64,000 nt of DNA, from IMG/VR virus record IMGVR_UViG_3300045919_000097, positions 900 to 64,899 of that record. The stretch is one strand, 5' to 3'. The notes below the pieces were generated by a model. That model did no database searches and was not told where the DNA came from. It saw only the letters and a list, made by a program, of their open reading frames with translations. Shown one piece after another: positions 1 through 64,000 of this stretch (within the stretch, counting starts at the first letter, position 1; the number at the start of each line of letters is the position of its first letter). This stretch comes from a virus. Taxonomy: Duplodnaviria > Caudoviricetes. Position numbers and translations under genes: made by a program.

Positions 1-71
1 GTTGATTTACTGGCTATAAACGTGTTGCGCAGGTCCGTTCCTCCCAGCCGGTAAGGTTTGCCATGACGGCA

Positions 72-109
72 ATTGTATCATGGCATCATAAACCTGTAAA
101 CACTTATTT
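72..109 (-). promoter_or_regulatory. sigma70-type early promoter (AAATAAGTG-TTTACA-N17-TACAAT, extended -10 TG)
   Basis: Minus strand reads TTTACA ggtttatgatgccatga TACAAT; same architecture as five other copies; points off the left end, presumably toward the ORF starting at 63987 across the circular junction. Confidence 0.85.
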
Positions 110-117
110 GCAAGCGT

Positions 118-2154
118 TCAATACTTTTTGGTCTTGACTGGCGCATCATTCAAGTGCGCTTGGATCGCTGCTGGCAAGGCGAATCCCCACTTTTCAAGGT
201 TCCTGACGATGTAGTATCGGTCAGTCTTGCCTTTTGCTGTGATTGGCTTTCCGCCAAGTGCGTAGATAATGCCAACACGACGGAGTTCACGGCCGAGTCC
301 ATTAGCCGTCGTTCCAGTTTTGCCATCTGGGTCATACAAGTTAAGTAGCTCTCGGTTTGTGTAGAGGTCATGGTGTAGATCAATCTGGCCGACTTTGAGG
401 ATCTCTTCAGGAGATGTCAGGAGTGCTGAGACCCATGCACCAAGATCTGAGCGGACGTCAGCGATCATCCGTTCCTTTGCGGCCGTGCGGTATGCAGGTG
501 CAGCTGGATTGAAGTCACTGCAGTCCACCTCATGCATCAAGTAGTTGAAGAGTGCTGCGGGTCCTGTGGTTTCAAGCCACAGTCCATAGTCTACGTAAAA
601 CGCTTCATCGAGTGGAGGTGAAACGATCTCATGTATAAAAGCACGCCTGTCGTCGTCTTCAAGGAACAACGCTGTTGGTCCGTTAGCGGTGAAGTAGTAA
701 TTAATACAGTCGGGCACGGTGAAAGATTGGACGTGCTTAATGTTAAGACGCAATTCCTTTTGGGTAATGAACTTCTTGAGACGGTCTGAATCATGACGTT
801 TATCTGAGCCAGTGACGTCATCGCCCATGACAAACTGCTTGTTCTCTGCCCATTCGTTGAATCCGTCATACAAGTCTTTCTGGTTGAGTTCAGTGAAGTT
901 CTTCCCGTAGATGGCACCCATCGTGTATCCAATGAGCGACTTCCCAGTACCATGCTTAACACCCCATAGCAGCGCAGACGTGAACAGCTTTGTCCCTGGG
1001 TATTGCAGTGGATACGCCAACCACTTGATGAACCAGTCTCTTGCAGCGTTGTCGTTCTTGAATAGGTGTTCAATAAGGTCTAGGAACGGCTGCACAACAC
1101 CCTCTTCTGGGCTGCATCCCCAACCTGGCCAAGTATTCCATTGTTTCCGCCCATGCTGCTCGACTAGCTGCTCATGGCCTGGCATATACGTCAGCTGGTC
1201 AGCTTCGACCCGTAACGGCCACTTGAGCCAAGCAGCAGCTGCAGACACTGAGCGTATCGAGATTGCACCTGATGGTGACAGATACTGCTCAGCAAATTCT
1301 GTGGTCAGCGCGTGATCCTTGAAGGCTGAGGGTGCAACCTTTTGGCCTGTGTCTCTTACGAGCACTATGCCCGGGTTTTTAACGTAAACATATTTGTTGC
1401 TGATGTTGAACAGCGGTTGGGCCAGCGTGAGGATCTGGGCAGTATCGTCCATGAGTGTCTGGAAGCTCTCAGTGTTGCGGACGACCAGATAGTCATCAAG
1501 GCCAGTCTTGCCATCGTCTATCACGCTTGGCATGGGAAGTACATACGGAATTGCTCCGCGAGATGCCAAGACTTCTGCCAGCTCATTGAGTGCATTGCAC
1601 ACATTCTCATTGGTCCTTGTGTCTGAGTCGTAGCAGATGAACACACGACGCTTGATCCAGTTTATCTGTTCAAGCTCAGGCAACAGCATGAAACCAGACT
1701 TGGCTGACTTATACGACTGCACACCACCAAGGCCGATTGTGGCAAACCCTTCCTTGCATGCCTTGGCAGCTTTTAGTTCACCTTCGGTTATGATCAGAGG
1801 TTCATTAGGATCATCTAGGATATCATCCCACGCAACGTTGGTAGGGAAGTACGCGGCTATACCAGAGTCCGGTGGCTGCAAGTAGCGCAGTGGTTTCTTT
1901 TTGGACTGAGCATCAAACCCGCCAGGTTCCTTAAGGATACGAACCCGGCTGTATTCAGGCCAATGTGGTTTGAATGTGAACGGCTTGCCTGTACGAGGAT
2001 CCATGTAATTGAATACAAGGGCAGGAAGCGGTGGGTAACTCTTATCAACGGTCGTTGCTGACTCAACATACGTGATGTGCAGCTGCTTAGCATCTGCTAG
2101 AGTAAGACCGGAGGATTCGAGTTTCTTGGTGGCAAGTTCTTTGGCTTCAGCCAT
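118..2154 (-). CDS. primase-helicase (DUF3854/TOPRIM-like N-terminus + DUF5906/SF3-like helicase)
   Basis: TOPRIM-like IITEGELKA...YDSD...GLDD; Walker A GVKHGTGKS; Walker B MGDD; DRR arginine-finger region. Confidence 0.85.
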   Translation of the reverse strand: MAEAKELATKKLESSGLTLADAKQLHITYVESATTVDKSYPPLPALVFNYMDPRTGKPFTFKPHWPEYSRVRILKEPGGFDAQSKKKPLRYLQPPDSGIAAYFPTNVAWDDILDDPNEPLIITEGELKAAKACKEGFATIGLGGVQSYKSAKSGFMLLPELEQINWIKRRVFICYDSDTRTNENVCNALNELAEVLASRGAIPYVLPMPSVIDDGKTGLDDYLVVRNTESFQTLMDDTAQILTLAQPLFNISNKYVYVKNPGIVLVRDTGQKVAPSAFKDHALTTEFAEQYLSPSGAISIRSVSAAAAWLKWPLRVEADQLTYMPGHEQLVEQHGRKQWNTWPGWGCSPEEGVVQPFLDLIEHLFKNDNAARDWFIKWLAYPLQYPGTKLFTSALLWGVKHGTGKSLIGYTMGAIYGKNFTELNQKDLYDGFNEWAENKQFVMGDDVTGSDKRHDSDRLKKFITQKELRLNIKHVQSFTVPDCINYYFTANGPTALFLEDDDRRAFIHEIVSPPLDEAFYVDYGLWLETTGPAALFNYLMHEVDCSDFNPAAPAYRTAAKERMIADVRSDLGAWVSALLTSPEEILKVGQIDLHHDLYTNRELLNLYDPDGKTGTTANGLGRELRRVGIIYALGGKPITAKGKTDRYYIVRNLEKWGFALPAAIQAHLNDAPVKTKKY

Positions 2155-2308
2155 GTGCCACCTCTATAGAGGGTGCCAACACGACGCAGACGGCAATTTG
2201 CTGAGGACCACCTGTGAAAGCAACAGTCTGGATTTCGGGCCAGAGGTTGCGCGCACTATCTGCGCCGCGTTGACGAAACCGATTGTATGTCATAAGGGAA
2301 AGTGGTGT

Positions 2309-2794
2309 TTATTTATGTTCTTTTTTGAAGAGTTCTGAATAGTAATTCAGTTCTTCCTCGCTCATCCTTGTGCAGATGTAGCGGCCTTCGATACGTTCGC
2401 CAGTACGAGAATGCTTAAGGTAGATTTCCTTTTCGAAGGTTCTTGTGTTGCCGACTCGGACCCGGATTGAGGTCTCGGTGACCATCATTAGTTCAGCAGC
2501 CTCCTTCAATGAACAAGGTTTTGGGAGCATCTGATTCTGTACCTCGACCCAGTAACGCTTCAAATGTAGCCGACGAAGCTCCACAAGGCGTTTGAATGAT
2601 TTACGCGCTGCTGAGTTCCTTGCTTCTTGGTGCAAGGCAACACGGTTCTTCATAAACGTGTTCTCGATTTTGTGGTGCAAGCACAATGCTTCGATCTGCT
2701 CAGATAATTCAAGTCTCTTCTTGAGCTGGATACATTTCAGCACATCTTCGAGCTTTGCTCCAAGCTCTTGGTTCTTAGCCATTCCATTCCCCAT
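2309..2794 (-). CDS. hypothetical basic protein, possible C-terminal HTH
   Basis: 161-aa ORF co-oriented with primase; SLKEAAELMMVTETSIRVR resembles an HTH. Confidence 0.55.
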   Translation of the reverse strand: MGNGMAKNQELGAKLEDVLKCIQLKKRLELSEQIEALCLHHKIENTFMKNRVALHQEARNSAARKSFKRLVELRRLHLKRYWVEVQNQMLPKPCSLKEAAELMMVTETSIRVRVGNTRTFEKEIYLKHSRTGERIEGRYICTRMSEEELNYYSELFKKEHK

Positions 2795-3100
2795 ACATTA
2801 AATAGAAGGACTAAATTCTAGCCCGTTTTAGCCTTTAGCGGAATAAGCGCGAAAACGCTCCTACTACCCCTATATTAGGGTGCTATAGACTTCTCTCTTA
2901 TTCTATTCTTAGAATTCTCTAGAGCTACCTTTTGTTTGCTAAGTATACGATTCCGCTAAGAATTTAATTCTGCTTTTCTATTTACTTTTGCTTGGTTTTA
3001 TGTTATACGCGCTGAAATTGATTAGTTGTCGGCCCATTGCGCTGTGATTTGTGAGCGAAGTCGTAACGTGCAACGCACCGCGCACATAGTGGACCGCACC
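2795..3100. other. AT-rich divergent intergenic region; candidate origin, packaging site or late promoter region
   Basis: Visibly AT-rich non-coding gap between the two arms; inverted repeat TTAGCGGAAT (2835-2844)/ATTCCGCTAA (2950-2959). Confidence 0.5.
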
Positions 3101-3146
3101 AAGTACAATGCGCTCAGTTCAATCACAACGAGCGAAGGACAAACCT

Positions 3147-3905
3147 GTGGCCACTAAGACCCAGGTCAAGCAGCAGGCTGTAAAGCCAGCGGCAAAGGCC
3201 AAAGCACAAACAGTCATTGATGCACCACGCAAACCATCTGCGCGTGCTTCAATCAATTCAGCGTACAAAGCACGGCAAAGCAAGGGCATTGTCAGACCTG
3301 CCCCAGTCGTGGACATCTTGCCAGACGGTCGTAAGGTCAAAGTGCAGAGCAAAAGGGGCAATGCACCTGGCAGCCAAGACGTGATCATCCACAAGGACAG
3401 CTGGATGAGGCACGGGATCCAGTCGTTCACACCACTGACCTCGGTCACAGTCCCTGCGCTGCTAGGTGCTATCGCGGCCACTGGGAACCTCACACTAGCA
3501 TGCGAGCAGCTGAACATGAGCAGGCTGTCTGTGTACGCGTTCAAGGCTGAAAGCCCAGAGTTTGCCAAGGCATTGAACGAAGCGCAGCAGCTAGGTGTCG
3601 AAGCATGGAAGGACGCAGCAGCCAAGCGCGCATTCCAAGGCTGGGAGCGTCCCATCTACCAGCAAGGCTTGCAGGTTGGTGCTGACCGCCACTTCAGTGA
3701 CACGCTTGCTCTTGCCTTCCTCAAGGCCGCAGACCCAGAGCACTTCCAAGACCGGAGCCGCATGGAACTAGGACCTGCGGGTGCAGATGGTGGCGGCTTG
3801 TTCTCAGGCAAGACTGAGGAAGACATCAACGAAGCCCTTACCAACAAGATGAAAGCACTGGCCATCGTTGTCGAGAGCAGCAAGAAGACCGGCACAGACG
3901 TATGA
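3147..3905 (+). CDS. terS: terminase small subunit
   Basis: Directly upstream of TerL with ATGA overlap; HTH GNLTLACEQLNMSRLSVY, then GWERPIYQQG...FSDTLA...DPEHF typical of this TerS family; GTG start after AAGGA chosen. Confidence 0.75.
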   Translation: MATKTQVKQQAVKPAAKAKAQTVIDAPRKPSARASINSAYKARQSKGIVRPAPVVDILPDGRKVKVQSKRGNAPGSQDVIIHKDSWMRHGIQSFTPLTSVTVPALLGAIAATGNLTLACEQLNMSRLSVYAFKAESPEFAKALNEAQQLGVEAWKDAAAKRAFQGWERPIYQQGLQVGADRHFSDTLALAFLKAADPEHFQDRSRMELGPAGADGGGLFSGKTEEDINEALTNKMKALAIVVESSKKTGTDV

Positions 3906-5581
3906 AGATCCCCACCACGCTCGCAGCCACCAAGACCAAGCCGCAGTTCCACGTTCCCAAGTTCAGGGCTGTCACAGCAAGCCCCATGATGCGTGAAGAC
4001 AAGCTGTCGTTGTACACGGTGGCTGACGAGATGGAGCGGAGGCTGTGTGAATCGTCGCTGCACGCGTTCTTGCAGTTCGCCTGGCCAATCATGGAGCCGG
4101 GTCGTATGTTCGTCGACAACTGGCACCTGCGTGCCATCTCAGAGCATCTCGAGGCCGTGAGCAGGCGGGAAATTACTCGGCTCCTCATCAACGTGCCGTT
4201 CCGTACGTCTAAGTCCACAATCACGTCGGTTGCCTGGCCAGCATGGACCTGGATCCACGACCCGAGCCATCAGTGGTTGTGTGGCAGCTATGCGTCTAAG
4301 CTCGCCATCCGTGACAACTTGAAGATGCGTCGCTTGGTCACAAGCTCTTGGTACCAGAAGCATTGGGGTAGCAAGGTGCGGCTGGCATCGGACCAGAACG
4401 AGAAGATCAGGTTCCAGAACGAATCGATGGGTTACCGCATTGCGTTCGGTATGACGGGCGGAGTCATGGGCGATGGTGGTGACACTGTGCTCATTGACGA
4501 CCCGCACGACCGCAACGGTGCGCACTCAGAGGCCGAGCGCGAGACTGCATTGACCACGTTCGACGAGGGCATCATCAGCCGGTTGAACGACCCCATTGAC
4601 GGTGCCATCTGCATCATCATGCAGCGGCTGCACCAGAATGATCTGAGCGGCCACGTGCTGAAGCAAGGCGGCTGGGACCACCTCATGCTGCCCATGGAGT
4701 ACGAGCCGCAGCGTCGGTGCAAGACGTCGATCGGGTTCCAGGACCCAAGGAAAAAGGACGGAGAACTCTTGTGGACAGCACGGTTTGATGAATCAACTGT
4801 CGAGAAGCTGAAGCGGTCGCTAGGTTCGTACGGAGCAGCTGGGCAGTTAGCACAACGGCCTGCGCCTGACGGTGGCGGGATCCTTAACACAGAGTTCTTC
4901 GAGCTTTGGCCAAGGAACAAGGACCTGCCAGACCTGTTCTTTGTGCTGCAGTCGTACGACACAGCATTCACTGAGAAGCACCAGGTCAAAGGCGATCCTT
5001 CAGCAGGCACCATCTGGGGCATCGGCGAGCACGAGTTCGGTGAACGCAAGGGCAAGAAGTTTGCCATACTGCTCGATGCTTGGGCTGACCAGCTCAGCTA
5101 CCCGAACCTCAAGAAGAAGGTCATGGAGGATTGGCAGGCCACATACGGCGGGATCAAGGACGACCAGCTGCACCCAAGCCGTAGGCCAGACGCCATCCTC
5201 ATCGAGAAGAAAGCAAGTGGGCAGTCATTGATCCAAGACCTGAGAGCACGCAACCTGCCGGTCCAGGACTACGACCCAGGACGTGCTGACAAAGTGGCTC
5301 GTGCACACATGACAGCACCATTCCTTGAGGACTGCGTGTTCTACCTCATCGAATCAAAGAAGGACCCAGGCAAGCCAGTCACGTGGGCACGTCCATTGGT
5401 AGAACAATGTGAGCAGTTCCCGAATGGCGAGCACGACGACCTTGTGGACACGTTTACACAAGCCTGCATTTACTTCCGTGATTCTGGCTTCCTGGAGTTC
5501 GAAGTTATCCCTGATGACGAGGTTGAAGAAATCGACTACGCCACACAAAGAAAAGCGCGTCAGAACCCGTACAAGCGCTAG
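3902..5581 (+). CDS. terL: terminase large subunit
   Basis: NWHL, LLINVPFRTSKS (Walker A variant), VLIDDP (Walker B), IIMQRLH, nuclease SYDTA / IEKKASG / HDDLVD. Confidence 0.95.
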   Translation: MKIPTTLAATKTKPQFHVPKFRAVTASPMMREDKLSLYTVADEMERRLCESSLHAFLQFAWPIMEPGRMFVDNWHLRAISEHLEAVSRREITRLLINVPFRTSKSTITSVAWPAWTWIHDPSHQWLCGSYASKLAIRDNLKMRRLVTSSWYQKHWGSKVRLASDQNEKIRFQNESMGYRIAFGMTGGVMGDGGDTVLIDDPHDRNGAHSEAERETALTTFDEGIISRLNDPIDGAICIIMQRLHQNDLSGHVLKQGGWDHLMLPMEYEPQRRCKTSIGFQDPRKKDGELLWTARFDESTVEKLKRSLGSYGAAGQLAQRPAPDGGGILNTEFFELWPRNKDLPDLFFVLQSYDTAFTEKHQVKGDPSAGTIWGIGEHEFGERKGKKFAILLDAWADQLSYPNLKKKVMEDWQATYGGIKDDQLHPSRRPDAILIEKKASGQSLIQDLRARNLPVQDYDPGRADKVARAHMTAPFLEDCVFYLIESKKDPGKPVTWARPLVEQCEQFPNGEHDDLVDTFTQACIYFRDSGFLEFEVIPDDEVEEIDYATQRKARQNPYKR

Positions 5582-5685
5582 TCCACAAGTGCAAAGTGGC
5601 TAGAATCTGCCAAACGACGAGCGGAGTAGTCTCATGGTAGAATTGGTTGTCTCCCTAGCCGCTACTTTGCAGTTGCCGGCTCTTC

Positions 5686-5716
5686 GCCCAGGGCTCACAA
5701 GGTCCTGGGCATTTTT
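5686..5716 (+). terminator. Rho-independent terminator after terL
   Basis: GCCCAGGGC-tcacaag-GTCCTGGGC followed by ATTTTT. Confidence 0.65.
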
Positions 5717-5718
5717 CC

Positions 5719-7038
5719 ATGGCTAATTGGGCTCAACTTATCAAGTCTTCGGGCGGAACTCTTCGCCGCATGGCCGAAGAGATGGAAACACTGCAACTTC
5801 CTGAACAGCTCAAAGGGATCTTCCCAACAGCAACTGGTGAGACCATCCCAGTTTATCATGGTTCTCCACACGCTTTTGACGAGGTCAATTTCACTGACAA
5901 CCTGCGCACAGGTGAAGGTGCAATGGCCTTCGGACCTGGCGGCTACACATCTGGCAACCGACCACTGGCCAAGCACTATGCAGACACGCTGAGCAAAGGC
6001 AAATTCATCCAGCCACGCAGGCCAAGCGGTCCGTTGGGTGACACATTCCTCACAATGCAGAAAGCACTGCGCCTTGATCCTGAAGCAGCTATTGCATACA
6101 TGCAAGGAAAAACTTTCAACAAGGCTGAGACCATTGGGCTGACAAACCCAAATCGAGTCATGCCCACTGGTGAAAAAGCGGTTTACAACTATCGTCCTGG
6201 TGACGACTTGCCTGTATCAACTGGCAATGACGTCAACATTGATGCTTACCGCGAGTGGTTGAAAGAAAAAGGTGTTACCCCTGAGGAACTCAGGCTTCGC
6301 CGCATGGTTCCAGGCAACATGGATGAACTGCTTCGCATTGGTGATCGCCTGGCAGGAGGACCCAGTCCCATTCTGGGCTCAAAGCCAGCAGGTACAAGGG
6401 TATTGCGTGATGGTGTTGGTCCTTTCCGTAACCGGATGGATCTGAATCCTGGTGAAGAATGGATGGGTAATGACACAAGCGTTGTCAACAACCTGCGTGC
6501 AACGGCCGCGGCACAAGCAGGTGTGCCAGGTCCTATGTACAAAGCATCGCTCAGCAACTATTCGCCAGGTACTGGGACAGGTCGTGTCCCGATTGGCGAC
6601 CTTGGTCCTTTGAAGAACTGGGATGGCAAGATTATTCCTGGTAAGCCTGGGCAGCAGATGCCAAGTACAGATCCAAAGATCTACGAAATGGCATTGCACG
6701 CTAACCCTAACCTGCTGCTGTTCCAAGACTATCCGCTTGAAGCCCAGACAGCAATCCACGGTGCACTCAGCCGTCTATACGACATTTCAGGTATCAAGCC
6801 ATTGCCAATGACGGCAAAGGGCGAAGAGCTCATCAAAAAGCTGCCAAACGACGCACGTGGCATGCAGATGATGAACGAAGCAGGTATTCCTGCATCAGCG
6901 TTCTTGCGAGCTGGCCGTAGAGGCGATAGCTCGATCCCATCGGCGTTCAATCCTGACGACTACAACTTTGTCATTCACAATGACGATGCCCTTAAGATTC
7001 TTGATGTCAAGAACAAGAAGAAAGGCGGAACGGTATGA
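5719..7038 (+). CDS. ADP-ribosyltransferase-like protein of the polyvalent-protein type (split ART domain), probable virion cargo
   Basis: VYHGSPHAFD...TGEGAMAFGPGGY...AKHY N-half and GIPASAFL...YNFVIHNDDALKILD C-half resemble ART domains of phage polyvalent proteins; ends KKKGGTV. Confidence 0.65.
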   Translation: MANWAQLIKSSGGTLRRMAEEMETLQLPEQLKGIFPTATGETIPVYHGSPHAFDEVNFTDNLRTGEGAMAFGPGGYTSGNRPLAKHYADTLSKGKFIQPRRPSGPLGDTFLTMQKALRLDPEAAIAYMQGKTFNKAETIGLTNPNRVMPTGEKAVYNYRPGDDLPVSTGNDVNIDAYREWLKEKGVTPEELRLRRMVPGNMDELLRIGDRLAGGPSPILGSKPAGTRVLRDGVGPFRNRMDLNPGEEWMGNDTSVVNNLRATAAAQAGVPGPMYKASLSNYSPGTGTGRVPIGDLGPLKNWDGKIIPGKPGQQMPSTDPKIYEMALHANPNLLLFQDYPLEAQTAIHGALSRLYDISGIKPLPMTAKGEELIKKLPNDARGMQMMNEAGIPASAFLRAGRRGDSSIPSAFNPDDYNFVIHNDDALKILDVKNKKKGGTV

Positions 7039-10000
7039 CCGAGCCCACCGAAAAGCAGATCAAAGCTGGCAATTACCCAAAGGGCCACGTCTATGCCCAT
7101 GGGATGCGCATCAGCATCGAAACGCCTGCTGACGAGTTCCGTAGCGGAACGGACAAAGAAGGCAACGAGTGGTCAAACCGCATGCAGTACGACTACGGAT
7201 ACATCCGTGGCACTGAGGGCAACGACGGTGACCATCTTGACGTGTTCCTGGGTCCTGACTACAAGGACCACCAGTTTCCAGTACACGTAATTGACCAGCA
7301 CGATCCAGATACTGGCAAATTTGACGAGCATAAGGTCATGATGGGCTTTCCTGACAAAAAGTCAGCACTTGATGCTTATCATGCGCATTATCCTGAAGAC
7401 TGGAAGGGCGCTAAAGCCATCACTCCGCTCCATGTCGACGACTTCAAGGACTGGGCACTGAAACCAGGCATCAGGAAGAAGCCTCTGTCTCAGGTCAAAG
7501 GCTATGCTGAAGGCGGTTCTGTCGGCGGGTTCTTGGCTGATCCACAAAGCTGGGACGACATGGGAAAGAACCTTGGAGCCACTGCCAACCGGACTCTTAT
7601 CGGCTTGGCGGGCCTTGGTCCCGACGTCATCAACTGGGGCCTAAAGCAGATACCTAGATCGCGTTCTCTCAGCGACGTTGTTAAAGGCAATACCGATCTT
7701 GGCTGGGGCTCATCTGAGCCAATCGGAGGGACGGACTGGCTCAACCGCAAAGCCAGGGAGCATGGTATCGCCACAAGCAGTGGAAACGAGACGGCAGACG
7801 CCTGGGGCGATGCTGCTTTTGGCCTGGCAACTGCAAGCCCCACAGCACTCATGAATACGCTTGGCAAAGGGGCTCGTGGTGTTGCTCGTGGAGTAGGCCA
7901 GGCGATTGACCAAGGCATGCAAGGCGAGGGTGCTCTCAGCAAGGTACTGGCTCCAGTCCAGCCAGCTTATGCTGTGAAGCCTAAAGGCGGCAACTGGTCT
8001 ACGACACTTGGATCAAACCCTTCGCACCTTACTTTCCATGATATTACTGGAGATTCTGTCGCTACTAATCAATGGCGCGACAAAACACTTGCCAAGTATA
8101 TCAGTACACAACTTGGAACCGCTGACGATCCGTTACTTGCCCTTGAAAAAGAAGGAAGACTCCACGTTGACAAAGACCAGCTTATCGAGTCTGCAATGGA
8201 CGGGCGCTATGGCGAAGCATACGGATATGACGGAGACCTTTTCAAAGGAGATGCTAGACACGAGGAGCTGACAGGAAGGAAGTTGCGCACGCCCTGGGAA
8301 GCAAATGCAGATTCTTCTATGCGGTCACACGGTCCCCAGACAGAAATACAAGCACTCAAGGATCTTGCACACAAGCGTCCGGCAGATGGTCGTTCATGGA
8401 TTGATCACGGTGCAGAAGTCGATCCTGATACTGGCGAAGTCCTGTACCATGAACTTCCTCTCAAGGCTTGGTCTGAAGCCCATCCTGGAAATGCTTACCT
8501 TGCCAAACACCAGTGGCTGGAATCTGCTCCAAGAGGTACAGACATCTGGAACGTGACAAGCCTTGACAACCTTGGTTTCCAGCACATGCTTGATTATTTG
8601 GGGTCTGCTACAGATGCCCATGCTGCACTTGAACACCATGGATCAATTGAGGCTATGCGTACAGCAGCCCAAGGTGCTCTTCCAAATGCTGCAATTCACG
8701 ACCTCATTCCAATGGTTGAGCGCAATCTGCATTTGTCGCCAGAGCAATTGTCGCGTACGTCAGTTGCCGACGCATCAGCAAAAACCTCAGAGTGGAACAA
8801 ACTGCTGAGTTCTAGGAAAGCAACAGAGACTTCTGCACAGGTACCTACGTTCAGGGAATACGAAAATGGTTCCTACTGGAAGTCTATCCCAGACGTGAAC
8901 ACAGACAAAGATGCCCTTTCTTATGCAATGGCACACGGCAGAGATGCCGGATGGTGCACTATGCAGAATGGACTGTGCAGCCTTTATGGCAGCGGAGGAA
9001 GCCGCTTGCACATCCTTCACGATGCTGAAGGCAAGCCAAAAGTCCAGATCATGACAAAAGAAGGTGATTCCACAATGGAAGGTGCTTCTCAAATGTTCCA
9101 TCAGGCACACGGTCGTTTTCCAGGAAGCGTAAACGAACTTGATGAATGGGCAGGTGAAAACGGAATCCGCATCAATGACAGCACTGAACCTGGTAACCCG
9201 TCTATTGCTGAAATCAAAGGGCGCCGTAATGGTAGTCCAGATGCTTCGGATATTCCAGCCATCCAAGACTTTATCAAGACGTATTCACCAAACTGGGATG
9301 ATATTGGTGATTTGCGCAATTCTGGAATGGCAAAGTACCAGGGCAAGTACGCTCCGATAAGAGAAGTCGAAACGCTTCTTAAGCCTCGCATCAAAGAAGC
9401 TCGAGATTTTCTTGATAACCATCCGGCATTTGAGTCACATCGGCAGGCTGAAAAAGATTTCTTAGATTTTCTCCATAGTGGAAACAGCAGGTATGACGAG
9501 CAAGGCACGGCTCAAATGAGGCACCTTGAGCGTGGAGCAGGACAGCCACTGCATCAAAACATGCCGTATACCATGCGTGAAATGAAGGCAATGCTGGACT
9601 ACCCGGCAGATTGGGTCAACGGTAGAGACGAGTCAAAATATGATGTGCTTCAAAAGCACCTTGGAAGAATAGACGCTTTGAAGAGCCTTGTCCAAGATGG
9701 TGCTCATCGTGATGTCCACACATATCCGCCAAAGTTTGCGTCAGGTGGCACAGTTGGTGGCAACAACCTGCAGATTGCACCTCTTGGTGGCTGGGGCTGG
9801 GGTTATATGAATAGCGGTCAACCAGGAACAATGCCTGCGCCTCAGCCTGTACAAGCGCCAGACTTCAGCATTGAGAAGTTCAACCCAGGCGGAAACAGCA
9901 CAAGCATTATCAATCCTGGTGGAGATCACACTGATTTTAGCTCTGGTGCGCGTGGTGCAGATACTGGCATTGCAGGTGGCATTGGAAAGATTGCAAGCAT

Positions 10001-10664
10001 GACTGGTGCATTCAACACCATTGCAAGGGATCCTAACCTTGGTGCTCTTAGCTCTTATGCAGGTGCTATTGCAGGTGCTGCTGACGGCCAGTACGGTGGC
10101 GTTGGTGGACTCATTGGGCGTGCAGCAACTGACGGAAACCCAATTGGAAAGCTTGCAGGTACCTTGCTTGGCGGACTTGTAAGCGACACTCCAATGTCCA
10201 CAAGAGACGCAATGAGCACAGCTGTAGGATTTGTGCCTGGTATTGGAACCGCTTATAGCTTAGGTAACTTCGTTACTGGAGGCGCTCTTGCAGACGCAGC
10301 GTTTGGATCCAATGTAAAACCCACAGAAAGTGGAGGTTACGTACCTGCTCAGCCTGGGTGGTTTGGTAACTTTGGTCTACAATCCACACCAAAGATCGAT
10401 GCCAGCAACCTTGCAGCTTCAATGAACAACCCAGACTATAGCAACGAAGTCCACCTTGCTATTACTCAGCCAAATACTGTCAACACAAACAATATGGACA
10501 ATGAAAAGCCTGCGGCCCCTGTAGCGCCCGCACCAGCACAATCAGACTACAGCAACGAAGGACGTAACTATGGTGGTCCAGGTGGAAATAGTGGAGCTGC
10601 TACAGGCGGCAACAATGGCGATGCATCAGGCGGTGGCGATCGTGGTACCCGCGGCGGATTCTAA
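7035..10664 (+). CDS. large polyvalent protein: inorganic-pyrophosphatase-like (InPase) domain + PcfJ-like domain + Gly-rich tail
   Basis: PTEKQIKAGNYPKGH...YGYIRGTEGNDGDHLDVFLG...FDEHKVMMGF (InPase); GWCT...LHDAEGKPKVQI...IAEIKGRRN (PcfJ-like). Confidence 0.75.
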   Translation: MTEPTEKQIKAGNYPKGHVYAHGMRISIETPADEFRSGTDKEGNEWSNRMQYDYGYIRGTEGNDGDHLDVFLGPDYKDHQFPVHVIDQHDPDTGKFDEHKVMMGFPDKKSALDAYHAHYPEDWKGAKAITPLHVDDFKDWALKPGIRKKPLSQVKGYAEGGSVGGFLADPQSWDDMGKNLGATANRTLIGLAGLGPDVINWGLKQIPRSRSLSDVVKGNTDLGWGSSEPIGGTDWLNRKAREHGIATSSGNETADAWGDAAFGLATASPTALMNTLGKGARGVARGVGQAIDQGMQGEGALSKVLAPVQPAYAVKPKGGNWSTTLGSNPSHLTFHDITGDSVATNQWRDKTLAKYISTQLGTADDPLLALEKEGRLHVDKDQLIESAMDGRYGEAYGYDGDLFKGDARHEELTGRKLRTPWEANADSSMRSHGPQTEIQALKDLAHKRPADGRSWIDHGAEVDPDTGEVLYHELPLKAWSEAHPGNAYLAKHQWLESAPRGTDIWNVTSLDNLGFQHMLDYLGSATDAHAALEHHGSIEAMRTAAQGALPNAAIHDLIPMVERNLHLSPEQLSRTSVADASAKTSEWNKLLSSRKATETSAQVPTFREYENGSYWKSIPDVNTDKDALSYAMAHGRDAGWCTMQNGLCSLYGSGGSRLHILHDAEGKPKVQIMTKEGDSTMEGASQMFHQAHGRFPGSVNELDEWAGENGIRINDSTEPGNPSIAEIKGRRNGSPDASDIPAIQDFIKTYSPNWDDIGDLRNSGMAKYQGKYAPIREVETLLKPRIKEARDFLDNHPAFESHRQAEKDFLDFLHSGNSRYDEQGTAQMRHLERGAGQPLHQNMPYTMREMKAMLDYPADWVNGRDESKYDVLQKHLGRIDALKSLVQDGAHRDVHTYPPKFASGGTVGGNNLQIAPLGGWGWGYMNSGQPGTMPAPQPVQAPDFSIEKFNPGGNSTSIINPGGDHTDFSSGARGADTGIAGGIGKIASMTGAFNTIARDPNLGALSSYAGAIAGAADGQYGGVGGLIGRAATDGNPIGKLAGTLLGGLVSDTPMSTRDAMSTAVGFVPGIGTAYSLGNFVTGGALADAAFGSNVKPTESGGYVPAQPGWFGNFGLQSTPKIDASNLAASMNNPDYSNEVHLAITQPNTVNTNNMDNEKPAAPVAPAPAQSDYSNEGRNYGGPGGNSGAATGGNNGDASGGGDRGTRGGF

Positions 10665-10673
10665 GGAAGTAAC

Positions 10674-13600
10674 ATGAAAAAGACACGCGTCCATCCAATG
10701 GCAGATCTTCCTCCTGTAGACCAGGACAATTCAACTGCACCAGAAGACACGGACCAGGAGTCAGTTATCCCTGGAATTCCTGACGGCGATGGTGACTCAG
10801 ACGTCATTGACGATGACAATATGGAACTGCAAGAGGATGGCAGCTATATTATTAAGGACGATGACGATGAAGATGAAAAAGGTTCTGTTGAGTTTGACTC
10901 AAACTTGGCAGATGACGTCATTCCTGAAGATGAACTGACCCAACTGGGGACCGAATTCATTGAACTGATTGCCGCAGACAAAGAAGCCCGCAAGGACCGT
11001 GACAAGCAATACGCTGAAGGTATCCGCAAGACTGGACTTAGTGGTGGTAAGAATTCAGGTGCTGACTTTGACGGGGCCAGCCAAGTTGTCCACCCGATGA
11101 TTGCCAAGGGTTGCGTTGACTTTGCATCCAAAGCCATCAAGGAACTGTTCCCATCAGCCGGGCCTGTACGCACACAGATCATGGGTGACCAGACAGAGTC
11201 TAAGATTGACCGCGCAGAGCGCAAGAAGACGTACATGAACTGGCAGCTCACTGAGCAGATTCCAGAGCACCGTCCTGAATTTGAAAAGATGCTAAGCCAG
11301 CTGCCACTGGGAGGATCCCAATACAAACGCTGGTGGCGTGATGCTGATATGAAACGGGCGCGTACTGCTGCCGTCTATATCGACGATGTCTTCCTGCCAT
11401 TTGACCAAAACGATTTCTATACGACGCCGCGGCTGACGCACAGGGAGTTCCTTGGACGAGCTGAATTTGAAGCTCGTGTAGCCTCTGGTCTTTACAGGGA
11501 ACTTGACGTCTCAAACCTTGGAGATACTCCAGAACGCAGCGATGCAGAAAAAGCCTCACGTGAAGTTGAAGGTGTTAATGATGACGCTGCAGCTTATCTG
11601 TCTACAGGCGGAACACGTGAAACCTACTGTGTTTACGCAAACCTTGAGTTGAAAAGTGATCCTCTCACCAAAGGCAAACTGGCTCCGTACGTTCTTCACG
11701 TTGAAGAGTATGGATCAAGTGTACTTGGCATTTATCGTAACTGGGCTGAAAAAGATGAGCGCCGGCAAAAACTGCATTGGATGGTTGAATACAACTTCAT
11801 CCCATGGCGCGGTGCTTATGCAATTGGACTTGCTCACCTGATCGGAACCTTGAGTACTGCATCAACAGGTGCACTCAATGCACTCCTGGACTCTGCACAC
11901 ATTGCAAGTTTCCCTGGTGGCCTTAAACTCAAGTCTGGAAGGACGTCTGGCCAGACTGTCCAAATCAACCCTACTGAGCTGGTTGAAATTGATTCTCCAG
12001 CAGGTGTTGACGACATCCGCAAGTTGGTCATGGCTTTCCCGTTCAATGGGCCCAGCCAAGTGCTTAACGTACTGCTTGAATGGCTTACTCAACAAGCTGA
12101 AATGGTTGTTAGCACAGCTTCTGAAAAGATTGCTGATGCAGGTGCCAATATGCCTATGGGCACGGCTTTGGCTCTTATTGAAGGTGGTAGCACAAACTTC
12201 AGTGCTATTCATGCACGCTTGCACCACTCAGCCCGCAAAGAGCTTGAAATCCTGCACCGTCTCAATGCCACATACATGAAGGATCAAGAGACCGTTGAGG
12301 AGCTTGGTGAACTGGTTGTCTATAAAGAAGACTTCCAGGGTCCAATGGACATCATCCCAGTCAGTGACCCCAACATCTTTAGTGAAGCTCAGCGGTACGC
12401 TCAACTGCAAGCTGTTCTGCAACTAGAAGCAATGCCGCAGTTCCAGCCATTGTTCAAGCCTGAACGTTTGCTAGTACGGGCTCTCAGGTTGCTCCAGATC
12501 AGTTACGCAGACGATATTGCAAACCTGCCTAAAGATCCAAAGCGGATGACCTCCGTGGATGAAAATGCGGCAGCTGCTCTTGACGATGGAACACCGCTCA
12601 AGGTTTATGAGGAGCAAGACGACCTTAGCCACCTGGAAAGCCACGTTACGTTCATGACGTCTCCGCTGCTTGGTGCAAACCCGTTGATTGGTTCTACGGC
12701 GCTTCCAAAACTGCTGGCTCACTGCAAAGAGCACTTGATTGCTTACTATCGCAAGCACCACAAAGCAGCGACAGAAGCATTATCTGCCATTGCAAAGCAC
12801 CAGAACATGCCTCTTGACCAGCACCGCGCAGAGTCGTTGGGACACTCATTTGCTGACAAGGCAATGGCCCAGCAGCTGTCCTCAATGGTGGCACCAGGCC
12901 TTGAAAAGGCGGAGAAGCTTGCACAGCAGTTCATGCCAAAGCCACCTGCAAGCCCTGACAAACTGGCAGAGATCGCGTCCAACGAAAAGATTGCTGGTCA
13001 GACTGCCCAACTTGAAATGCAAAAAATGCAAGCTGCACAACAAGCTGATATGCAAAAGCACCAGCTTGAATTGCAAAGCAAAGCCGCTGAGCGGCAAGCC
13101 AATGACCAGAAAGAACTTCAACGGATGCAGATTGAGCTGTCATTCAAGTCTCAAGAGGCTGAAAAAGAAAGGCGCAGCAAGCTTGAACTGAGACAGCTTG
13201 AACTAAATGCAGAAGCTGCAAACAACGAACAGGATCGTGCCCTTACACAAAGCACAGCAGTTCTTGCCGCAAATATAGAAAAGATGCAGGCTGATAATGA
13301 CAGCAGGATTGCACAACTGACTTTAATGGTGCAAGACAAGCAAGTAAAATCTGGTGAAGAAAACAAACGCATTCTTGCTGATATGAAAGCTCGAAGCGAT
13401 CAAGCTTTGGCCGTTTTACAGTCTATGCTAGCTAAGCAAGAAGAAAGCGCAGAAGCAGCTTCTAAACCAGACATTAACTCAGTTATCACCAGTTTGCTAG
13501 AAAGCGTCCAGGAAAATGCGCAGCAATTAGCTCAGCACATGTCAGAGCAAAACGAGATGTCTAGCCAGACGCTATCAGAAATTGCAGAAGGAATGAAATC

Positions 13601-13700
13601 ACTGCATAAGGCTCACTCAGCCCCTAGAATTGCCCAATATATACGAGATCCATCAGGAAATGTTTTAGGCGTTAAATCCACAATCGAAAACCAGGAGTAA
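10674..13700 (+). CDS. portal protein (P22-like, long C-terminal coiled-coil barrel)
   Basis: FDGASQVVHPMI, ELFPSAGPVRT, LPLGGSQYK, PVSDPNIFS motifs of podoviral portals; acidic N-terminus, Gln/Glu-rich helical C-terminus. Confidence 0.9.
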   Translation: MKKTRVHPMADLPPVDQDNSTAPEDTDQESVIPGIPDGDGDSDVIDDDNMELQEDGSYIIKDDDDEDEKGSVEFDSNLADDVIPEDELTQLGTEFIELIAADKEARKDRDKQYAEGIRKTGLSGGKNSGADFDGASQVVHPMIAKGCVDFASKAIKELFPSAGPVRTQIMGDQTESKIDRAERKKTYMNWQLTEQIPEHRPEFEKMLSQLPLGGSQYKRWWRDADMKRARTAAVYIDDVFLPFDQNDFYTTPRLTHREFLGRAEFEARVASGLYRELDVSNLGDTPERSDAEKASREVEGVNDDAAAYLSTGGTRETYCVYANLELKSDPLTKGKLAPYVLHVEEYGSSVLGIYRNWAEKDERRQKLHWMVEYNFIPWRGAYAIGLAHLIGTLSTASTGALNALLDSAHIASFPGGLKLKSGRTSGQTVQINPTELVEIDSPAGVDDIRKLVMAFPFNGPSQVLNVLLEWLTQQAEMVVSTASEKIADAGANMPMGTALALIEGGSTNFSAIHARLHHSARKELEILHRLNATYMKDQETVEELGELVVYKEDFQGPMDIIPVSDPNIFSEAQRYAQLQAVLQLEAMPQFQPLFKPERLLVRALRLLQISYADDIANLPKDPKRMTSVDENAAAALDDGTPLKVYEEQDDLSHLESHVTFMTSPLLGANPLIGSTALPKLLAHCKEHLIAYYRKHHKAATEALSAIAKHQNMPLDQHRAESLGHSFADKAMAQQLSSMVAPGLEKAEKLAQQFMPKPPASPDKLAEIASNEKIAGQTAQLEMQKMQAAQQADMQKHQLELQSKAAERQANDQKELQRMQIELSFKSQEAEKERRSKLELRQLELNAEAANNEQDRALTQSTAVLAANIEKMQADNDSRIAQLTLMVQDKQVKSGEENKRILADMKARSDQALAVLQSMLAKQEESAEAASKPDINSVITSLLESVQENAQQLAQHMSEQNEMSSQTLSEIAEGMKSLHKAHSAPRIAQYIRDPSGNVLGVKSTIENQE

Positions 13701-13703
13701 TAA

Positions 13704-14108
13704 ATGACTATTCAATATTCCACTACTCACCGCACCAATGCTATGAGTCAGTTAAATACTGACATTGGAGCCAATGCAGTTATCAAGGTGTTTACAGGAG
13801 CGGCCCCGGCAAACTGTGGAACTGCTGATACAGGCACGCTTCTTGTCACATTTGCCGGTAATGCTGGTGGATTTGGATCTGCATCTGCTGCTGTATTGAC
13901 AGCCGCTGCGGTAGCCGCTGCAACAGCCTCAGGAACAGGAACGGCGGGGTATTTCCGCATCTACCCAAGCGCTGCAACCACTACCAACGCGGTGGTTCAG
14001 GGAACCTGCGGATTGTCTGCTGCTGACATGATCCTGACCAATACGTCAATCACCAGCGGGCAGACTTGCAACTTTACTAGCCTGACAGTTACAGCCTTCG
14101 GAGTTTAA
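13704..14108 (+). CDS. putative virion structural protein (beta-rich)
   Basis: Ala/Thr/Gly-rich, VFTGAAPA...GTAGYFRI; CAGGAG RBS. Confidence 0.6.
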   Translation: MTIQYSTTHRTNAMSQLNTDIGANAVIKVFTGAAPANCGTADTGTLLVTFAGNAGGFGSASAAVLTAAAVAAATASGTGTAGYFRIYPSAATTTNAVVQGTCGLSAADMILTNTSITSGQTCNFTSLTVTAFGV

Positions 14109-14109
14109 C

Positions 14110-14457
14110 ATGGCGCAGGGTACAGCAACGCTTGACTTTGGTGCCTATCCTGGCGCAAGTGATGCGTCTGTGGCGGTTACTGGTCAGACAGCGATTACGG
14201 GGTCATCTTTGGTTGAGGCATGGATATTTCCTGCTGCAACTACGGATCACAGTGCTGATGAGCATTGGGTTGAATCATTAAGGGTGTTTGCAGGAAACGT
14301 AGTCGCCGGTACAGGGTTTACTATTTACGGGCGCAATGAAAGTGAACTGTTTGAACCTGTGTCGCAGTCTGGTGGCAGTAAATCATTTGCCGGTGCTGGT
14401 GGTGGAACTGGAACTAGGTTGTATGGCAAATGGAACATTGGCTGGGTGTGGAATTAA
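14110..14457 (+). CDS. hypothetical virion protein
   Basis: Tightly packed ORF in late operon, GGAG RBS. Confidence 0.6.
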   Translation: MAQGTATLDFGAYPGASDASVAVTGQTAITGSSLVEAWIFPAATTDHSADEHWVESLRVFAGNVVAGTGFTIYGRNESELFEPVSQSGGSKSFAGAGGGTGTRLYGKWNIGWVWN

Positions 14458-14466
14458 GGAAAAATC

Positions 14467-15120
14467 ATGGCAATTCAAGTACAAGGTAATGGCGGTGTAA
14501 TTGCAGACGTTGGCGGAACAGCGTTTCGCGCGCTCAATACGCAAATCAAGCCCATTGAATACGGTGCTTTGGGACACTACAAAGCGACCCTGAGGATGTC
14601 CTCTACGGCAGCGCAAACGGCTAACTCGCGCTTGCTTGAGTTGCAAAACCCGTCTGCATCCGTGCTGATCATTCCTACTCGTTTGACAGTTCGGGCAATG
14701 CAAACCGCTGCAGGTACTGCACAGGAAAATTCACTTGATATTTACAAGGCCACCAGCTTTACGGTTGTGTCCAGCGTCAACGCGGTTACAGGTGCTGCAA
14801 GTAAGAAACGAACCAGCATGGGCGCATCTGCCGCTGCCCTGCGTTACTTGACACTAACTGGTGTTGCTGCTGGTATGACTGGTTCCACGGCAACTAAAGA
14901 CACTTTGCCTATTGGAACCATCCCATACAACGTGGCGGCAGCTATTCAGACCTCTGGCCCGATTGCAAACGTTGACGTATTTGATGACGTTAACGGTACT
15001 CACCCGCTTGTCCTTGCTCAAAACGAAGGAATGGTGATTGAAAACCGTGTGCTTAACGTGACGTCCTATGGCGTGACATGGTTTATTGATCTTGCATGGG
15101 CTGAAGTACTAGCTTACTAA
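14467..15120 (+). CDS. hypothetical virion protein
   Basis: AAGGA RBS; beta-rich composition. Confidence 0.6.
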   Translation: MAIQVQGNGGVIADVGGTAFRALNTQIKPIEYGALGHYKATLRMSSTAAQTANSRLLELQNPSASVLIIPTRLTVRAMQTAAGTAQENSLDIYKATSFTVVSSVNAVTGAASKKRTSMGASAAALRYLTLTGVAAGMTGSTATKDTLPIGTIPYNVAAAIQTSGPIANVDVFDDVNGTHPLVLAQNEGMVIENRVLNVTSYGVTWFIDLAWAEVLAY

Positions 15121-15123
15121 TCC

Positions 15124-16389
15124 ATGTCTCTGCTTCTTGCCGTACAGGGGGCAGTAACCCCTTCTGCATCAGTTGCAGTAACTGAAGGCGCTGACACTCT
15201 AGCCGCAAGAGTTGGCCCCGTAGTAGCATTTAGCAGTGCCAATACTGACGGTGTGGACGTACTGGCTGCAAGCGTTTCGGTAGTTAGTGCAAGCGTAAAT
15301 TTCAGTTCAGCAACAACAGACGGTGCTGATGTCCTGGCGGCATCGGTATCGCCAATTGTTGCCATAAGCAGTTCCACCACAGATGGTGCAGACGTATTAG
15401 CATCTGCTGTATCGCCAATTGCTGCCGGTAGCGTTTCTGTCACTGACGGTTCCGATGTATTGTTATCAGCGGTATCGCCAATTGTCAATCTGAGCAGTTC
15501 CACCGCGGATGGGGCTGATGTACTAGCTAGCAACGTATCGCCTGTTGTAGGGCTTTCTAGTGCTACTACAGACGGTGCTGACACGCTATCAAGTGCTATC
15601 GCTCCGATTATTGGGGTAACAAGTGCTACGACTGACGGTGCGGACGTACTTGCGGCGGCGGTTGACCCTGTATCTGCTGGTGCTGTATCTGTATCGGTAA
15701 GCGTTACGGACGGGTCAGACACTGCAAGCGGTGCGGTTGGGCCAATCGTTGGGGTTTCTGTAGCTACAACAGATGATGCAGATTTACTTGCCTCTTTTGT
15801 TAATACAGTAGTTGGATTTTCTAGTGCGACAACAAACGGGGCAGATGCGCTTGTTTCTAGTGTTGCACCAAGAATAGATTTTAGTTCTGCTACTACAGAT
15901 GGTGCCGATACTCTATCTGCTCAAATAGACGCGACTATAGCATTGTCTAGTGCTGTCACAGATGGTGCTGACACGCTGTTAGCTAATGTTTTAGTGGGAA
16001 CAAGCCAGATAGATTTCAGCGCTTCTTGGAGCAATGGACCAGATACGCTAAGCGCACTAGTAGATCCTCAAGCACTTGGTAAGAGTCACACAGATCTTTA
16101 TATTACACAAATGCTTGTAGATTACTACACAAAGGCATTTGACAAAAAGCCAGAGCACATACCACAGTCTTTTAACCACACAAAACCCATAAAAAGCACT
16201 GAGGTAAAAGTTGCTGAGTTGGTAAAACAAGCCAAAACCGCTCTTTTATCACAAAATGAGTATGGAGCTGCAAATGCTGTGGGCTACGCCTTAGAATATG
16301 GAGCGTTAGTGGTAGATTTTCCTGCATTCTTGAAAGAACGCAAAGAGCGAGAAGATCAAGAACTGCTACTTTTATCAACAGTTTTGTAG
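15124..16389 (+). CDS. repeat-containing fibre or decoration protein
   Basis: About a dozen ~24-aa repeats of SSATTDGAD(V/T)L(A/S)xxVxPIV. Confidence 0.65.
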   Translation: MSLLLAVQGAVTPSASVAVTEGADTLAARVGPVVAFSSANTDGVDVLAASVSVVSASVNFSSATTDGADVLAASVSPIVAISSSTTDGADVLASAVSPIAAGSVSVTDGSDVLLSAVSPIVNLSSSTADGADVLASNVSPVVGLSSATTDGADTLSSAIAPIIGVTSATTDGADVLAAAVDPVSAGAVSVSVSVTDGSDTASGAVGPIVGVSVATTDDADLLASFVNTVVGFSSATTNGADALVSSVAPRIDFSSATTDGADTLSAQIDATIALSSAVTDGADTLLANVLVGTSQIDFSASWSNGPDTLSALVDPQALGKSHTDLYITQMLVDYYTKAFDKKPEHIPQSFNHTKPIKSTEVKVAELVKQAKTALLSQNEYGAANAVGYALEYGALVVDFPAFLKERKEREDQELLLLSTVL

Positions 16390-16397
16390 GAGTAACT

Positions 16398-16601
16398 ATG
16401 GCCTCTGAAGCAGTATCCCAACACAAGCGGATGGCAATGAACAAAAGTACTGGTCACGTTTCTCGTGTATCATCTTTTGCCAAAGGGGGTTCAACAGGAA
16501 ACCTCAAAACCGGCATAAAAGAAAATCCAATCACCGTTTCAAAAATGAACAATGGCGTCCCAGGTATGAAAAAGGGTGGCAAGACAAAAGACGGATGCTG
16601 A
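16398..16601 (+). CDS. small basic protein with two xxKGG motifs
   Basis: AGGAG RBS; contains FAKGG and MKKGG. Confidence 0.7.
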   Translation: MASEAVSQHKRMAMNKSTGHVSRVSSFAKGGSTGNLKTGIKENPITVSKMNNGVPGMKKGGKTKDGC

Positions 16602-16604
16602 TCA

Positions 16605-16784
16605 ATGAGCGAATCTTTAGTCATTGTTCTTCACAAAAGGCGTGACGACCTAGAGCAAAGTGTATTTGAGTTTCCTCCTTCCACATGGGATGAATTTCAG
16701 AGACGTCTTGGCCAGTGGATTGAGCTGACCAATCTTATCAACGAGCTTGAGCGACTTGCACAGGAGCAAACAAATGAAAGTTAA
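16605..16784 (+). CDS. hypothetical 59-aa protein (missing from ORF track)
   Basis: MSESLVIVLHKRRDDLEQSVFEFPPSTWDEFQRRLGQWIELTNLINELERLAQEQTNES; fills the gap exactly. Confidence 0.7.
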   Translation: MSESLVIVLHKRRDDLEQSVFEFPPSTWDEFQRRLGQWIELTNLINELERLAQEQTNES

Positions 16785-17058
16785 AATCACATACATCAGT
16801 GGCCTTACTGAGACCGTAATTCAAGAGTCAGCAGCAACCCTTGAAGAATTCTGCAACATTCACTTTGGTTCTGCTTGGGAGCAGGCCAAGGAGTTTGGTG
16901 CAACGGTTGAAGAGGTTATTGAAGAAGCTGCACTTGAAGTAGAAGTCCTGCTAGGTATGTCCACAATGGATCTGGGCGCAATCAACACTGATCAAATCCA
17001 GTCTTTGACAACTGAACAGCTGTCAGCACTGAAGCCAGAAGAAATCAAGGCCCAATAA
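16774..17058 (+). CDS. hypothetical acidic protein
   Basis: ATG 16774 after CAGGAG. Confidence 0.65.
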   Translation: MKVKITYISGLTETVIQESAATLEEFCNIHFGSAWEQAKEFGATVEEVIEEAALEVEVLLGMSTMDLGAINTDQIQSLTTEQLSALKPEEIKAQ

Positions 17059-17109
17059 GCCACCGCTACAGGGCCGGTTGCCCTGCCTACATAGTGCTGA
17101 AGGAGCATC

Positions 17110-17580
17110 ATGTCATTTGCAGACTCGTTAGAAATAACAGATCAACTTCCGGGCGTAAGCCCTTTTTCTTCGACCATTGAAACCGATGGCACGATGGAAG
17201 AGTTCTTCCCCAACGCTGATCCTGGTTTTACCCCGTTTGGGTCTCGTGTTGTGGTGCAATTGCGCCGCGTCAAGAACACAACTAAGAGCGGGATTGTCCT
17301 GGCAACGTCCACCAAAGAGTCTGAAGCCTGGAATACTCAGGTTGCCAAGCTTATCAAGGTGGGTCCGCTTGCATTCAAGAAGCGTGACAGTGCCGAAGAC
17401 TGGCCTGAAGGCGTTTGGGCAACACTTGGCGATTACGTTCGCGTTCCCAGATGGGGCGGTGACCGCTGGTCAGTCAGCATTGCCAAAGACGTTGAGGTCG
17501 TGTTCCTGGTCTTGAATGACCACGAACTCATTGGACGCATTGACGGTGACCCACTGAAGGTACGCGCTTATGTCCTTTAA
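17110..17580 (+). CDS. GroES-like co-chaperonin
   Basis: PFGSRVVVQ...TTKSGIVLA...KVGP...GDYV...LNDHELIG parallels Cpn10. Confidence 0.85.
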   Translation: MSFADSLEITDQLPGVSPFSSTIETDGTMEEFFPNADPGFTPFGSRVVVQLRRVKNTTKSGIVLATSTKESEAWNTQVAKLIKVGPLAFKKRDSAEDWPEGVWATLGDYVRVPRWGGDRWSVSIAKDVEVVFLVLNDHELIGRIDGDPLKVRAYVL

Positions 17581-17872
17581 GCCTGAAGACTTCGTTGAAC
17601 GGATAGAGTACCACCTCTATCAAGATACCCGCATGATGGGATGCGCATTAACTATGAAAAATGGGTTTGTTGTGCATGGTTATGCGGCTTGTACTCACTT
17701 GGTCAAGTTTGATCCGCAGGTTGGGATGAAGCTCTCTCGTGAGGATGCAATGCGCAAAACTGAGGAGATTATTGGTTTCCTCGTTTTCGAGGCAGAAGCT
17801 GCTGATAACAGAAAGCTGTTGCCAATGATCAAAGATTTTATAACCGTTCTGAAGGAGAACAAAAATGCCTGA
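17570..17872 (+). CDS. N4 gp49/Sf6 gp66 family protein
   Basis: CALTMKNGFVVHGYAAC...FDPQVG...A...GF pattern. Confidence 0.75.
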   Translation: MSFKPEDFVERIEYHLYQDTRMMGCALTMKNGFVVHGYAACTHLVKFDPQVGMKLSREDAMRKTEEIIGFLVFEAEAADNRKLLPMIKDFITVLKENKNA

Positions 17873-18929
17873 AGCAACTACAATGGTTGGTGACTCAGAC
17901 TTGTCTGATGCAGTCACTGATCAAGATCTTAAAACGCTTGACCGAGAGATTCAAACTCAGACCAAGACAGACGGTGACGGCGAAACAAAGACTGATGAAC
18001 CCAATCAGACGTCTACCCAAAGTCAAGACAACAATGACGATGACGACGACGAAAGTTCTGCTCGTCACACCGCTGAAGAAAACGAAGCCGCTTCTGAGGA
18101 AGAGCGTGAACAGATCAGAGCACGCCGCAAGAAAGAACGCCTTGCACGGCGCCAGCACCAGAAGGATCGTTTTGAGACACTTCAGCGCACTGTTGAAAGT
18201 ACAATGGAGCAGAATCGGATGCTTCAGCAGCGTCTTGGCCAGCTTGAGCGCAGTGATCAAGCAGCTCAGATTGCACAACTTGATGATGCCATCAAAGAGT
18301 CTGAGGATCTTGTCAACCGGTTTACAAGCATTCACGCTGATGCCGTGGCCAAAAACGACGGTGTTACGGCAACACGCGCAATCCAAAGTCTACTGTCAGC
18401 TCGTGACCGCTACACTCAACTGAGTGGTGTCAAGCAGCAAATCAACCAAGCACAAAGTGCACCATCTCCGGTTGATCCTTCAGTTGCCAAGAATGCGCAG
18501 ATCTTTCATTCGCGCAACAACTGGTACAAAGGCCCACAGAGCACTGACCAAGACAGCGTCATTATGACGTCGCTTGATACCGCGGTTGCCCGCGAAGGCT
18601 TTTTGCCAAACACACCTGCATACTGGAAAGAGCTCGAAGCTCGTGCCAAGAAGTATCTTCCACACCGCTACGCTAGCGCAGATGCAGGTTCTGGTCAGCA
18701 ACCCACAAACGAAGGTGGAGAAAGTGGATACAATCAGGACGAACGTGGACCACGCTCTCCAGTTGGAGGAAGTAGTCAGCGGGGTAACTCTGGTGGACAA
18801 ACGAAAGGAGAGTTCAAGCTTTCAAAGGAACGTGTATCAGCAATGAAAGAAGCTGGTTTGTGGGATGATCCCGGAAAACGAGCTAAGCAAATTGCAGCAT
18901 ACCGCAAGTACGACACTGAACAGTCTTAA
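17865..18929 (+). CDS. capsid scaffolding protein
   Basis: Acidic N-terminus, long coiled coil, conserved C-terminal helix; between portal and MCP. Confidence 0.7.
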   Translation: MPEATTMVGDSDLSDAVTDQDLKTLDREIQTQTKTDGDGETKTDEPNQTSTQSQDNNDDDDDESSARHTAEENEAASEEEREQIRARRKKERLARRQHQKDRFETLQRTVESTMEQNRMLQQRLGQLERSDQAAQIAQLDDAIKESEDLVNRFTSIHADAVAKNDGVTATRAIQSLLSARDRYTQLSGVKQQINQAQSAPSPVDPSVAKNAQIFHSRNNWYKGPQSTDQDSVIMTSLDTAVAREGFLPNTPAYWKELEARAKKYLPHRYASADAGSGQQPTNEGGESGYNQDERGPRSPVGGSSQRGNSGGQTKGEFKLSKERVSAMKEAGLWDDPGKRAKQIAAYRKYDTEQS

Positions 18930-18952
18930 ACTCAAACTTTCAAGGAAACATC

Positions 18953-19579
18953 ATGGCAACCTCCAAACCAACTCCCAAGACAGCTCGTTCCACAACTAAA
19001 TCTTCTGCTGACGATCGTGTCCGCAGAGACAAAGCTCCTACCGCACGTGGGGATCGCGGCATCGATGAAGATGCAGCACGTGCAAATCAGACCGGATTGA
19101 TCAATGACATGGACGAGTTCCAAAAGCTGCTCGCAAGTGAATTTGATCAAGTGGCGCTGCCAACGCCACCTGAAATTCCCGGATGGCATGTATGCTGGCT
19201 CACAACCGGGTCTGCTTATGACACTGTGCAAAAACGTCAGCGGTTGGGGTATATACCCGTGACTGCGAGCGAACTGCCTGGGTTCGAGACTGGTGGAATA
19301 GCTTCTGCACAATTTGGTGGTGCTATCACTTGCAACGAGATGGTTCTGTTCAAAATCTCTTCTGACCGCTATCAGATGATGATGAACACGTTTCACAACA
19401 TCCGTCCGTTGGAAGAGGAAGAAAACATCTACGCACAAGTGCAGGAACTGTCTGGCGATACCGATAGCAAAGGCAAACCGGCAGTCCGTAAGGTCGCAGG
19501 TGACCAGGACGACGGATTCACACAGTTGGGCAAGAGCATTGAGCGTGCCAAGAATGGTATGCCCGTGTTTGCGCCTTAA
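18953..19579 (+). CDS. conserved head-region hypothetical protein
   Basis: LPTPPEIPGWHVCWL...RLGYIPV...EMVLFKI; AAGGA RBS. Confidence 0.7.
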   Translation: MATSKPTPKTARSTTKSSADDRVRRDKAPTARGDRGIDEDAARANQTGLINDMDEFQKLLASEFDQVALPTPPEIPGWHVCWLTTGSAYDTVQKRQRLGYIPVTASELPGFETGGIASAQFGGAITCNEMVLFKISSDRYQMMMNTFHNIRPLEEEENIYAQVQELSGDTDSKGKPAVRKVAGDQDDGFTQLGKSIERAKNGMPVFAP

Positions 19580-19597
19580 TCATCAAGGAGTCTCTCT

Positions 19598-20164
19598 ATG
19601 AGCGCCACAAGTGCACCCTTCGGGCTGCGTCCGTCATACCACCCTTCTGGGCTGGATCGGGCGCGCGAGTACAACATGGCCGCATCCTATGCAACGCCTA
19701 TCTACAAAGGTAGTCCCGTTGCGTTGGTCGGCAACCTGATCAATATCGCCGCATTCCAGACGGATTGGCTAGGTTCTTTTGCCGGTGTTACTTACACCGA
19801 CGTCACTGGCAAACCTACCGTGACCAATTTCTGGCCCGGTGCTTTGACTGGTGCAACGGCTATCACTGCATGGGTCTTTGATGATCCTCTGACGGTGTTT
19901 GCCATCCAGGCCAACGGTTCCATTGCAGCTAACTTGATCGGACGTCAGATTGACTTCGATTCTGGTAGCATCGCATCTGGCAGCACGTCTACTGGATTGA
20001 GCACTGCCATGGCAGCTTCTGCTGTTTTGTCAGCGACTACCCAAGGTCAGTTGTCCATTGTGGACTATGACCTCGCCCCGACCAACACTCCTGGTGATGC
20101 ATTCACCGTGCTGATGGTTCGGAATGCACGCAGCCAGATGGTTGCCAACAAGGTCTCTGTCTAA
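19598..20164 (+). CDS. head decoration / minor capsid protein
   Basis: MSATSAPFGLRP...IYKGSPV...VFDDP; immediately upstream of MCP. Confidence 0.65.
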   Translation: MSATSAPFGLRPSYHPSGLDRAREYNMAASYATPIYKGSPVALVGNLINIAAFQTDWLGSFAGVTYTDVTGKPTVTNFWPGALTGATAITAWVFDDPLTVFAIQANGSIAANLIGRQIDFDSGSIASGSTSTGLSTAMAASAVLSATTQGQLSIVDYDLAPTNTPGDAFTVLMVRNARSQMVANKVSV

Positions 20165-20169
20165 GGAGC

Positions 20170-21201
20170 ATGACCATGAAATTCTTCAAAACACTCATGG
20201 CCTCCATAGCCACCTTGTTTGCCGGCATTGGCGAACGCATTCACGCCGCCGTCTTTGGTTACATGGGAAGCATGGGACTTGTCCTGTTTGCAGCTCCCAT
20301 GCGTTCCAACGACTTCCGCGCCATTGTGGAGCCTATCCTCAATGAAGCGTTTGACGGCGTGTACGACCAGCGCAAAGATGAATGGAAGCAGGTCTTTAAG
20401 GACCGAGACGGCATTCCGCGTGCTTACCATGAAGAACCAGTAATGTACGGTTTTGGTGTTGCGCCCCAGCTGCCTGACGGCCAAGCTGTGACGTATCAGC
20501 AAGGCGGTATCCTGTTCAATCAGCGTTACTACTACCAAGTGTTTGGCCTGGCATACGCCCTGACCAAGGTCCTGGTTGAAGACGGTGATCACATCCGCAT
20601 CGGTCGTATCTTTGCTGAGCATCTGGCACAATCCCTGGTTGAAACCCAGGAAACCCTGGCTGCCAACATCCTGAACCGCGCATTTACTTCCACCTTCACT
20701 GGTGGCGATGGCGTGTCTCTGGTTAGCACGGCTCACCCCATTGTGGGTGGTACGTTCAGCAATCAGTTGTCCAATGCAGCTGCACTGAGCCAGACATCTC
20801 TGGAACAGATGCTGATCCAGATCCGCAAGGCAGTTGACAACACCGGCAAGAAGATCCGTCTGGAACCCAAGAAACTTGTGGTTGCTCCTGACAACGTCTT
20901 CCAGGCTGAAGTGCTGCTCAAGTCTGTACTGCGTGCAGGCACCATGAACAACGACATCAACCCTATCAAGTCCATGGGTGTTCTCGATGGTGATGCTGCT
21001 GTTCTGAGCCGTTTGACTTCGGCTTCTGCATGGTGGATCCAAACCAACGCACCGCGTGGCCTTAGCATGCTGATGCGCCGCCGCTTGGAAAAGAGCATGG
21101 AAGGTGACTTTGAGACCGATTCGATGCGGTACAAGGCTACCATGCGCTACATTCCAGGTTGGACTGATCCACGCGCTGCTTACGGCACTCCAGGGATCTA
21201 A
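20170..21201 (+). CDS. major capsid protein with ~40-aa N-terminal leader
   Basis: APMRSNDFRAIVEPILN...HPIVGG...GDFETDSMRYKATMRY...DPRAAYGTPG; strong AAGGAG RBS; terminator follows. Confidence 0.9.
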   Translation: MTMKFFKTLMASIATLFAGIGERIHAAVFGYMGSMGLVLFAAPMRSNDFRAIVEPILNEAFDGVYDQRKDEWKQVFKDRDGIPRAYHEEPVMYGFGVAPQLPDGQAVTYQQGGILFNQRYYYQVFGLAYALTKVLVEDGDHIRIGRIFAEHLAQSLVETQETLAANILNRAFTSTFTGGDGVSLVSTAHPIVGGTFSNQLSNAAALSQTSLEQMLIQIRKAVDNTGKKIRLEPKKLVVAPDNVFQAEVLLKSVLRAGTMNNDINPIKSMGVLDGDAAVLSRLTSASAWWIQTNAPRGLSMLMRRRLEKSMEGDFETDSMRYKATMRYIPGWTDPRAAYGTPGI

Positions 21202-21217
21202 TCCAGTCGTCAGAACC

Positions 21218-21251
21218 AAAAGCTGCGCAGTCTCAGGGTTGCGCAGCTTTT
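21218..21251 (+). terminator. Rho-independent terminator after MCP
   Basis: AAAAGCTGCGCA...TGCGCAGCTTTT. Confidence 0.8.
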
Positions 21252-21267
21252 CACATAGGAGCCAAAC

Positions 21268-22455
21268 ATGCTTTCAGTCACATCCGGCCCGACCATTGCG
21301 TCTGGCAACACAAATCCGGTTCAGAATGCCGAACCTGATCAAGGACCCAGCCTGACATTCCAGGGCGCTGGTCTTACTGATCCTCGTTACGTTGCCAACA
21401 TTGGCGGCGCACCTGGGACAAAAATCTATGGCCTGTATGCCAATTCTTACTTGGTCAGCACTGATGCACTTCCGGTGACTCTGGCTACCAACAAGATTGC
21501 TGCAGCCCAAGCAACAACCTTGAACGTTCCAATGACATTGGCTTCTGCGCAAACAGCTGGTGTTGCGCCTTTGATTCCAGTCCTTCCGTTTGGGTCACCT
21601 CCCATTGCGGCAAGCTTGGTGAACACCGTTGCGCTGGACTTTGGATTCACGGTTGGTAACACTGCAAGCAACAAGACTCTGACCATCCCGGCAGGTGCTT
21701 GGCGGTTCTTCTACAGCGGTCAGCGCATTTGCATTGCTGGTGCAAACGGTGCTAGTGCTGCTCCATTGTTTACCACAGTGGCTGCAGCTGTTGTGCCAGG
21801 AACCACCACCATCACGCTGGCTGATGCTGCAACGGCAACTTCCAGCAATTGCGCCATTGGTTCTGCTCATCCAACGCTGAATGCTGTATGGCCATTTGTT
21901 CAGGCAGGTCAAAGCATCACGTTGTTTGATCCGACTCAAGGTATCTGCCGCGCGGTGTCTGTGGTTGGTATTGCAGGTTCTACTGCTGGTAACTACACTG
22001 TTCGTGGATACGACGTGTGGGGTGTTCCAATGACTGAAGTGCTTGCTTTTGCTGGTGGTGCAACTACTGTCAGCGGAAAGAAAGCCTTCAAGCACATTGT
22101 CAGCGTGACGCCTTCAGTGTCTTCTGCCAACAGTATTGCCGTGGGTACTCTGGATGTCATTGGGATCAACTTCCGAGCTGACTTCTGGGAATACATGGAC
22201 ATCTTCATGGCTGGATCGTTTGTGACAGCAAGTACTGGATGGACTGTGGCTGACGTTTCAACGCCGACTGGAACAACCGGCGACGTGCGTGGAACTTATG
22301 CACTGCAGACTGCGTCAAACTTTGACGGCACCGTGGCCAACTGGCCTACCAGCCGCCGGTTGGCAATGTTCAGTTCGCTGCCAATTTTCAACAGCATCAA
22401 TGCAACCAACTTGAACTTTGCATCGCTGTTTGGCAACACTCAGTTTGCTGGTTAA
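21268..22455 (+). CDS. virion structural protein
   Basis: Beta-rich; VRGYDVWGVPMTE...GKKAFK...GDVRGTY; follows MCP. Confidence 0.65.
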   Translation: MLSVTSGPTIASGNTNPVQNAEPDQGPSLTFQGAGLTDPRYVANIGGAPGTKIYGLYANSYLVSTDALPVTLATNKIAAAQATTLNVPMTLASAQTAGVAPLIPVLPFGSPPIAASLVNTVALDFGFTVGNTASNKTLTIPAGAWRFFYSGQRICIAGANGASAAPLFTTVAAAVVPGTTTITLADAATATSSNCAIGSAHPTLNAVWPFVQAGQSITLFDPTQGICRAVSVVGIAGSTAGNYTVRGYDVWGVPMTEVLAFAGGATTVSGKKAFKHIVSVTPSVSSANSIAVGTLDVIGINFRADFWEYMDIFMAGSFVTASTGWTVADVSTPTGTTGDVRGTYALQTASNFDGTVANWPTSRRLAMFSSLPIFNSINATNLNFASLFGNTQFAG

Positions 22456-22476
22456 AGTGTCCAGGAGACTTTCCAC

Positions 22477-23487
22477 ATGGCTACAGCACCGACTACATCG
22501 GGCACTGTTGGTACAACTGTTTTTGACGTCACAACGCTCATAGAGCATGGGTTTCGTCGGGCAGGCAAGTTGCCGTCTACAGTGTCAGGTGAGTTGTTGC
22601 TGGCAGCCAAGGAAAGTCTCTTTCTTTTTCTGACATCACTTGTCAGCCAAGGCGTCAGCCTTTGGTGCATCAAGAAAAGTGTCATTCCGCTTGTCATAAA
22701 CCAGCTTCAGTATGGTCTCCCACCAGGTGCCACAAACATCCTGGGATTGAGTTACCGCACTGATACCACACTTACACCTGCAAGTTCCATTTCAGGTGCT
22801 GGTTACAGTGGACAGTTCTTTGCTTCTGCGGTTATCCCCACAAACGTCCAGATCAAGCTGGCAGTGGCCGCAACTCCACAACTTGTGGTCGAATATTCAA
22901 ACGACAACATCACTTGGACGCAGGTTGCTGCCTTCGACTACCAGCAGTCTCAGCTGCCCGCAGGAACCTCTCTGGCTGAAGACATTGAGAACTCAGCTTC
23001 TGCGACTTACTGGCGCGTCAGAGATACATCTGGGACCCTAGCTACGTTGTCCTCAATAGTCTTTAGTAACGCACCTTCTGAGATCCCGATGACTGCGTTC
23101 AATCGGGACGATTACTACAGCCTGCCCAACAAGACATTCCAATCCAGCCGAAGCCTTCAGTACTGGTTTGACAAGCAAATCAACCCAGTTTTGTGGTTGT
23201 GGCCAGTGCCAAATACACCAGATCAGATTGTGGCGCAATACCAACGCCAGATCCAAGATATTGGAACCTTCACAAATACTGTTGAGGCTCCACAACGCTG
23301 GTACGAGTACATCACCTGTGAAATGGCAGTACGCTGCGCACTTGAAATGCCTCCGGCAGAATTGCCACAAGGGCGTCTTGAGTACCTGACCGTAATGGCA
23401 TCTACGCAACTTGATATTGCAGCAGCTGGTGAAACTGATGGGGCTCCAATAAAGATCCAGCCAAACCTTAGGGGATACACAAGATGA
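22477..23487 (+). CDS. head-tail adaptor-like protein with inserted discoidin-like domain
   Basis: TSGT..FD...IEHGFRRAG, NRDDYYSLPNK, LWPVP, PQRWY; central VEYSNDNITWT...YWRV insert. Confidence 0.65.
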   Translation: MATAPTTSGTVGTTVFDVTTLIEHGFRRAGKLPSTVSGELLLAAKESLFLFLTSLVSQGVSLWCIKKSVIPLVINQLQYGLPPGATNILGLSYRTDTTLTPASSISGAGYSGQFFASAVIPTNVQIKLAVAATPQLVVEYSNDNITWTQVAAFDYQQSQLPAGTSLAEDIENSASATYWRVRDTSGTLATLSSIVFSNAPSEIPMTAFNRDDYYSLPNKTFQSSRSLQYWFDKQINPVLWLWPVPNTPDQIVAQYQRQIQDIGTFTNTVEAPQRWYEYITCEMAVRCALEMPPAELPQGRLEYLTVMASTQLDIAAAGETDGAPIKIQPNLRGYTR

Positions 23488-23714
23488 GCTTGTATTTGAA
23501 CACCCTTGGCAAATCTGAGCTTACAATTGCTGTTTGTGACCGTTGCAAAATGAAGCGGAGCATTACTGACCTGATCAGTGACCCAAATGCCACCGGTCTT
23601 CGTGTTTGTGTTTTTGGTTGTGTAGACGACCTTGATCCTTGGCGTTTGCCGCCTCGTGCAGCAGACAAAATCACAGTTCAATATCCCCGTCCAGATGAGC
23701 CTTTGACTGCTTGA
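23484..23714 (+). CDS. small Zn-ribbon protein
   Basis: CDRC...VCVFGC...PRPD. Confidence 0.7.
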   Translation: MSLYLNTLGKSELTIAVCDRCKMKRSITDLISDPNATGLRVCVFGCVDDLDPWRLPPRAADKITVQYPRPDEPLTA

Positions 23715-23731
23715 CGGGTTAGGAGGTTGCC

Positions 23732-24049
23732 ATGCGCCCAGTTAACAGAACAATCACTACCATCACTGCTGATGTGTGGGTCCCACTGGATGTCACTCAG
23801 AATCCATTTCTCTGCCAGGTAGGTTGCCGCAATCTTGGCGGTGCCACGTATCAAGTGGATTACACTTACGATGATCCGTTTGATGCAGTCAATGCACCAG
23901 TGGTATTTGGCCAGTTGACTAACATGCCAGCAGGTTCAACAACTAGCAAAGATCAAACGCTGACTGGCGCAGTCCGTGCAGTGCGGCTTAACGTGACTGT
24001 GGCAGGTTCTGGCGTCAAGATGACGGTCATTCAAGGCCTTGGTCTGTGA
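23732..24049 (+). CDS. hypothetical virion protein
   Basis: AGGAGG RBS; YQVDYTYDDPF...RAVRLN. Confidence 0.65.
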   Translation: MRPVNRTITTITADVWVPLDVTQNPFLCQVGCRNLGGATYQVDYTYDDPFDAVNAPVVFGQLTNMPAGSTTSKDQTLTGAVRAVRLNVTVAGSGVKMTVIQGLGL

Positions 24050-24053
24050 CCTC

Positions 24054-27000
24054 ATGCAAAAGTATTTTAACACCGTAGACACGATCAGTGGTCCTGTTGT
24101 CTCCGGAGTATCAGTACTTGTAGGGTCCTATCCAGGAGGATCCACTGCGTCTCTGTTTGCTGACGCTGCTGGTACAATTCCGCTTTCAAATCCAGTATTC
24201 ACAGATTCTACCGGATACTTTGAGTTTTATGCTGCAAGCGGTCATTACATCTTGACGCTAAGCGGCCACGGCATTGGTACCAGGGTCATAAATGACATAT
24301 TGCTAGAAGACCCCACGATAAACCTTGCTGTTGGCGGTAGCACACCGGCCCCGGGAACAGTATTAGATATTCAAGGCACAACTGGTGCACTGAAACTTCC
24401 ATCTTTAACTACGGCGCAAAAGAATGCGCTTGTCAATGTTGGTGGTGGAATTCTGTGGGACAACACTTTAGGAACAGCACAAATCAATGACGGTACTGGT
24501 TGGGCGTCTATAGCACCAAACTGGGCGTCTCCAGGAGCCATTGGTAGTATCACTCCGAACACTGGAGTATTCACAACACTACGCGCGAATGGCGCGGCAG
24601 CAACCCCAGCTATTTCAGTAGGCGGCGCTGCATTTGTTGGGTGGAACAATGCCAACTGGCAAGTGATCGACTACGGTAATTACGGTGCTGTAGCAGGTTC
24701 TTTAAGCACTAGTAGTCTTTTTGTTCTTTCAAATGCTTATAGTGATGGAACAACCAAATACAAGGTTTCAGGTTTTGCTCACATATTGGCGCTTTCTCTA
24801 ACTTCAGGTGCATCTACTTTAAGTGCCTACGCTTCAGGTATTTCCGGCGGCACTTTGGGAGTTCCGACAAGCCAATTAGCTGTTAATCAAACAACTATAG
24901 CTTCCAATATTAACGGCACAACAGTTACATCAGTTTCCTCCACAGGCCTAGCAGTAACAGGCACGTTTAGTGCTAGTGGTGTAGTAACTGCGCAAGGTAA
25001 TGCTGGTGCTGGTGGTTTTGTAGCGGCAACAAGTGCATTTAGTGCTGGCTCTGTAAATTACTACGGCACGGATAACAGCGGAAATAGTTACATCAATACG
25101 CCAACGACAAAAAGTGGCTACTTGAATGTAAACAACACACCTGTAGTCCAGTGGTCATCTACCGGCCTAGCAGTAACAGGTGCGCTTAGTGCTACTGGTA
25201 CATTAAATGGCCTATTGAGCCTTACAGGGACAACTGGATGGAGTGGAACAGGCATTGCCTCAACTGGTGGAAATTATGCCTTTGCTGTAAATGATTCCGC
25301 TAGCTCTACATTTGGAGCATGTAGTTCGTATGCTATGGTTATCAGTGCAGCAGCTACTCGCAACATTGAATTTAACATTGGTGTAAATAACAAAGTAGCC
25401 ACCCTAGACACCAGCGGCAACCTTGGTCTTGGTGTTACTCCTAGTGCTTGGTTCGGTGCCTCTGGTGCAAATGGCAAAACTTTGCAGGGTGATAGTTGGG
25501 GTATTGCATCTACCACAGGATTAGATACCACTGTTTATGTAAATAATGCAAGGGCTACTGCTTACGGAAGTGCTGGTTCTGCTTTTTGGGTTTACCGTGC
25601 ATCGTCTGGCGCAGCTTCTTACGCACAAACTGCAGGAATACATTCTTGGCTCACAGCCCCATCAGGAACAGCAGGTAACGCAATCACTTGGACGCAAGCG
25701 ATGACGCTAGACGCCAGCGGCAATCTTGGCATTGGAGTTACTCCTGCTGATCTAACAAATAACTTCAAGTCATTTTGGTTGAATGGAACTGTTCAGTACG
25801 CAAACGGTCCAAACAATTTATCAATCGGAACCAACATTAAAGGTCCAGTTGATGCAGGCGGCGAGGCTGGGACGTACAACGTAAGTGCTGCCTCTACTAG
25901 ATACAAACAGTCTTCAGGTATTCATTATTGGTTCACGGCGGCGTCTGGAACCGCTGGTAACGCGATTACTTGGACGCAAGCAATGACGCTGGATAACTCC
26001 GGCAATCTCGGCCTTGGTGTTACTCCTAGTGCTTGGGGTAGTGGTTACTCCGCAATACAACTAAATGGAGGGGCAATTGACAGTCCAAATTCTACAATCT
26101 TTGACGTAAGGTGCAACAGCTTCTATAACGGAACGCAGGAAATCTACCGCACTGCAGGGTTTGCGACGTTATATAGAAGTACCTTAGGTATACACCAATG
26201 GTTTAATGCTCCTTCCGGCACAGCAGGCACGGCGATAACCTTCACACAAGCGATGACGCTAGATGCTAGCGGAAATTTGGGTGTGGGGGTTACTCCTAGT
26301 GCTTGGGTAGGCGGATTTAAAGCATTAGAGTTTAGTGGGGGCGCTTCTTTTTCTGCTACTGGTAATGGGCCATATATGATTGCAAATGCGACGTATATTG
26401 GCGCAGGAGTTTGGACATATAAAACTACTAATCCATCAAGCCAATATTATCAAGCCGGTGGAGTTCATATTTGGCTAAGTGCCCCTTCTGGTACTGCGGG
26501 AACTACAGCAACCTATACACAAGCAATGCTGCTGGATGCCAGCGGCAATCTCGGCCTTAACTCAACTCCTTCTACTCTGACAAATAATTGGAGGCAGATA
26601 ACTTTACAGGGAGTCACATTTAATTCAAACGGAATTAACAATTTAATTATTGCAACAAATACCACTGGTGACGTAGGTGGAACTTTAAATTATGGGTCAA
26701 CAAATCCATCTGCTTATTATCAACAAACTGTGGGGCTTCATAGATGGTACAACGCTCCCTCCGGTACAGCAGGTAATCCGATAACTTGGACGCAAGCAAT
26801 GACGCTGGACGCATCCGGCAATTTGCAGCTTGGAATTACGACCAATCCCGGAAGTTTCTACCGTCAAGTAATTTCTGGTGATTTTGGTGTCCACACGACA
26901 AACGATACTGCCGGTGTAACACAAATAAAGATGGGTGTCAGCACGTCAATGCCGCAAGGTATTGCGTCTATTGTTGCAACAAAAACTGCGGTTGGGGCTG

Positions 27001-28199
27001 GGACTCTGGCATTCGGCACAGCAGTTGGCGGGACATTGACAACCCAGATGACCCTAGATGCCAGCGGCAACCTCGGCCTTGGTGTTACTCCTAGTGCTTG
27101 GAGCAATTACAAAGCAATAGAAACCGTTGGCGGCTCGTTAAATACTGTCAGCTCTGGAATTATAAACGTAACTCAAAATGCCTATAACAATGGCACAAAT
27201 TGGATATATAAAACTACGGCGCCAGCTTCAATAGCAAATCAAACTGCTGGGCAACATATTTTATATACAGCCCCATCTGGCACAGCAGGTAACGCGATAA
27301 CTTTCACGCAACAGTTATCACTGTCTTCTACGGCGCTTACTGTAACGCCAAATATTGTTGGCAACACTGCAACAGCCACAGTAGGAACAGATACAACCGC
27401 ACTTGCAAGCACCGCCTTTGTGCATCAAGAGGCTCCGCAACTATTTGCACAGCTTCAAGTAACTGGCCTTCCCGGAGTTGGTAGCATCGGTTTAGCGGCC
27501 TCAATCCCAAGAATTGATTTTAGAAACAATACTCCTGCCGGTACGCGGATAACGGTTTTTAACCCAAGCATAGCATTCTTCCCATCAATAGATAACAGCA
27601 CGTATGGTGCACCGATTGTGGCTGGCACATATAATGTGCGGCTCACCATTCTTGCGTTATACAACGCTGGAACAGTTACTGGCGGATTGGTGAATGGACT
27701 TCTTGTTGATGAAGGCACACTAGTAAATACAACAATATCATCGCCATCTAATAATTCTGCCGGTGTTATTTACTCTCAATCTGCGCTGACCAATGTACCT
27801 TTTCGCATACTTGGATATGTGGATTTAACCTATCAATTCCCAGGGGCACCTCCTTGGCAGGCGGTTGTTGCGGTTATACCCGCTGGTATCACTGGTTTTG
27901 GGCTTGGAGTATCGCAGGACTGGAGCGTGGTAACTGGCTCTAGGTCATTAAATCCGGCAACGCCATTCTGGAATGGTACCGGTCGGCCTATTGAAGTGGT
28001 AGCGTCAGTGACGTGTAGTGCTGCCGGTGTAAATGCTGCTACTGCAATAGTCAACGGAGTAACTATTGCTTCTTGCGCAATTGGAACTGCTGCGGCAGCA
28101 TTTCAAAATACGTTGCGGTTCACGGTGCCGAGCGGGCGCTCATATCAGGTTAATACAACTGCAGCATCCGTATTGAATCTTTGGAGCGAACTCCGCTAA
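24054..28199 (+). CDS. long modular tail fibre
   Basis: Repeated APSGTAGxAITxTQAMTLDASGNLGxGVTPSAW linkers; C-terminal QDWSVVTGSRS...NGTGRPIEV...FTVPSGRSY tip domain. Confidence 0.85.
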   Translation: MQKYFNTVDTISGPVVSGVSVLVGSYPGGSTASLFADAAGTIPLSNPVFTDSTGYFEFYAASGHYILTLSGHGIGTRVINDILLEDPTINLAVGGSTPAPGTVLDIQGTTGALKLPSLTTAQKNALVNVGGGILWDNTLGTAQINDGTGWASIAPNWASPGAIGSITPNTGVFTTLRANGAAATPAISVGGAAFVGWNNANWQVIDYGNYGAVAGSLSTSSLFVLSNAYSDGTTKYKVSGFAHILALSLTSGASTLSAYASGISGGTLGVPTSQLAVNQTTIASNINGTTVTSVSSTGLAVTGTFSASGVVTAQGNAGAGGFVAATSAFSAGSVNYYGTDNSGNSYINTPTTKSGYLNVNNTPVVQWSSTGLAVTGALSATGTLNGLLSLTGTTGWSGTGIASTGGNYAFAVNDSASSTFGACSSYAMVISAAATRNIEFNIGVNNKVATLDTSGNLGLGVTPSAWFGASGANGKTLQGDSWGIASTTGLDTTVYVNNARATAYGSAGSAFWVYRASSGAASYAQTAGIHSWLTAPSGTAGNAITWTQAMTLDASGNLGIGVTPADLTNNFKSFWLNGTVQYANGPNNLSIGTNIKGPVDAGGEAGTYNVSAASTRYKQSSGIHYWFTAASGTAGNAITWTQAMTLDNSGNLGLGVTPSAWGSGYSAIQLNGGAIDSPNSTIFDVRCNSFYNGTQEIYRTAGFATLYRSTLGIHQWFNAPSGTAGTAITFTQAMTLDASGNLGVGVTPSAWVGGFKALEFSGGASFSATGNGPYMIANATYIGAGVWTYKTTNPSSQYYQAGGVHIWLSAPSGTAGTTATYTQAMLLDASGNLGLNSTPSTLTNNWRQITLQGVTFNSNGINNLIIATNTTGDVGGTLNYGSTNPSAYYQQTVGLHRWYNAPSGTAGNPITWTQAMTLDASGNLQLGITTNPGSFYRQVISGDFGVHTTNDTAGVTQIKMGVSTSMPQGIASIVATKTAVGAGTLAFGTAVGGTLTTQMTLDASGNLGLGVTPSAWSNYKAIETVGGSLNTVSSGIINVTQNAYNNGTNWIYKTTAPASIANQTAGQHILYTAPSGTAGNAITFTQQLSLSSTALTVTPNIVGNTATATVGTDTTALASTAFVHQEAPQLFAQLQVTGLPGVGSIGLAASIPRIDFRNNTPAGTRITVFNPSIAFFPSIDNSTYGAPIVAGTYNVRLTILALYNAGTVTGGLVNGLLVDEGTLVNTTISSPSNNSAGVIYSQSALTNVPFRILGYVDLTYQFPGAPPWQAVVAVIPAGITGFGLGVSQDWSVVTGSRSLNPATPFWNGTGRPIEVVASVTCSAAGVNAATAIVNGVTIASCAIGTAAAAFQNTLRFTVPSGRSYQVNTTAASVLNLWSELR
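25400..27310 (+). repeat. dispersed direct repeats separating tail-fibre modules
   Basis: GGCAAyCTyGGyCTTGGTGTTACTCCTAGTGCTTGG and related ACGCAAGCrATGACGCTrGA recur about every 270-310 bp. Confidence 0.85.
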
Positions 28200-28204
28200 C
28201 CACC

Positions 28205-28393
28205 ATGAAAAAAGTACAGTTACTTCTGCTGATACTACTTTCTGGGTGCGCAAGTAGCCCACACACATCCACTCTCATTGCATGCGACCCGTTTTGCTTT
28301 TTGCAGGTTAGTCCGCCAAAGCGCAAAGTTGATTGTCTTGTCATTGATGGCAAAGACCTGAAAGAATGCCAATTTTCTAAGGAGGCTAACTAA
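28205..28393 (+). CDS. small lipoprotein
   Basis: MKKVQLLLLILLSG|C lipobox; four further Cys. Confidence 0.7.
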   Translation: MKKVQLLLLILLSGCASSPHTSTLIACDPFCFLQVSPPKRKVDCLVIDGKDLKECQFSKEAN

Positions 28394-30534
28394 TGTCATT
28401 AGCAGTCATTCCAAGCGGTGGAGGCTTAGTTAACATCTTTGCCGGATCTGCAGTACAACCATCGCAAACATCGTATTTGGCACTGACTCTATCAGCCAAT
28501 ACTGTTACCTACTGGCCGCCGTACGTTACAGGAACACAAACTCCTTTACCAAATCTTTTTGATGTCACTCCATCGGCTGGAGGACTTTCAATCACACTTC
28601 CAGATGCCACTTTGGCAAGTGACGGCCAAGACTTTCTTATTTATAATCTTGGCGCATTCACGTTCACACTGTTAAACGCTTCAGGAGGTACTGTTGCAAC
28701 AGTAGCACCAGGACAGCAGAAGTATCTGTATTTAGTTGACAATACATCAATTGGCGGGTCTTGGAGAGTAACTCTATTTGGAGTGGGAGCAAGCGCACCT
28801 GATGCTTCTGCATTAGCTGGTAGTGGATTGAAGGCAATAGGATCCACTCTTAATCAGTCTTCTGTAACTGCAACAATCAGTGCCAGTCAGACTCTTGGAA
28901 CTGGCGATAGATCTAAAACCTATGTAAATAATGGCGGCGCAATAACTCTGACTTTGCCTTTGTCAACCACTGTTGGAAATGACTACTTTGTAGAGTTGCG
29001 CAACCAGGGTTCTGGTGTTGTTACCATAAGCCCATCTGGTGGTGAACTTGTTGATGGTAGCGCAAGTATTACTCTTCTTGTGAATGAAAGTTGCTTCCTT
29101 CAATCAGGAGTAGGTGCATGGTACACGATTGGCCGGGGACGAAACCAGCAATTCAATTTTACTCAATTGAGCAAACCTGTTACTGGCGGTACAGTCACTC
29201 TCACACTGACAGAAGCCAGCAATGTAGTCCAAACCTACACAGGGGCCTTAGTGAGCAACTGCACGGTGGTTTTACCAGCAGTTGTGCAAGTGTATTACAT
29301 CAGCAACCAGACCAGTGGGGCATTCAGCCTGATATTCCAGAGTCCGACACCTGGAACAACTCTTAGTATTCCCACAGGCCAGAATGCTGTTGTATTCTGC
29401 GATGGTACTAACGTTATCAATGCATCTACATCAGTCGGTGGTATCAGTTCTTTGCTTTTGAATGCCGGCAGTGTTAGTTCTCCATCTCTTGCGCTTGCTG
29501 CAACAAACAATGGTCTGTTTGCGCCAAGCAGTATTTCACTCGCAGTAACAACAAACGGATCTGAAGTTATCCGCTGGTTGGCTGGCCAGTCTTTGTCTGT
29601 ATCAGGCACGGCCGGTGCTCCATCATATTCTTTTGTTACGTATCCAGGCACTGGTATGTACAACCCAGGTGCCAATCAGCTTGGCTGGGCAACTGCTTCA
29701 GCTGCTCGCATGTCGCTTGATGCATCTGGAAACCTTACACCGGCAGTTGACAATACTCAAGCGTTTGGATCTGCAATTCTTAGATGGGCTAATGCTTACG
29801 CAACTACATTCAACGGAAACCTAGTTGGAAACGTCACTGGTAATTTGACCGGCAATGTCAGCGGATCTGTTGGCACTGCGACAAACCTTTCTGGTACTGT
29901 CCAGTGGTCAATTCCATATCAGTCTGCTTCTGGCATCACTTCGTATGCAGCAAACGGAACAACTGGTCAAGTCTTGGTTGCTACTACAGGTGCTGCACCA
30001 AGCTGGGCAAACGCAGCACCAAAAGCTACAAACCTTGATGGCACCACACAATGGTCAATTCCATATCAGTCTGCATCTGGTGTTACTTCATACTTGAGTT
30101 CTAGCACTGCTGGACTCTTGATGACTGCTGGTGGTGCTGGTGCACCTAGCTGGGGAAGTGCGCTGCCAACAACAGCAACCATCAGCGGTTTTGCTGTCGG
30201 CTACAAGGAAGTTCCTCAGAACTCACAGAGTGCTGTGTATACGACCGTGCTGTCAGACAGTGGCAAGCAGATTTACCACCCATCTGCAGACGTTACTGCT
30301 CGGACATTTACCATTGATTCAAATGCCAACGTTGCGTACCCAATTGGGACTGCTCTCACGTTTATCAATGACGTATCAGCAGGTATTGTGACTATTGCAA
30401 TCACTGCAGACACCATGGTCTGGGCCGGTAATAGTGGTGCAACAGGTTCCCGCACATTGGCTGCTGGTGGCATGGCAACAGCTGTGAAAATGACGTCTAC
30501 TCGCTGGATGATCTCAGGAAGTGGGCTGACATAA
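28393..30534 (+). CDS. tail fibre / tail protein 2
   Basis: Gly/Thr/Ser-rich beta repeats; duplicated ATNLxGTxQWSIPYQSASG; C-terminal YPIGTALTF...TGSRTLA...W.ISGSGLT. Confidence 0.75.
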   Translation: MSLAVIPSGGGLVNIFAGSAVQPSQTSYLALTLSANTVTYWPPYVTGTQTPLPNLFDVTPSAGGLSITLPDATLASDGQDFLIYNLGAFTFTLLNASGGTVATVAPGQQKYLYLVDNTSIGGSWRVTLFGVGASAPDASALAGSGLKAIGSTLNQSSVTATISASQTLGTGDRSKTYVNNGGAITLTLPLSTTVGNDYFVELRNQGSGVVTISPSGGELVDGSASITLLVNESCFLQSGVGAWYTIGRGRNQQFNFTQLSKPVTGGTVTLTLTEASNVVQTYTGALVSNCTVVLPAVVQVYYISNQTSGAFSLIFQSPTPGTTLSIPTGQNAVVFCDGTNVINASTSVGGISSLLLNAGSVSSPSLALAATNNGLFAPSSISLAVTTNGSEVIRWLAGQSLSVSGTAGAPSYSFVTYPGTGMYNPGANQLGWATASAARMSLDASGNLTPAVDNTQAFGSAILRWANAYATTFNGNLVGNVTGNLTGNVSGSVGTATNLSGTVQWSIPYQSASGITSYAANGTTGQVLVATTGAAPSWANAAPKATNLDGTTQWSIPYQSASGVTSYLSSSTAGLLMTAGGAGAPSWGSALPTTATISGFAVGYKEVPQNSQSAVYTTVLSDSGKQIYHPSADVTARTFTIDSNANVAYPIGTALTFINDVSAGIVTIAITADTMVWAGNSGATGSRTLAAGGMATAVKMTSTRWMISGSGLT

Positions 30535-31289
30535 TGAGCGCCATACAACAAGTTCTTGCTGGTTCTGGCTCACGCAAGGTGGTCAACCTGACGATTGCTG
30601 CCGACACACAAAATTACGTTCTAAACACAGCAAAAGTGACCGGCTATGTGTCCGGCACCACCGATGTAACGCTGACCATCAACTCGACCATCTATGTTGG
30701 CTCGTCCACCACAGCGGGTATCGCGCTTGACGTTGACACAAGCTGGAACGCAGCCGATACCGTAACCATTGTCAACAACGGATTCATTGTCGGGGCTGGT
30801 GGTGATGGCGGAGGCAGTGGGTTTAGGTCTGGCGGCATAGCTGGGGGCGCTGCCGGAGCGGCATTGCGCGCGCAACGCGCATTAAAAATAACTAACAACG
30901 GAACGGTAGGCGGCGGCGGTGGTGGTGGTGGCTCATCCGGTGGTTCAGCTAACTGCCCATGCGGCCCTTGGTGGAACGGCCCACCGGGCGGCGGTGGTGC
31001 TGGGTATAACCCCGGCGCTGCTGGCGCAGTGAATACTTCTGGGGCATCTTATCCCTACAGCCCGGCGGGTGCGGGGTCTAGAACTGGTGGTGGCGGTGGT
31101 GGAAGCATGATTAACGCATTCACATATCCCGGAGGTAATGGGGGTGGTCTGGGCGCTAATGGCGGGTCTGGCACACCCTCCACAAATTCTGGAGCCGGAG
31201 GTGGGGCTGGCGGTAATTGCACAACCACAGGCTCCAATGCAAATATCACATGGCTAGTTAACGGAACTCGACTGGGGACACTTGGATGA
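30534..31289 (+). CDS. glycine-rich receptor-recognition adhesin (T-even gp38-like)
   Basis: TIVNNGFIVGAGGDGG...ITNNGTVGGGGGGGG poly-Gly tracts, ends GTRLG. Confidence 0.75.
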   Translation: MSAIQQVLAGSGSRKVVNLTIAADTQNYVLNTAKVTGYVSGTTDVTLTINSTIYVGSSTTAGIALDVDTSWNAADTVTIVNNGFIVGAGGDGGGSGFRSGGIAGGAAGAALRAQRALKITNNGTVGGGGGGGGSSGGSANCPCGPWWNGPPGGGGAGYNPGAAGAVNTSGASYPYSPAGAGSRTGGGGGGSMINAFTYPGGNGGGLGANGGSGTPSTNSGAGGGAGGNCTTTGSNANITWLVNGTRLGTLG

Positions 31290-31570
31290 TTACTTCATAC
31301 ACCTACAAAATTGTTGCCACGTACCCGGAATTGGGGACGATGGATATTTTGTTTTCAAGCGACGGTTATCCAGATTTGTTGGTTGGTGCAACCATGCCAA
31401 TCACTGGGCAGACCATTGAAGATGTTGTTCGGGCATACGCTCCGCTTGGGCAGTGGATACGCGGAAAACTGGGGTTTGTCGAAGTGCCAGTTGATACGAC
31501 AGGCGTTATCGAAGTGCCAGTTGCAACCGCACAAGAAATTGCAGTTCCATCAGGGATTCAGACAATATGA
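31286..31570 (+). CDS. hypothetical protein (possible fibre assembly factor)
   Basis: ATGA-coupled to adhesin gene. Confidence 0.6.
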   Translation: MITSYTYKIVATYPELGTMDILFSSDGYPDLLVGATMPITGQTIEDVVRAYAPLGQWIRGKLGFVEVPVDTTGVIEVPVATAQEIAVPSGIQTI

Positions 31571-31839
31571 CCGAGCGCGTAATACCAAAAGTTCAGTACA
31601 ACTATGCGGGCCTTGTAAACGCAATGTACGTTGCCAACATTGGCGAAGGCTTGCCCAGACACGAACACGAAACGGCGCATCTGACATTTTGCCTCCACGG
31701 CAGCATTGCAGTGCGCAAAGAAAACTTCAATGGGGTTTTGAAACAGGGTGACATGCCACTCAACCTCAGAGAGAATGAGTGGCACGAAATTGAAGCGCTT
31801 GAAGATGGCACCGTCTTTATTAACCAGTTTGCACAATGA
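31567..31839 (+). CDS. cupin-domain protein
   Basis: GLPRHEH...H...G; WHEIEALEDGTVFINQF. Confidence 0.8.
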   Translation: MTERVIPKVQYNYAGLVNAMYVANIGEGLPRHEHETAHLTFCLHGSIAVRKENFNGVLKQGDMPLNLRENEWHEIEALEDGTVFINQFAQ

Positions 31840-32390
31840 GCCTCGGAAACTATTACTGGAAGTGGGACGAAACAATCCCTAAATCACTGATTGACATGGC
31901 TCTCAGTGAGGCTGAGGCACGTGAAAAGCAAAGCGGTGGAGTCGGCATAGGTTCGGACAACGCGCCGACCATTAACGCCACTGTTAGAAAATCGGAAATC
32001 GCGTTTGAATTATCAACGCACTGGTTGTGCGGCATCGTCGCAAATTACGTACTTCATGCCAATCAACTTGCCGGATGGAACCGGTCTCTGCTGGCCCCCG
32101 AAGTTTTGCAATATGGGGTGTACAGACCCGGCGACTTTTATGACTGGCACATCGATTGTGATTTGGTGTCGCTCAGTGCAACCAATAGAAAACTCTCTGC
32201 CACATTGCTGTTAAGCGACCCGGCAGATTTTGAAGGCGGCGAATTAGAAATTGAAGGCTGCGAGAAAGTAGTTCTCAAGCAGGGTTCGCTTATAGTTTTT
32301 CCATCAATGCTACGGCACCGCGTAACTCCAGTGACCAAGGGTAAACGCATTTCCGCAGTGAGTTGGATTCATGGCCCAACAGCTTGGTAG
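31836..32390 (+). CDS. 2OG-Fe(II) oxygenase (PKHD/prolyl-hydroxylase-like)
   Basis: FYDWHID, RKLS, FEGGEL, VFPS...HRVTPVTKGKRISAVSW. Confidence 0.9.
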   Translation: MSLGNYYWKWDETIPKSLIDMALSEAEAREKQSGGVGIGSDNAPTINATVRKSEIAFELSTHWLCGIVANYVLHANQLAGWNRSLLAPEVLQYGVYRPGDFYDWHIDCDLVSLSATNRKLSATLLLSDPADFEGGELEIEGCEKVVLKQGSLIVFPSMLRHRVTPVTKGKRISAVSWIHGPTAW

Positions 32391-32404
32391 TAAGGGGAAT
32401 TTAA

Positions 32405-32677
32405 GTGATAGAACCATCTCAAGAACCAGACCACTGGGTCCTTAAAAAGGAAATTCAGCTCACCCATGTGATTACTACTATTGGGGTTGCATTTGCTGCC
32501 TTCATGTATGTAAACGCAATGGAAAAACGGCTTACCCTTATTGAGGAACGAGTGTCATTGCAGAAAGAGCAATCAGTCAGTCATGACAAGTCTATCACTG
32601 AAACCTTTACCCATATTAACAGCCAGATCGACAAAATGGATGCCAAACTCGATCGCCTTATTGAAAGACGCAAATGA
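32405..32677 (+). CDS. holin/antiholin-like single-TM protein
   Basis: One hydrophobic segment + coiled coil ending KLDRLIERRK; precedes endolysin. Confidence 0.55.
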   Translation: MIEPSQEPDHWVLKKEIQLTHVITTIGVAFAAFMYVNAMEKRLTLIEERVSLQKEQSVSHDKSITETFTHINSQIDKMDAKLDRLIERRK

Positions 32678-33081
32678 AACTTCAAGTCAAACGCAATCAG
32701 TGCCGTACAATCTGCACGCTTGGTCAATTGTTCATTGACGGCGTGTTTGAATGCTACACGCTTGAGGATCAAGTGCGACCAATGGAAGAGCACAAAGTCT
32801 TTGGGTTGACTGCAATTCCTTACGGCCTTTATGATGTGGATGTTACATATTCTCCACACTTTGAACGTGAATTACCACTGCTGAAAAATGTGCCTGGATT
32901 TGAAGGTGTCCGCATTCACCCAGGTAATACGGCTTCCGATACAGAAGGTTGCCTGCTTCTTGGGTCTGAGATTGTGGGCGACACAATTACCCATAGTCGT
33001 GTGGCGTTTGAGTCAGCTTACGCTAAAATAAAAGTTGCGCATGATAATGGTGAGAAAATCACCATTGAGTATACGGAGTAG
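32674..33081 (+). CDS. DUF5675-family putative endolysin
   Basis: TLGQL...CYTLED...AIPYGLY...VPGFEGVRIHPGNTASDTEGCLLLG. Confidence 0.8.
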   Translation: MKLQVKRNQCRTICTLGQLFIDGVFECYTLEDQVRPMEEHKVFGLTAIPYGLYDVDVTYSPHFERELPLLKNVPGFEGVRIHPGNTASDTEGCLLLGSEIVGDTITHSRVAFESAYAKIKVAHDNGEKITIEYTE

Positions 33082-33084
33082 GTC

Positions 33085-33285
33085 GTGATAAACCTGTCGC
33101 AGGAAGATTATTCTGATCTGCTTCCAATTGAGCAACTAGCGTTGGACAGGCTGATTGAAAAATACAATCAGTACGTTTTGCAGGGCCGTGCTGCTGAAGC
33201 ACGAGGTGTCTGCAGATCTATAGGCATAGTCTTTCATACGTTAAAAAGTTCACCAGAATCAAATACTGAATGGAGTGGATTATGA
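33085..33285 (+). CDS. hypothetical protein
   Basis: GTG start, fills gap within lysis cassette. Confidence 0.5.
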   Translation: MINLSQEDYSDLLPIEQLALDRLIEKYNQYVLQGRAAEARGVCRSIGIVFHTLKSSPESNTEWSGL

Positions 33286-33503
33286 AATTCATAACTGATA
33301 TTCTCACTGGTCTCGATGGCGAAACACACGACATAGCACGCTGGAGCTGGGTTGCAAGTATGCTTACTTTGTTTGCAGCTACTTTGCATGTGGCATGGTC
33401 AAAGGGCGCTGTTGATTTGGCTGCATTTGGCACAGCCGTTGCCACAATTGTTGCAGGCCATGGTGCTGCGATCTGGGCCAAAAAAGATACGGAGCCAAAA
33501 TGA
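33282..33503 (+). CDS. holin-like two-TM protein
   Basis: Two hydrophobic segments, basic C-terminus KKDTEPK. Confidence 0.6.
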   Translation: MKFITDILTGLDGETHDIARWSWVASMLTLFAATLHVAWSKGAVDLAAFGTAVATIVAGHGAAIWAKKDTEPK

Positions 33504-33982
33504 ACTTCTTAGGAGGATACAAATATGTTGTGGACTTCATTGTTATTGCTTTGCTTGTTGCTGGAATTGCGTTTGGCATTCACAAATACAATTCCTACCA
33601 GCAAGATATTGGCTCTGAGCGAGTTCAACAGCAGTGGGACCAACAAAAGTTACTGGATAAAACCGCGGCTGACAAGCTGCGTGATCAATTTCAAAAGGAT
33701 AAAGACGATGCACTTGCTCAATCAGCTGCTAACATTAAAACTGCGAATGCTCTTGCTGCTGCTGCCGTTTCTTCTGGCCGGGTGCTGGACAGTACCTTGC
33801 AAGCCATCAGAACCAGCTCAGCCAGTACTGCCATCGATGCCAATCGCAAGTACGTCACAGCCCTCACAGAAGTACTCGGAGACTGTAAAGATCAATACAG
33901 ACAAATGGGACGAGAAGCTCAAGGCCACGCTGACGACTCCTTGATGTACCAGCTTAGTTGGCCAAAAGTCAAAGGAAATTGA
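33500..33982 (+). CDS. i-spanin (Rz-like)
   Basis: N-terminal TM followed by Ala/Gln-rich periplasmic helices. Confidence 0.75.
   Translation: MNFLGGYKYVVDFIVIALLVAGIAFGIHKYNSYQQDIGSERVQQQWDQQKLLDKTAADKLRDQFQKDKDDALAQSAANIKTANALAAAAVSSGRVLDSTLQAIRTSSASTAIDANRKYVTALTEVLGDCKDQYRQMGREAQGHADDSLMYQLSWPKVKGN
33708..33944 (+). CDS. embedded o-spanin (Rz1-like lipoprotein)
   Basis: +1 frame inside i-spanin; LLPFLLAG|C lipobox then Pro-rich mature part; AAGGA upstream of ATG 33708 (alternative ATG 33747). Confidence 0.8.
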   Translation: MHLLNQLLTLKLRMLLLLLPFLLAGCWTVPCKPSEPAQPVLPSMPIASTSQPSQKYSETVKINTDKWDEKLKATLTTP

Positions 33983-33983
33983 T

Positions 33984-34619
33984 GTGGCCTATGCCCTTAC
34001 ATACTCACTGCTTGTAAGCTCTATTCAGAGTTACAATGAAAATTCTAGTGATAAATTTGCGGCGCAAATACCGCAGTTCATATCCAATGGCGAAAACCGT
34101 GTTGCAGCTGATATGAAGCAACAAGGATTCCAGAGCGTGGTGGCTGGAACTTTTGTTGCTGGTGTTAATGGTGCAGTTGTATCTAAACCTGCATTCTGGC
34201 GTGAAACCATCAGCTTTAACTACAAGGATCCTGTACTTGGGTGGCAACCAATCCGCATTCGCGCTCTTGAGTACCTCAAAAACTTCTGGCCGCTACAAGG
34301 TAGTACGTCACCACCGCGGTTCTATGCTGACTATAACTTTGAGAATTTTCTTGTGGCGCCGTCTCCTGACCAAGCATACGCATTTGAGCTTGCATACTAT
34401 GCGCGGTTAGAACCTCTTGACGCTACAAATCAGACAAATTGGCTTACATTTAATGCGCCACAAGTGTTGCTGTATGCTTGCTTGCTTGAAGCTGCTCTTT
34501 GGCTTAAAAACTCAGAGTTGATAGCTTTGTTCCAAGGTCAGTACAATGATCAAAAGAGCAGTATCCTGCAGGAAAACGCAGAGCGTCTTGGTGATCGTAA
34601 TGAGGCGGTTGCTCGATGA
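33984..34619 (+). CDS. tail adaptor / tubular protein A-like
   Basis: LTYSLL...IPQFI..GE.R, PRFYA, VAPSPD..Y..EL.YY, TNWL...APQVLLYACLLEA. Confidence 0.7.
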   Translation: MAYALTYSLLVSSIQSYNENSSDKFAAQIPQFISNGENRVAADMKQQGFQSVVAGTFVAGVNGAVVSKPAFWRETISFNYKDPVLGWQPIRIRALEYLKNFWPLQGSTSPPRFYADYNFENFLVAPSPDQAYAFELAYYARLEPLDATNQTNWLTFNAPQVLLYACLLEAALWLKNSELIALFQGQYNDQKSSILQENAERLGDRNEAVAR

Positions 34620-36604
34620 GCCAAGGCGGACAACCATCTCCATTGTTTACGCTGACATCACAAGCAGGTGTCAGGCGTGATGGTACTGACCTTGATTCTC
34701 CATTTTATGCTGATGTTACATGGACAAGGTTTCAGCGCGGAAAGCCACGCAAGATAGGCGGTTACACTCAGCTCAGTGGTCAGTTAAATGCTCCCATTCG
34801 TTCTGTATATGTGGACGCGCGTAACGGGCAAATTACCTCTCACTATTTTGGCAAGTGGGGCATTCAGCGTCAACTGCTATCAGGTGTATCTGCAACAGGT
34901 CTTGTTGATCGCACTCCAGTAGGTTTTACACCAAGTGACTTTTTGACGTGGTCTCAAGGTGTCATGTACAGCTCAACAGGTGGGTCGTACTCAGCACTGA
35001 TTACTGCAGCAACCCCAGATCTTCTTGACGTCACTTCAGATGTTGGTGGTAGCGTGTATGCAGGAGATGTAGGATCTACTGATATTTTTGGTGTTATTAG
35101 TGATGGTAGTGGTCCTATTAGCATCAGTGGCGGAGTTTGTGTGCTGCAACCATTCTTGGTCGTGTATGGCAGCAATGGCCTTATCAGGAACACCAATGCC
35201 AATGACTATTCTGCGGCCACAGGGTGGTCCACAGGAACCGGCTATGCAAATACAGCAAACGTTGCAGGTACCAAAATTATCCACGGGGCACCTGTTCGAG
35301 GAGGTAGTGCATCTCCTGCAGGCCTTTTCTGGGCTCTTGATGCAGTCATCCGCATGTCATTTGTTGGAGGCACTAAGATTTTCCAATATGACACTCTGAG
35401 CCAGCCAACATCGATACTTGGCAAGAAGACAGTTGTTGAAGTTGACGGCAGGTTTTTCTGGATAGGCACTGACCGCTTCCTTATGTACAGCGGTGTTGTG
35501 CAAGAACTGCCCAACCAGATGAACGTCAATGATTTCTTTGAAAACCTGAACTACGCGCATCGCAACAAAGTGTGGGGTACTAAGATCCCGCGTTACGGCG
35601 AAATCTGGTGGTTTTATCCGCGTGGCACTGATACAGAGTGCAAAAACGCCGTCATCTACAATTATGTTGAAAACACTTGGTACGACGCCAAAGCAACTCG
35701 TGGTGCTGGCCACTCAGTGCAGGTGTTTAACAAACCAGTGTGGGCTGGTGATGAGGATGCTCAAAGCACGATAGCACTTACAATTGGGACTACACTAGGT
35801 ACCAGCGCAGCTACAGCTGCAGGCATTGCCGTTTTGAATTTTGCAACTTCACCTGCAGCCGCCGGTGTAGCAGCCGGTCAAAAAGTAAGTGGGTCCACAG
35901 GACTTCCAATTAATGCAACAGTGCTTTCAGTTGCGGCTCTTACCGTAACATTGACAGCAAACTGCATTGGTTCAGGTGTAGCCACTGGTGCTGCTTTGAC
36001 TTTCACGTCAATGACTACTGGGTTTGTTTCTGGTCAAACGGCAACTGGTGGGGCATCAGGAGCCACTGGCATTGTTGTACGAGCAACGGCTATAGCATTG
36101 AATCTGCAGAATGTGACTGGTACTTTTAATTCGGCAGAAACTGTGACTGGGCCAGCAGGAGCCACCTGCAAAACTATTGCTGCTAGCTACTCGCAGACAT
36201 TGACAAGCGTGTATGTGCATGAAGTCAACTGGGACAAGATCCTAGGGCAAAACGCTTACGCCATTCCTGCAAGTTTCACAACATGCAATTTTGGATTGGC
36301 TGTAGGTTCACCATTTGGTGATGCACCACAAACACTCGATGTAAAAACACGTGTTCTTCGAATGGAACCAGACTTTGACCAGACTGGAGACATGATTGTT
36401 ACTGTAAATGGCAAAAGCTACGCTAACCAAGCTTACTCAGTTCAAGACCAACAAACTTTTGGTGTTAACACAAACTTTGTGGATTTGAGAGCACAAGAAC
36501 GCATTGTCCAGATGCAGGTAAGCAGCAATACTCTCGGTGGGTTCTTTCAGCTTGGCCAAGTTCTTATGAAGCTCGCTCCTGGAGACGAGAGAGGTAATGG
36601 CTAA
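34616..36604 (+). CDS. tail nozzle / tubular protein B-like (P22 gp10-like)
   Basis: GVRRDGT...RFQRGKPRKIGG, FFWIGTDRF, EIWWFYP, IYNYVENTWY; Thr/Gly/Ala-rich insert. Confidence 0.75.
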   Translation: MSQGGQPSPLFTLTSQAGVRRDGTDLDSPFYADVTWTRFQRGKPRKIGGYTQLSGQLNAPIRSVYVDARNGQITSHYFGKWGIQRQLLSGVSATGLVDRTPVGFTPSDFLTWSQGVMYSSTGGSYSALITAATPDLLDVTSDVGGSVYAGDVGSTDIFGVISDGSGPISISGGVCVLQPFLVVYGSNGLIRNTNANDYSAATGWSTGTGYANTANVAGTKIIHGAPVRGGSASPAGLFWALDAVIRMSFVGGTKIFQYDTLSQPTSILGKKTVVEVDGRFFWIGTDRFLMYSGVVQELPNQMNVNDFFENLNYAHRNKVWGTKIPRYGEIWWFYPRGTDTECKNAVIYNYVENTWYDAKATRGAGHSVQVFNKPVWAGDEDAQSTIALTIGTTLGTSAATAAGIAVLNFATSPAAAGVAAGQKVSGSTGLPINATVLSVAALTVTLTANCIGSGVATGAALTFTSMTTGFVSGQTATGGASGATGIVVRATAIALNLQNVTGTFNSAETVTGPAGATCKTIAASYSQTLTSVYVHEVNWDKILGQNAYAIPASFTTCNFGLAVGSPFGDAPQTLDVKTRVLRMEPDFDQTGDMIVTVNGKSYANQAYSVQDQQTFGVNTNFVDLRAQERIVQMQVSSNTLGGFFQLGQVLMKLAPGDERGNG

Positions 36605-36843
36605 TGTCTGTGGTCAATTACGCCTTTCTCCCCACACCAAACACGGTAAAATTCATGGAGTGGGCCACCTTAGCAACTGAACAGTTTGCTGCGTACGGTA
36701 TCCCAGTTCCTTTGAGCGAAGCCGCTTGGCAAAGCTGGGCAGAGAATTTCTCCAACGGGTCTGTTCCTGGTACACCAGGTCCTGATCCGTACGGGTTCCC
36801 AGATTGGCAAAGTTGGGCTAATGCCTTGATAGGCACAACGTAA
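36604..36843 (+). CDS. small Trp-rich hypothetical protein
   Basis: WQSWA repeated; coupled to nozzle gene. Confidence 0.65.
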   Translation: MSVVNYAFLPTPNTVKFMEWATLATEQFAAYGIPVPLSEAAWQSWAENFSNGSVPGTPGPDPYGFPDWQSWANALIGTT

Positions 36844-36853
36844 AGGAAACAAC

Positions 36854-37831
36854 ATGTCTGAAGATTATTCGTACGAAGACACACCAATGCCAGACACGCC
36901 AACTGGCCCGTCACAAGCATCTCCTGACTATTCCTACTCAGGTGGAGACATGGGCCCAGCACCGACTGCACCAGGCGGTGGTTATGGCCAAGCAGCAACC
37001 ATTGACAACAATCAATACGTCCCAGGTGGTGATTTAGGACCTGGTGCTGGTGCACAAATCAGTAGCTCAGGTCAGTATGTACCTGGCGGCGATCTTGGAC
37101 CAGGTGCTGCTGCGGCGCAAAATGCTGGTGCATCAGGTCAAGCTGCTCTCATTAACTATCTTTCAGGAACACCAAAATCTGAAGGCGACGGCATCTTTAC
37201 GCAGCTAATGAAAGGTTCTGGCATCCTCAACAAAGATGGAAAGCTAGATCTCTCAGACCCAAATTCGTTTGATCGCCTTATGCGCACCATTTCAGTTGGG
37301 GGCACAATTCTTCAAACGCTTCAAGGTCCTCAAAACCAGAAATCTCCACAGCAGTTGCAACAGCAGTTCAAGGGTCCATTTGATCAATGGAATCCGACTC
37401 AGCAAGCAGCTGCAGACAAGTACTTCAACAATCCCAACATTGGGCACTCATTGAATTATGCCCACACAATGGGTTCACCAATAGTGCCATCACGCCGATA
37501 CGCAGCTGGTGGTCCTGTCGAAGGTTCTGTTGACGATTCAAATCCTCAGTTCATGAGCCAAGGTGCTCTGAGCTTGGTGAAAGGTCCAGGCGGTGGCCAG
37601 GATGATCTTGTGCCTGCACGTCTTGCCAACGGTGAATACGTGCATGATGCAGACTTTGTCAGCGCTCTTGGTGATGGCAGCAACGAGCACGGCGCCAAGA
37701 TCCTTGACAAACTTCGTGAACTTGTGCGAGCGCATAAGCGGTCGGCGTCTCCTGACAAAATCCCGCCAAAGACAAAGTCAATCATGCACTATTTGTCTAA
37801 GGCAAAAACAGAGGTAGGCAAAAATGGCTGA
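36854..37831 (+). CDS. putative ejection protein with YAAGG motif and GPGGG.DD.VPARL.NGEYV domain
   Basis: Low-complexity N-terminus with duplicated QYVPGGDLGPGA; conserved C-terminal domain. Confidence 0.65.
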   Translation: MSEDYSYEDTPMPDTPTGPSQASPDYSYSGGDMGPAPTAPGGGYGQAATIDNNQYVPGGDLGPGAGAQISSSGQYVPGGDLGPGAAAAQNAGASGQAALINYLSGTPKSEGDGIFTQLMKGSGILNKDGKLDLSDPNSFDRLMRTISVGGTILQTLQGPQNQKSPQQLQQQFKGPFDQWNPTQQAAADKYFNNPNIGHSLNYAHTMGSPIVPSRRYAAGGPVEGSVDDSNPQFMSQGALSLVKGPGGGQDDLVPARLANGEYVHDADFVSALGDGSNEHGAKILDKLRELVRAHKRSASPDKIPPKTKSIMHYLSKAKTEVGKNG

Positions 37832-38849
37832 TGGAGCACTCTCATACCTGTTTGGTGCCAACCAGCCATCAAACGTAGATTCGTCTACTGCGGCCAGCAA
37901 TGGCTTGCCAACATGGTACCAGCAGTATCTGTCTGGGATTGCAGGCAAAGCCACACAGGTGGCTGGTGCACAGGACAACATGCCTATACCAGCACAATCT
38001 GTGGCTGGTTTCAATGGTGACCAGACCCAAGCTTTCCAGCAGGTCCGTGACAACCAAGGCTCGTGGCAACCGGCAATCAATGCGGCAACAGGAGCCGCAA
38101 GCAGCATTGTTCCAGGTGCTACCAACCTTGTTGGACAAGCTCAGTCTGCGGTGTCTGGACCTGCTCAGACGTGGGATACTACGCAAGCGCAGAAGTACAT
38201 GAGCCCCTACACTTCACAGGTGGTGGATAACATTCAACGTCTTGGCTTGAGGAACCTCAATGAGAATCTACTCCCAGCTGTGCAGGACCAATTTATTGGC
38301 TCTGGTCAATTTGGTTCCACCCGCAATTCAGACATCCTTGGTCGTACAGTTAGGGATGCCAATACAGACATCTCAGGGCAAGTTGGCAACGCACTCAACG
38401 CAGGGTACACCAACGCTCAAACAGCATTCACGAGCGACGCCAACCGGGCTCAGCAACAACAGCAACTCCAAGGGTCAACAGCACTACAAGGCGCAGGCGC
38501 ACTCACAACGGCAGGCGCGCAAGGGGCTACGACGCTAGGTGCACTTGGACAGACCACTCAGGCTCTTGGAAACACAGATGCTGCTACACTTAACGCATCT
38601 GGTACTCAGCAGCAAGCACTTGACCAGCAAGGTCTAAATACCAACTACACCAATGCAACAAATGCCAACAACTTTGACTGGAACAATCTGAACAACCTCA
38701 ATTCTGTTGTTCGTGGCCTTCAACTTCCTCAGACTGCGGTGCAAACCACAAACCAACCGGCAACACCTTCAAACGGTATGTACAGTGGTTCTGCAGTCTC
38801 TGGCATTGGTGCTTTGGCATCTACGTTCAATAACGGCAAAACTGCATAA
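37824..38849 (+). CDS. putative DNA-ejection (pilot) protein
   Basis: LPTWY, YMSPY...VVD, GQFGSTR; Gln/Ala/Gly-rich helices. Confidence 0.65.
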   Translation: MADGALSYLFGANQPSNVDSSTAASNGLPTWYQQYLSGIAGKATQVAGAQDNMPIPAQSVAGFNGDQTQAFQQVRDNQGSWQPAINAATGAASSIVPGATNLVGQAQSAVSGPAQTWDTTQAQKYMSPYTSQVVDNIQRLGLRNLNENLLPAVQDQFIGSGQFGSTRNSDILGRTVRDANTDISGQVGNALNAGYTNAQTAFTSDANRAQQQQQLQGSTALQGAGALTTAGAQGATTLGALGQTTQALGNTDAATLNASGTQQQALDQQGLNTNYTNATNANNFDWNNLNNLNSVVRGLQLPQTAVQTTNQPATPSNGMYSGSAVSGIGALASTFNNGKTA

Positions 38850-38857
38850 GGATCACT

Positions 38858-40447
38858 ATGGCTGATCAAGAAGAAGCAGGTGCACTTAGCACAGTTCCAG
38901 TAGGTTCATCTGGCGTTGGTACAGCCAGAGGTCTGGCTTACGGCGGAGGTGGCGGTCCCATGGATGGCATCACCGGTGCACTGTCTGCTGCAATGGATCC
39001 TGAGCGAGGAGCAGCTACTGAGCGCCAAGCATTCTGGGCAGGCATGACAGGACCCAACAGTGGTGGCATGTCAAGTGTCAGTAACGCCATGGAGTCTCAG
39101 CTTAAAGCTCGATTGGAGCAGGATAAGCTGCGTGCTGCATACGTTCCGCTGATCATGCAGAGCCTTGTGCAAAACCGTCAGAACGATCTGGCTTACGCAA
39201 AGTTTGCACAGGATCGAGCTGAGAAGACAACTCCTTTGATCAATTCAGCTTTGTACGGTCTGCAGGCCAATGGCAAGACGCCAACATTGCAAGAAGCCCA
39301 CCAACGCATCAAAGATGTTGGCTCTATGTTCAGCATGAGTCCGCAAGAATTGCTGTCCCACCACGTTGCACTCCAGCGCGGAGCTGGTGATGACGGTTCA
39401 AAGATTGGTGATTACCTGCAACAGTTGAGGGTTGCAGCAGCACCTGCGGCCGAAGGTGTGCCAAAGTTTGGTGTCAATGCAAGCGGCCAAACAACCGTGC
39501 AAAATACTATTGCAGGCACTGTCACAGAGCCAAACACTCCTCCAGGTGGTGGCGTCAACCCAACTAAAACATCGGTTGAAGTTGACAAGATGTACCGCCA
39601 AGATCCCGGCAAATACACCGAGGATCTCACGACGTCTGTTGGTGCTTACAACGACATCCTTCAACGTGGTAATGCCATCCAGGCAAACCTGAATGAATTC
39701 AACCCAGGCAAGTATGCTGGCCGAGTAGGCGGTATTGCAGCCGCAACCAAGGACCTTGCTACCAGGTTTCCAAATATTGCCACAAAGTATATCAATGATT
39801 ATGTGACTGCTTTGATGGGACCCAACGGCGACGGCAAAGACGCAAACCCACAAGCTGCCCAGCAATTTGCAGAAAGCTTGAAAGTCCAGGAAACGCTGGC
39901 TCAGTTGAAGTCGTCACTTGAAGGTGCTGGCCGCATCGGTCAGACTGAATTCCGGAACCTGAATGCATCTATGCTCAGCTCTGTGTCTGATCCAAAGGCG
40001 TTTGAGAAGTTCATGGACTACACGCGCGGACGTGCATCTAACATCACAAACAAACTGAAAGCTTGGGGCGAACATGCATCGACTCATGGTGATAATTTAT
40101 CTGTGCCTGCTTTCGAGATCCCATGGCAGGTCAATGAAGCCACGCAGCTGATTGGAAACAAAGACCAGAAGCCAGCGTTTGGCCAGTTGAACGTTCCTTT
40201 AGGAACTAGGAACCCAGCTGTTCCAAACCCACAAAATCCAGCTGTTGTACAACCACGTCCTCAGCCGCCTGTGCAAGAAGCACCAAAGGCTCCTCCAAAC
40301 ATTGACTTGTCTCAATATGAGCCAGGCACGCGTGTTGGCCCCACTGGTGTTCCTTACGTGATGGAAAACGGACAACCTCGGCCAGCACGTCAGCGCCAAG
40401 AACCAAAAGGCAGGACTTGGTCTGGCAAAATCATTGGTGAGAACTAA
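38858..40447 (+). CDS. putative ejection protein
   Basis: Helical Ala/Gly-rich protein in ejection-gene position. Confidence 0.6.
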   Translation: MADQEEAGALSTVPVGSSGVGTARGLAYGGGGGPMDGITGALSAAMDPERGAATERQAFWAGMTGPNSGGMSSVSNAMESQLKARLEQDKLRAAYVPLIMQSLVQNRQNDLAYAKFAQDRAEKTTPLINSALYGLQANGKTPTLQEAHQRIKDVGSMFSMSPQELLSHHVALQRGAGDDGSKIGDYLQQLRVAAAPAAEGVPKFGVNASGQTTVQNTIAGTVTEPNTPPGGGVNPTKTSVEVDKMYRQDPGKYTEDLTTSVGAYNDILQRGNAIQANLNEFNPGKYAGRVGGIAAATKDLATRFPNIATKYINDYVTALMGPNGDGKDANPQAAQQFAESLKVQETLAQLKSSLEGAGRIGQTEFRNLNASMLSSVSDPKAFEKFMDYTRGRASNITNKLKAWGEHASTHGDNLSVPAFEIPWQVNEATQLIGNKDQKPAFGQLNVPLGTRNPAVPNPQNPAVVQPRPQPPVQEAPKAPPNIDLSQYEPGTRVGPTGVPYVMENGQPRPARQRQEPKGRTWSGKIIGEN

Positions 40448-40450
40448 GCC

Positions 40451-42886
40451 ATGGATCTCAAACTTGAAGACCTGTCGCCAGAAGACAGGAAGGCTCTTCC
40501 ACACAATCATCCTCTGCTTGATGAGTATGCTGAGCGCATGGCTGCCAAGTACGGTGTTGATCCTGCACTTGTGCTTGGCATCAAGAACGTTGGTGAACGC
40601 TCTGAGTCTAACTCAGTCAGTTCTAAGAAGGCTCGTGGCGTCATGCAGACAATACCAGCCACGGCCAAAGCACTTGGTATTGTGGACCAGACAGATCCTG
40701 TCCAGTCCATTGAGGGCGGCGTCAAGCTCATATCCCAGCACAGCAAGCAGCTAGGTACGAGTGACCCCGCCGTTTTGGCGGCAGCTTACCACGCTGGCCC
40801 AGGTTCCAAAGCCGTGAAGTCTGGGGATTTCAGTGGAATGCCTAAGACTGAGGCTTACTCTCAACGGGTTGCTGACTACGTCAAGGCAAACCCTAAGACT
40901 GTACCAGCCCAACCGGCAGCTGAGCCATCTGAGACACCCTCTGATAAGCCAGGGATGACTAAATTGCCTGCTGGGATTACTATAGACGACCTCAATCCAG
41001 ACGACAAGATTGCATACATGAAGTCCTTCTACAAGGCCAATCCTGGAACGAGTCCCACAAGTGGAAACAGCTTTGGTGAGAATGCACTTATAGGTGCGGG
41101 TAAGTTCTTTTCCGATACCGGCTCAGGTCTCCGCCAGGTTGCTGCAAACGTGGTAAATCCAGTGACCCATGCTTTTGGCGGCAAGGATCTGCTTCCACAA
41201 GATTATGAAGGCGAAAAAGAACGGCGCGTCCAGGACGATGCACTCATGCGTACGTGGGGTGGCAACATGGGATACATGGGTGCTGCTGCAACGTCCTTGG
41301 CTCTACCGGGTGCTGGTGTTGCTAAGGGCGTGGGATCAGTTGTGAATCCAATTGCACGGTTGCTGACAAACCCAGTTGCTCGTGCAGCAGTTGCCAAGTA
41401 TGGAACCATTGCAGGTGCTGCTGGTGCATTGTCTACGCTGACACCAACCACAAGACCAGGTGAACGTACTGAGAACGCAGCTGTCGGTGCTGCACTTGGA
41501 CCTGTTGCAGACGTTGCACTTAGTGGCGGTGCAAACCTTGCTCGGCGCGGTATCAACTGGGTTGGAGACCACGTAAACCTTGGTCCTCTGCTTCGCCCTT
41601 CGTTCAATGCCCAGGCAACACCGGAAGCAAGGCAGGCAGTTGCTCGCGCAGCCATGAACGACGTGCCAGTATATCCACAGCAGTTGGACGCGCCAGGAAC
41701 CCAGCTTTCAGCTGGCCAGACTGCAGACCAGACGTCACGGCTGACGCGTGCAATGAATGCAACCCATGGATCTGAGTCTGATAATATCCCAGGCGCGTTG
41801 AACGATACCAGAGACCGTCTTAGTGACGTCTATCAGCAGATCTTTGGCAACCGTACCATCCCGCTGAACACACCATCTGGACCTGCACCGGCCAACGGCT
41901 TGCCGCCTCCTGGAGGCACTCAGTCTCCAAGCATGCTTGCACAACGGTTGATGCAGATCAGGGCACAATACCTGCAAGCTAAGCCTATGAGCACGCCAGA
42001 CCAAGGTCTGCTGCAGGACATTGACTCTGCTCTTGCCCATATCAACAACGGTGGTACCTTGTCGGGACGCCAGTATCAGAACTACCTACGTGACTACAAT
42101 TCTTCAGCGGCACGTGCTGCTCGTAGCTCCATCCAGAACAATGTGATGACTGGGTCTGCTGACCATGAAGCATCTGCAGCTTATGGCCAAATGCGTGATG
42201 CCTTAATGGACCACGCATCTCAATATATTCCTCAGTGGCATCAAGACGCATTCAGAACAGCCAACCGCCAATGGCGCAATATGGCAACGCTCCAGAAGTT
42301 GGCACCTGCTGACATCAATGCGGACTTTAATCCTACGACTGTGGCTCGTGCACTTCAGCGTACTCCAGGAGGTACGTACGATGCAACAGATCCTACGCTC
42401 CAAGATCTTGCTCGGTTTGGCACGTCGTTCATGGGTCTTGATGCTAACCAAGGCAAAAAAGGCATTTTTGATATTTTGAAATCCGGGGCAAAGAAAGCAG
42501 CTCCATTCATTGCTACTGGTCTTGGCGAAGGTGCATTGATTGCATCGAGTACAACTCATGAAGATGACGAAAGCCCATGGGTCAAGGTACTTAAAGCTTC
42601 GCTCTTGCCAGCTGGTTACATGGCAGCAGCAGCAGCTGGCCGAGGATCCTTGAACAAGCCAGTCACCTTGAACCAACTCAATGAGCCACGTGGTGCCCTT
42701 GCCGATCTTTCGCGAATCCTTCAGCTGGCTCCTGCTGTTGAAGGTGCTACTGCTGCCCACAGCAAAATGAATGATGATGGTGAGGAACTGGATGATGATG
42801 GATACGTTAAAGGCTACAATCCAAAGGATTCTGGAGCACCACGCATAGAGGTCCACGGCATCGGCAACAGAGGAGATGGACAATGA
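40451..42886 (+). CDS. ejection protein with N-terminal lytic transglycosylase (SLT) domain
   Basis: KYGVDPALV...GE...VSSKKARGVMQTIPATA...AAYHAGPG...TEAY. Confidence 0.85.
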   Translation: MDLKLEDLSPEDRKALPHNHPLLDEYAERMAAKYGVDPALVLGIKNVGERSESNSVSSKKARGVMQTIPATAKALGIVDQTDPVQSIEGGVKLISQHSKQLGTSDPAVLAAAYHAGPGSKAVKSGDFSGMPKTEAYSQRVADYVKANPKTVPAQPAAEPSETPSDKPGMTKLPAGITIDDLNPDDKIAYMKSFYKANPGTSPTSGNSFGENALIGAGKFFSDTGSGLRQVAANVVNPVTHAFGGKDLLPQDYEGEKERRVQDDALMRTWGGNMGYMGAAATSLALPGAGVAKGVGSVVNPIARLLTNPVARAAVAKYGTIAGAAGALSTLTPTTRPGERTENAAVGAALGPVADVALSGGANLARRGINWVGDHVNLGPLLRPSFNAQATPEARQAVARAAMNDVPVYPQQLDAPGTQLSAGQTADQTSRLTRAMNATHGSESDNIPGALNDTRDRLSDVYQQIFGNRTIPLNTPSGPAPANGLPPPGGTQSPSMLAQRLMQIRAQYLQAKPMSTPDQGLLQDIDSALAHINNGGTLSGRQYQNYLRDYNSSAARAARSSIQNNVMTGSADHEASAAYGQMRDALMDHASQYIPQWHQDAFRTANRQWRNMATLQKLAPADINADFNPTTVARALQRTPGGTYDATDPTLQDLARFGTSFMGLDANQGKKGIFDILKSGAKKAAPFIATGLGEGALIASSTTHEDDESPWVKVLKASLLPAGYMAAAAAGRGSLNKPVTLNQLNEPRGALADLSRILQLAPAVEGATAAHSKMNDDGEELDDDGYVKGYNPKDSGAPRIEVHGIGNRGDGQ

Positions 42887-44022
42887 GTGGCATTGTAGAT
42901 CTGTCGCGCCTTGCTCGTGAAGGCGGAGGTGCACTGGCCGAAGCCTACTCCAATCTGGGCCGCAAATGGACACCTGAATTGCAAGCCATCCAGAAGCGTG
43001 TTGGTGAGTTCTATCAAGGCCTTACCTCGGCCAACCCTGAGTACTTTGCAACGTCTAAGGAGATCCCCAAAGGCGCTGATCCAGAGATCATGCGGTTGCT
43101 AGCCAAGAAGCATGGGTTTGATCCTGATGAGTTCAAGTATGAACAAGGATCTGTGACGCATCGTCCCACCGGTACATCCATTGGGCCCACTGGTGACACT
43201 CCATTGCTTCTTGCAAAGCAAGCACAAGAAGCCCGTGATAAAGGACAAGAGTCCTTAGCTCGTAGCATCATTGACAAGCTCAGGTTTTCAAAAGTTGCCG
43301 GGATGGGACCATCTAGTGACTTTTTGAATGCAGACTTGATCGGTGCCGATTCAGGTACTGGCATGGCGCGGAAGCTTTATCCATTCTACTCAGATTGGCT
43401 GATGGCCCATCCAGGAACCGGGCTTGAGCAACAAGGTATTACGGGGTCTAACCTTCAGAAGAAGGCCATGTATCAACTTCAGCCATTGGAAAAGTATGGT
43501 GAAGGATTCATGAACCGTAGCGAATTTTCCCCAGGCCAACTTGATTCCAATTGGGGTCAGCACAACAACGTCAGCCGGTTGACTGGTTCAGATCTGCCAA
43601 CTCAAGTTGGTGCACTGAACATGGCTATTGGCAACAACACAAATGCCAAGATCCACACTTTGCTGCAGTCTGCGCACGATGAGCTTGGTTCTCGGCTCTT
43701 AGACACTGGTGCTGATACGCCAGAGTTCAAGGCCCTGCTAGCTAAGCTAGACAGAGCCAAGAACGCTGGACTGACCACAACGTCATTTCCATCGAGCAAC
43801 AATAACTTCCAAGACCTGTCTAGTATCATCAGAGACATCTCAGGAGAGCTCAAGATTGACCAGCCAGTTGGCTACGACAGCCTACGCCGCATGGGCATAA
43901 CTAACGACGTCCTGAGGAACCCAGATATGGTTCCCCAGGATATTCCTAGTGAGCTAACAAAGGGTCTTGCTCGGGCGAGAGGTGGGCTGGTGACCCAGTC
44001 TCGTACACCTCGCGGGCAGTAG
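42883..44022 (+). CDS. hypothetical putative virion cargo protein ending in RARGGLV
   Basis: Last late gene; ATGA-coupled; AGGAG RBS. Confidence 0.65.
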   Translation: MSGIVDLSRLAREGGGALAEAYSNLGRKWTPELQAIQKRVGEFYQGLTSANPEYFATSKEIPKGADPEIMRLLAKKHGFDPDEFKYEQGSVTHRPTGTSIGPTGDTPLLLAKQAQEARDKGQESLARSIIDKLRFSKVAGMGPSSDFLNADLIGADSGTGMARKLYPFYSDWLMAHPGTGLEQQGITGSNLQKKAMYQLQPLEKYGEGFMNRSEFSPGQLDSNWGQHNNVSRLTGSDLPTQVGALNMAIGNNTNAKIHTLLQSAHDELGSRLLDTGADTPEFKALLAKLDRAKNAGLTTTSFPSSNNNFQDLSSIIRDISGELKIDQPVGYDSLRRMGITNDVLRNPDMVPQDIPSELTKGLARARGGLVTQSRTPRGQ

Positions 44023-44821
44023 ACACAGTCCCAAGATGGAGCAAAACTGTCTTGCTTCCGTTGTAACCACCGGCCAAGTTAAACACAAGAGGTGTATCAT
44101 GAGACTTGCAATGCTCAAAGACCGTGTAGTCGCGCTCCTTCCAGTCAACGTCATTCAAGTATCCGGCACCGTACGGGTCATCTTTGTGAGAGTCCGCACC
44201 GGCTTGGTAAATCACAAGATCCCAAGCTTTCTTGCTCAGAGACTCTTTGAGCCGCTCTTGCGCACGTACAAAGTCGCCCGCCGTCGACGACCGGTCCAAA
44301 GAACATTGTTCTAGCCAGTCATTCCATCCATGGTGCTCAATCAGGTCTTGAGTGCCATCACCATAGTGGCCATCACCGTCAACAATCAAGACGTTGGCCA
44401 ATGGGTTCATTGATTTGACCGCAGATGCCGCAAGTGCCAAGCCGTTGAAAGTGCAGTATCCAGCTGAGTGTGCATAGTGAGCATGGTGGAAACCAGACAA
44501 AGGCGCAAAGACTGGTTGACGGGTTTGGGCAGCTACGACTGAGGCATGCGTCAAGATTGAACAAGACATCAGTGAGTGATCGTTGGCAACTGGGCTGAAA
44601 TCCCCGTAACCATTCATGATTTCTCCGCGCATAATGCCACGCACCAGTTCACGGTTATGGATGTTGCACAAAGCTTCAAGCGTTGAGATCTCGCCTTGGA
44701 CGTCTTGTGTAACGTCAAAGATCTTGTCAACGGCCAAGTTTGCCGCCAATTGGAAAACCTTAGAACCTTTTGACAGGTTGGTTGCGCCAGTGATAGCGCG
44801 TGGTGCTTTGTAAATGATCAT
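43946..44821 (-). CDS. histone deacetylase (HDAC)/acetylpolyamine amidohydrolase family Zn-dependent deacylase
   Basis: GFHHA...GYCTFN, LIVDGDGHYGDGT, YQAGADSHKDDP, LAGGY: charge-relay His pair, Zn ligands and catalytic Tyr all present. Confidence 0.9.
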   Translation of the reverse strand: MIIYKAPRAITGATNLSKGSKVFQLAANLAVDKIFDVTQDVQGEISTLEALCNIHNRELVRGIMRGEIMNGYGDFSPVANDHSLMSCSILTHASVVAAQTRQPVFAPLSGFHHAHYAHSAGYCTFNGLALAASAVKSMNPLANVLIVDGDGHYGDGTQDLIEHHGWNDWLEQCSLDRSSTAGDFVRAQERLKESLSKKAWDLVIYQAGADSHKDDPYGAGYLNDVDWKERDYTVFEHCKSHDTPLVFNLAGGYNGSKTVLLHLGTVSTAREVYETGSPAHLSPEQDPLLAH

Positions 44822-45336
44822 AATTGTATTCCAGGAATGTTGATTGTATACCTAAGATCATGTTGATCCCAGGAACGACCGGATCCTTCCCAAAGCGTTC
44901 TGGCTTCTGAATGAGGATACTCCTCAAGGAAAACGATCCGTTGGCATGATGTATTCAGCAGCAGCTTTGTACAGGTCATGCATGGGCTTGCTGTTACGTA
45001 AGCCGTGTGAATTGAATAAACGTCACGGCACTGAAGCAATGCATTCTGTTCAGCATGGATTGCTTGGCATCCATCAAGATTAGTACCACTAGGTGCGTGC
45101 GCAGCTGGGCAAGCATGTTGATAAACCAATCGCCTTGTGTTCTGAGTTGGATGGTCTTCCATCCCAGTTGGTTCATTACAATGAGGTTGCCCAGCAGCAA
45201 CGCCGTTGTACCCAGTAGCAAGCACGTGGCCGCGCTCGTTAAGCAGGACTGCTCCTACATTACGGCGCAGACACGTGGCACGTTCAGCAGTGACCACGGC
45301 TAATGCCATGGCCCATGAGTCACGACTAGGACGCAC
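44818..45336 (-). CDS. dCMP deaminase (ComEB/Dcd-like)
   Basis: TCLRRNVGAV, TGYNG, HAEQNA, SPCMTC; GTG start chosen. Confidence 0.9.
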   Translation of the reverse strand: MRPSRDSWAMALAVVTAERATCLRRNVGAVLLNERGHVLATGYNGVAAGQPHCNEPTGMEDHPTQNTRRLVYQHACPAAHAPSGTNLDGCQAIHAEQNALLQCRDVYSIHTAYVTASPCMTCTKLLLNTSCQRIVFLEEYPHSEARTLWEGSGRSWDQHDLRYTINIPGIQL

Positions 45337-46120
45337 GTTCCCACCACCGTTCTTTATCGCCGGGCGATGTTTCACGAAGCACACGGAGGCACTCCATCAG
45401 AACATCTTCGCTCTTGAACATGACAACCGGTGGCTCAACGCTCTGTGGGAAGTACATGGCCTTGCCATACTTCTCAACAATGGCCGTAGCTTCATCCCAT
45501 TGCTCTTGATAGAGATGAGACGATGCTGCGGTCACATACAACATCCCAGGATGCAACAACGTGCCATACTGTTCGCGGATCCGAGCGCAGATCTTGTATC
45601 CAAGCATTGTGAAGTTAAACACGTCATATGGAAGACCCAGCCATGCGTCAGACGACCTCATGAATACGTGAATATTCAGTTCATTGCCTTTGCGGATGGA
45701 TGCAGTGATTGCCACGGTACAAGGTACATCCTTGGTTGCCGGCGGGTTCTCTTTCCAGATTGTCATGCAAGCTTGGCGTGTATTGACATCGTCAACTAGC
45801 TTCCTGCAAACATAGTCAATCTGGGATTCAATGCGAGGACCGTAGGCACCAAAGAACGACTCACCGTTATCGCTGAAATCAGCAATGCGCTTGTTCCAAG
45901 GTGCAATATCATCCACCTTGTTACTGCCACTGAGGATCCAGTAGGCTTCAGCGGCCATGAACCGGTAACTGAGCTTGCGTTCAGGTATGGTAAGCACTGG
46001 CCACTTCATGTTGACTACCACCCTGTGATGAGGCAGCTCCAGCGTCTGCTTTCCGCGCGGACTTACCTTGTCACCAACAGCCATGATAGCAGCCAGTGTT
46101 TTGATCCATTCAAAGTTCAT
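45326..46120 (-). CDS. thymidylate synthase homologue, dCMP-type (methyl/hydroxymethyl transferase)
   Basis: SPRG, E.YWILSG, GAYGPR, TRQA, KDVPC, MRSSDAWLGLPYD (Asp at ThyA Asn177), SSHLY. Confidence 0.85.
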   Translation of the reverse strand: MNFEWIKTLAAIMAVGDKVSPRGKQTLELPHHRVVVNMKWPVLTIPERKLSYRFMAAEAYWILSGSNKVDDIAPWNKRIADFSDNGESFFGAYGPRIESQIDYVCRKLVDDVNTRQACMTIWKENPPATKDVPCTVAITASIRKGNELNIHVFMRSSDAWLGLPYDVFNFTMLGYKICARIREQYGTLLHPGMLYVTAASSHLYQEQWDEATAIVEKYGKAMYFPQSVEPPVVMFKSEDVLMECLRVLRETSPGDKERWWERAS

Positions 46121-46536
46121 TCGTCTTCATCCTTGATACGTGGATCCGCCAGGAAAAAACCGGCGTAGTTGATGATGTCAAGAGCAGTATCGTTCAATCC
46201 TTCAAAGTTAGAGGCTGAACCATCCATTTCTTTGCGGGTAAGTGATACGAAGCGCTCAGTCTTAGTATGCAGCATCTGTGCATAGCTAATGGTCCCAAAA
46301 GGGAAATAACCAGTGCGGTCAATCGTGTGCGGATCGCTTTGCCCATGGTTGTAGTCCTCACTCTTCTTGATGCAGAGCAGAGCAGCTGTGGCCAAAGCAC
46401 CGGGATGACCTCCGCGGCGCTGGAGTTCCAGCAGTAGCAACTTAGTGCCGTAGCCTTTGAGGTCGTCAATGGCATACTGAAATGTCTCACCGATATGAGA
46501 CACGCCTTCCGGCAATGGTGGTGTCATTCCAGCCAT
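46117..46536 (-). CDS. nucleotide-modification-associated domain 1 (DUF1599-like) protein
   Basis: KKSEDY...K..R...EGLNDTALDIINYA. Confidence 0.75.
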   Translation of the reverse strand: MAGMTPPLPEGVSHIGETFQYAIDDLKGYGTKLLLLELQRRGGHPGALATAALLCIKKSEDYNHGQSDPHTIDRTGYFPFGTISYAQMLHTKTERFVSLTRKEMDGSASNFEGLNDTALDIINYAGFFLADPRIKDEDE

Positions 46537-47024
46537 TACTTTGCCGCCCCATTTTGATCATACTTACCGTAGGCATTCAGCAGAGGCTGATTGTAGAAGG
46601 CGTTGAACTCTGCCCTGTCCAAAATCGCTTCAGTCTGAGGTGGGACCCAGCCAGGAGGCTTGCACACATCAATGTCAATGCCACGGGCAGTCTTGCCAAT
46701 GACTTTGGCCATGTTGGCACGTTGGACGTCCTGCCACAGATCTTCCCAAGGAAGACCCATCTCAATGGCAGTTCCCTTGGCAACGTAGACAAGGTCAATC
46801 AGTGCATCGGCCATGAGAGCCAAGTTGTTGTTGCCCTGAGCTTCCTTGAATTCATCCAGCTCTTCCTGCATGAACCGTATGCGTTCATGGACTCGCTGAG
46901 ACGTCACCAACCGCTGAGTCGGATGATTAGAGATTGGCTGCTTGAACTTCTCGTAAAAAGCGCGGACATCTTCCATCTCGTCATAGAAGAACATCCGCTT
47001 AATGAAGGTAAGTAGTTTTCTCAT
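46536..47024 (-). CDS. MazG-like / all-alpha NTP pyrophosphohydrolase
   Basis: QEELDEF...ADALIDLVYV..G...VQRANMAK...KPPGW.PP. Confidence 0.85.
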   Translation of the reverse strand: MRKLLTFIKRMFFYDEMEDVRAFYEKFKQPISNHPTQRLVTSQRVHERIRFMQEELDEFKEAQGNNNLALMADALIDLVYVAKGTAIEMGLPWEDLWQDVQRANMAKVIGKTARGIDIDVCKPPGWVPPQTEAILDRAEFNAFYNQPLLNAYGKYDQNGAAK

Positions 47025-47779
47025 TTGCGGCAGACCCAAAGGTTGTTCCGGGCATCATCTGGGTAGAGTGGTGCAAAGAGGCAAGAGATTGCATCATTGT
47101 CGTAATATTGTTCCAGCGCCTTACGGACCTCAACAATAGCAGCTTTGGAGGCTCTGTCCGTCTCCGCCTTCCCGATATGCTTGATGTCCATGAAGGTGCC
47201 GTAACGTTTTTCGACTGTGAACCCAGCCTTCTCAGTAGCTTTCTGGAGTTCGGGGACAGTGTACTCGTGAATATGGTTCGCTGCATGGCGCACTCCATCG
47301 TAGCAAGGTGTTGACATCAGCATGATGCCGCCAGGTTTGAGAGCTGCAAAGCAAGCTTTGAGCATCTTTGCTCCGTGCTCTACCTTCATGTGCTCAATGA
47401 CCTCGAAGTGAACCACAATGTCAAAGCCACCAGCGTTTTCACCTTTGAGGAGCTCTTTGTAGCGCTCAACAAAGTTGAATTCACCGAGGAAGTTCAAGCG
47501 TCCAGCATTCGATGGCTTGAGCTTGTTCAGATCAACGCCAGTGTAATGCAAGACATGGGGAGCAGCACCTCCGGTCAGGATTTTGCTCAACGGTTTGTCC
47601 TCACCGCATCCGATTTCAAGGACGCGGTCTTTGACAGTGATGAACCGTCGAGCATAGCTCCAGCGCCAGAAGTGCGCAGAGTAATCACGACCCAGCGTTT
47701 TCCCATGCCCATTGGCGTGGAGCTGAGTCGTGTCGTAGTCGCGATCGTCGCGATTCTTTTCTTTACGGGTGGTAGCCAT
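47021..47779 (-). CDS. class I SAM-dependent methyltransferase (not a canonical DNA MTase)
   Basis: VLEIGCG, YTGVD, FEVIEHM, LKPGG...STP; no PC or DPPY motif. Confidence 0.85.
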   Translation of the reverse strand: MATTRKEKNRDDRDYDTTQLHANGHGKTLGRDYSAHFWRWSYARRFITVKDRVLEIGCGEDKPLSKILTGGAAPHVLHYTGVDLNKLKPSNAGRLNFLGEFNFVERYKELLKGENAGGFDIVVHFEVIEHMKVEHGAKMLKACFAALKPGGIMLMSTPCYDGVRHAANHIHEYTVPELQKATEKAGFTVEKRYGTFMDIKHIGKAETDRASKAAIVEVRKALEQYYDNDAISCLFAPLYPDDARNNLWVCRK

Positions 47780-47816
47780 TATTGGTGGGTCCTCAGCAGA
47801 GTTTTTCCACGCAGGC

Positions 47817-48425
47817 TTACTTGGCGTCGGGCGGATTCATGCCCTTCTTGGTCAGATCCTTACGGTACCAAGCAACGTAGCTGCGCTTGTTGTCGTCCAG
47901 GCCAAACTTGGCTTGTACTTTCTCGAAGATCTTGTTGTCGGTCAGCTTGTCATCCATGATCAATTGCTTGAACAGGGCAGCAGCAGTCTCGGCTGGGACC
48001 TTCTTCTCAGGTGCGCCGTCAGCAGATGCTTTTGCAGCAGTCTTTTTGGCGGCGGGTTTTGCTGCAGCAGACTTTGCGGCAGGCTTTTCCGTTTTAGCAG
48101 CGGACGCTTTTTTGGCAGTTGCCATTTGGATTTCCTTAGGGGTCAGTTTAACAAGGCGGCCGAGTTCTTCCAAGGCCTCCGCGGATGCCCCGACAGACAT
48201 TGCATACTGTGCATAAAGCGCAGCGCAGCGTTCCGGCGGGTAATCAGTAAGCTGTTGGTACAACTCACTGAATGCTTTACTGGGCATTGATTCAACATTG
48301 AAGCCGTTCTCAATGCTCAGCGGAATGAATTCTACAGTGCTTCCACCGCGTAGTGCTAAGCACGTGCGGCGCTGCAGATCTGCACAAACGGCAGGAAATT
48401 TGGTGACTGGAGACAGTTTTGACAT
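47817..48425 (-). CDS. Lys/Ala-rich histone-H1-like protein with C-terminal helical (AWYR) domain; probable internal start at 48125
   Basis: MATAKKASAAKTEKPAAKSAAAKPAAKKTAAK preceded by TAAGGAAATCCAA; C-terminus paralogous to 63577..63987. Confidence 0.7.
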   Translation of the reverse strand: MSKLSPVTKFPAVCADLQRRTCLALRGGSTVEFIPLSIENGFNVESMPSKAFSELYQQLTDYPPERCAALYAQYAMSVGASAEALEELGRLVKLTPKEIQMATAKKASAAKTEKPAAKSAAAKPAAKKTAAKASADGAPEKKVPAETAAALFKQLIMDDKLTDNKIFEKVQAKFGLDDNKRSYVAWYRKDLTKKGMNPPDAK

Positions 48426-48453
48426 TTGGTTCCTCAGCGTTGATGATGATCAT

Positions 48454-48462
48454 ATTGTATCA
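48454..48462 (-). promoter_or_regulatory. extended -10 promoter candidate (TGaTACAAT) for the modification operon
   Basis: TG-N-TACAAT ~30 nt before ATG 48425; -35 poor. Confidence 0.5.
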
Positions 48463-48466
48463 TGAT

Positions 48467-49948
48467 TTATGACCGCTTGCGCATCTTAGCATATTTTTGC
48501 AGTCCACTGAACAACGTCTTCTGGTCCTTGTCTTTCACGTGGAGCATATTCCATACGTACAAATCAATTGTGTTATCAGCAACAAAGACGTGGACAAAGA
48601 CCCGTTTGTTTTTGTTGCCTTGGCGGCGGACCCGGCGGATGAACTGGTCGTACACCTCTCCGTCCCATGTCAACGTGAACCACGCCACGTTGTTGCCGGC
48701 ATCTTGCAGATTCAGTCCGTGGCTCATGCCTTGCGGCTGTGCAAACAGTACATCAATTTCACCGTCATTCCATTTCTTTTCAAGATCTCTGAACTTGCTG
48801 GCTGGGTAGTCACTGGAAAAGACGGCTTTTGGGAATGCTTTGCGCAGACGCTCTTCCTCATGGGTAAACTCATAAGCCACAAGCAGCGGTTGGCCTTGCA
48901 GCTCATCGATGAGGTCTCCAAGTGCCACAATCTTTTCGTCATGCAGCTCCATCCACTCCCTGGACTTTTTTGGAGGCTGGAGCAGGTTAGTAACCTCAGG
49001 CGTCAAGAAGACCGCACCAGAGGCCATCTGACGGCACTTGCCCATGGCAACACCGGCATTCTTTGCTACCACCTTGCCTTCGTCTAGCTCAGCGATCAAC
49101 TTGTCTTCAAGCTTAAGGTAGTTCAGCAAAGCTTTTTCAGGAAGCTCCACACGGATGACGTTCTCTATGAGAGCAGGCATCTCAATGTAGTCTTCGGCAG
49201 CCATCCGCAAAACCAGTGGATTCAGCTTTTCAAAGATGAGTTCATCTGACCCAGGTTTCAAATCCCAGCCAAATCCATTCCATGATGGCGTGAAGTACGT
49301 CTTGTAGAAGTGGGTGATGTACTGTCCAAAGCTCCGGCCTTGGTCCAGCATGTAGGTCTGAGCAAACAAGTGGATGTAACCGTTAGCTGCTGGAGATCCC
49401 GTCAGGCCCCACCGCCTGTGGAACAGTCCAATGACCTGCTTCATTGCTTTGAACCGGTCAGATCCATGGTTTTTGAATGCGGTCAGCTCATCAATGACAA
49501 GTGTCCCAAAGCCAAGCGCCTTGACCCGCTTCATATCAACTGAGACGGCATTCTTTCCAGTCCGTGGCGACTTGACCTTGGTGACGCCAAACAACCATTC
49601 AAGGCCGGCTGGGTTGATGACGTAGATGTCAGCCTTCTCTTTCAGCAGAGCATCCTTGTTGGGTCCATGCAAGACCACAATCTTGAAGTCCTTAAAATCA
49701 AGCCACTTCTCTGCTTCTCCAGGCCACGTAGCATGAGCAACGCGCAGTGGAGCAATGATTAGTGTCTTATCTTCTTTTCCGGCCTTGTACAGTAGCTTCA
49801 AGGCTGCTAGTGTTATTGATGTCTTTCCCAGACCCGGATCTAAGAACAATGCTCCGGCTCCGTGTTCCAGCAGGAATTTGACTGCTTTCTTTTGATAGTC
49901 GTGCGGCTTCCACGGACTTGGCAAGCGTTTGAAGAGCTCTATCTGCAT
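48467..49948 (-). CDS. SNF2-family (SF2) helicase
   Basis: PHDYQ, LFLDPGLGKT, VIDE, LTGSP, HGLNLQ, QFIRRVRRQG. Confidence 0.9.
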   Translation of the reverse strand: MQIELFKRLPSPWKPHDYQKKAVKFLLEHGAGALFLDPGLGKTSITLAALKLLYKAGKEDKTLIIAPLRVAHATWPGEAEKWLDFKDFKIVVLHGPNKDALLKEKADIYVINPAGLEWLFGVTKVKSPRTGKNAVSVDMKRVKALGFGTLVIDELTAFKNHGSDRFKAMKQVIGLFHRRWGLTGSPAANGYIHLFAQTYMLDQGRSFGQYITHFYKTYFTPSWNGFGWDLKPGSDELIFEKLNPLVLRMAAEDYIEMPALIENVIRVELPEKALLNYLKLEDKLIAELDEGKVVAKNAGVAMGKCRQMASGAVFLTPEVTNLLQPPKKSREWMELHDEKIVALGDLIDELQGQPLLVAYEFTHEEERLRKAFPKAVFSSDYPASKFRDLEKKWNDGEIDVLFAQPQGMSHGLNLQDAGNNVAWFTLTWDGEVYDQFIRRVRRQGNKNKRVFVHVFVADNTIDLYVWNMLHVKDKDQKTLFSGLQKYAKMRKRS

Positions 49949-50192
49949 TTGTGTGTGTCTCCACTTGATACCCAAGGACTTTCAATTCGCGGTGTATTTC
50001 GGCTTGCTTGGGTTCCGGTACATAGCCTTCGCGCTTGAACTCAAACAATATTGGGCGACCACCTGGAAACCAGATGATGCGGTCTGGATACCCTGTGTCG
50101 CCCAATATACTGAGCTTGCTTACCTTAAGGCCGTAGCGGTTCCAAGCTTCGCGAACGAACTTGTTTTCCTCATCGACCTCTTTGTCTCTCAT
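49767..50192 (-). CDS. VRR-NUC nuclease
   Basis: GYPDR...FEFKR...Q...H. Confidence 0.85.
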   Translation of the reverse strand: MRDKEVDEENKFVREAWNRYGLKVSKLSILGDTGYPDRIIWFPGGRPILFEFKREGYVPEPKQAEIHRELKVLGYQVETHTNADRALQTLAKSVEAARLSKESSQIPAGTRSRSIVLRSGSGKDINNTSSLEATVQGRKRR

Positions 50193-50728
50193 TTCAACAC
50201 AACAGTGGGATTATGTGCAAGGATTTCGCGCAAGTGAAGAGCTTGGCTTATTGCATCGTCCAGTGCATTGTGGTACGTGCCAGTGCGGACAATCTTTGGC
50301 ACGTTTGGTGCAGTATTCTTGATGGTGCGATAGCACCGTCCGTTGTATGGGATCCATCCTTGTTTGACTCCAGCCGCTTTGTAGGCAGCTGCAAGAATGG
50401 CATTGTCAAAGTCAGCACCATTGCCCCAAACCTTGACGCCAGTAGCCTGGCTCAGGAACGTGTTGAATTCAGTCAGCACCTGGTTCAAGCTAACGTTGTC
50501 AAGCATGGCATCTGTGCGGACCTTGTTGGCCTCGATGCTTTGCTTGTCCCACCATTTGACCGTATCTGGGTCAATATGCAGGCCAGCTTCAATGCAGTTT
50601 TGAGTATTGACAACTTTGTAAAACCGTTCGCCAAGTTCAGACTCATCAAAAAACACAGCACCAATGCTGAGGATGACGCATCCAGGCACTACGCCAAGCG
50701 TCTCAAGATCTACCATTACATGTTTCAT
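50189..50728 (-). CDS. DEDDh 3'-5' exonuclease (Rv2179c/DUF5051-like)
   Basis: VMVDLET, SIGAV, WGNGADFD, HNALDDA. Confidence 0.9.
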   Translation of the reverse strand: MKHVMVDLETLGVVPGCVILSIGAVFFDESELGERFYKVVNTQNCIEAGLHIDPDTVKWWDKQSIEANKVRTDAMLDNVSLNQVLTEFNTFLSQATGVKVWGNGADFDNAILAAAYKAAGVKQGWIPYNGRCYRTIKNTAPNVPKIVRTGTYHNALDDAISQALHLREILAHNPTVVLK

Positions 50729-51150
50729 TAAATTCCCCTTGTTGATTCACCGACCAGCTCACCAGTGTTGGCACGCACTTGAACCGCACGGTCGTCGTAC
50801 AGTTCAATCATGCCATAGTCCTTGACACAGGTGATGGGCAAGATTTCACCGAGATGCTCTTTGCACCATGCTTGAATGGCAGTAATTGCCAAACCGCAGC
50901 CTTTGATACGTTCAGAAGGCAGGCCAACACCTGGGATAATTGCCCACTCACCATGAAATGCTGTTGGTGCTGCAAAGGCAACTGGAAACACACGGGCAGT
51001 GAAAATTCGCACATCACGGCCCTCAGCACGCCACTTCTTGACTAGTTTAACCATTGGCGCAATGGGCTCACCGCAATGCGACTCATGGACCCACTTGTCA
51101 TAGGTTGCCAGCGTACCATCAAAATCTACTCCAATCCATCCGTGACTCAT
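50728..51150 (-). CDS. HAD-family phosphatase
   Basis: VDFDGTL, FTAR, K, YDDRA. Confidence 0.8.
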   Translation of the reverse strand: MSHGWIGVDFDGTLATYDKWVHESHCGEPIAPMVKLVKKWRAEGRDVRIFTARVFPVAFAAPTAFHGEWAIIPGVGLPSERIKGCGLAITAIQAWCKEHLGEILPITCVKDYGMIELYDDRAVQVRANTGELVGESTRGI

Positions 51151-51159
51151 AATTCCTCC

Positions 51160-51888
51160 TTAGTACTTGCACAAACCAGGACCACCTTTGGCTTTGCCGC
51201 TTTGTCCATAAAAGCACCAGTGACATTTGTCATTGGGCTTAGCAACAAAGGATGTGTCGGCAAACATTGGTTTCACACGTTTTTCCCAAAGCTTTTTGAG
51301 CTTAGGAATGTCAGTGCGATCGTAAACTATTTCCTCATCCGGCATAGGATAAGTCATGCCTTGGTCAAGATACACAAGCCGAGGCTTCACGTATTCAATG
51401 TATGGATGCAAAAGCAATGCGGCCAGTGCGTACAACTGGAGCTGCTCAAGATATTCCTCATGCAGTTCTGCACGCATCTTGCCAGACTTCCAGTCAGTAA
51501 CAATCATGATGTTGTTGGCTTCGACGTGGGCAGCATCTAGCTTGATACGGACCCAGCACTTGACCCAGTTATTCCACTCAGTCCTGTCCCACGTATTGGT
51601 GAATGCCCAGTTGTCTTCAACCGTGATACCAACAGCACGCTTCTTGTAGAGCAGCCGTAGCTTCTTGAACTCATCAGCAAAGAGCTTGAGTTCTGCTGGC
51701 AGCTTTGTGATAACACCTTTGAGGTACTGCTCAGCCGTTGTGTGGATGTCAGCACCACGTTGCATGGCGTCGTTCTTTGGCTCTGCAATCTTCATCAAAG
51801 CCGAGAGCTTGAACTTTAGTGGACATTGTCTCCAAAGAGAGTACCGGCTGAAGCTCCAAGAAGTAACTTTCATTTTATCGGTTGCCAT
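51160..51888 (-). CDS. Cas4-like PD-(D/E)XK exonuclease (Fe-S)
   Basis: SWSFS...CP, G..IH, KLD, DWKSG, QLQLY, CHWC...C. Confidence 0.85.
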   Translation of the reverse strand: MATDKMKVTSWSFSRYSLWRQCPLKFKLSALMKIAEPKNDAMQRGADIHTTAEQYLKGVITKLPAELKLFADEFKKLRLLYKKRAVGITVEDNWAFTNTWDRTEWNNWVKCWVRIKLDAAHVEANNIMIVTDWKSGKMRAELHEEYLEQLQLYALAALLLHPYIEYVKPRLVYLDQGMTYPMPDEEIVYDRTDIPKLKKLWEKRVKPMFADTSFVAKPNDKCHWCFYGQSGKAKGGPGLCKY

Positions 51889-53791
51889 ATAGCAGTTTGC
51901 CTTTCTTGTCGTAATCAATCAAATCTGCCCATGACTTGTCAGACCATGAACCTTCACTGAGCATTGGGACGTCAAACTCAATGCCCTCCATCGTAACTCT
52001 CAGACGCTCCATGCTGTCCTTGATTGTCTTCTTAGGAACTGATGCCGTGAGCTGGTCATGGACATTGAGCAAGAGTCTCTCACCGGGTTTTTTAACTTTG
52101 TGCCAGCGGATGATGGCTTCTTTTGTGCAGTCTGCAGCTGAACCCTGGATCAACGCGTTTGGCAGCTTGTAGCTGAATTCCATTGTGCGGCCGTTGATCA
52201 TCTTAGGCTCTTCGCAATAGTATTCACGGCCACCCCACGTCTTGATTGGGATATTGTTCTTGGCACGTTGCTTCATGTCCTTGTACATGTCCTTGAGCCC
52301 TGGATACAGCAAAAGAATTGCTTTCTTGAGTTCGCCAGCGTCTTCGACTGACATGCCATTCTTCTCAGCTAGCTTGCCCACGCCCATGCCGTAAATCAAT
52401 CCCAAGTTGGTGTTCTTGACTGGCTTACGTTCATAGAACTTGCCCATTTTTTCCAGCTCAGCTTTGGCATAGTCGTGGAAGTCAATCCATGGATTCTCGT
52501 TGTATTTGTCCATGAGCTCACCACCATCGAAGTGAGCCAAGATCCGAGGTTCTTGCTGCGAGTAATCTCGGTCAATCAAGACGTCGCCATCCGTATACGG
52601 AATGACGTAGCTTCTGCATTGAGGTAAGTCTGGAAGATCCTTGAGCGGACACTTTGGCAGCTTAGGATCCTGATGGTGCCACAGGTTGTCAAAGTCCTTA
52701 GGCATGTTCATGAACCACGTTGCAGACAAGCGCCCGGTCCGTGTTCCTATGGCCGTAGCGCCTTCTGCCGATTTTGTCTGGTTCCAGCTTGTGAAGATGT
52801 ACCCGCCTGAATTAGAGGCCATTTCCATCCATGGGCCCATGAACGTACCAACGCACGTTTTCAAGCTGGTGCGGTACTTGAGCATGGCCAGAAGCACCTT
52901 GTCAGATACTCCTACAAGCAGCGCATCCTTGTTAGTCTGGTATTTGCCAGTAGCCGTCAGTGGCATGAGTTCTTCATCGACCTTGCCGGCAGCAATCATG
53001 GCTTTCATCAACTCATCGCCAGAATTCAGGTTGATGTCTGGTGGTGCCTTGAGCGTCTTGATAATCCAAGCATCGATTTTGTGCTGCCAAGCCGTGTAGT
53101 CCAGCACATCTTTGACCAGCCTCTTGTAATCGACACGGATGCCTTCGCGCTCCATGGACAGCAAGATGAGCATGAGCTCACGCTCACGGTTGTACGCGCT
53201 ATACATTCCACGCTCAACAATGCTTTCGTACAACTTCAGGAAAAGACCCTCGGTGCGGTCAGTATCGCCTTCAGCATATTTGCCCACAATGTCAGCTGGT
53301 GCAAACGCAATGTACTTACCAAAGTAGTGCTCAGAAGCCTTAGACTTGCTGATCTTTATATCTGGTATTGGCTGGTTCTCTAGGAGCCAGTCTCTGACCT
53401 CATCCTGCTCATCTGGAGACATAGAGAGGAGCCGTTCTGCAGACGGTTTAAGACCCAACTCAGTTTGGTTTGGATCATCTAGAAAGACCAGAAACAGGGT
53501 ATCGTGGATCTGTTGCCAAGGCAGCATGGGAAGGCCCATGTGGGTTTCAGCAACGTCTATATCAAACTTCCCGTTGTGGAAGATGACGCCATCATTGCTG
53601 TCCCAGACTTCTAGCAAAGCATCTCTGGCTTCGCCCCATGAGCAGTTGTTTCCAATGACGTGGCCCCAAGCATAGTACTTGGATTTCTTGCCGGGCTTTT
53701 TGATTGATACGCCGACTGGAACCGGAGGGTACACTGGTCGAGCCAGAATCCCCATCGTTTCAAAGTCTACGGTGGGTCTGGTGCTTTTCAT
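51875..53791 (-). CDS. family A DNA polymerase with 3'-5' exonuclease
   Basis: DFET, HNGKFD, YAEGD; TGRLS; motif A DYSQQEPR; motif B RKPVKNTNLGLIYG; motif C VHDQ. Confidence 0.95.
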   Translation of the reverse strand: MKSTRPTVDFETMGILARPVYPPVPVGVSIKKPGKKSKYYAWGHVIGNNCSWGEARDALLEVWDSNDGVIFHNGKFDIDVAETHMGLPMLPWQQIHDTLFLVFLDDPNQTELGLKPSAERLLSMSPDEQDEVRDWLLENQPIPDIKISKSKASEHYFGKYIAFAPADIVGKYAEGDTDRTEGLFLKLYESIVERGMYSAYNRERELMLILLSMEREGIRVDYKRLVKDVLDYTAWQHKIDAWIIKTLKAPPDINLNSGDELMKAMIAAGKVDEELMPLTATGKYQTNKDALLVGVSDKVLLAMLKYRTSLKTCVGTFMGPWMEMASNSGGYIFTSWNQTKSAEGATAIGTRTGRLSATWFMNMPKDFDNLWHHQDPKLPKCPLKDLPDLPQCRSYVIPYTDGDVLIDRDYSQQEPRILAHFDGGELMDKYNENPWIDFHDYAKAELEKMGKFYERKPVKNTNLGLIYGMGVGKLAEKNGMSVEDAGELKKAILLLYPGLKDMYKDMKQRAKNNIPIKTWGGREYYCEEPKMINGRTMEFSYKLPNALIQGSAADCTKEAIIRWHKVKKPGERLLLNVHDQLTASVPKKTIKDSMERLRVTMEGIEFDVPMLSEGSWSDKSWADLIDYDKKGKLLYGNR

Positions 53792-53994
53792 GCGTTGTTG
53801 ACTATTTCATGACGCTCACGGTGAGCGCGCAGGTAGTTGTAGCGTGAATGGATCCGCAGCATGATGGTGGTACTCTTGCGAGGCCCGGTCTTTTCTGCCT
53901 TGAGGAGACGCAAGCATTCAGCTTCGTCTGCAACGTTCATCAAATGCTGGTTGAGGTCTGCCCACGTTCGTAAGACTTCATCTTTGTGCTTCAT
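53788..53994 (-). CDS. hypothetical protein
   Basis: Coupled to pol; WADLN...LRIHSRY. Confidence 0.7.
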   Translation of the reverse strand: MKHKDEVLRTWADLNQHLMNVADEAECLRLLKAEKTGPRKSTTIMLRIHSRYNYLRAHRERHEIVNNA

Positions 53995-54485
53995 GGAGCT
54001 TCACCAGTTTGGGTATCACTTGCCATTGGCATTGATACTACGGTTGCTGGTACTCCATAGGAGTTATTGGGGCTTGGCGGTGTTGCAGGTATTGAAATAG
54101 GAGTGGTACCAGTTTGTACTGTTCTAAACGTTGGAGACTTGAACACCAGTTTCACAAGTTCGACAGCATCTTGGCGGCGCAGTTCTGCCAACTGAGCTTT
54201 AAGGTCTACAAGATCCATCTTTTGCTCACGCTCAATGACCTTATTCAGACGTTCATCAAGCTTGGCGTGGCACTCAATCTGAGTCAGCAAGTCTTTGTTT
54301 TTAGACTCAAGTTCTGTGATTCTTGATTCACGTAACTTGATAACACGCTGATCAGTTTCACGTTGCTCTCTAAGCAACTTAAGTTGTTCAAGCTCTTTGG
54401 CCAACACTTCGCCAACATGAGCTGGCAGTGTTTTCTTGATAATCAGGTGTATTTCTTCAGTCATATCAGTCATAGTCTTCTCCAT
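53991..54485 (-). CDS. hypothetical coiled-coil protein
   Basis: ORF fills operon; start could be the next ATG after GGAG. Confidence 0.65.
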   Translation of the reverse strand: MEKTMTDMTEEIHLIIKKTLPAHVGEVLAKELEQLKLLREQRETDQRVIKLRESRITELESKNKDLLTQIECHAKLDERLNKVIEREQKMDLVDLKAQLAELRRQDAVELVKLVFKSPTFRTVQTGTTPISIPATPPSPNNSYGVPATVVSMPMASDTQTGEAP

Positions 54486-54576
54486 CCTTTTAGAACCTCA
54501 CTGATCATGCCGGGTCATCAGCCCTGCCGTCGTCTTGATGAGGACTAAGCGTTACTACGCCAACCAGATCGGTTCT

Positions 54577-54604
54577 AAAAAGACCCTGAGTCGAAGCCCA
54601 GGGC
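54577..54604 (-). terminator. Rho-independent terminator after SSB-like gene
   Basis: Minus strand GCCCTGGG-cttcga-CTCAGGGT-CTTTTT. Confidence 0.75.
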
Positions 54605-54652
54605 AAAGTGGGACCCGTGCGCAATCGCAACAAGGTGTCCACAGGGAGGTAA

Positions 54653-55519
54653 TCAGTACTTGCGCTTGCTCACAACTTTTGCGGCAGGCTTGCCGGCAGC
54701 TGCTTTGCGCGAAACAGGACCGCGGACGGGCTTTTCTTCTTCCTCGTCAGAGATCTTATATGGAGACTCAATGGTCGCCGTTGCTTCGGTCTTGCGCTCC
54801 ATGATGACTGCCATCAATTCACTTGGCACGTTGCCCAGTGCTTCGAAGGTGACACGGAACTGGCTCTTGGCATCAGGCACGAGGCTGATCTTGGTGAAGA
54901 CACCTAGAGGAGGACGCTTCAAGGTAGTTGCCAATGTCTTGACGTATGCAGCATACGCTTTGACAGAGGTCACTGGGAGCTTCATGAAGCCAATTTCAGA
55001 TGCGCGGTAAGCATCTTCATCTTCTTCCGGTTCAAAGTCGCCAGCCTTATTGATGTTGCCAGCAGAGATCAAGCCAAGACGCCGGATGTTTCGGCATGCT
55101 TTGCCCTTGCCCTTGTCAGCGGTTCCAAACTCGTTCATGTCACAGCCCTTGCAGGCGTCAGACTGGTTGGTGCCGGTTTCAATGGTATTTTCGTGGGGAA
55201 CCATTTCGGATTCATCACGTCCAAATGCAAAGCACTTGGGACCTTTGGGTTCATCAGGGTCGTAGTCCGATCCGTAGTAAACGTTCTCAAGGATACTGTC
55301 CAAGACAATGGCAACCATTTCATTGCCTTTAATCGGAGAGTCATTCCACGTGAGGATGCCGCCTTTGGTGCTGAAGAAGTTTCCGGTCGAAGTGCTGGCT
55401 TCAACCTTTGCTGCAGCTTCGGCCTGCTTGGCAAGTTCTTCGTCCCAGTTTGCCACGGCACGTGATGTACTGGGCTTTGCTGCGGTTTTGGCCGCAGGCT
55501 TTGCTGTCTTAGTTACCAT
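54653..55519 (-). CDS. ssDNA-binding / annealing protein (putative)
   Basis: NVYY...PKCFA...CKGC..NEFGTA..GKGKACRN.RRL, LPVTS; replication-module position. Confidence 0.6.
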   Translation of the reverse strand: MVTKTAKPAAKTAAKPSTSRAVANWDEELAKQAEAAAKVEASTSTGNFFSTKGGILTWNDSPIKGNEMVAIVLDSILENVYYGSDYDPDEPKGPKCFAFGRDESEMVPHENTIETGTNQSDACKGCDMNEFGTADKGKGKACRNIRRLGLISAGNINKAGDFEPEEDEDAYRASEIGFMKLPVTSVKAYAAYVKTLATTLKRPPLGVFTKISLVPDAKSQFRVTFEALGNVPSELMAVIMERKTEATATIESPYKISDEEEEKPVRGPVSRKAAAGKPAAKVVSKRKY

Positions 55520-55607
55520 GAAGGTTCCTTAGTGGTCAGAGGTTAGTAGTAAGTTCCGGGCTTTCCTGGATGTCAACCTCAGAATCGCTGAGGTGCCGAG
55601 ATGCGTA

Positions 55608-56006
55608 CTATACCTTGTTCAGGGACAGCGTAACGACTTTGAACGGCTCCACGCCAGGAACCTTTTTGCCGGCTTCCCAGATCTCTTTGATGCCGCCAGG
55701 TGACAGCCGGTTCTGCATAAGATCCCAGCGCTTGCTTTTCACAATGTACGCATGGAAGGCATCAGCATCTGCAATCTGAGGTTCGTCGCGAGTCACAACA
55801 GTGACGCGAGCAATCTTGCCGGCAACGCCAGATGCTTCGGACTTTGGTAGCACTTCGATGATGTGAGCTTTCAAAGCTTTTTCTTCTGCTTCGACCTCAT
55901 CGACCAGCTTCTGGCCTACCAGCCGTTTTGCTTTCAGTTCATAGAGCTTGTCGGCGCATTCACCGATGGCCTTGGGGAATTTGTAAACTACTGTCTTGGT
56001 TGCCAT
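55608..56006 (-). CDS. conserved phage hypothetical protein
   Basis: ADKLYEL...WDLMQNRLS...VPGV; first gene after promoter. Confidence 0.7.
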   Translation of the reverse strand: MATKTVVYKFPKAIGECADKLYELKAKRLVGQKLVDEVEAEEKALKAHIIEVLPKSEASGVAGKIARVTVVTRDEPQIADADAFHAYIVKSKRWDLMQNRLSPGGIKEIWEAGKKVPGVEPFKVVTLSLNKV

Positions 56007-56038
56007 GTTGATCCTCAGCGTTGGTTGATGAAGGTTTG

Positions 56039-56076
56039 ATTATAGCAAACTGCTGCATACTTGTAAACAACTATTT
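56039..56076 (-). promoter_or_regulatory. sigma70-type early promoter
   Basis: AAATAGTTG-TTTACA-N17-TATAAT with extended TG. Confidence 0.85.
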
Positions 56077-56276
56077 TAATCTCTCCACTCATTAGTCGGC
56101 AAATGCTTGGTGACATCAACGTGGTTTTTGTGTCGCTTCTCGAATGGTATCATTGTCTCTTTGGTCTTAAATCTATGATTGTTTGCGCATACACGCACTC
56201 TATGCGGCGTACCGTCTGGCTGAATACGTGTGGACTCCACTGCGGTCCATGCTTTACACTCAGGGCATTTCATCAA
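56076..56276 (-). CDS. Zn-ribbon protein (NrdR N-terminal-like)
   Basis: MKCPEC...V..TR...RVRVCANNHRFKTKE. Confidence 0.7.
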   Translation of the reverse strand: MMKCPECKAWTAVESTRIQPDGTPHRVRVCANNHRFKTKETMIPFEKRHKNHVDVTKHLPTNEWRD

Positions 56277-56691
56277 TGGCTCCTATTCTGATGAGTGGTG
56301 CACTTAATGCTTGTGCAAGGTCAAGCATTGCAGCCTTGAAGGCATTGTCTGTCTCCACAAGGCGATCCTTCCAGAACAGATCACCATTGGGAGCAATTCG
56401 GATTACCTCTATGAGTGTGTCGTTCCTGATGGTTAAAATGTCAGGTGTAGCAGCAGGTGCTGTTGACTGGCAAATGGCGGTTGTTGTGAACACTCGACGC
56501 TCAGTGCCAAACACTCGACCAACTTCTTGCTGAAACGGTGTAGGAGCCAACGCCTGCTCAAGTGCTGTCTGTAGTGCTGCACGAGATTCCAAATAGGTTT
56601 TGTCGGTTCTGTCATGGCATACGTCCCAATCAACCGTGCCAGCCAAATCGTCAGCCATCTGATCTGCCAATCGCATCAGTTGTTCAATCAT
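56260..56691 (-). CDS. hypothetical protein
   Basis: AGGA RBS; coupled ORF. Confidence 0.6.
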   Translation of the reverse strand: MIEQLMRLADQMADDLAGTVDWDVCHDRTDKTYLESRAALQTALEQALAPTPFQQEVGRVFGTERRVFTTTAICQSTAPAATPDILTIRNDTLIEVIRIAPNGDLFWKDRLVETDNAFKAAMLDLAQALSAPLIRIGAIDEMP

Positions 56692-57155
56692 GTCTGTTCC
56701 TTTCTTGCGCGTATGGCGGCGGCAAAGTCATGCAACCACTGTGCGTTTACGGTTACTTCCCCAAAGGGAGTGCTTTCCCCACCTTCTGGAAAACAATTTT
56801 CGATTTCTTCAAACGTCAATGGCGCACGCTCCCGCAACACTGCTGCGACTACTACTTCGCGGAGTTGGGTGGCTGTGTAGATAGGTTGCCAATCAAGTTG
56901 CGGTGAACACATGGCTTTGGTTTCTGGCCTTGCAAACATCCAATAGCCTTCCAGCTTCGGGTTTGGCTCTAACCATTGCCGATACCCAACAGGCTCCGGC
57001 ATCTCCACACCCGCCAGCAGTTCAGCAGTCCACTGTTCGCGCAGGAGGGCGGCGAAGCGGTCAACAAAACTTGCTGGTATGTTTCTGAAAAACTGATAGC
57101 CACCTATTTCAACAATTGACGCACCTGTTTGCTCGGCCAGTTCAATGTTGGTCAT
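56688..57155 (-). CDS. hypothetical protein
   Basis: ATG 57155 coupled to upstream stop; mosaic EPV-type early protein. Confidence 0.55.
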   Translation of the reverse strand: MTNIELAEQTGASIVEIGGYQFFRNIPASFVDRFAALLREQWTAELLAGVEMPEPVGYRQWLEPNPKLEGYWMFARPETKAMCSPQLDWQPIYTATQLREVVVAAVLRERAPLTFEEIENCFPEGGESTPFGEVTVNAQWLHDFAAAIRARKEQT

Positions 57156-57922
57156 TCTTTGCTCCTGATGTTGTGGGCGGCTAACTGATTGCTGCAAAAA
57201 TCCCCTTCGTTGACCCAACAAAGAATTGTGTCGCCAGCATTGGTCAGTGCGTTGGTTGGCATATTGATGTTGTGGCCCCACATTATTTTTTCTTTGTCCA
57301 TCGTCACGCGCTCCATGCGAATCGGCTGCGGCTCACTGGCTGGCTGTGCTGGCGCTGCGCGAAGGTCAACGTCCTGATGACTTGTGGCAATCTGGCATGA
57401 GTTGCATATCACCGCTTCCGCTTCTTCTTTGGTGGCAAAGCGTTTCCCTCTGTGAGGGTCGGTATTGAAAAAACGGCAATCAACCTTCCCTTCGCCGGTA
57501 TACCAACCGCACCATGCGCTCGTGCATTCAATCATCCAGTAAGTCTGTGGCACCGGCTCCACCGGCTTGCACACTTCATCTATTTGGTCTTTAGTCATCA
57601 TGTCTTTCATTGCAATCACCGAGAGTGCGATGGCTTTTTGTGGGGTGTCTGCCCATGCGTCTGCATAAGCGTCTTGCGGGATGTCAATCGCTCCAGAAAA
57701 CCAACCGCCTTGTTTTGGGTAGTGCATCGGGAATGCTTCGTACCTTTCCGCTATCGGCCCGATGACGTTCCAGTCGCGGTAGTCGAATGCGTACCACTGC
57801 GGGTATCCACTTTGGTCATCGCCAATATCAATCATAAAGTGGTCAATCCACCAACTACCGAAGTCGTCTTCTGCCCACCCAATCGCCAGCGCGAGGGCTT
57901 TGGATATTTCAAGGTCGGTCAT
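57152..57922 (-). CDS. NinX/DUF2591-like domain protein
   Basis: MTDLEISKALALAIGW...DYRDWNVIGPIAERY...DTPQKAIA; GGAGGA RBS. Confidence 0.6.
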   Translation of the reverse strand: MTDLEISKALALAIGWAEDDFGSWWIDHFMIDIGDDQSGYPQWYAFDYRDWNVIGPIAERYEAFPMHYPKQGGWFSGAIDIPQDAYADAWADTPQKAIALSVIAMKDMMTKDQIDEVCKPVEPVPQTYWMIECTSAWCGWYTGEGKVDCRFFNTDPHRGKRFATKEEAEAVICNSCQIATSHQDVDLRAAPAQPASEPQPIRMERVTMDKEKIMWGHNINMPTNALTNAGDTILCWVNEGDFCSNQLAAHNIRSKE

Positions 57923-58077
57923 GTCATGATCCTCCGCGCAGCCCAGCCAACGCCTTTGATGCAAAACCACACGCATATCATTACGATTGATCCTAGCCAT
58001 GCTAGGAGGATCCCAATGTAAAAGATGATGAACAAGATACCGGCAATGCCGTACTTGATTGAGTCCCAAAGTGTCAT
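57919..58077 (-). CDS. small membrane protein (52 aa, missing from ORF track)
   Basis: MTLWDSIKYGIAGILFIIFYIGILLAWLGSIVMICVWFCIKGVGWAARRIMT; ATGA-coupled at both ends. Confidence 0.65.
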   Translation of the reverse strand: MTLWDSIKYGIAGILFIIFYIGILLAWLGSIVMICVWFCIKGVGWAARRIMT

Positions 58078-58295
58078 TTCACCGCCTCCAGTTTTCTGTT
58101 GATCCGTGCAATCACCTCATTAAAGTATTCCCGTTCAGCTTCAAGATCCTCAAGGTCCTCTGCGTATTCATTGACGTCTGGGCAACTTCCCATTTGCGTA
58201 TGCAAGTCAGAAATAGCAAGCTCCAAAGCACGGCGCAACATTTCCAACGATTTCTTGCCGGTGAATGTGATATTTGGTGTGCGAGCTTTTGTCAT
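58074..58295 (-). CDS. hypothetical protein
   Basis: Coupled ORF, GAGG RBS. Confidence 0.65.
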   Translation of the reverse strand: MTKARTPNITFTGKKSLEMLRRALELAISDLHTQMGSCPDVNEYAEDLEDLEAEREYFNEVIARINRKLEAVK

Positions 58296-58483
58296 GCTTG
58301 CCTCTTTGCTTTGTCTGTACCCAGCAGCGTTTTCTGGTAGGCGGGTTTACGGTGTTCAGCGCAGCAGACAAGGATGATGTCGTCGCCACGAAACCAGCTG
58401 GTCTCTATGGCAAACCGCTTTGACATCTTAGATGGGCATCCTGGATAGTCACATGGACGTGCCTGAGCTTGCTTTTTGGTCAC
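58292..58483 (-). CDS. small Cys/His Zn-binding protein
   Basis: CDYPGC...SWFRGDD...CCAEH. Confidence 0.6.
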   Translation of the reverse strand: MTKKQAQARPCDYPGCPSKMSKRFAIETSWFRGDDIILVCCAEHRKPAYQKTLLGTDKAKRQA

Positions 58484-58752
58484 TTTGGATCCTTGTTACA
58501 AGGACATTCTGCAGCGCCCAAATACTTTCCATTTGGCTGCAGTGGATTTTGATCTGAGCACCATGATTTATGCATTAAATCCTTGTTCTGGATCCTGCGG
58601 CCATCGGTCTTGTCGTAGACGCATGGGCAGGTGTACATGGCAATGTAGTTGGCCTTCTTGCCAGCTTGGCGCTGCTCAGGAATTACCTGAGAGACCGGTA
58701 TGTTGAACATCTCAGCAGCCTTCATGGCGTGAGGATCTTGATCAGAGTACAT
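58480..58752 (-). CDS. small protein: PolA fingers/O-helix-like segment + Cys-rich tail
   Basis: DPHAMKAAEMFNIPVSQVIPEQRQAGKKANYIAMY; CPC...HKSWC...CPC. Confidence 0.6.
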   Translation of the reverse strand: MYSDQDPHAMKAAEMFNIPVSQVIPEQRQAGKKANYIAMYTCPCVYDKTDGRRIQNKDLMHKSWCSDQNPLQPNGKYLGAAECPCNKDPK

Positions 58753-58921
58753 TCTGCAGTTCCAGTGTCTTGTCCATGAGATCCCGAGTTGCTTCCATCT
58801 CAGTGGCTCCGCGGCCAACAGGCGCATTTGGATTCTCGTAATCGTGATTGTTCCACACCGCAGACCAGTCAAAGTCACGGCATGGGACAGGAGGATTTTC
58901 AAAGATTGTTATGATTGTCAT
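58742..58921 (-). CDS. 59-aa hypothetical protein, probably leaderless (missing from ORF track)
   Basis: MTIITIFENPPVPCRDFDWSAVWNNHDYENPNAPVGRGATEMEATRDLMDKTLELQNVL. Confidence 0.7.
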   Translation of the reverse strand: MTIITIFENPPVPCRDFDWSAVWNNHDYENPNAPVGRGATEMEATRDLMDKTLELQNVL

Positions 58922-58927
58922 GCTGCA

Positions 58928-58965
58928 ATTATATCAAGCAATTGATGTGATGTAAACATCTAGTT
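58928..58965 (-). promoter_or_regulatory. sigma70-type early promoter
   Basis: AACTAGATG-TTTACA-N17-TATAAT with extended TG. Confidence 0.85.
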
Positions 58966-58985
58966 GAAAGGGCCGAAGCCCTTCC
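58966..58985 (-). terminator. UUCG hairpin, probable terminator after DUF932 gene
   Basis: GGAAGGGC-TTCG-GCCCTTTC; short U tract. Confidence 0.55.
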
Positions 58986-58987
58986 AT

Positions 58988-59956
58988 TTAGACCGTAGCT
59001 AGAGCCCGTTCGAATGCAGTGCTCTTGAGAGCATCGCCGCGACCAAACCATGCAGATGCCAGACGAGCATCGACAGTCTGCGACCGTGCAGAGTGATCGA
59101 CGAACTCCGTCACGCCGTTGACCAGACCCCACATGGTGCCGTTGGCGCCGAGCAAGGTTCCGCCCATGGCAGACTTGGTGAACAGATCCATGATCTTGGT
59201 GAACTGGCGGCTCTTGCGAACGTTTTCACCAAGGACCGTTTTGGTATCAACCAAGAGAGACTCGACGAACTCGCCAGCAGCCATGTTGCTGACCTGCTTC
59301 TTAGCCAGTGAACGTGCAGCCAGCATGAACTTGCTGAACTCGCCAGTAGCCAAGCCAAGCTCAGCCTTTGCATCTTCAGGACGGAAGACGCTGGTGTGCT
59401 TCAGCGTGAAGCTCTTGTTAGCATCCTTAGTCAGAGCCATCGACAAGGTGTTGTTGCACACGACACGGACGGTGGTGAACTTGGCAGTTGTTGCCAGAGT
59501 ACCATCGCAGCTGGTAGACAGAAGCAGATAACCACCGACACGGTCTTCGCCCATGACCACCGCATCGCCGCCGATTTTAGCCAGTGCCCAGAAGCGCTTG
59601 CCATCAAACAACACGCCTGCAGTATTGAGGACATAACCGTTGGCCTGAGTAAGGTCACGGAAGAATTCAAGCACTTCGCCCGGCTGGACGATCTTGTACT
59701 TGGGCGATACGATGCCAAGAGCAGCCTTCGTGTCAGAGCGGAACAGAACATGTGCGCCTTCAAAGATCTGCTGTTTATCGCCTTCGCCGTAACGGACGCG
59801 GCTGCGTTTGACAGCCCAGTCCATGCCAGCAGCCTGCTTCCAGGTCTCGATCGATGCACCAGCTTCCAGGGATTGGCCCAGACCATGCCACGGGGTTTCG
59901 CCCACGTAAGCCATTTCAGCAAACCCGTTTTTACGAGTAGATACAGCAGCAACCAT
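58988..59956 (-). CDS. DUF932-family protein
   Basis: ETPWHGLG, AGMDW, YKIVQP, TAGVL.DGKRFW, TTVRVVCNNTL, HT, GTMWGLVNGVTE..DH. Confidence 0.85.
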   Translation of the reverse strand: MVAAVSTRKNGFAEMAYVGETPWHGLGQSLEAGASIETWKQAAGMDWAVKRSRVRYGEGDKQQIFEGAHVLFRSDTKAALGIVSPKYKIVQPGEVLEFFRDLTQANGYVLNTAGVLFDGKRFWALAKIGGDAVVMGEDRVGGYLLLSTSCDGTLATTAKFTTVRVVCNNTLSMALTKDANKSFTLKHTSVFRPEDAKAELGLATGEFSKFMLAARSLAKKQVSNMAAGEFVESLLVDTKTVLGENVRKSRQFTKIMDLFTKSAMGGTLLGANGTMWGLVNGVTEFVDHSARSQTVDARLASAWFGRGDALKSTAFERALATV

Positions 59957-60009
59957 TTTTAATCCTCAGCTTTCATTCACGTTGTACCGCAATATCGCGG
60001 TATGAGTGT

Positions 60010-60047
60010 ATTGTATCAAGCTCCCAGGTATTTGTAAACAGATATTT
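60010..60047 (-). promoter_or_regulatory. sigma70-type early promoter
   Basis: AAATATCTG-TTTACA-N17-TACAAT with extended TG. Confidence 0.85.
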
Positions 60048-60066
60048 GTGGGAATTTCAAAAATTT

Positions 60067-60228
60067 TTACTGCCAAGGAGACCGCTTCGGCGCCCGCTTG
60101 AATTTAGGCAGCTGCTTAACCCGTATCCATCGACCGTTGTCACAAACCCACTTAGTGCCGTTGGGATCTTCCACAAGCCTTGGCTGCTGGAGATGCTTCA
60201 CGATGAACTGAATGGGATCTTGTGTCAT
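60067..60228 (-). CDS. 53-aa basic hypothetical protein (missing from ORF track)
   Basis: MTQDPIQFIVKHLQQPRLVEDPNGTKWVCDNGRWIRVKQLPKFKRAPKRSPWQ; ATGA-coupled to ligase stop. Confidence 0.55.
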   Translation of the reverse strand: MTQDPIQFIVKHLQQPRLVEDPNGTKWVCDNGRWIRVKQLPKFKRAPKRSPWQ

Positions 60229-61124
60229 GACATGTCTTCCTTAGCTCTGAACCCTTTGAACACTGGAAACCGTGGAGCATCCTTGCAGCCGACTGGGAAG
60301 TACTTGTAGGTCAGGACTTTTCCAATGAGCTTGGGGTCTCCCCAGATTGCAGCCCTTTGTGCGTCAGTAAAACCTGAGCCAACACCAAACTCCATTCCTT
60401 TGAAAGGTCCATTGATTCCGCGGACTTGGAGAGTACCCATAGTGTTCGTACCAACCATGCCGGACTTTTTGCTTGAGCGTTCAAGCTGGCCAAGAGCGTT
60501 CTTGATAGCCGTGTTACCATTGTGTAGTTTCTCTTCCATGCCTATCACAACAGCTTCGGCATCTGCAAAGCGTTTTAGCTTGATCAATGCTCCTTCGTTG
60601 AGTGTAGACCTGCCTTGCTTGTATTGTGACCCTAGGGACCTCATAATGAGTCCCTCGTACCCTTCTGTCAGGTAATGTTCTTCCAGTTTGAGGAGCTGCT
60701 CGGCACTATAGATGATGTGCTGCTTGACCTGGATGATGTTTTCAGTTCCACACATGCCGGCTAGCTTGACCTCAAGCCTCTGGTCTCTGTCTTGGAACGA
60801 TGCCATGCGGTCGTACAGGTCAAACACGTGGAACTTGAAGTCAGGTTCTCCAGCTTTAGACATGACTGCAGACTGGGTTGTCTGGAACACATCCTTGGCC
60901 GTTGGCGACCCGACAATCAATTCACCGTCCAACCCATCGAGTTTGAGGAACAAACCCAGGCTCTTTTGGATATGGACGTTTGGTATTGGCTTTAGGTTTC
61001 GGCTGACTAACTGGCCATCCTGAACTAAGCACCGTACCCCATCTAATTTCGCCGATACGGCCACGGGGTACGTTAGTTGCTGTGGATCTCTTATAGTTAC
61101 GCCGAGCATTGGCTTGAATTTCAC
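60225..61124 (-). CDS. ATP-dependent DNA ligase
   Basis: KLDGVR, LDGEL, FHVFD, YEGLIMR, YKQGRS, KLK, VGSGF, PRFPVF. Confidence 0.92.
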   Translation of the reverse strand: MKFKPMLGVTIRDPQQLTYPVAVSAKLDGVRCLVQDGQLVSRNLKPIPNVHIQKSLGLFLKLDGLDGELIVGSPTAKDVFQTTQSAVMSKAGEPDFKFHVFDLYDRMASFQDRDQRLEVKLAGMCGTENIIQVKQHIIYSAEQLLKLEEHYLTEGYEGLIMRSLGSQYKQGRSTLNEGALIKLKRFADAEAVVIGMEEKLHNGNTAIKNALGQLERSSKKSGMVGTNTMGTLQVRGINGPFKGMEFGVGSGFTDAQRAAIWGDPKLIGKVLTYKYFPVGCKDAPRFPVFKGFRAKEDMS

Positions 61125-61405
61125 CGGCCCCTCCCTTCGCATTTGGGGCAGCGCATTTCGTGGCGATTGAAGCCTTTGCCGGCTTCGATTTTTCCCGTCC
61201 CATCACAGTTTTTGCATCTTGCTTCATAATCAGTCTCGTACTTCATTGCCGCTTGGTACGCCTTACGGATCTCGGTAAACACCACAACGTTGGCGTCCGG
61301 GTTACTGTCAGGATGGTGCTGCTTGGCAAGCGTCCTCCATCGTGCTTTCAAGAATTCAGCCCCGCATTTTGGGACAACGCCAAGTATGTTGTGGTGTTTC
61401 GTCAT
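61121..61405 (-). CDS. mini DnaJ protein (J-domain + Zn finger)
   Basis: ILGV...HHPD...AY; CKNCDGTG...CPKCEGRG. Confidence 0.85.
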   Translation of the reverse strand: MTKHHNILGVVPKCGAEFLKARWRTLAKQHHPDSNPDANVVVFTEIRKAYQAAMKYETDYEARCKNCDGTGKIEAGKGFNRHEMRCPKCEGRGR

Positions 61406-61408
61406 AGT

Positions 61409-61648
61409 TTACTTTTCAGCAGCCTCATCGCCCGTTGAATCTTGGGCACCAAAAATCTCATTGAGATATTCGATCAGCTGATCTTTGGCGACCGGTACTT
61501 CGTGCTCTTCAATCGTCACGTCCTTCTTCTTGACCTCAAACGTGGCAACCATTTCATCACGGGTTTCACGTGCCAATGCATTGGTACCAGCGATCCGTGT
61601 CGCCAGTACCTCGTCACCGTCCTTTGCAATTACCTTATAGCAGCGCAT
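61409..61648 (-). CDS. hypothetical protein
   Basis: CTGAGGA RBS. Confidence 0.7.
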   Translation of the reverse strand: MRCYKVIAKDGDEVLATRIAGTNALARETRDEMVATFEVKKKDVTIEEHEVPVAKDQLIEYLNEIFGAQDSTGDEAAEK

Positions 61649-61687
61649 AGAGATTTCCTCAGGTTCAGCCCAAAATCAGGCAGAAAC

Positions 61688-61939
61688 CTATTCTACGCCG
61701 TCGCTGCTAAGCTTTTTGCCTTTGAGCGCCACCATTCTGTCGTAGTGCACCAAGAGGTCAAGCAAGCCTACTACGATCGGGCGAGCAAGCTCGATGTCCA
61801 AAGGTCCACGCATCTGGAAAACCAGGTCTACCTTCTGGCCTTTTTTCTTGATGACTGCCTGCACGTGGTCGTCGACGATGAGCTCATAGCCGGTGACCTC
61901 CGTGTAGTATGGGTCTACATGCTCACGAATTTGGTGCAC
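61688..61939 (-). CDS. hypothetical protein
   Basis: GTG start after AGGAG. Confidence 0.55.
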   Translation of the reverse strand: MHQIREHVDPYYTEVTGYELIVDDHVQAVIKKKGQKVDLVFQMRGPLDIELARPIVVGLLDLLVHYDRMVALKGKKLSSDGVE

Positions 61940-62093
61940 TGGGTGTCTCCTGTGGATCTGTGGGTGTAGTAGCTGCTATGGGTTCGCTGACAAACTCCAC
62001 TCCATCGATGGTCCACGCCCGTGCAGCAACCAGCTGCGCAAGGTTTGGTATCGGCTTTGGATGGTCGATGACCAGTACAATGACTGTCTTCAT
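61923..62093 (-). CDS. hypothetical protein
   Basis: ATG 62093 after GAGGAG. Confidence 0.6.
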   Translation of the reverse strand: MKTVIVLVIDHPKPIPNLAQLVAARAWTIDGVEFVSEPIAATTPTDPQETPSAPNS

Positions 62094-62094
62094 T

Positions 62095-62367
62095 TCAGTA
62101 CTCCTCGTCGCGTTCGTACTCAGGATAGTCGGGTTCCATGCCATCAACCACTTTGTTCTGGATCCACTCGATGTCACGAGCAGTCAGGTTCTTGAACTGG
62201 TCAACGCCGTCCTTGTCGATGGCACTCAGCAGCGCGGTATACCCAGGCGAACCCGGATGTTCACGCGTCTGGCACTCTTCCTTCTCAATCTCGAATTCAC
62301 AGGTAAGGTCCATGTCGACTTCGTCTTCACCGACAGTCACTGTGATAACTTGAATTAGTCCAGGCAT
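62095..62367 (-). CDS. acidic hypothetical protein
   Basis: GCTGAGGA RBS; Asp/Glu-rich. Confidence 0.65.
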   Translation of the reverse strand: MPGLIQVITVTVGEDEVDMDLTCEFEIEKEECQTREHPGSPGYTALLSAIDKDGVDQFKNLTARDIEWIQNKVVDGMEPDYPEYERDEEY

Positions 62368-62410
62368 ATTTGTCCTCAGCAGGTTGCCGCATCAATCATG
62401 CGGTATGACC

Positions 62411-62448
62411 ATTATACCATGCACCTAGCAGCTTGTAAACCACTATTT
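62411..62448 (-). promoter_or_regulatory. sigma70-type early promoter
   Basis: AAATAGTGG-TTTACA-N17-TATAAT with extended TG. Confidence 0.85.
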
Positions 62449-62663
62449 TAGATATACATGAACAAGTCATCCACAATTTCAATTGCTTGTGGGTTCTTGT
62501 AGTCTACTTTTCTTGCTGTACCATTGGCATACGGAGGATCGTTCTGCATACTGGGATCCTTCATGGCTTTTCTGATAGCTGCAGCACGTGACATCTCATC
62601 AACAATTTTGATACAGGTGTGTAGGCCATCAACTTTTGGCCGGCGAATAACTAAGTACATCAT
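62448..62663 (-). CDS. hypothetical protein
   Basis: Follows DUF2786 gene closely. Confidence 0.6.
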   Translation of the reverse strand: MMYLVIRRPKVDGLHTCIKIVDEMSRAAAIRKAMKDPSMQNDPPYANGTARKVDYKNPQAIEIVDDLFMYI

Positions 62664-62665
62664 GT

Positions 62666-63361
62666 TTATTGTCCAATCATCAGGTTCTTTGCTGCGGCAC
62701 CCATTGGGCGGTGAATGGATTCGCCGGCAGCAGCTTCTTGGCCTGCGTGGTACCCAGCGGATCCAAGTTGCTTCTTCTTGACATCAGCTTGCTTGCTTTC
62801 GCCAGCTGGGTCTGCTTTCTGTTCGATTAGAGCCTTGACATCGTCAGCCACTGCAAACTCATGGACTGTCTTGCCGATAGTCCGTACCCAGCCGGTGCAG
62901 AAGCCATCGATCTGGACCGTCTTGTTCTGGCGGCTCATGTAAGGGTTGGTCAGTGTCTTGGTGAACTCAGCGCGTGCCTTCAGGAGCTTCCGCTGCATGA
63001 CTTCGGCCGTGTACTGGGCCAGTTCAACCTGGCTTTTCAGACCAATGAAGATGTAAGCTCCAAATGGATCCTTCATCCAGCTACGAGCATGACGCCACAT
63101 CAGCTTGCAGCCAAACGCCTTTGCCACTGTGCTCATCAGGTCCAGTTCCCAGGGATTGACCTTGGAGACGCTGACCTTGGACTTGACATCGACCTCGTCA
63201 ATGTCTTGCATCTTGATGTCCATCTGGCTGATGCCATGGATCTCCATGAGCTTCTGAGCTTGGCGCATTGCAGCAGCTGCTTCATGCGGTTCAGAAGACG
63301 TGGCCAAAGCCAGGCATTTCTTGATCTTGGAAAGAATCTTTTCGTCGGGTTGTGTAGTCAT
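62666..63361 (-). CDS. DUF2786-domain protein
   Basis: ILSKIKKCLALA...HEAAAAMRQAQKLM..HGI; GCTGAGGA RBS before ATG 63361. Confidence 0.85.
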   Translation of the reverse strand: MTTQPDEKILSKIKKCLALATSSEPHEAAAAMRQAQKLMEIHGISQMDIKMQDIDEVDVKSKVSVSKVNPWELDLMSTVAKAFGCKLMWRHARSWMKDPFGAYIFIGLKSQVELAQYTAEVMQRKLLKARAEFTKTLTNPYMSRQNKTVQIDGFCTGWVRTIGKTVHEFAVADDVKALIEQKADPAGESKQADVKKKQLGSAGYHAGQEAAAGESIHRPMGAAAKNLMIGQ

Positions 63362-63394
63362 AAGGTCCTCAGCAGGTTGGTTAATGAAGTATTG

Positions 63395-63432
63395 ATTATA
63401 CAGCAGCCTGTGCTGCTTGTAAACAACTATTT
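63395..63432 (-). promoter_or_regulatory. sigma70-type early promoter
   Basis: AAATAGTTG-TTTACA-N17-TATAAT. Confidence 0.85.
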
Positions 63433-63437
63433 GCAAT

Positions 63438-63576
63438 CTCTTCGGAGGATGCAGTCATAGCGTCGATGTTCAGCTGAGGAGCGTCGGTGGGCACGGATTC
63501 TCCTGTACAGCGGTCTTACACCACTTGCTAGACTGCATCCACCGAAGAGCCCTCTTGCGAGGGATCCTCGTGGCTC
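63438..63576 (-). ncRNA. candidate structured RNA (long irregular hairpin + GCAA-tetraloop hairpin)
   Basis: CTCTTCGG-A-GGATGCAGTC (63438-63456) pairs with GACTGCATCC-A-CCGAAGAG (63531-63549); nested inner stems. Confidence 0.5.
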
Positions 63577-63987
63577 TTAGATACCGGTGTGGCCTTTGCG
63601 ACGCAGTTCGCAACGGTACCATGCTGGGTAGTGCTTCTGGTTAGCACCCAAGACAGGGTTCTTGCCGCTGGACATTTCGTCCCAGATTTGCTGGTTGGTC
63701 ATGCCAGCCAGAATCTTAGCGCGGATGATGGCCGAAGTGCCGGTCTGCTTCTTTTCCACTTTGACCGCGGCAGGCTTAGCAGCTTTGGTTTCGGTAGCAG
63801 CTGGTGCGGCTGCAGCTGGTGCGCCGTTCTTGGCAACGAACTTCTTTGCGCCTTCGATGTCGCAGTAGAAGGTACCGTCGCGGCGGACGATGAAGTCGTC
63901 ATAATCAGACTTGGTGACGCCAATTTTGCGCAGGGCAGAAGTGGCAGAATCGCGTGCAGCGTATTTGGTGGCGTTTGACATGTTCAT
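63577..63987 (-). CDS. Ala/Lys-linker protein with C-terminal AWYR helical domain (paralogue of 47817..48425)
   Basis: ATETKAAKPAAVKVEKK then SAIIRAKILAGMTNQQIW...HYPAWYRCELRRKG. Confidence 0.7.
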   Translation of the reverse strand: MNMSNATKYAARDSATSALRKIGVTKSDYDDFIVRRDGTFYCDIEGAKKFVAKNGAPAAAAPAATETKAAKPAAVKVEKKQTGTSAIIRAKILAGMTNQQIWDEMSSGKNPVLGANQKHYPAWYRCELRRKGHTGI

Positions 63988-64000
63988 GGTTTGGTCCTCA

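Follow-up and report, generated by a model that had tools for sequence, protein, structure and literature searches.

A seven-residue Gly-Gly tag recurs in the late proteins of the podophage sequence analyzed here (the window: 64,000 nucleotides of IMG/VR record IMGVR_UViG_3300045919_000097). The tag is a real, selected peptide element on virion, cargo and ejection proteins, and we infer that it serves as a multivalent docking or loading handle, a reading to which we assign a probability of about 40%. The original prediction was a capsid-loading signal or a di-Gly cleavage site; the shared, selected late-protein tag stands, while the proteins proposed as protease readers are not supported. No description of the tag was found in the indexed literature, in which the motif strings return no phage paper. 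The tag-bearing proteins, their tags and one conserved module are as follows.

5719..7038, + strand: 439-aa ORF with a weak ART-PolyVal match (Pfam E 4.7e-4; 21.4 bits, cut-off 31.2) and a tag at its end
7015..7035, + strand: tag KKKGGTV, final 7 residues before the stop (translation)
7035..10664, + strand: 1209-aa polyvalent protein, InPase at residues 6-141 (Pfam E 1.5e-52)
7503..7523, + strand: tag YAEGGSV, residues 157-163, 16 aa past the InPase domain (translation, shuffle enrichment)
9735..9755, + strand: tag FASGGTV, residues 901-907, directly before the Gly-rich tail (translation, shuffle enrichment)
16398..16601, + strand: 67-aa tag-only protein with two tags and a Cys at its end (7-orthologue alignment)
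16476..16496, + strand: tag FAKGGST, residues 27-33 (matrix score 8.4)
16566..16586, + strand: tag MKKGGKT, residues 57-63 of 67 (matrix score 9.8)
36854..37831, + strand: 325-aa first ejection-operon protein, with variable N-terminus, tag and conserved C-terminal module
37499..37519, + strand: tag YAAGGPV, residues 216-222 (alignment of 37 homologues)
37589..37828, + strand: conserved C-terminal module (GGGQDD.VPA.L..GEYV, helices, basic tail), no Pfam family
42883..44022, + strand: 379-aa last late protein (8 orthologues aligned)
43972..43992, + strand: tag RARGGLV, residues 364-370 of 379 (G367 and G368 invariant, 8/8)

Translation confirmed all seven predicted peptides at these positions and in the expected ORFs. 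By BLAST and Pfam their bearers are otherwise unrelated, as had been claimed.

Enrichment and conservation of the tag

The consensus is a heptad, [F/Y/M/L/K/R]-[A/K/R]-x-G-G-x-[V/I/T], often with P/G before it and x-G after it. Enrichment in the window was measured over 73 ORFs (20,501 aa) against 300 within-protein shuffles, which preserve composition. The loose pattern [FYMKR][AK].GG occurs 10 times compared to a shuffle mean of 4.33 (~2.3-fold; 3 of 300 shuffles reach 10). Two of the ten matches, one in a primase-helicase-like protein and one in a PD-(D/E)XK nuclease, belong to early proteins and seem to have nothing to do with the tag. For the seven-residue patterns [FYMKR][AK].GG.[VT] (8 copies, shuffle mean 0.60) and [FY]A.GG[STP][VT] (4 copies, 0.06 expected), none of the 300 shuffles gave counts as high, and the frequency of these patterns is thus above that expected from Gly-rich composition.

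A pattern set before its application to five further relatives (G006-G010), [FYM][AKR].GG.[VILT], yielded 28 copies where shuffles predict about 3.1 (7, 5, 6, 4 and 6 copies per genome vs. means of 0.72, 0.45, 0.84, 0.62 and 0.45). Across 11 genomes the late strand holds 51 copies in 142,494 aa and the other strand 2 in 73,218 aa, bearing out the predicted enrichment in late cargo relative to early proteins. An independent scoring matrix, trained solely on GG sites of remote homologues, puts the window tags close to the top in a ranking of 886 GG sites; at scores of at least 8, 18 of 20 sites fall within the five tagged families, which own 168 of the 886. RARGGLV (3.4) and FASGGTV (5.0) score low, but all seven tags, RARGGLV included, are rescued by conservation at orthologous positions.

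In a logo of the 51 copies, [YFM] occupies the third position before the first G and [A/K] the second. The residue directly after GG is S in 14 copies, A in 8 and T in 6, and of the flanking positions the Val two residues past GG is conserved best (39/51). Four flanking positions are tightly conserved across genomes whose portals are merely 42-46% identical. The seven copies in the window have just 5-15 of 21 nucleotides in common, which indicates selection on the peptide rather than the DNA; a DNA-level recombination seam was rejected on this ground. A chance artefact of Gly-rich proteins, for which one could cite the slight excess of the loosest pattern, the two early matches and one extra match to a wider pattern (RKIGGYT in 34616-36604, a candidate only), is already refuted by the shuffles, the replication in 10 other genomes, the conservation at orthologous positions and the total lack of strict (stand-alone) tags in two cultured relatives, Caulobacter phage RW and Roseobacter phage CRP-901.

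The core tag lies within the last 10 aa of 7 of 450 late ORFs (1.33 expected; no shuffle of 300 reaches 7) and of none of the 372 ORFs on the other strand. Such ends read, for instance, KKKGGTV-stop (the ART-like ORF), YRRGGRV-stop and MKKGGKC-stop. Judging from these positions, the tag probably works at free ends. A cut at a C-terminal tag would take off a few residues at most.

Tags bound the modules of the polyvalent protein

The 1209-aa protein joins several unrelated effector-type domains in one polypeptide, in the order InPase, tag, middle region with a PcfJ-like part, tag, Gly-rich tail. Tags orthologous to YAEGGSV are found in three relatives (G002 at 773, G003 at 202, G004 at 511), and FASGGTV has equivalents before the tail in G003 (576), G001 (1288) and G002 (905). 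The 439-aa ORF just upstream has no homologue in G001-G010. Its terminal KKKGGTV corresponds in position to the pre-InPase tags of G002 (615) and G004 (353), and the window ORF stops at the tag where those two relatives have one continuous protein. Tags thus stand on both sides of InPase in G002 (615/773) and G004 (353/511), and the spacing is 4-10 aa before and 12-30 aa after InPase whatever the neighboring modules.

BLAST homology blocks of the polyvalent protein start and stop at tags. Among the relatives, PcfJ and InPase occur in shuffled order (both in G002 and G004, PcfJ in G001), and the polyvalent protein of G009 consists of two repeated halves, each ending in a tag. The 1209-aa ORF had been described as a polyprotein; it is indeed a string of tag-delimited modules, while its cleavage is putative. 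Tags that flank InPase and delimit BLAST blocks are exactly what a cut site would produce, and this counts against docking. No peptidase family was detected at E<=0.01 in the ORF or in the proteins of four relatives (Pfam). A RadC-like H.H.(7)S..D motif is restricted, among the polyvalent proteins, to that of G003, and the same expression also matched an unrelated 235-aa ORF of G005; a JAB/RadC peptidase was therefore rejected. The tag is not a general feature of InPase boundaries, since three of four polyvalent proteins from unrelated cultured phages lack it and the fourth, of Vibrio phage douglas 12A4, has only a near-tag, FASGGPE.

Tag-only proteins

In seven orthologues of the 67-aa protein, GG is invariant in both tags, as are the Ala of the first tag and the Lys two positions before GG in the second. 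Members of this family have 1-3 tag copies, and their genes directly follow the portal gene in G007, G008 and G010. Basic low-complexity proteins in four genomes contain 5-8 copies by a wide pattern (300 aa in G006, 260 in G007, 182 in G008, 176 in G010). Tag-only proteins have no match in any isolate. A complex prediction pairing the 67-aa protein with residues 228-325 of the 325-aa protein gave no answer (score 0.00, mark 0.32) and bears on binding in neither direction.

Ejection-operon proteins

The 325-aa protein has 134 protein homologues and relatives at 428 IMG/VR loci, and its conserved neighbors are the adaptor, the nozzle (34616-36604) and proteins of 79 aa and 341 aa (the latter at 37824-38849). 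In 37 aligned homologues, G219 of the tag is invariant and A217 and G220 are present in at least 90%. The structural model has pLDDT <50 over residues 209-226, the one tag copy modelled; the tag region is thus predicted to be disordered beside its own module, as expected for a motif read in trans.

Tag and module together define a family absent from Pfam: an [FY]-[AKR]-x-G-G tag, with G.[DS]D...A....GE[YF]V at most 80 aa downstream, and then helices and a basic tail, all present in residues 216-325 of the window protein. The GEYV module is the sole conserved part of homologues 200-2000 aa long, and in 67 distinct homologues 76 of 93 tag copies lie no more than 80 aa upstream of it, which in sequence terms is the pattern of an anchoring end. 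A search for enzyme cargo on 43 long module proteins (655-2000 aa) returned only collagen-like or marginal Pfam matches. Tags are not enriched at remoter loci in ORFs up to 10 kb from the module gene (4 copies vs. 7.9 expected), an observation that speaks against docking. Orthologues of the 379-aa protein have the C-terminal tag consensus GLA[RK]A[KR]GG.[VI].

The combination extends to mycobacteriophage Douge, in which gp16 contains two tag copies, each followed by a G.G.G..D...A..S.GE[FY] element (a weak match, E 0.046), and the two composite units flank an NlpC/P60-like stretch. Because gp16 is a siphophage tail tape measure protein and not a capsid protein, a purely capsid-loading role cannot be general. 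The structure of gp16 (PDB 8zdo; PMC13033339) models only residues 1658-1699 and does not include the motif.

Search for a protease or other reader

The view that no protease is recognizable held: Pfam and PHROGs revealed none among 40 late proteins. The capsid protein matches fused capsid-protease PHROGs over the capsid part only, and neither resource detected a clan-CE-like cysteine protease, many late ORFs having no family at all. Neither a protease gene in the head module nor the motif in capsid or scaffold, the marks of a prohead-protease system (T4 gp21, phiKZ gp175 or HK97 type), was found. Among the strict-pattern matches listed for 11 genomes homologues of the capsid (20170-21201), the scaffold-like (17865-18929) and the portal (10674-13700) protein are absent; these matches and the lack of a recognizable protease among the late proteins fit docking.

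Two proteins had been proposed as readers, the C-terminal domain of the 325-aa protein and the following ORF.

18953..19579, + strand: 208-aa head-module protein, candidate protease of the original prediction, not supported

A search for a Cys-protease fold among the head ORFs had been suggested; run on these two candidates, it found that neither looks like a protease. The 208-aa protein belongs to a widespread family (347 representatives), and 23 of 117 aligned members have I, F, V or M in place of Cys81. Its AF2 model (pLDDT 80.7) has no Foldseek match at E<=0.001 (best E 0.36), and the best VIA-align hit (Z 6.0) covers a helical hairpin and is no protease; the rejection applies to known protease folds. 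The domain of the 325-aa protein has no invariant Ser, Cys or His and is predicted to be helical, and a fold search with the GEYV module gave a best E of 4.2. This module was also rejected as a bearer of the Ser-Lys (S24) signature, since in the window's clade Asp stands where the Ser would be.

RW and CRP-901 share portal, capsid, adaptor and nozzle genes with the lineage yet have no tags, so the receptor is not obviously among those parts. In a phylogenetic profile, the family of 21268-22455 is the only one widely kept yet undetected in these two phages, and its alignment contains no catalytic pattern.

Function of the tag

We favor docking over cutting because of the tags at free C-termini, the tag-only proteins with 2-8 copies and the genomes without a detectable protease. 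The tag would be a short linear motif in disordered segments that marks proteins carried inside the podophage particle: the polyvalent cargo protein, the ART-like protein, small and medium tag-only basic proteins, and the first and last ejection-operon proteins. As a small handle, each copy would probably consist of a GG turn between an aromatic residue and a valine and would attach its bearer to a repeated site in the particle under assembly (candidates are the portal/core complex, the inner wall of the capsid and other internal proteins). The docked bearer would then be packaged and later ejected. Several copies could provide avidity, and the 2-8-copy proteins could be multivalent adaptors or fillers. 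If each exchangeable module has its own C-terminal tag, fusion of such modules would turn the tags into internal ‘seams’. A bolder version strikes us as somewhat unlikely: that this is a protease-independent cargo code of a widespread uncultured podophage lineage, in which a seven-residue GG handle suffices to load any protein via a repeated internal site, multi-tag basic proteins act as multivalent adaptors much as CsoS2 or encapsulin loading peptides do, and tagged modules are freely shuffled between phages.

The tag could instead be a maturation site. A protease of the phage or of its host would then cut at GG or beside it, releasing the polyvalent modules, trimming terminal peptides and chopping the multi-tag basic proteins small; we regard this as possible but somewhat unlikely. 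T4 gp21 and phiKZ gp175, which act on internal proteins, and the adenovirus protease, which acts on core proteins, are models for such a site. The fixed spacing around InPase, the ART-like ORF that ends right after its tag where G002 and G004 are continuous, the tag-terminated halves in G009 and the small residues after GG are all consistent with cutting, and the multi-tag proteins resemble sacrificial core proteins. Against it are the absence of a protease family from the 40 late proteins, the lack of a protease fold or conserved nucleophile in the 208-aa candidate, and the absence of capsid, scaffold and portal homologues from the listed strict matches, which would be unusual for a head maturation protease. 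Moreover, tags are enriched 0-4 residues from C-termini, where cutting gains nothing, and the best conserved flank is the Val after GG; viral GG proteases are not known to have a preference on that side.

A self-associating sticker or structural joint needs no dedicated reader: the tags may pair with one another or simply provide a conserved inter-module turn, in which case an internal body would assemble from the tagged proteins, or modules would unfold singly during ejection. The multivalent proteins do have a sticker-and-spacer build, tags occur at every seam, fold searches of the GEYV module and the 208-aa protein produced no reader, and a local match to a GG turn in ribosomal protein uL24, which is at chance level (E 0.86), fits a hairpin. 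A mere joint, however, accounts neither for the free C-terminal tags nor for the tight conservation of the four flanks, and self-pairing is putative; we consider this explanation improbable. We give still less weight to a function after ejection, in which an envelope component, chaperone or protease of the host would read the tag to refold, place or release its bearer. Composite tag and module do occur in proteins that leave via the tail (ejection proteins, the Douge tape measure), and the phage encodes its own GroES-like protein, but the bearers are predicted to reach different final compartments and the hydrophobic triplet seen in the GroES-like loop of the phage (TKSGIVL) is missing from the tag. 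GroEL recruitment was rejected on the latter ground.

Comparison with known systems

In T4, the internal proteins IPI-III and Alt have a capsid targeting sequence and gp21 cut sites, and in phiKZ and SPN3US prohead protease sites are found on inner-body and ejection proteins. The window resembles these phages in that one short motif is common to unrelated head-internal injected proteins, an ADP-ribosyltransferase-like one included, and lies at termini and between parts. Systems of the T4/phiKZ type have a recognizable prohead protease that cuts capsid and scaffold too; here no protease was found, capsid, scaffold and portal homologues are absent from the listed tag matches, and the motif is a different one that also occurs at extreme C-termini. 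The adenovirus protease and ASFV pS273R cut GG-type sites with the consensus hydrophobic-x-G-G|x. The comparison with these enzymes, part of the original prediction, holds as an analogy of style only: a GG core and an upstream hydrophobic residue on basic virion core proteins are common to both, but the hydrophobic residue precedes the first Gly by three positions here and by two there, and the conserved Val two residues after GG distinguishes the tag. Short Gly-containing peptides also tie cargo inside protein shells in encapsulins (cargo-loading peptides) and carboxysomes (the scaffold CsoS2), often at termini or repeated in basic disordered protein. Those are different organelles and motifs, and capsid-protein binding by the phage tag is putative.

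Iyer et al. 2017 (PMC5512222) propose that polyvalent proteins are processed by zincin-like peptidases embedded in them, and argue that proteins with the RadC-like motif are not ubiquitin-tail peptidases. The window protein and its relatives resemble those described there in their InPase, PcfJ-like and, weakly, ART-PolyVal modules, which are shuffled and adjoin packaging genes, but no embedded zincin-like peptidase is present. No description of the seam motif was found in that paper, and the words ‘linker’ and ‘glycine’ do not occur in its main text.

The precedent we cite for docking is cargo protein C1 (gp45) of Bacteroides phage crAss001, which, in the text of Bayfield et al. 2023 (PMC10172136), is an ejected cargo with short structured segments docked 12-fold at the portal wing and in the tail lumen (portal wing, tail barrel and muzzle). 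That text reports no proteolysis of C1 (the strings ‘cleav’ and ‘proteoly’ do not occur) and describes no repeated consensus peptide; C1 has no sequence relation to the proteins of the window. Pfam crAss_CARG1 did not match any of 37 module proteins even at E<=1, and the likeness to C1 in the Atlas (0.80) is at chance level.

Implications

Phages that co-inject proteins must choose and hold their cargo, by rules that are almost unknown outside T4 and the giant phages. The tag is a simple, portable and conserved mark on the cargo and ejection proteins of an abundant environmental podophage lineage that has no recognizable head protease. As a loading handle, it could account for the recruitment of polyvalent anti-defence proteins and for the swapping of modules at fixed seams, and one could use it to bring selected proteins into phage particles. 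A cut-site role would instead mean that a Gly-Gly protease, encoded by phage or host, has yet to be discovered. Under both readings the motif can serve in practice to predict which proteins of metagenomic phage genomes lie inside the virion.

Recurrence of the tag in late proteins

All seven peptides named in the original prediction, copies of a heptad tag of the form [F/Y/M/L/K/R]-[A/K/R]-x-G-G-x-[V/I/T], were confirmed at their positions in the window. When residues were shuffled within each of the 73 ORFs (20,501 aa; 300 shuffles), the loose form [FYMKR][AK].GG was observed 10 times against 4.33 expected (3/300 shuffles reached 10), the same form followed by x-[VT] 8 times against 0.60, and [FY]A.GG[STP][VT] 4 times against 0.06. 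No shuffle reached either of the last two counts, and the seven-residue forms thus exceed what Gly-rich composition would produce.

Because these patterns had been picked after seeing the data, three independent tests were run. A scoring matrix was trained on remote homologues (loci L012 onward) of the 325-aa protein, using each of the 100 distinct GG sites that precede their conserved module, none of them selected by pattern, and applied to 886 GG sites in the window and five relatives. Eighteen of the 20 sites scoring ≥8 lie in the five tagged families, which hold 168 of the 886 sites; with the 325-aa family set aside because of its homology to the training set, 11 of the 13 remaining sites at this score belong to the other tagged families (tally of the ranked list). 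For replication, the pattern [FYM][AKR].GG.[VILT] was set first and then run on the genomes of five remoter relatives, each complete or nearly so (portal 42-46% identical). Copy numbers were 7, 5, 6, 4 and 6, where shuffling gave means of 0.72, 0.45, 0.84, 0.62 and 0.45; at most 1/100 shuffles reached the observed count in any one. Across 11 genomes (the window and ten relatives), the late strand, with 142,494 aa, carries 51 copies, and the opposite strand, with 73,218 aa, has 2. Two cultured relatives served as negative controls: there are no copies in 36 late CDS of phage RW (9,508 aa; 0.38 expected) or in 47 CDS of CRP-901 (12,141 aa; 0.39 expected).

In the 51 copies, a G precedes the tag in 22/51, followed by Y (30), F (15) or M (6), then A (31) or K (19), any residue and GG. 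The position after GG favours small side chains (S 14, A 8, T 6) and the next one V (39/51); any residue and often G come after that. Pairwise, the seven window copies share just 5-15 of 21 nucleotides, and therefore selection acts on the peptide. The core tag falls within the last 10 residues of 7/450 late-strand ORFs (1.33 expected; 0/300 shuffles reach 7) and of 0/372 ORFs on the other strand.

Genome setting

The record behind the window is 64,899 bp long and rated complete, with the window spanning bases 900-64899; a search of the phage collection with 20 kb as query gave no nucleotide-level match. Judged by portal, Caulobacter phages RW/GB2A (about 45% identity) and Roseobacter phages CRP-901/902 come closest among cultured phages. 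The main features are as follows.

3108 to 44022, + strand: late genes, comprising small and large terminase, 439-aa ORF (weak ART-PolyVal match), 1209-aa polyvalent protein bearing InPase, 1008-aa portal; GroES-like, scaffold-like and capsid proteins; fibres, SU10-type adaptor and nozzle-like protein; and an ejection-type protein operon (325, 341, 529, 811 (SLT) and 379 aa)
10674-13700: portal, unusually long; residues 73-761 alone align to cultured relatives' portals, and there is an extra C-terminal part
16747-17058: ALTTAQ-repeat protein (PF20080, E 1e-7)
17110-17580: GroES-like protein with loop TKSGIVL, found by BLAST in 6/10 relatives and Caulobacter phage RW
30534-31289: 251-aa podophage protein, 26.7% Gly, with a match to PF05268, the family of T-even Gp38 tail-fibre adhesins (E 1e-8)
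31836-32390: 2OG-Fe(II) oxygenase (PF13640, E 1.7e-16)
43946-44821, - strand: histone-deacetylase-domain protein (PF00850, E 7e-26), its gene convergent with the last late gene and overlapping it by 77 nt at the 3' ends
44818-47779, - strand: successive genes for dCMP-deaminase, thymidylate-synthase-like, MazG/PRA-PH-like and methyltransferase proteins, which may form a DNA base-modification pathway

The - strand carries replication and nucleotide-metabolism genes.

Tags at module borders and protein ends

Tags mark the module borders of the polyvalent protein, and BLAST blocks between genomes start just past one tag and finish with the next.

Table. InPase domain (Pfam) and tags in polyvalent proteins of the window and relatives (residues).
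Genome; InPase; tags
Window; 6-141; 157
G002; 625-759; 615, 773
G003; 38-172; 202
G004; 363-499; 353, 511

Ahead of the Gly-rich tail stands one more tag, at residue 901 in the window, 1288 in G001, 905 in G002 and 576 in G003. The ART-like ORF ends in KKKGGTV-stop, with the InPase ORF starting in an overlapping ATGA; inclusion of this divergent copy in the original prediction was justified, since the same junction in G002 and G004 is a single uninterrupted chain in which a tag is followed, after about nine residues, by the start of InPase. The polyvalent protein of G003 (L089:13816-17433) also has a RadC-like JAB motif, H.H.(7)S..D, at residue 435, inside a module between two tags; the motif is absent from the window's polyvalent protein and occurs in no other relative's.

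Seven orthologues of the 67-aa protein keep the GG of both tags, the Ala of the first and the -2 Lys of the second invariant. Its counterpart in the remoter genomes, 60-111 aa long with 1-3 tags, directly follows the portal gene; these genomes also have basic low-complexity proteins, 176-300 aa in length and bearing 5-8 tags by the wider pattern, that adjoin the capsid gene cluster. The 379-aa last late protein has GLA[RK]A[KR]GG.[VI] near its C-terminus in 8/8 orthologues. Many tag proteins have a terminal Cys immediately behind the last tag (..KDGC, ..KVGC, ..GGKC, ..KIEC, ..AVTC; window 16590-16601, G001, G002, G006, G008), and most last-late-protein orthologues, the window's copy excepted, end in ..TQC.CGA(K); these cysteines are possibly disulfide or metal sites.

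The 325-aa family is large (134 proteins; 428 IMG/VR loci, 80 of them kept). Conservation is limited to the C-terminal part, comprising the tag, G.[DS]D..PA.L..GEYV, helices and a basic tail; N-terminal parts range in length from about 100 to 1900 residues. Of 93 tag copies counted in 67 distinct members, 76 occur no more than 80 aa upstream of the C-terminal module, often two or three in succession. In the AlphaFold2 model of the 325-aa protein, the tag region is predicted disordered (pLDDT <50 at residues 209-226), and the module, which has no Pfam family, is confidently helical.

Possible docking or cutting, and the search for a reader

Such a peptide must be read by something, or pair with itself: a passive linker is disfavoured by the conservation of four flanking positions over such distances, the multiplication of tags in tag-only proteins and their retention at free C-termini. 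The original prediction offered a capsid-loading signal or a di-Gly cleavage site. We give docking or loading the edge, at a probability of roughly 0.4, with a cut site not far behind. There is a genuine case for cutting, which would suit the bracketing of InPase by tags, their coincidence with a natural gene split, the tag-delimited repeated halves in G009, and GG plus a small residue being a common protease site. Against it, tags are enriched at C-termini where a cut is pointless, the strict-pattern hits listed for the 11 genomes include no capsid, scaffold or portal protein, and no protease is detectable in these genomes. These same points speak for docking or loading, as does the tag's association, in a family of hypervariable ejection proteins, with the sole conserved end, which is anchor-like.

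No protease family was found among the window's 40 late proteins with Pfam and PHROGs, and neither reader proposed earlier was supported. The first, 18953..19579, has relatives in many genomes (347 family representatives at E≤0.001), with nearly invariant H79, D90, E129 and H148; its Cys81 is replaced by I, F, V or M in 23/117 members, and its model (pLDDT 80.7) gave no Foldseek match at E≤0.001 and a best VIA-align Z of 6.0, on a helical hairpin. The second, the C-terminal module of the 325-aa protein (36854..37831), has no Ser, Cys or His that is invariant, and fold searches gave no match. A candidate receptor worth testing is the 395-aa protein at 21268-22455, encoded behind the capsid gene. 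Its C-terminal half is conserved, occurs in 8/10 tag-bearing relatives and was not found by BLAST in the two tag-less cultured ones; it is the sole widely kept late family with that pattern, and a multi-tag gene follows its homologue in three genomes (G006, G007, G010). The alignment of this family suggests a beta-rich structural protein rather than an enzyme.

Relation to known systems

A short motif common to head-internal, injected proteins is of a kind already known from T4 and phiKZ; in T4, loading and cutting coexist, and by analogy docking and cutting can do so here. Docking of cargo segments on portal and tail has likewise been described for crAss001 (PMC10172136). No phage paper came up in literature searches with the motif strings, and 'linker' and 'glycine' are absent from the main text of the polyvalent-protein paper (Iyer et al. 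2017, PMC5512222). The searchable literature describes neither this motif and its lineage nor the tag-only multivalent proteins, nor the apparent lack of a protease. In the tape measure protein gp16 of mycobacteriophage Douge (PDB 8zdo_S), the C-terminal module has a weak match (E 0.046) to two copies, at residues about 957-1003 and 1410-1449, each with the tag directly before a GE[FY] element and with an NlpC/P60-like stretch between them; this region lies outside the modelled part of the published structure (PMC13033339). Two copies in a siphophage tape measure protein suggest that the composite of tag and GE[FY] is much older than the podophage lineage.

What the first reader, a model, noticed from the sequence alone, without database searches (positions are those of the whole stretch)
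43946..48425. Coupled operon: histone-like protein, SAM methyltransferase, MazG, Nmad1, dCMP-type TS, deaminase, HDAC
Seen: seven co-oriented genes, six of them overlapping end to end, behind one extended -10 element. Known: TS homologue + Nmad1/DUF1599 + MazG-like pyrophosphatase is the hallmark of phage non-canonical base biosynthesis clusters. Seen: no glycosyltransferase, aGPT-Pplase, 5hmdU kinase, PLP enzyme or radical-SAM gene is recognisable; a class I SAM MTase and an HDAC-fold amidohydrolase are present instead. Inference: a base-modification route with unusual chemistry (e.g. hydroxymethyl-pyrimidine then methylation and/or deacylation), or a linked nucleotide-plus-protein modification module. 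Common restriction palindromes (GGATCC, AAGCTT, GAATTC, GATC) are plentiful, compatible with chemically protected DNA, but this was not counted.
Basis: partly seen in the sequence, partly recalled or inferred. Interest (0 to 1): 0.85.

Follow-up and report, generated by a model that had tools for sequence, protein, structure and literature searches.

The report
Phage hydroxymethyl-cytosine cassette with methyltransferase, deacylase
An uncultured wetland phage carries a widespread gene set that most likely swaps the cytosine in its DNA for a hydroxymethyl-cytosine-type base, perhaps methylated further into a base nobody has described, while the deacetylase-like gene at its end looks like a separate accessory.

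Summary
The seven co-oriented minus-strand genes exist as described. Five of their six junctions overlap.

**Core cassette.** Six genes (Lys/Ala-rich g1, SAM methyltransferase, MazG-type pyrophosphatase, small DUF1599-like protein, thymidylate-synthase homologue, dCMP-family deaminase) form a syntenic cassette in 70 loci. These include the cultured phages AXL3 and PW916.

**Predicted chemistry.**
- The TS homologue has Cys146, Asp at ThyA position 177 (dCMP substrate), Asp at 143 and Asp169 in 58 of 58 family members.
- That is the published signature of T4/MilA-type 5-hydroxymethyl-(d)CMP synthases, not of the Xp12/PaMx74 methylases.
- The genome has no DHFR, no ThyX and no recognisable dNMP kinase.

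**Methyltransferase.**
- It resembles small-molecule methyltransferases.
- It occupies the slot that holds a carbamoyltransferase in phage Xp15.
- Methylation of 5hmC is therefore plausible but untested.

**DUF1599-like protein.** It matches the C-terminal part of the fused Xp12/PaMx74 hydrolase.

**HDAC.**
- It is an intact class IV-like deacylase, adjacent to the cassette in only 3 of 70 loci.
- Its relatives sit beside 2-aminoadenine clusters (43 of 80 viral loci), thymidine-hypermodification clusters (5) and other replication genes.
- It is therefore an accessory, not a pathway step.

Earlier reports of this scan found the same cassette on other DNA.

The parts
48454..48462 (-). Extended -10-like motif TGATACAAT upstream of g1. 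It is followed by GAGGAA and the ATG at 48425.
   Evidence: Read. Identical copies at 60010-60018 and 72-80 carry a TTTACA -35 hexamer. The consensus scan found no full sigma-70 match here.
47817..48425 (-). g1: 202-aa protein with a Lys/Ala/Pro-rich middle. It is the first gene of the unit. Function unknown, possibly nucleic-acid binding.
   Evidence: Only sub-threshold DUF6465 and phrog_34102 matches. The family is present in 66 of 70 cassette loci. Its C-terminal 37 aa resemble the protein at 63577-63987 (E 9e-5). The Xp12 protein annotated 'TolA protein', in the same position, matches 48 cassette loci but not the window.
47021..47779 (-). Class I SAM-dependent methyltransferase of small-molecule type. 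Proposed tailoring enzyme.
   Evidence: Methyltransf_23 E 1.1e-15. Best PDB sequence hit is UbiG, E 1.6e-5. AF2 model pLDDT 86. Foldseek top hits are SpnF, RebM, AtmM, BioC, UbiG and CmoM, with TM 0.47-0.59. 67-93% identical in 19 of 21 aligned relatives and 57-62% in the other two. 1032 clusters at E<=0.001.
46536..47039 (-). MazG-like all-alpha NTP pyrophosphohydrolase (inferred dCTPase). Probable start is the ATG at 47024.
   Evidence: PRA-PH E 1.1e-16, phrog_671 E 6e-25. 34-40% identical to the N-terminal part of the Xp12/PaMx74 hydrolase and 36% to Xp15 gp38. ATGA junction with MT.
46117..46536 (-). g4: 139-aa all-helical DUF1599-like protein. It matches the C-terminal part of the fused Xp12/PaMx74 pyrophosphohydrolase.
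   Evidence: tblastn of the Xp12 and PaMx74 hydrolases hits 46153-46365 at 45-47% identity. phrog_18404 covers both MazG and g4. DUF1599 is sub-threshold. Atlas neighbours. AF2 model pLDDT 70.
45326..46120 (-). Thymidylate-synthase homologue, predicted dCMP hydroxymethylase (5hmdCMP synthase).
   Evidence: PF00303 E 3.4e-19. Best PDB hit is the CMP 5-hydroxymethylase MilA, E 1.1e-14. Cys146, Asp143, Asp177 and Asp169 are present in 58 of 58 family members.
44818..45384 (-). dCMP-family deaminase. The probable start is the GTG at about 45336.
   Evidence: dCMP_cyt_deam_1 E 6.9e-20, phrog_174 E 1.2e-34. HAE and PCxxC motifs are read in the translation. 51% identical to the Xp15 deaminase. No hit to the Xp12 or PaMx74 deaminases in the window at E<=1e-3.
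43946..44821 (-). Short (291 aa) class IV-like Zn-dependent deacylase of the HDAC fold. Accessory gene. Its 3' end overlaps the convergent + strand gene 42883-44022 by 77 nt.
   Evidence: Hist_deacetyl E 7e-26. Best PDB hit is 9gkv = VcHdaH, cluster 5b. H112, H113, D150, H152, D210 and Y253 are invariant in 35 homologues. The family is present in 3 of 70 cassette loci.

Best explanation
Genes g1 to deaminase are one copy of a widespread phage cassette that replaces deoxycytidine in virion DNA with a 5-hydroxymethyl-cytosine-type base.

**Inferred steps.**
1. The MazG-type pyrophosphatase, together with its split-off DUF1599-like domain protein, hydrolyses dCTP to dCMP. This removes the canonical nucleotide and feeds the next step.
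2. The TS homologue (nucleophile Cys146, Asp177 for cytosine, Asp143 admitting water) converts dCMP to 5hm-dCMP.
3. The phage encodes no recognisable dNMP kinase, so host kinases or an unidentified protein must raise it to the triphosphate. The phage family A polymerase then incorporates it.
4. The deaminase turns part of the (modified or unmodified) dC nucleotide pool into a dU/dT precursor. The phage has no second TS, ThyX or DHFR.
5. The SAM methyltransferase occupies the tailoring slot that holds a 5hmC carbamoyltransferase in Xp15-type cassettes. It probably methylates the new hydroxymethyl group, which would give 5-methoxymethylcytosine, at the nucleotide or DNA level.

**The seventh gene.** The HDAC is an intact class IV-like deacylase, co-translated with the cassette here. 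It is a separate accessory of phage replication and nucleotide-metabolism modules, and its substrate is unknown.

**Shown versus inferred.** Shown: gene identities, diagnostic residues, synteny and distribution. Inferred: every catalytic step and the product.
For: **Synteny.** The order is g1-MT-MazG-[g4 or a P-loop kinase-like protein]-TS-deaminase in 70 loci. Counts of 70: TS 67, deaminase 63, MazG 65 plus 4 with dUTPase_2, g1 66. The 3 loci without TS end within about 1.5 kb after MT.

**TS residues.**
- Asp143, Cys146, Asp169 and Asp177 in 58 of 58 family members.
- A passage of PMC13326640 states that N177D gives dCMP preference, that L143D/E typifies T4-like 5hmdCMP synthases and MilA, and that D169N marks 5-hydroxy-dCMP synthases.
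- The proven 5mC enzymes of Xp12 and PaMx74 have Asn143, keep Trp80 and a ThyA-like C-terminal tail, and are followed by DHFR.
- The window family has Ile at position 80 in 54 of 58 members and no such tail. The genome has no DHFR.
- The best solved relative is the CMP hydroxymethylase MilA.

**Experimental hint.** DNA of the cultured cassette-bearing phage AXL3 resisted 35 of 37 restriction enzymes. Only the two enzymes with A/T-only sites cut (PMC7504290 passages).

**Tailoring-slot analogy.** Xp15 has carbamoyltransferase-MazG-x-TS-deaminase in the same order. A metaviromic carbamoyltransferase that co-occurs with TS, PRA-PH and deaminase domains was shown to make 5-carbamoyloxymethyl-C from 5hmC (PMC8670742 passages).

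**MT linkage.** The link persists at 32% identity in the podovirus-type record MW202510, which has MT-PPase-kinase-TS-deaminase. MT lacks [DNS]PP[YFW] and PCQ/ENV motifs (read) and resembles small-molecule O/N-methyltransferases.

**Palindromes.** Restriction palindromes are not avoided.
Against: - No chemistry was measured for any member.
- The L143 criterion comes from one paper's passage and was applied through my own alignment.
- In bioRxiv 2024.12.05.627091, five of seven deaminase-linked Asp177 TS homologues made 5mdCMP. I could not see their residue 143 because the supplements are closed.
- T4 gp42 and Xp15 TS keep Trp80, so the loss of Trp80 is not a general mark of hydroxymethylases.
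- No dNMP kinase is found in this genome, whereas 41 of 70 loci carry one.
- The MT fold matches are generic (TM 0.47-0.59) and give no substrate.
- Positional analogy with a carbamoyltransferase is not evidence of shared substrate.
- The AXL3 restriction data fit 5mC, 5hmC or any derivative.
Confidence: 0.55

Rival explanations
1. An Xp12-type system. The TS homologue is a dCMP methylase, the DNA carries 5-methylcytosine in place of C, the deaminase makes dTTP from 5mdCTP, and the SAM methyltransferase does something unrelated.
For: The same module logic (MazG-type hydrolase containing a g4-like domain, Asp177 TS, deaminase) is found in Xp12 and PaMx74, which the preprint states replace C with 5mC. 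Five of seven tested deaminase-linked TS homologues made 5mdCMP. The AXL3 restriction pattern is compatible.
Against: The window TS is only 29-30% identical to the Xp12 and PaMx74 TS. It has Asp rather than Asn at position 143, lacks Trp80 and the ThyA-like C-terminal tail, and the genome lacks the DHFR that follows the deaminase in both 5mC phages. The window deaminase is 51% identical to that of Xp15 and gives no hit to those of Xp12 or PaMx74. This reading leaves the strictly linked MT unexplained.
Confidence: 0.12
2. The DNA carries plain 5hmC. The methyltransferase acts on another target (a nucleotide other than 5hmC, RNA, a protein or a host small molecule), for instance as a counter-defence or regulatory enzyme that merely travels with the cassette.
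For: Fold and sequence matches are to generic small-molecule, cap and tRNA methyltransferases. One GenBank record calls it 'capping protein'. No substrate evidence exists. TS family members occur without MT in Pelagibacter phages.
Against: MT lies next to the pyrophosphatase and TS in all loci that extend far enough: 67 of 70, with the other 3 truncated. The link survives divergence to 32% identity and a change of phage type. All 5 GenBank phage records with MT also have the TS family. Unprotected 5hmC is a known target of modification-dependent nucleases (recalled).
Confidence: 0.2
3. The HDAC takes part in the base pathway by removing an acyl protecting group from a modified nucleotide or base. 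Alternatively MT, HDAC and the Lys/Ala-rich g1 form a phage chromatin-modifying module.
For: ATGA translational coupling of HDAC to the deaminase. The catalytic residues are intact. HDAC relatives lie next to three kinds of non-canonical-base cassettes in 51 of 80 viral loci, one of which carries a GNAT acetyltransferase.
Against: The HDAC family is adjacent in 3 of 70 cassette loci. In one cassette phage it sits 11 kb away beside DUF932 (L066/L115). The three cassettes share no chemistry. Other relatives lie beside capsid/exonuclease or RNR/ThyX genes. g1-like proteins occur without MT and HDAC in Xp12. No acyl donor enzyme is present in the window's operon.
Confidence: 0.07

Closest known systems
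T4 hydroxymethylcytosine pathway (gp56 dCTPase, gp42 dCMP hydroxymethylase, gp1 dNMP kinase, cd deaminase, glucosyltransferases)
   Same: The same logic of dCTP removal, a TS-fold dCMP hydroxymethylase with Asp143 and Asp177, a dCMP deaminase, and a tailoring enzyme for the new hydroxyl (pathway outline recalled and from passages).
   Different: T4 gp42 gives no tblastn hit in the window at E<=1e-3. The pyrophosphatase is MazG-type. This genome has no dNMP kinase. The tailoring enzyme is a SAM methyltransferase, not a glycosyltransferase.
Xanthomonas phage Xp15-type cassette with a carbamoyltransferase (the 5-carbamoyloxymethylcytosine enzyme was characterised from a metavirome contig, PMC8670742)
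   Same: The same gene order: tailoring enzyme, MazG, small protein, TS, deaminase. MazG is 36% and the deaminase 51% identical. Asp143 and Asp177 are present in the TS.
   Different: The tailoring slot holds a NodU/CmcH-like carbamoyltransferase instead of MT. The TS is only 30% identical. Xp15 gp37 does not match g4.
Xp12 / PaMx74 5-methylcytosine replacement module
   Same: A helicase-proximal position, a pyrophosphohydrolase that contains both the MazG and the g4-like parts, an Asp177 TS and a deaminase.
   Different: Their TS has Asn143, Trp80 and a ThyA-like tail, and is followed by DHFR. They have no MT. Their hydrolase is one fused protein.
Stenotrophomonas phage AXL3 and Pseudoxanthomonas phage PW916 (cultured)
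   Same: The same cassette: MT 73% identical, TS 47%, deaminase 62%. AXL3 DNA resists enzymes whose sites contain G/C.
   Different: They carry the kinase-like gene instead of g4, have no HDAC, and AXL3 also has ThyX. Their modification is unidentified in the AXL3 paper passages I read.
VcHdaH / HDAC11 (class IV, cluster 5 classical deacylases)
   Same: The best solved sequence relative, E 2.6e-16. It has the catalytic His pair, the Asp-His-Asp zinc ligands, GGY tyrosine and an SGFHH motif like SGGYHH/GGGFHH.
   Different: It is phage-encoded, shorter (291 aa) and untested for substrate. It has no PHROG family. 'Phage' has 0 occurrences in the main text of the two deacylase surveys I searched.

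Membership tests
5hmdCMP synthase type of the thymidylate synthase superfamily (T4 gp42 / MilA-like) | Thymidylate synthase fold with the catalytic cysteine (E. coli Cys146) | tested here: met
   PF00303 at 69.5 bits against a cut-off of 24.3. Cys in 58 of 58 family members.
5hmdCMP synthase type of the thymidylate synthase superfamily (T4 gp42 / MilA-like) | Asp at the position of E. coli Asn177 (cytosine rather than uracil substrate) | tested here: met
   Asp in 58 of 58 members. Aligned to Asp in MilA and to Asn in TS. The criterion is stated in passages.
5hmdCMP synthase type of the thymidylate synthase superfamily (T4 gp42 / MilA-like) | Acidic residue at the position of E. coli Leu143 (water access, giving hydroxymethyl instead of methyl) | tested here: met
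   Asp in 58 of 58 members. T4 gp42 and Xp15 have Asp, Xp12 and PaMx74 have Asn, ThyA has Leu. The criterion comes from a passage of PMC13326640.
5hmdCMP synthase type of the thymidylate synthase superfamily (T4 gp42 / MilA-like) | Product is 5-hydroxymethyl-dCMP | not testable with these tools
   Needs an enzyme assay or nucleoside LC-MS.
5-hydroxy-dCMP synthases (RB69 / DLP3 type) | Asn at the position of E. coli Asp169 | tested here: not met
   Asp169 is retained in 58 of 58 members. The criterion comes from a passage.
Xp12/PaMx74-type dCMP methylase module | TS closely related to the Xp12/PaMx74 enzymes, which keep Trp80 and a ThyA-like C-terminal tail, with DHFR downstream of the deaminase | tested here: not met
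   29-30% identity. Ile at position 80 in 54 of 58 members and no such tail. No PF00186 match in the genome.
DUF1599 / Nmad1 (PF07659) | Match above Pfam's gathering score | tested here: inconclusive
   14.1 bits against 25, E 0.06. Two relatives give E 0.042 and 0.01 over the same profile region. Atlas neighbours carry DUF1599 in 20-27% of members. The fold search was uninformative, Z below 8.
MazG-like all-alpha NTP pyrophosphohydrolase (PF01503) | Match above the gathering score | tested here: met
   61.4 bits against 21.3. Specificity for dCTP was not tested.
dCMP/cytidine deaminase (PF00383) | Family match with the zinc motifs HAE and PCxxC | tested here: met
   71.3 bits against 25. HAEQNA and PCMTC are read in the translation. 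The substrate (dCMP, 5hmdC or 5mdC forms, mono- or triphosphate) was not tested.
Class I SAM-dependent methyltransferase, non-DNA type | Rossmann SAM motif I, and absence of the [DNS]PP[YFW] and PCQ/ENV DNA methyltransferase motifs | tested here: met
   Methyltransf_23 at 58.1 bits. VLEIGCGED is read and is invariant at G-C-G. No DNA-MTase motif is present in the translation (by eye).
Classical Zn-dependent deacylase, class IV-like (HDAC11 / VcHdaH) | HDAC domain with the His-His pair, Asp/His/Asp zinc ligands and the GGY tyrosine | tested here: met
   PF00850 at 91.7 bits. H112, H113, D150, H152, D210 and Y253 are invariant in 35 homologues. The class rests on the best PDB hit, 9gkv, not on a tree.
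Histone-like / nucleoid protein | Match to a known histone-like or nucleoid-protein family | tested here: not met
   No such Pfam or PHROG match. There is only a Lys/Ala-rich segment and a sub-threshold DUF6465 match.

The most novel reading that the evidence does not exclude
Phages with this cassette, including the cultured AXL3 and PW916, replace every cytosine with 5-methoxymethylcytosine. This natural DNA base is absent from the papers I could search. It would be made by a dedicated SAM O-methyltransferase acting on 5hmC or its nucleotide. In addition, the short class IV-like deacylase marks a phage enzyme family that accompanies genomes with replaced bases (2-aminoadenine, hypermodified thymine, modified cytosine) and serves a shared, still unknown need of such phages.
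Probability: 0.33. Interest if true: 0.8.

Novelty: new variant of a known kind. Interest (0 to 1): 0.62.

Why it matters
If the methyltransferase tailors 5hmC, this abundant cassette encodes an undescribed natural DNA base. The methyltransferase family counts 1032 protein clusters at 90% identity, on contigs no longer than phage size among the best 120 listed.

The prediction can be tested at once, because cultured relatives exist (AXL3, PW916) and their restriction-resistant DNA has no identified modification in the AXL3 paper. Enzymes that write on, or discriminate between, cytosine derivatives have repeatedly become tools for epigenetic sequencing, as with the 5mC-selective deaminases of the preprint read.

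The side finding is that one deacylase family sits beside three chemically unrelated base-replacement cassettes. It points to an unstudied phage function.

Tried and rejected
**Nucleotide search.** Megablast of the operon against GenBank phages gave no match.

**HDAC in cultured phages.** tblastn gave only 7 weak records, none from the phage groups discussed. A single-sequence scan of viral contigs found nothing. The profile scan then succeeded.

**g4 relationships.** hhalign of g4 against the kinase-like family and against MazG showed no relation (probabilities 0.1-0.2). The kinase-like profile has no hit in the window. The fold search of the g4 model (VIA wide) gave only helical-hairpin matches with Z of 7.5 or less, which is uninformative.

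**MT substrate.** Foldseek of the MT model gave generic class I methyltransferases and no substrate clue.

**Complex prediction.** Complex prediction of MazG with g4 returned no verdict (score 0.00, controls not run). I draw nothing from it.

**Sequencing runs.** The look-up of sequencing runs listed 3 wetland metagenome runs kept as contigs, one of which may be the source. No RNA holder is listed, and there are no raw or long reads.

**Literature.**
- 'Nmad1' returned nothing relevant, and DUF1599 + TS + phage returned two unrelated papers.
- For methoxymethyl with phage terms, none of the 15 listed papers held 'methoxymethyl'. No paper holds methoxymethyl + deoxycytidine + bacteriophage.
- PurZ + deacetylase returned only unrelated papers among the 12 listed of 74.
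- 'Deacetylase' and 'HDAC' have 0 occurrences in the main text of two Z-genome papers. 'Phage' has 0 occurrences in two deacylase surveys.
Supplementary Figure 1E of the 5mC-deaminase preprint and the metaGPA domain tables could bear on the 5mC-versus-5hmC call and on HDAC association.

**Not done.** I built no TS tree, because identities near 30% would not resolve it. I relied on diagnostic residues instead.

Full report
**What is there**

The window is almost all of a 64.9-kb IMG/VR virus record rated complete. Structural genes lie on the plus strand up to 44022, and replication genes on the minus strand from 43946 onward.

The seven minus-strand ORFs of the finding exist. Five have Pfam matches above cut-off: Methyltransf_23, PRA-PH (MazG-like), Thymidylat_synt, dCMP_cyt_deam_1 and Hist_deacetyl.
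- The first gene, g1, has only a Lys/Ala-rich middle and sub-threshold matches. 'Histone-like' is therefore a statement about composition, not family membership.
- The fourth gene, g4, reaches DUF1599 only below threshold (14.1 bits against 25). Two relatives hit the same profile segment, and Atlas neighbours carry DUF1599 in 20-27% of members.

The junctions are ATGA, TAATG, ATGA, an 11-59 nt overlap and ATGA. A 37-nt gap follows g1.

TGATACAAT lies 29 nt upstream of the g1 ATG. The motif is not enriched on its own: 4 matches against 2.18 expected. Two identical copies elsewhere carry a TTTACA -35 hexamer.

**The cassette is widespread**

A scan with the methyltransferase found 66 viral contigs. 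GenBank adds Stenotrophomonas phage AXL3, Pseudoxanthomonas phage PW916 and two Manatee Spring genomes.

Clustering ORFs over 70 loci, the window included, gives one order: g1, MT, MazG, then either g4 (25 loci) or a P-loop kinase-like protein of about 300 aa (41 loci), then TS and deaminase.
- No locus has both g4 and the kinase-like protein. Four have neither; three of those are truncated.
- Counts of 70: TS 67, deaminase 63, MazG 65 (4 more carry a dUTPase_2 protein in that slot), g1 66, HDAC 3.
- MT is the most conserved member, 67-93% identical in 19 of 21 aligned relatives. Its family counts 1032 clusters at E<=0.001 in the large protein collection, with only automatic names.
- In the podovirus-type record MW202510 the MT has dropped to 32% identity. 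It still heads MT-PPase-kinase-TS-deaminase.

**What the TS homologue makes**

The best solved relative is the CMP 5-hydroxymethylase MilA (E 1.1e-14). True thymidylate synthases score E 5e-7 or worse.

I aligned it with E. coli ThyA, T4 gp42, the Xp12, PaMx74 and Xp15 enzymes and two dUMP-type enzymes. I then counted residues over 58 family members.

| ThyA position | Window family (of 58) |
|---|---|
| 143 | Asp, 58 |
| Cys146 | Cys, 58 |
| 169 | Asp, 58 |
| 177 | Asp, 58 |
| 80 | Ile, 54 |

Passages of PMC13326640 state three criteria:
- Asp at 177 gives dCMP preference.
- An acidic residue at 143 typifies T4-like 5hmdCMP synthases and MilA, because Leu143 is thought to exclude water.
- Asn at 169 marks 5-hydroxy-dCMP synthases.

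The preprint 10.1101/2024.12.05.627091 states that Xp12 and PaMx74 replace C by 5mC (passages). Their enzymes have Asn143, Trp80 and a ThyA-like C-terminal tail, and are followed by a DHFR gene. The window's genome has one TS homologue, no ThyX and no DHFR. I therefore read the enzyme as a dCMP hydroxymethylase.

Caveats:
- The role of the tail and of Trp80 in hydride transfer is recalled, not taken from a call.
- T4 gp42 and Xp15 keep Trp80.
- Five of seven deaminase-linked Asp177 enzymes tested in the preprint made 5mdCMP. I could not see their residue 143.

**The other cassette members**

The Xp12 and PaMx74 'hydrolase' proteins (257 and 245 aa) match both the window's MazG (34-40% identity) and g4 (45-47% over 55-71 residues). 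One PHROG family covers both as well. So g4 is the separately encoded counterpart of the C-terminal part of that pyrophosphohydrolase. It is not a kinase substitute by homology: hhalign finds no relation to the kinase-like family or to MazG.

No dNMP kinase family is detectable anywhere in the genome. Phosphorylation of the modified dCMP is unexplained in this phage.

The deaminase is 51% identical to that of Xp15. It gives no hit to those of Xp12 and PaMx74.

**The methyltransferase**

It has motif I and no DNA-methyltransferase motifs. Its best sequence match in the PDB is UbiG. A confident model (pLDDT 86) resembles small-molecule, sugar, cap and tRNA methyltransferases only generically.

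The strongest clue is position. Xanthomonas phage Xp15 has the same order, with a carbamoyltransferase where MT sits. PMC8670742 showed that a metaviromic carbamoyltransferase converts 5hmC to 5-carbamoyloxymethylcytosine. That enzyme's family co-occurs with TS, PRA-PH and deaminase domains in modified contigs (passages).

Methylation of the 5-hydroxymethyl group is thus a reasonable, untested inference. No paper in the library links methoxymethyl, deoxycytidine and bacteriophage.

AXL3 DNA resisted 35 of 37 enzymes, and only the two with A/T-only sites cut. That fits a fully modified G:C pair but does not identify the base.

The window shows no avoidance of restriction palindromes: 4-mers have observed/expected 0.95, 6-mers 0.875, and none is absent.

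**The HDAC**

The protein keeps the catalytic His pair, the zinc ligands and the GGY tyrosine. It is closest to VcHdaH, a cluster 5b enzyme grouped with HDAC11.

It has 678 relatives at E<=1e-5, many on contigs of 36-68 kb. A profile scan found 235 viral stretches, of which 80 were kept. Their contexts:

| Context of the HDAC relative | Loci (of 80) |
|---|---|
| This cassette | 3 |
| End of 5-hmdU thymidine-hypermodification clusters (HMUDK, amino acid:DNA transferase, GNAT, FAD oxidoreductase, Asn177 TS, HD hydrolase) | 5 |
| Directly after PolA, an adenylosuccinate-synthetase homologue, PF04447 and a YfbR-like HD protein | 43 |
| Cut too short upstream, but with the same downstream genes as the 43 | about 11 |
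| Other settings, of which I annotated 6 loci (gp23 capsid with 5'-3' exonuclease; RNR with ThyX; TnsA-like; DUF932 twice; one with no match) | about 18 |

The domain set of the 43 loci is the one that the dZ metaGPA preprint describes for the 2-aminoadenine pathway.

One cassette phage has its HDAC 11 kb from the cassette (L066/L115). The gene is therefore an accessory of phage replication and nucleotide modules, not a step of the cytosine pathway.

Its recurrent place beside three unrelated base-replacement cassettes may reflect a shared backbone, since helicase, DUF932 and PolA recur. It may instead reflect a common need. I cannot tell which.

Neither Z-genome paper I searched mentions a deacetylase in its main text.

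**Relation to earlier notes of this scan**

After I had formed the reading above, look-ups showed four earlier reports of the same cassette on other DNA, with the same reading: 5hmC plus a linked methyltransferase, with the deacetylase separate. These are unchecked AI notes, not independent evidence. Another note on this window proposed a g1 paralogue. I confirmed a 37-residue C-terminal similarity.

**Verdict**

This is a real and coherent operon. Its core is a new variant of a known kind: T4/Xp15-like cytosine replacement with a new tailoring enzyme class. The product is predicted, not shown.

Noticed in passing
L081-L150 (43 of 80 viral loci), HDAC homologue at about 9001-9700 of each locus: Relatives of the window's HDAC lie directly after PolA, an adenylosuccinate-synthetase homologue (PurZ-like), PF04447 (MazZ-like) and a YfbR-like HD protein (DatZ-like). 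That is the 2-aminoadenine gene set. A conserved 418-aa unknown protein, DUF6378 and DUF932 follow the HDAC. Neither Z-genome paper I searched mentions a deacetylase in its main text.
   Followed up: partly
L075-L079, HDAC homologue at about 9001: The HDAC homologue ends 5-hmdU thymidine-hypermodification clusters. L077 has an amino acid:DNA transferase, GNAT, FAD oxidoreductase, 5-hmdU DNA kinase, an Asn177 TS homologue and an HD hydrolase. L078 has a TET-associated glycosyltransferase and a nucleotidyl transferase.
   Followed up: partly
window 46117-46536 versus loci L002, L011, L013 and others: g4 (25 loci) and a P-loop kinase-like protein of about 300 aa (41 loci) occupy the same slot between MazG and TS and never co-occur in 70 loci. 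The window's genome has no recognisable dNMP kinase at all.
   Followed up: partly
L068:9267-10376 and L070:9012-10367: Two cassette variants carry a C-5 cytosine DNA methylase (PF00145, E 1.4e-19 for the L068 protein; the L070 protein is grouped with it by BLAST clustering only) inserted between MT and MazG.
   Followed up: no
L012:8744-9250: A NUMOD4/HNH_3/AP2 homing-endonuclease-like gene is inserted between MT and a dUTPase_2-type pyrophosphatase, which replaces MazG in 4 loci.
   Followed up: no
window 60010-60018 (-) and 72-80 (-): Two further exact TGATACAAT copies are each preceded at 17 nt by TTTACA. They are likely sigma-70-type promoters of the minus-strand replication genes.
   Followed up: partly
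window 63577-63987 (-): A 136-aa protein shares a 37-residue C-terminal motif with g1 (E 9e-5).
   Followed up: partly
window 58480-58902 (-): A 140-aa ORF has a short match to DNA polymerase family A (E 2.4e-5, profile positions 182-220). It is apart from the 638-aa PolA at 51875-53791.
   Followed up: no
window 43946-44022: The 3' ends of the HDAC gene (-) and of the last plus-strand gene (42883-44022, 379 aa, no family) overlap convergently by 77 nt.
   Followed up: no

Follow-up and report, generated by a model that had tools for sequence, protein, structure and literature searches.

A predicted dCMP hydroxymethylase coupled to a dCMP deaminase in a putative cytosine-replacement operon of an uncultured tailed phage

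We analysed a stretch of 64,000 nucleotides (the window) that comprises nearly the whole genome of an uncultured tailed phage. A minus-strand operon at 43.9-48.4 kb encodes a homologue of thymidylate synthase (TS) whose residues, fold and relatives predict a cytosine-specific hydroxymethylase with 5-hydroxymethyl-dCMP (5hm-dCMP) as its product, together with a dCMP deaminase of the T4 Cd type. With a probability of roughly 0.6, we read the operon as a pre-replicative cytosine-replacement module that resembles the T4 pathway: a MazG-like enzyme would convert dCTP to dCMP, the TS homologue would convert dCMP to 5hm-dCMP and the deaminase would convert dCMP to dUMP for a host thymidylate synthase. 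The clade of the TS homologue, mostly labelled 'thymidylate synthase' in databases, is almost certainly a marker of phages in which cytosine is fully modified. This property influences how sensitive such phages are to restriction and CRISPR and how they can be sequenced and cloned, and it matters for therapy with phages such as AXL3.

Genome and operon

The virus record from which the window is taken has a length of 64,899 nt and a CheckV completeness of 100%. It contains one PF00303 gene, and no ThyX was found in it; general Pfam scans of 70 ORFs detected no DHFR, dNMP kinase or glycosyltransferase. Megablast of positions 43900-48500 against GenBank phages gave no match. The operon comprises the following genes, listed from high to low coordinates.

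47817..48425, minus strand: protein of 202 aa whose tail is rich in Lys and Ala, conserved immediately upstream of the methyltransferase; weak DUF6465 match
47021..47779, minus strand: small-molecule-type class I SAM methyltransferase (MTase); Methyltransf_23 at 1.1e-15
46536..47039, minus strand: MazG/PRA-PH-type nucleoside triphosphate pyrophosphohydrolase, putative dCTPase; PF01503 at 1.1e-16
46117..46536, minus strand: helical protein of 139 aa, counterpart of the C-terminal half of the two-domain pyrophosphohydrolase of Xp12
45326..46120, minus strand: TS-fold enzyme of 264 aa, predicted dCMP 5-hydroxymethyltransferase (5hm-dCMP synthase); PF00303 at 3.4e-19
44818..45384, minus strand: dCMP deaminase of the T4 Cd/Streptococcus type; PF00383 at 6.9e-20; likely start GTG 45336
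43946..44821, minus strand: compact HDAC/AcuC-like zinc deacetylase; PF00850 at 7e-26

For the TS homologue, we assembled 68 relatives from 64 IMG/VR loci and 4 GenBank phage records, with near-duplicate contigs among them; 33 relatives are at least 90% complete, and the clade includes cultured phages of Stenotrophomonas, Pseudoxanthomonas and Pelagibacter.

Active-site residues of the TS homologue

The last Asp of the motif RSSDAWLGLPYD (residues 155-166, encoded at 45658-45623) aligns with the Asn of 'LG(L/V)PFNIAS' in solved thymidylate synthases in HMMER alignments, and a MAFFT alignment places this residue, Asp166, on Asn177 of E. coli ThyA. The initial annotation had taken it for the Asp that specifies dCMP, and this assignment stands: Asn177Asp is reported to turn TS toward dCMP (PMC8670742), and a chance substitution is not the cause, because the column holds Asp in 68/68 relatives. 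The codons of the central residues are located as follows.

45728..45730, minus strand: Asp131, corresponding to Leu143 in E. coli and Asp145 in T4 gp42; putative activator of the water substrate
45719..45721, minus strand: Cys134, catalytic nucleophile, equivalent to E. coli Cys146
45623..45625, minus strand: Asp166, equivalent to E. coli Asn177 and T4 Asp179; selector of cytosine versus uracil

We compared the signature at positions 143/146/147/169/177 (E. coli numbering) between the TS homologue and other members of the family.

TS homologue of the window: D/C/T/D/D (Asp131/Cys134/Thr135/Asp158/Asp166)
T4 gp42: D/C/T/D/D
Xp12 dCMP methylase: N/C/P/D/D
SPO1 dUMP hydroxymethylase: D/C/N/D/N
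RB69 5-hydroxy-dCMP synthase: E/C/T/N/D
E. coli ThyA: L/C/H/D/N

All five signature residues of gp42 are present in the TS homologue. Among its relatives, D/(T or S)/D/D is common to 66/68, the catalytic Cys is constant (68/68) and position 143 is occupied by Asp in 66/68 and by Glu in 2/68. An Asp three residues before the Cys is described as the hydroxymethylase signature, and the T4 variant D145N makes no 5hm-dCMP (PMC6400193); a second study gives L143D/E as the mark of hydroxymethylases and D169N as that of 5-hydroxy-C synthases (PMC13326640). The TS homologue further keeps the hydroxymethylase set Cys134, Glu58, Tyr93, Arg155 and Asp158 (C146 in E. coli or C148 in T4, Glu58, Tyr94, Arg166 and Asp169), and carries Ser156 and Arg115, which correspond to the Ser167 and Arg126 of deoxyribose-specific enzymes, where MilA has Ala and Lys instead (PMC5175136). 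Its C-terminus (…GDKERWWERAS) is devoid of the TS-like tail, which closes off the folate site, found in E. coli (…PHPGIKAPVAI) and Xp12 (…YNPKPEVIE). One residue weighs against the hydroxymethylase reading: at the second T4 signature, a Ser/Thr two residues before the conserved Tyr (Ser94-x-Tyr96 of gp42), the TS homologue and 66/68 relatives have Gly; the Ser/Thr is also missing from SPO1 gp29, a proven hydroxymethylase.

Other assignments of the enzyme were considered. Asp, Asp and Thr at positions 177, 143 and 147 and the absent tail speak against canonical ThyA. For a dCMP methyltransferase of the Xp12 type, we looked for a non-acidic residue 143 and the TS-like C-terminal tail, both needed for hydride transfer, and for a DHFR that would recycle dihydrofolate; the enzyme has Asp131 in place of the Asn of Xp12 and no such tail, and the Pfam scans found no DHFR. 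A 5-hydroxy-dCMP synthase of the RB69 gp48 type is rejected because Asp169 is kept as Asp158, Asn at this position being confined to L073 and L074, the most distant of the loci, and a ribo-CMP enzyme is rejected because Ser and Arg of the deoxy type are kept.

Fold and nearest relatives

The best solved relative by sequence is MilA (1.1e-14, HMMER), the CMP 5-hydroxymethylase of mildiomycin biosynthesis (PDB 5b6d, 5jnh, 5jp9). The AF2 model of the TS homologue has a pLDDT of 96.5 and adopts the thymidylate-synthase fold, with Foldseek TM values of 0.7-0.77 to MilA and TS. Ranks 1-7 are all MilA (E 5e-19, 264-268 columns), and canonical TS follows behind at about 2e-15 over 229 columns. The alignment with MilA (TM 0.77) runs from end to end and takes in the C-terminal helices, and the Asp/Cys/Thr/Asp/Asp signature is shared. 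The two enzymes differ in that MilA prefers ribo-CMP because of its Ala176 and Lys133 (PMC5175136), whereas the TS homologue has the deoxy-type Ser156 and Arg115, and in that MilA belongs to an antibiotic cluster and the TS homologue to a phage DNA-replication operon. BLASTP retrieved SPO1 gp29 (8e-21) and Xp12 TS (5e-19), both better than T4 gp42, for which pairwise BLASTP was not significant (E 0.5); the assignment as a hydroxymethylase therefore rests on a few residues, the MilA match and the missing tail.

A Cd-like deaminase overlapping the TS gene

The next gene downstream encodes a deaminase with intact zinc motifs HAE and PCxxC (IHAEQNA, SPCMTC). It matches PDB 2hvv (9.3e-15) and 1vq2 (7.6e-11) and is 29% identical to T4 Cd over residues 21-160 of 188 (E 8e-15), the insert before HAE included. 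The PBCV-1-type structure 7fh4 matches it at E 0.008, versus 3e-12 for the Xp12 deaminase. These matches suggest a classical T4-Cd-like enzyme with dCMP as the predicted substrate; among dCMP deaminases, 5mC selectivity is a polyphyletic trait (bioRxiv 10.1101/2024.12.05.627091), so that the likeness to Cd does not settle the substrate.

The coupling of both genes proposed in the initial annotation is borne out. With GTG 45384 as the start, the deaminase gene overlaps the TS gene, counted to the end of its stop codon, by 59 nt; with GTG 45336, which is preceded by the purine-rich GGTGGTGGG, the overlap is 11 nt. The junction is kept in relatives: the deaminase homology starts inside the 3' end of the TS gene in 35/56 relatives with both genes, and lies at most 50 nt off in 5 more. 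A deaminase that destroys dCMP had seemed paradoxical beside a dCMP enzyme. It is not, because T4 (gp42 and Cd) and Xp12, in which a dCMP-methylating TS homologue lies directly beside the dCMP deaminase, both encode this pair. The pairing of an Asp-type TS with a deaminase is already explained by T4 biology and the 2024 preprint, and is on its own an ordinary finding.

Proposed pathway and comparison with T4

We propose that cytosine would be replaced in five steps. (i) The MazG-like pyrophosphohydrolase would turn dCTP, and perhaps dCDP, back to dCMP. (ii) Cys134 and methylene-tetrahydrofolate would put a one-carbon unit on C5 of dCMP, with Asp166 picking cytosine; water activated by Asp131 would then hydrate the exocyclic methylene, and the product would therefore be 5-hydroxymethyl-dCMP and not 5-methyl-dCMP, as the residues and the structural model suggest. 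(iii) The deaminase would send part of the dCMP pool to dUMP, a diversion that would both remove the canonical C precursor and feed thymidylate synthesis, and the tightly coupled genes may share dCMP between the modified-C and T branches. Since the phage itself encodes no enzyme for dUMP methylation, host ThyA or ThyX would have to make dTMP. (iv) Kinases that are not identifiable in the genome would raise 5hm-dCMP to the triphosphate, which the phage family-A polymerase would incorporate. (v) The always-linked SAM methyltransferase would probably modify the base further. Hydroxymethylation regenerates THF, and a DHFR is therefore not required (PMC6400193). Of the possibilities raised initially, the fallback that the DNA contains 5mC or 5hmC is the one best supported.

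In T4, the pathway consists of gp56 dCTPase, gp42 dCMP hydroxymethylase, Cd, gp1 dNMP kinase, Td and Frd; the GenBank annotation lists gp42, cd, td and frd and describes Cd as activated by HM-dCTP. In addition to the gp42 signature, the window operon has a Cd-like deaminase and an all-alpha NTP pyrophosphohydrolase, and dCMP would likewise be shared between the modified-C and T branches. Unlike in T4, no thymidylate synthase, DHFR, dNMP kinase or glucosyltransferase was found in the phage of the window; its genes form one tight operon whereas those of T4 are scattered, a SAM methyltransferase is always attached to its TS clade, and the enzyme itself diverges from gp42 in the Gly and in the BLASTP comparison described above. 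T4 requires gp1 to phosphorylate 5hm-dCMP. It speaks against the preferred reading that 53/68 relatives have a kinase-like gene while a dNMP kinase is not recognisable in this genome, that the gene order and the pair of MazG-like and 139-aa proteins are reminiscent of the 5mC module of Xp12, and that the lack of a phage thymidylate synthase would also suit synthesis of T from modified C.

Cultured relatives

Stenotrophomonas phage AXL3, Pseudoxanthomonas phage PW916 and uncultured relatives carry the genes MTase - NTP-PPase - kinase-like - TS - deaminase; the MTase, TS and deaminase genes stand in the same order as in the window, with identities of 47% for TS, 73% for the MTase and 61-62% for the deaminase; their records name the TS homologue thymidylate synthase or dUMP hydroxymethyltransferase. 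AXL3 and PW916 differ from the window in a 327-aa P-loop kinase-like gene in place of the 139-aa protein and in having no HDAC-like gene, and AXL3 additionally encodes a ThyX, gp50 (PMC7504290). AXL3 DNA resisted 35/37 restriction enzymes and was cut by TasI and Tru1I alone, whose sites consist of A/T only, so that all tested enzymes with G or C in their sites failed to cut (PMC7504290), a result that is qualified as evidence for modified cytosine by the fact that modification of guanine would block the same enzymes. Among the 33 relatives that are at least 90% complete, ThyX is present in 6 (one match being a 32-residue fragment) and canonical ThyA in 1 (E 3.9e-119); in these phages the Asp enzyme is not the source of dTMP.

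Alternative routes from dCMP

In a 5mC system of the Xp12 type, the TS homologue would make 5m-dCMP, and the deaminase would act on 5-methyl-dC nucleotides to give thymidine nucleotides without dUMP; we regard this as unlikely. The Xp12 module consists of pyrophosphohydrolase, dCMP methyltransferase, dCMP deaminase and DHFR, and shares with the window the order pyrophosphohydrolase - TS(Asp) - deaminase, Asp177 and homologous pyrophosphohydrolase domains. The MazG-like and 139-aa proteins correspond to a split form of the Xp12 protein: the former is 33% identical to the N-terminal half of a 257-aa protein whose gene lies directly upstream of Xp12 TS, and the latter is 45% identical, over 71 residues, to residues 179-244. 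Both also show the published hallmark of cytosine-modified phages, TS(Asp177), deaminase and PRA-PH lying together, which was present in 104/149 modified versus 17/277 unmodified contigs and counts among the support for the preferred reading as well; mSCD-B5, a methylation-selective cytidine deaminase, deaminated 99% of 5m-dCTP versus 4% of dCTP within 30 min (bioRxiv 10.1101/2024.12.05.627091). Such a system would also fit a genome rated complete in which the TS family has a single member, ThyX is missing and no dNMP kinase can be recognised.

Several differences, however, argue for the hydroxymethylase. Xp12 TS is ~30% identical to the TS homologue and has Asn143, Pro147 and the TS-like C-terminal tail, whereas the relatives of the window enzyme have Asp at position 143 (66/68), a residue whose change to Asn in T4 D145N abolishes hydroxymethylation (PMC6400193), and the window enzyme has no such tail. 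The Xp12 deaminase is compact and of the PBCV-1 type, that of the window Cd-like. Xp12 encodes a DHFR, as do all eight Xp12-type 5mC phages (PMC9206674), and none was found here. A separate ThyX or canonical ThyA is present in 7/33 near-complete relatives, and KpnI and Eam1105I partly cut the DNA of the 5mC-type phage AXL1 but not that of AXL3 (PMC9206674, PMC7504290). In an Xp12-type system, a single TS-fold enzyme would supply both modified C and T.

The order suggested in the initial annotation, from dCMP via methyl-dCMP and deamination to dTMP, is disfavoured here by the hydroxymethylase signature and the Cd-like deaminase, and by the fact that deaminated 5hm-dC nucleotides would give hm-dU and not dT. 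A route from dCMP to the 5-methylated form with deamination at the triphosphate level has been proposed and partly shown for 5mC phages (bioRxiv 10.1101/2024.12.05.627091), so that the idea is well founded but already published.

A hydroxymethylase combined with a deaminase that accepts modified C would convert 5hm-dC partly to 5hm-dU nucleotides, giving DNA that contains hmC with hmU, or mainly hmU. This is improbable in our judgement, even if the overlap of the TS and deaminase genes and the absence of a phage thymidylate synthase are consistent with it. In the preprint, mSCD-B5 deaminates 65% of 5hm-dCTP in 30 min, and seven environmental deaminases yielded 5hm-dU in vivo; however, all seven are linked to TS homologues predicted for 5m-dCMP and not of the hydroxymethyl type (bioRxiv 10.1101/2024.12.05.627091). 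Pfam scans found neither a 5-hmdU DNA kinase nor an amino-acid:DNA transferase, both of which are readily found in the hmU-type locus L146, and a second pyrophosphohydrolase able to remove dTTP was not found in the genome. The hmU-type relatives use an Asn177 enzyme, and AXL3 has ThyX (PMC7504290). A thymidine-hypermodification cluster was rejected for want of the same kinase and transferase.

That the gene encodes a normal thymidylate synthase supplied with dUMP by the deaminase (dCMP to dUMP to dTMP), the annotation given in the records of AXL3, PW916 and Pelagibacter phages and in line with the textbook dTMP route of deaminase plus TS (PMC7504290), is highly improbable in view of Asp for Asn177 in 68/68 relatives, Asp for Leu143, Thr for His147 and the missing C-terminal tail, the shift of TS to dCMP by Asn-to-Asp (PMC8670742), the separate ThyX or ThyA in AXL3 and 6 other relatives, and the restriction-resistant DNA of AXL3 (PMC7504290).

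Further genes of the operon

The MazG-like gene is present in 60/68 TS-seeded loci. The 139-aa protein matches the C-terminal half of phrog_18404 and gives a sub-threshold hit to DUF1599, 'nucleotide modification associated domain 1' (E 0.06). In 53/68 relatives its slot holds the P-loop kinase-like gene, and the two are mutually exclusive. For gp29, the kinase-like protein of AXL3, the window holds no relative (the best tblastn hit, over 34 residues, has E 0.008), and it shows no similarity to the 139-aa protein.

The SAM methyltransferase is closely tied to the TS clade: of the MTase-seeded IMG/VR loci, all 60 that extend 3 kb or more downstream contain the TS homologue, and phages whose TS enzymes share only ~50% identity have methyltransferases that are 70-93% identical. 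The 202-aa protein occurs in 63/66 MTase-seeded loci. The AF2 model of the methyltransferase (pLDDT 79) has RebM, MitM, UbiG and PMT as top Foldseek matches, with no DNA methyltransferase among these top matches. We tentatively consider that the operon might make an undescribed cytosine derivative beyond 5hmC, for example by action of the methyltransferase on the 5-hydroxymethyl group or on another position, though the odds are against it. The target of such methylation could be hm-dC nucleotides or DNA, and 5-methoxymethylcytosine would be an example of a product. A full-text literature search gave no mention of natural methoxymethyl-cytosine in phages among the papers listed; on a methyltransferase connected with dCMP hydroxymethylase, it retrieved PMC13326640 alone, which does not mention a methyltransferase, and the eLife MetaGPA text mentions no methyltransferase, PRA-PH or deacetylase.

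The start of the HDAC-like gene overlaps the stop codon of the deaminase gene (ATGA), and its motifs align with those of solved HDACs (the HH dyad, DGDGHYGDGT, GADSHKDDP and GGY). With the 139-aa protein in place of the kinase-like gene in this subclade and with the HDAC-like gene coupled to that of the deaminase, a chemistry distinct once more from that of AXL3 is possible. The HDAC-like gene is found in just 2/68 TS-seeded loci; a single-protein query of IMG/VR gave no confirmed relatives, and a search with an alignment as the query recovered relatives.

Residue signature of the TS homologue

The following genes lie on the minus strand around the thymidylate synthase (TS) homologue.

Genes of the TS module
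43946-44821 (-), compact HDAC/AcuC-like deacetylase, HDAC catalytic motifs kept
44818-45384 (-), dCMP deaminase, directly downstream of the TS gene
45326-46120 (-), TS-family protein, 264 aa (PF00303, 3.4e-19)
46117-46536 (-), 139-aa helical protein, equivalent to the C-terminal half of the Xp12 pyrophosphohydrolase
46536-47039 (-), MazG-like protein, equivalent to the other half of the Xp12 257-aa protein
47021-47779 (-), methyltransferase, model resembling small-molecule methyltransferases
47817-48425 (-), 202-aa protein, next gene upstream of the methyltransferase, with a histone-H1-like tail rich in Lys and Ala

The initial annotation had placed an Asp at the ThyA Asn177 position of the TS homologue. 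HMMER alignments to solved TS and a MAFFT alignment with E. coli ThyA both bear this out, as the last Asp of RSSDAWLGLPYD (residues 155-166) falls on Asn177. We read the residues at E. coli positions 143/146/147/169/177 and compared them with enzymes of known product from annotated records.

Residues at E. coli positions 143/146/147/169/177
E. coli ThyA, dTMP: L/C/H/D/N
T4 gp42, 5hm-dCMP: D/C/T/D/D
SPO1 gp29, 5hm-dUMP: D/C/N/D/N
Xp12 TS, 5m-dCMP: N/C/P/D/D
RB69 gp48, 5-hydroxy-dCMP: E/C/T/N/D
Window TS homologue, predicted 5hm-dCMP: D/C/T/D/D

The five-residue signature is that of T4 gp42 and, by HMMER alignment, of the CMP hydroxymethylase MilA. Asn177Asp moves TS specificity to dCMP (PMC8670742), L143D/E marks hydroxymethylases and D169N 5-hydroxy-C synthases (PMC13326640), and T4 D145N yields no 5hm-dCMP, the Asp three positions ahead of the Cys being the activator of the substrate water (PMC6400193). 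Ser167 and Arg126 mark deoxyribose-specific enzymes (PMC5175136), and the window protein has deoxyribose-type residues at both positions. The C-terminal tail common to E. coli ThyA and the Xp12 methylase is absent from it in the alignments. MilA is also the top solved relative by sequence (HMMER, 1.1e-14 vs 5.5e-7 for the best TS), and for the very confident structure model (pLDDT 96.5) Foldseek ranks 1-7 are MilA over the whole length, with canonical TS ranked lower. BLASTP gives SPO1 gp29 at 8e-21 and Xp12 TS at 5e-19. The match to T4 gp42 is not significant and a Gly replaces the Ser of the gp42 Ser-x-Tyr signature, both of which count against a simple 'gp42 homologue'.

Conservation across relatives

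An IMG/VR scan with the TS protein gave 64 loci, to which four GenBank phage records were added. Asp177 occurs in 68/68 of these relatives and Asp143, Thr/Ser147 and Asp169 in 66/68, counts that are not independent because some loci are near-duplicates. The most distant loci, L073 and L074, have RB69-like Glu143/Asn169; their TS homologues (L073:7001-7774 and L074:7001-7636) read Glu143/Asn169/Asp177, a signature linked to RB69-type 5-hydroxy-dCMP synthases (PMC13326640). Near the TS gene we found a MazG-like gene in 60/68 loci, the deaminase in 56/68, a P-loop kinase-like gene of the AXL3 gp29 type in 53/68, the methyltransferase in 50/68, the 139-aa protein in 11/68 and the HDAC-like gene in 2/68.

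In the cultured Stenotrophomonas phage AXL3 the TS is 47% identical to the window protein and the gene order is the same. Of 37 restriction enzymes tried on AXL3 DNA, 35 did not cut it; the two that did, TasI and Tru1I, recognise sites made of A and T only (PMC7504290). KpnI and Eam1105I, both among the 35 that failed on AXL3 (PMC7504290), additionally gave partial digestion of DNA of AXL1, an Xp12-like, presumed 5mC phage studied by the same laboratory (PMC9206674). The resistance pattern of AXL3 is consistent with modification of C by something other than plain 5mC.

Coupling to the dCMP deaminase

The coupling of the TS homologue to a dCMP deaminase is likewise real: the zinc motifs of the deaminase are intact and its gene shares 11 to 59 nt with the end of the TS gene, according to the GTG start chosen. 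The junction is as tight in the relatives. Both genes are present in 56 loci; in 35 of them deaminase homology starts within the TS gene, and in five more at most 50 nt away.

The pairing had been called paradoxical, a view that does not survive comparison with known phages. T4 has gp42 together with Cd, whose annotation describes an allosteric dCMP deaminase with HM-dCTP as activator, as well as Td and Frd, and the annotated Xp12 record has a row of pyrophosphohydrolase, TS, deaminase and DHFR genes. In a recent preprint, a TS gene is at most 3 kb away for 104/149 deaminase genes from cytosine-modified contigs vs 17/277 from unmodified ones, 85% of those deaminase-linked TS genes are predicted makers of 5hm-dC or 5m-dC, and PRA-PH is one of the leading co-located domains (bioRxiv 10.1101/2024.12.05.627091). 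T4-type biology and the recent literature thus account for the pairing.

The main proposal of the initial annotation, that dCMP is first methylated and then deaminated to a thymidine nucleotide without dUMP, is already in print for 5mC phages: some such deaminases prefer 5m-dCTP, and deamination of 5m-dCTP is proposed as the dTTP source of these phages (bioRxiv 10.1101/2024.12.05.627091). Seven deaminases gave 5hm-dU in vivo, and 7/7 were linked to a TS predicted to make 5m-dCMP (same preprint). For the window phage this route is less well matched, since its deaminase resembles T4 Cd (residues 21-160 of 188 aligned, 29% identity, E 8e-15), with 2hvv and 1vq2 as best solved matches. The PBCV-1-type structure 7fh4, nearest structural relative of mSCD-B5 (bioRxiv 10.1101/2024.12.05.627091), is matched only at E 0.008, compared with E 3e-12 for the Xp12 deaminase. 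The sequence comparison thereby weakly favours a classical dCMP to dUMP enzyme, weakly because 5mC preference is polyphyletic among deaminases.

Where a genome encodes a true thymidylate synthase, that enzyme is the obvious user of the dUMP formed by the deaminase, and dTMP does not come from the Asp enzyme. The search for ThyX and ThyA covered the records of 50 IMG/VR loci out of 64; the two most distant loci, short contigs and near-duplicates made up the other 14. Among the 33 records that were at least 90% complete, ThyX was present in six, one match being a 32-residue fragment, and canonical ThyA in one; ThyX is also encoded by AXL3 (PMC7504290). The whole virus record of the window phage contains a single TS-family gene and no ThyX; without a thymidylate synthase of its own, either the host enzyme must serve or another route applies.

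Upstream genes

The MazG-like and 139-aa proteins correspond to two halves of one Xp12 protein of 257 aa, encoded upstream of the Xp12 TS, and DUF1599, 'nucleotide modification associated domain 1', matches the 139-aa protein below threshold. Across the 68 loci, the slot between the MazG-like and TS genes holds either the 139-aa protein or the unrelated kinase-like gene (327 aa, e.g. L002:6004-6987 in another IMG/VR locus), never both.

The methyltransferase has more than 1000 homologues, mostly on phage-sized contigs, the best 120 at 73-93% identity. We also collected 66 IMG/VR loci with the methyltransferase as seed, a set that has many contigs in common with the TS-seeded one. In 60 of them the contig extends 3 kb or more downstream, and every one of these contains the TS homologue; the 202-aa protein is kept directly upstream in 63/66. 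The methyltransferase model (pLDDT 79) is like RebM, MitM, UbiG and phosphoethanolamine methyltransferases and unlike DNA methyltransferases. A full-text literature search found no description of methylated hydroxymethyl-cytosine in phage DNA.

Genome setting

The virus record (64,899 nt; the window is 900-64899) is 100% complete by CheckV. Terminase, capsid and tail proteins are encoded on the plus strand of the window, and a replication block with family-A DNA polymerase, SNF2 helicase, ligase, primase and nucleases on the minus strand. Megablast of 43900-48500 found no GenBank phage similar in DNA, and Pfam scans of 70 ORFs found no DHFR, dNMP kinase or glycosyltransferase.

Further genes of the window
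5719-10664 (+), two large head-module proteins whose domains are characteristic of 'polyvalent' phage proteins: the first of 439 aa, with ART-PolyVal matched below threshold, the second of 1209 aa, with an N-terminal InPase domain (1.5e-52) and DarB-like PHROG matches
17110-17580 (+), GroES-like Cpn10 domain protein
31836-32390 (+), 184-aa 2OG-Fe(II) oxygenase among tail genes (PF13640, 1.7e-16; no TET/JBP-family match in the Pfam scan)
50728-51150 (-), 140-aa protein starting with a HAD-phosphatase-like DFDGTL motif, between exonuclease and PD-(D/E)XK nuclease
61121-61405 (-), small DnaJ-like protein with a zinc-finger motif

A DnaJ-like gene is also present in AXL3 (PMC7504290). Judged by its motif, the 140-aa protein could be a nucleotidase or 3'-phosphatase; it has weak PHROG matches only and no tblastn match across the 68 TS-seeded loci.

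HDAC-like deacetylase

The HDAC-like ORF starts on the stop codon of the deaminase and is translationally coupled to the deaminase gene. It belongs to a family of compact deacetylases (~280-300 aa; 678 homologues, mostly on phage-sized contigs). No PHROG family matched, and cultured phages gave no close relative (7 records match, none covering 80% of the query). From 203 IMG/VR relatives the best 80 were taken, and the eight closest loci among these have a TS-family gene ~2 kb upstream in 8/8. Three are window-like modules; the other five have an Asn177 enzyme like SPO1 gp29 and, by sequence, are predicted dUMP-hydroxymethylase operons. One of the five, the IMG/VR locus L146 (347-7813), has the order amino-acid:DNA transferase, GNAT acetyltransferase, FAD oxidoreductase, 5-hmdU DNA kinase, TS homologue, HD nucleotidase and deacetylase, a putative thymidine-hypermodification cluster of the PaMx11 kind by comparison with published clusters (PMC8989533, PMC11472151). 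In related phages, then, the deacetylase stands last in modification operons of the C type as well as the T type, which could be due to shared synteny or to one function serving both.
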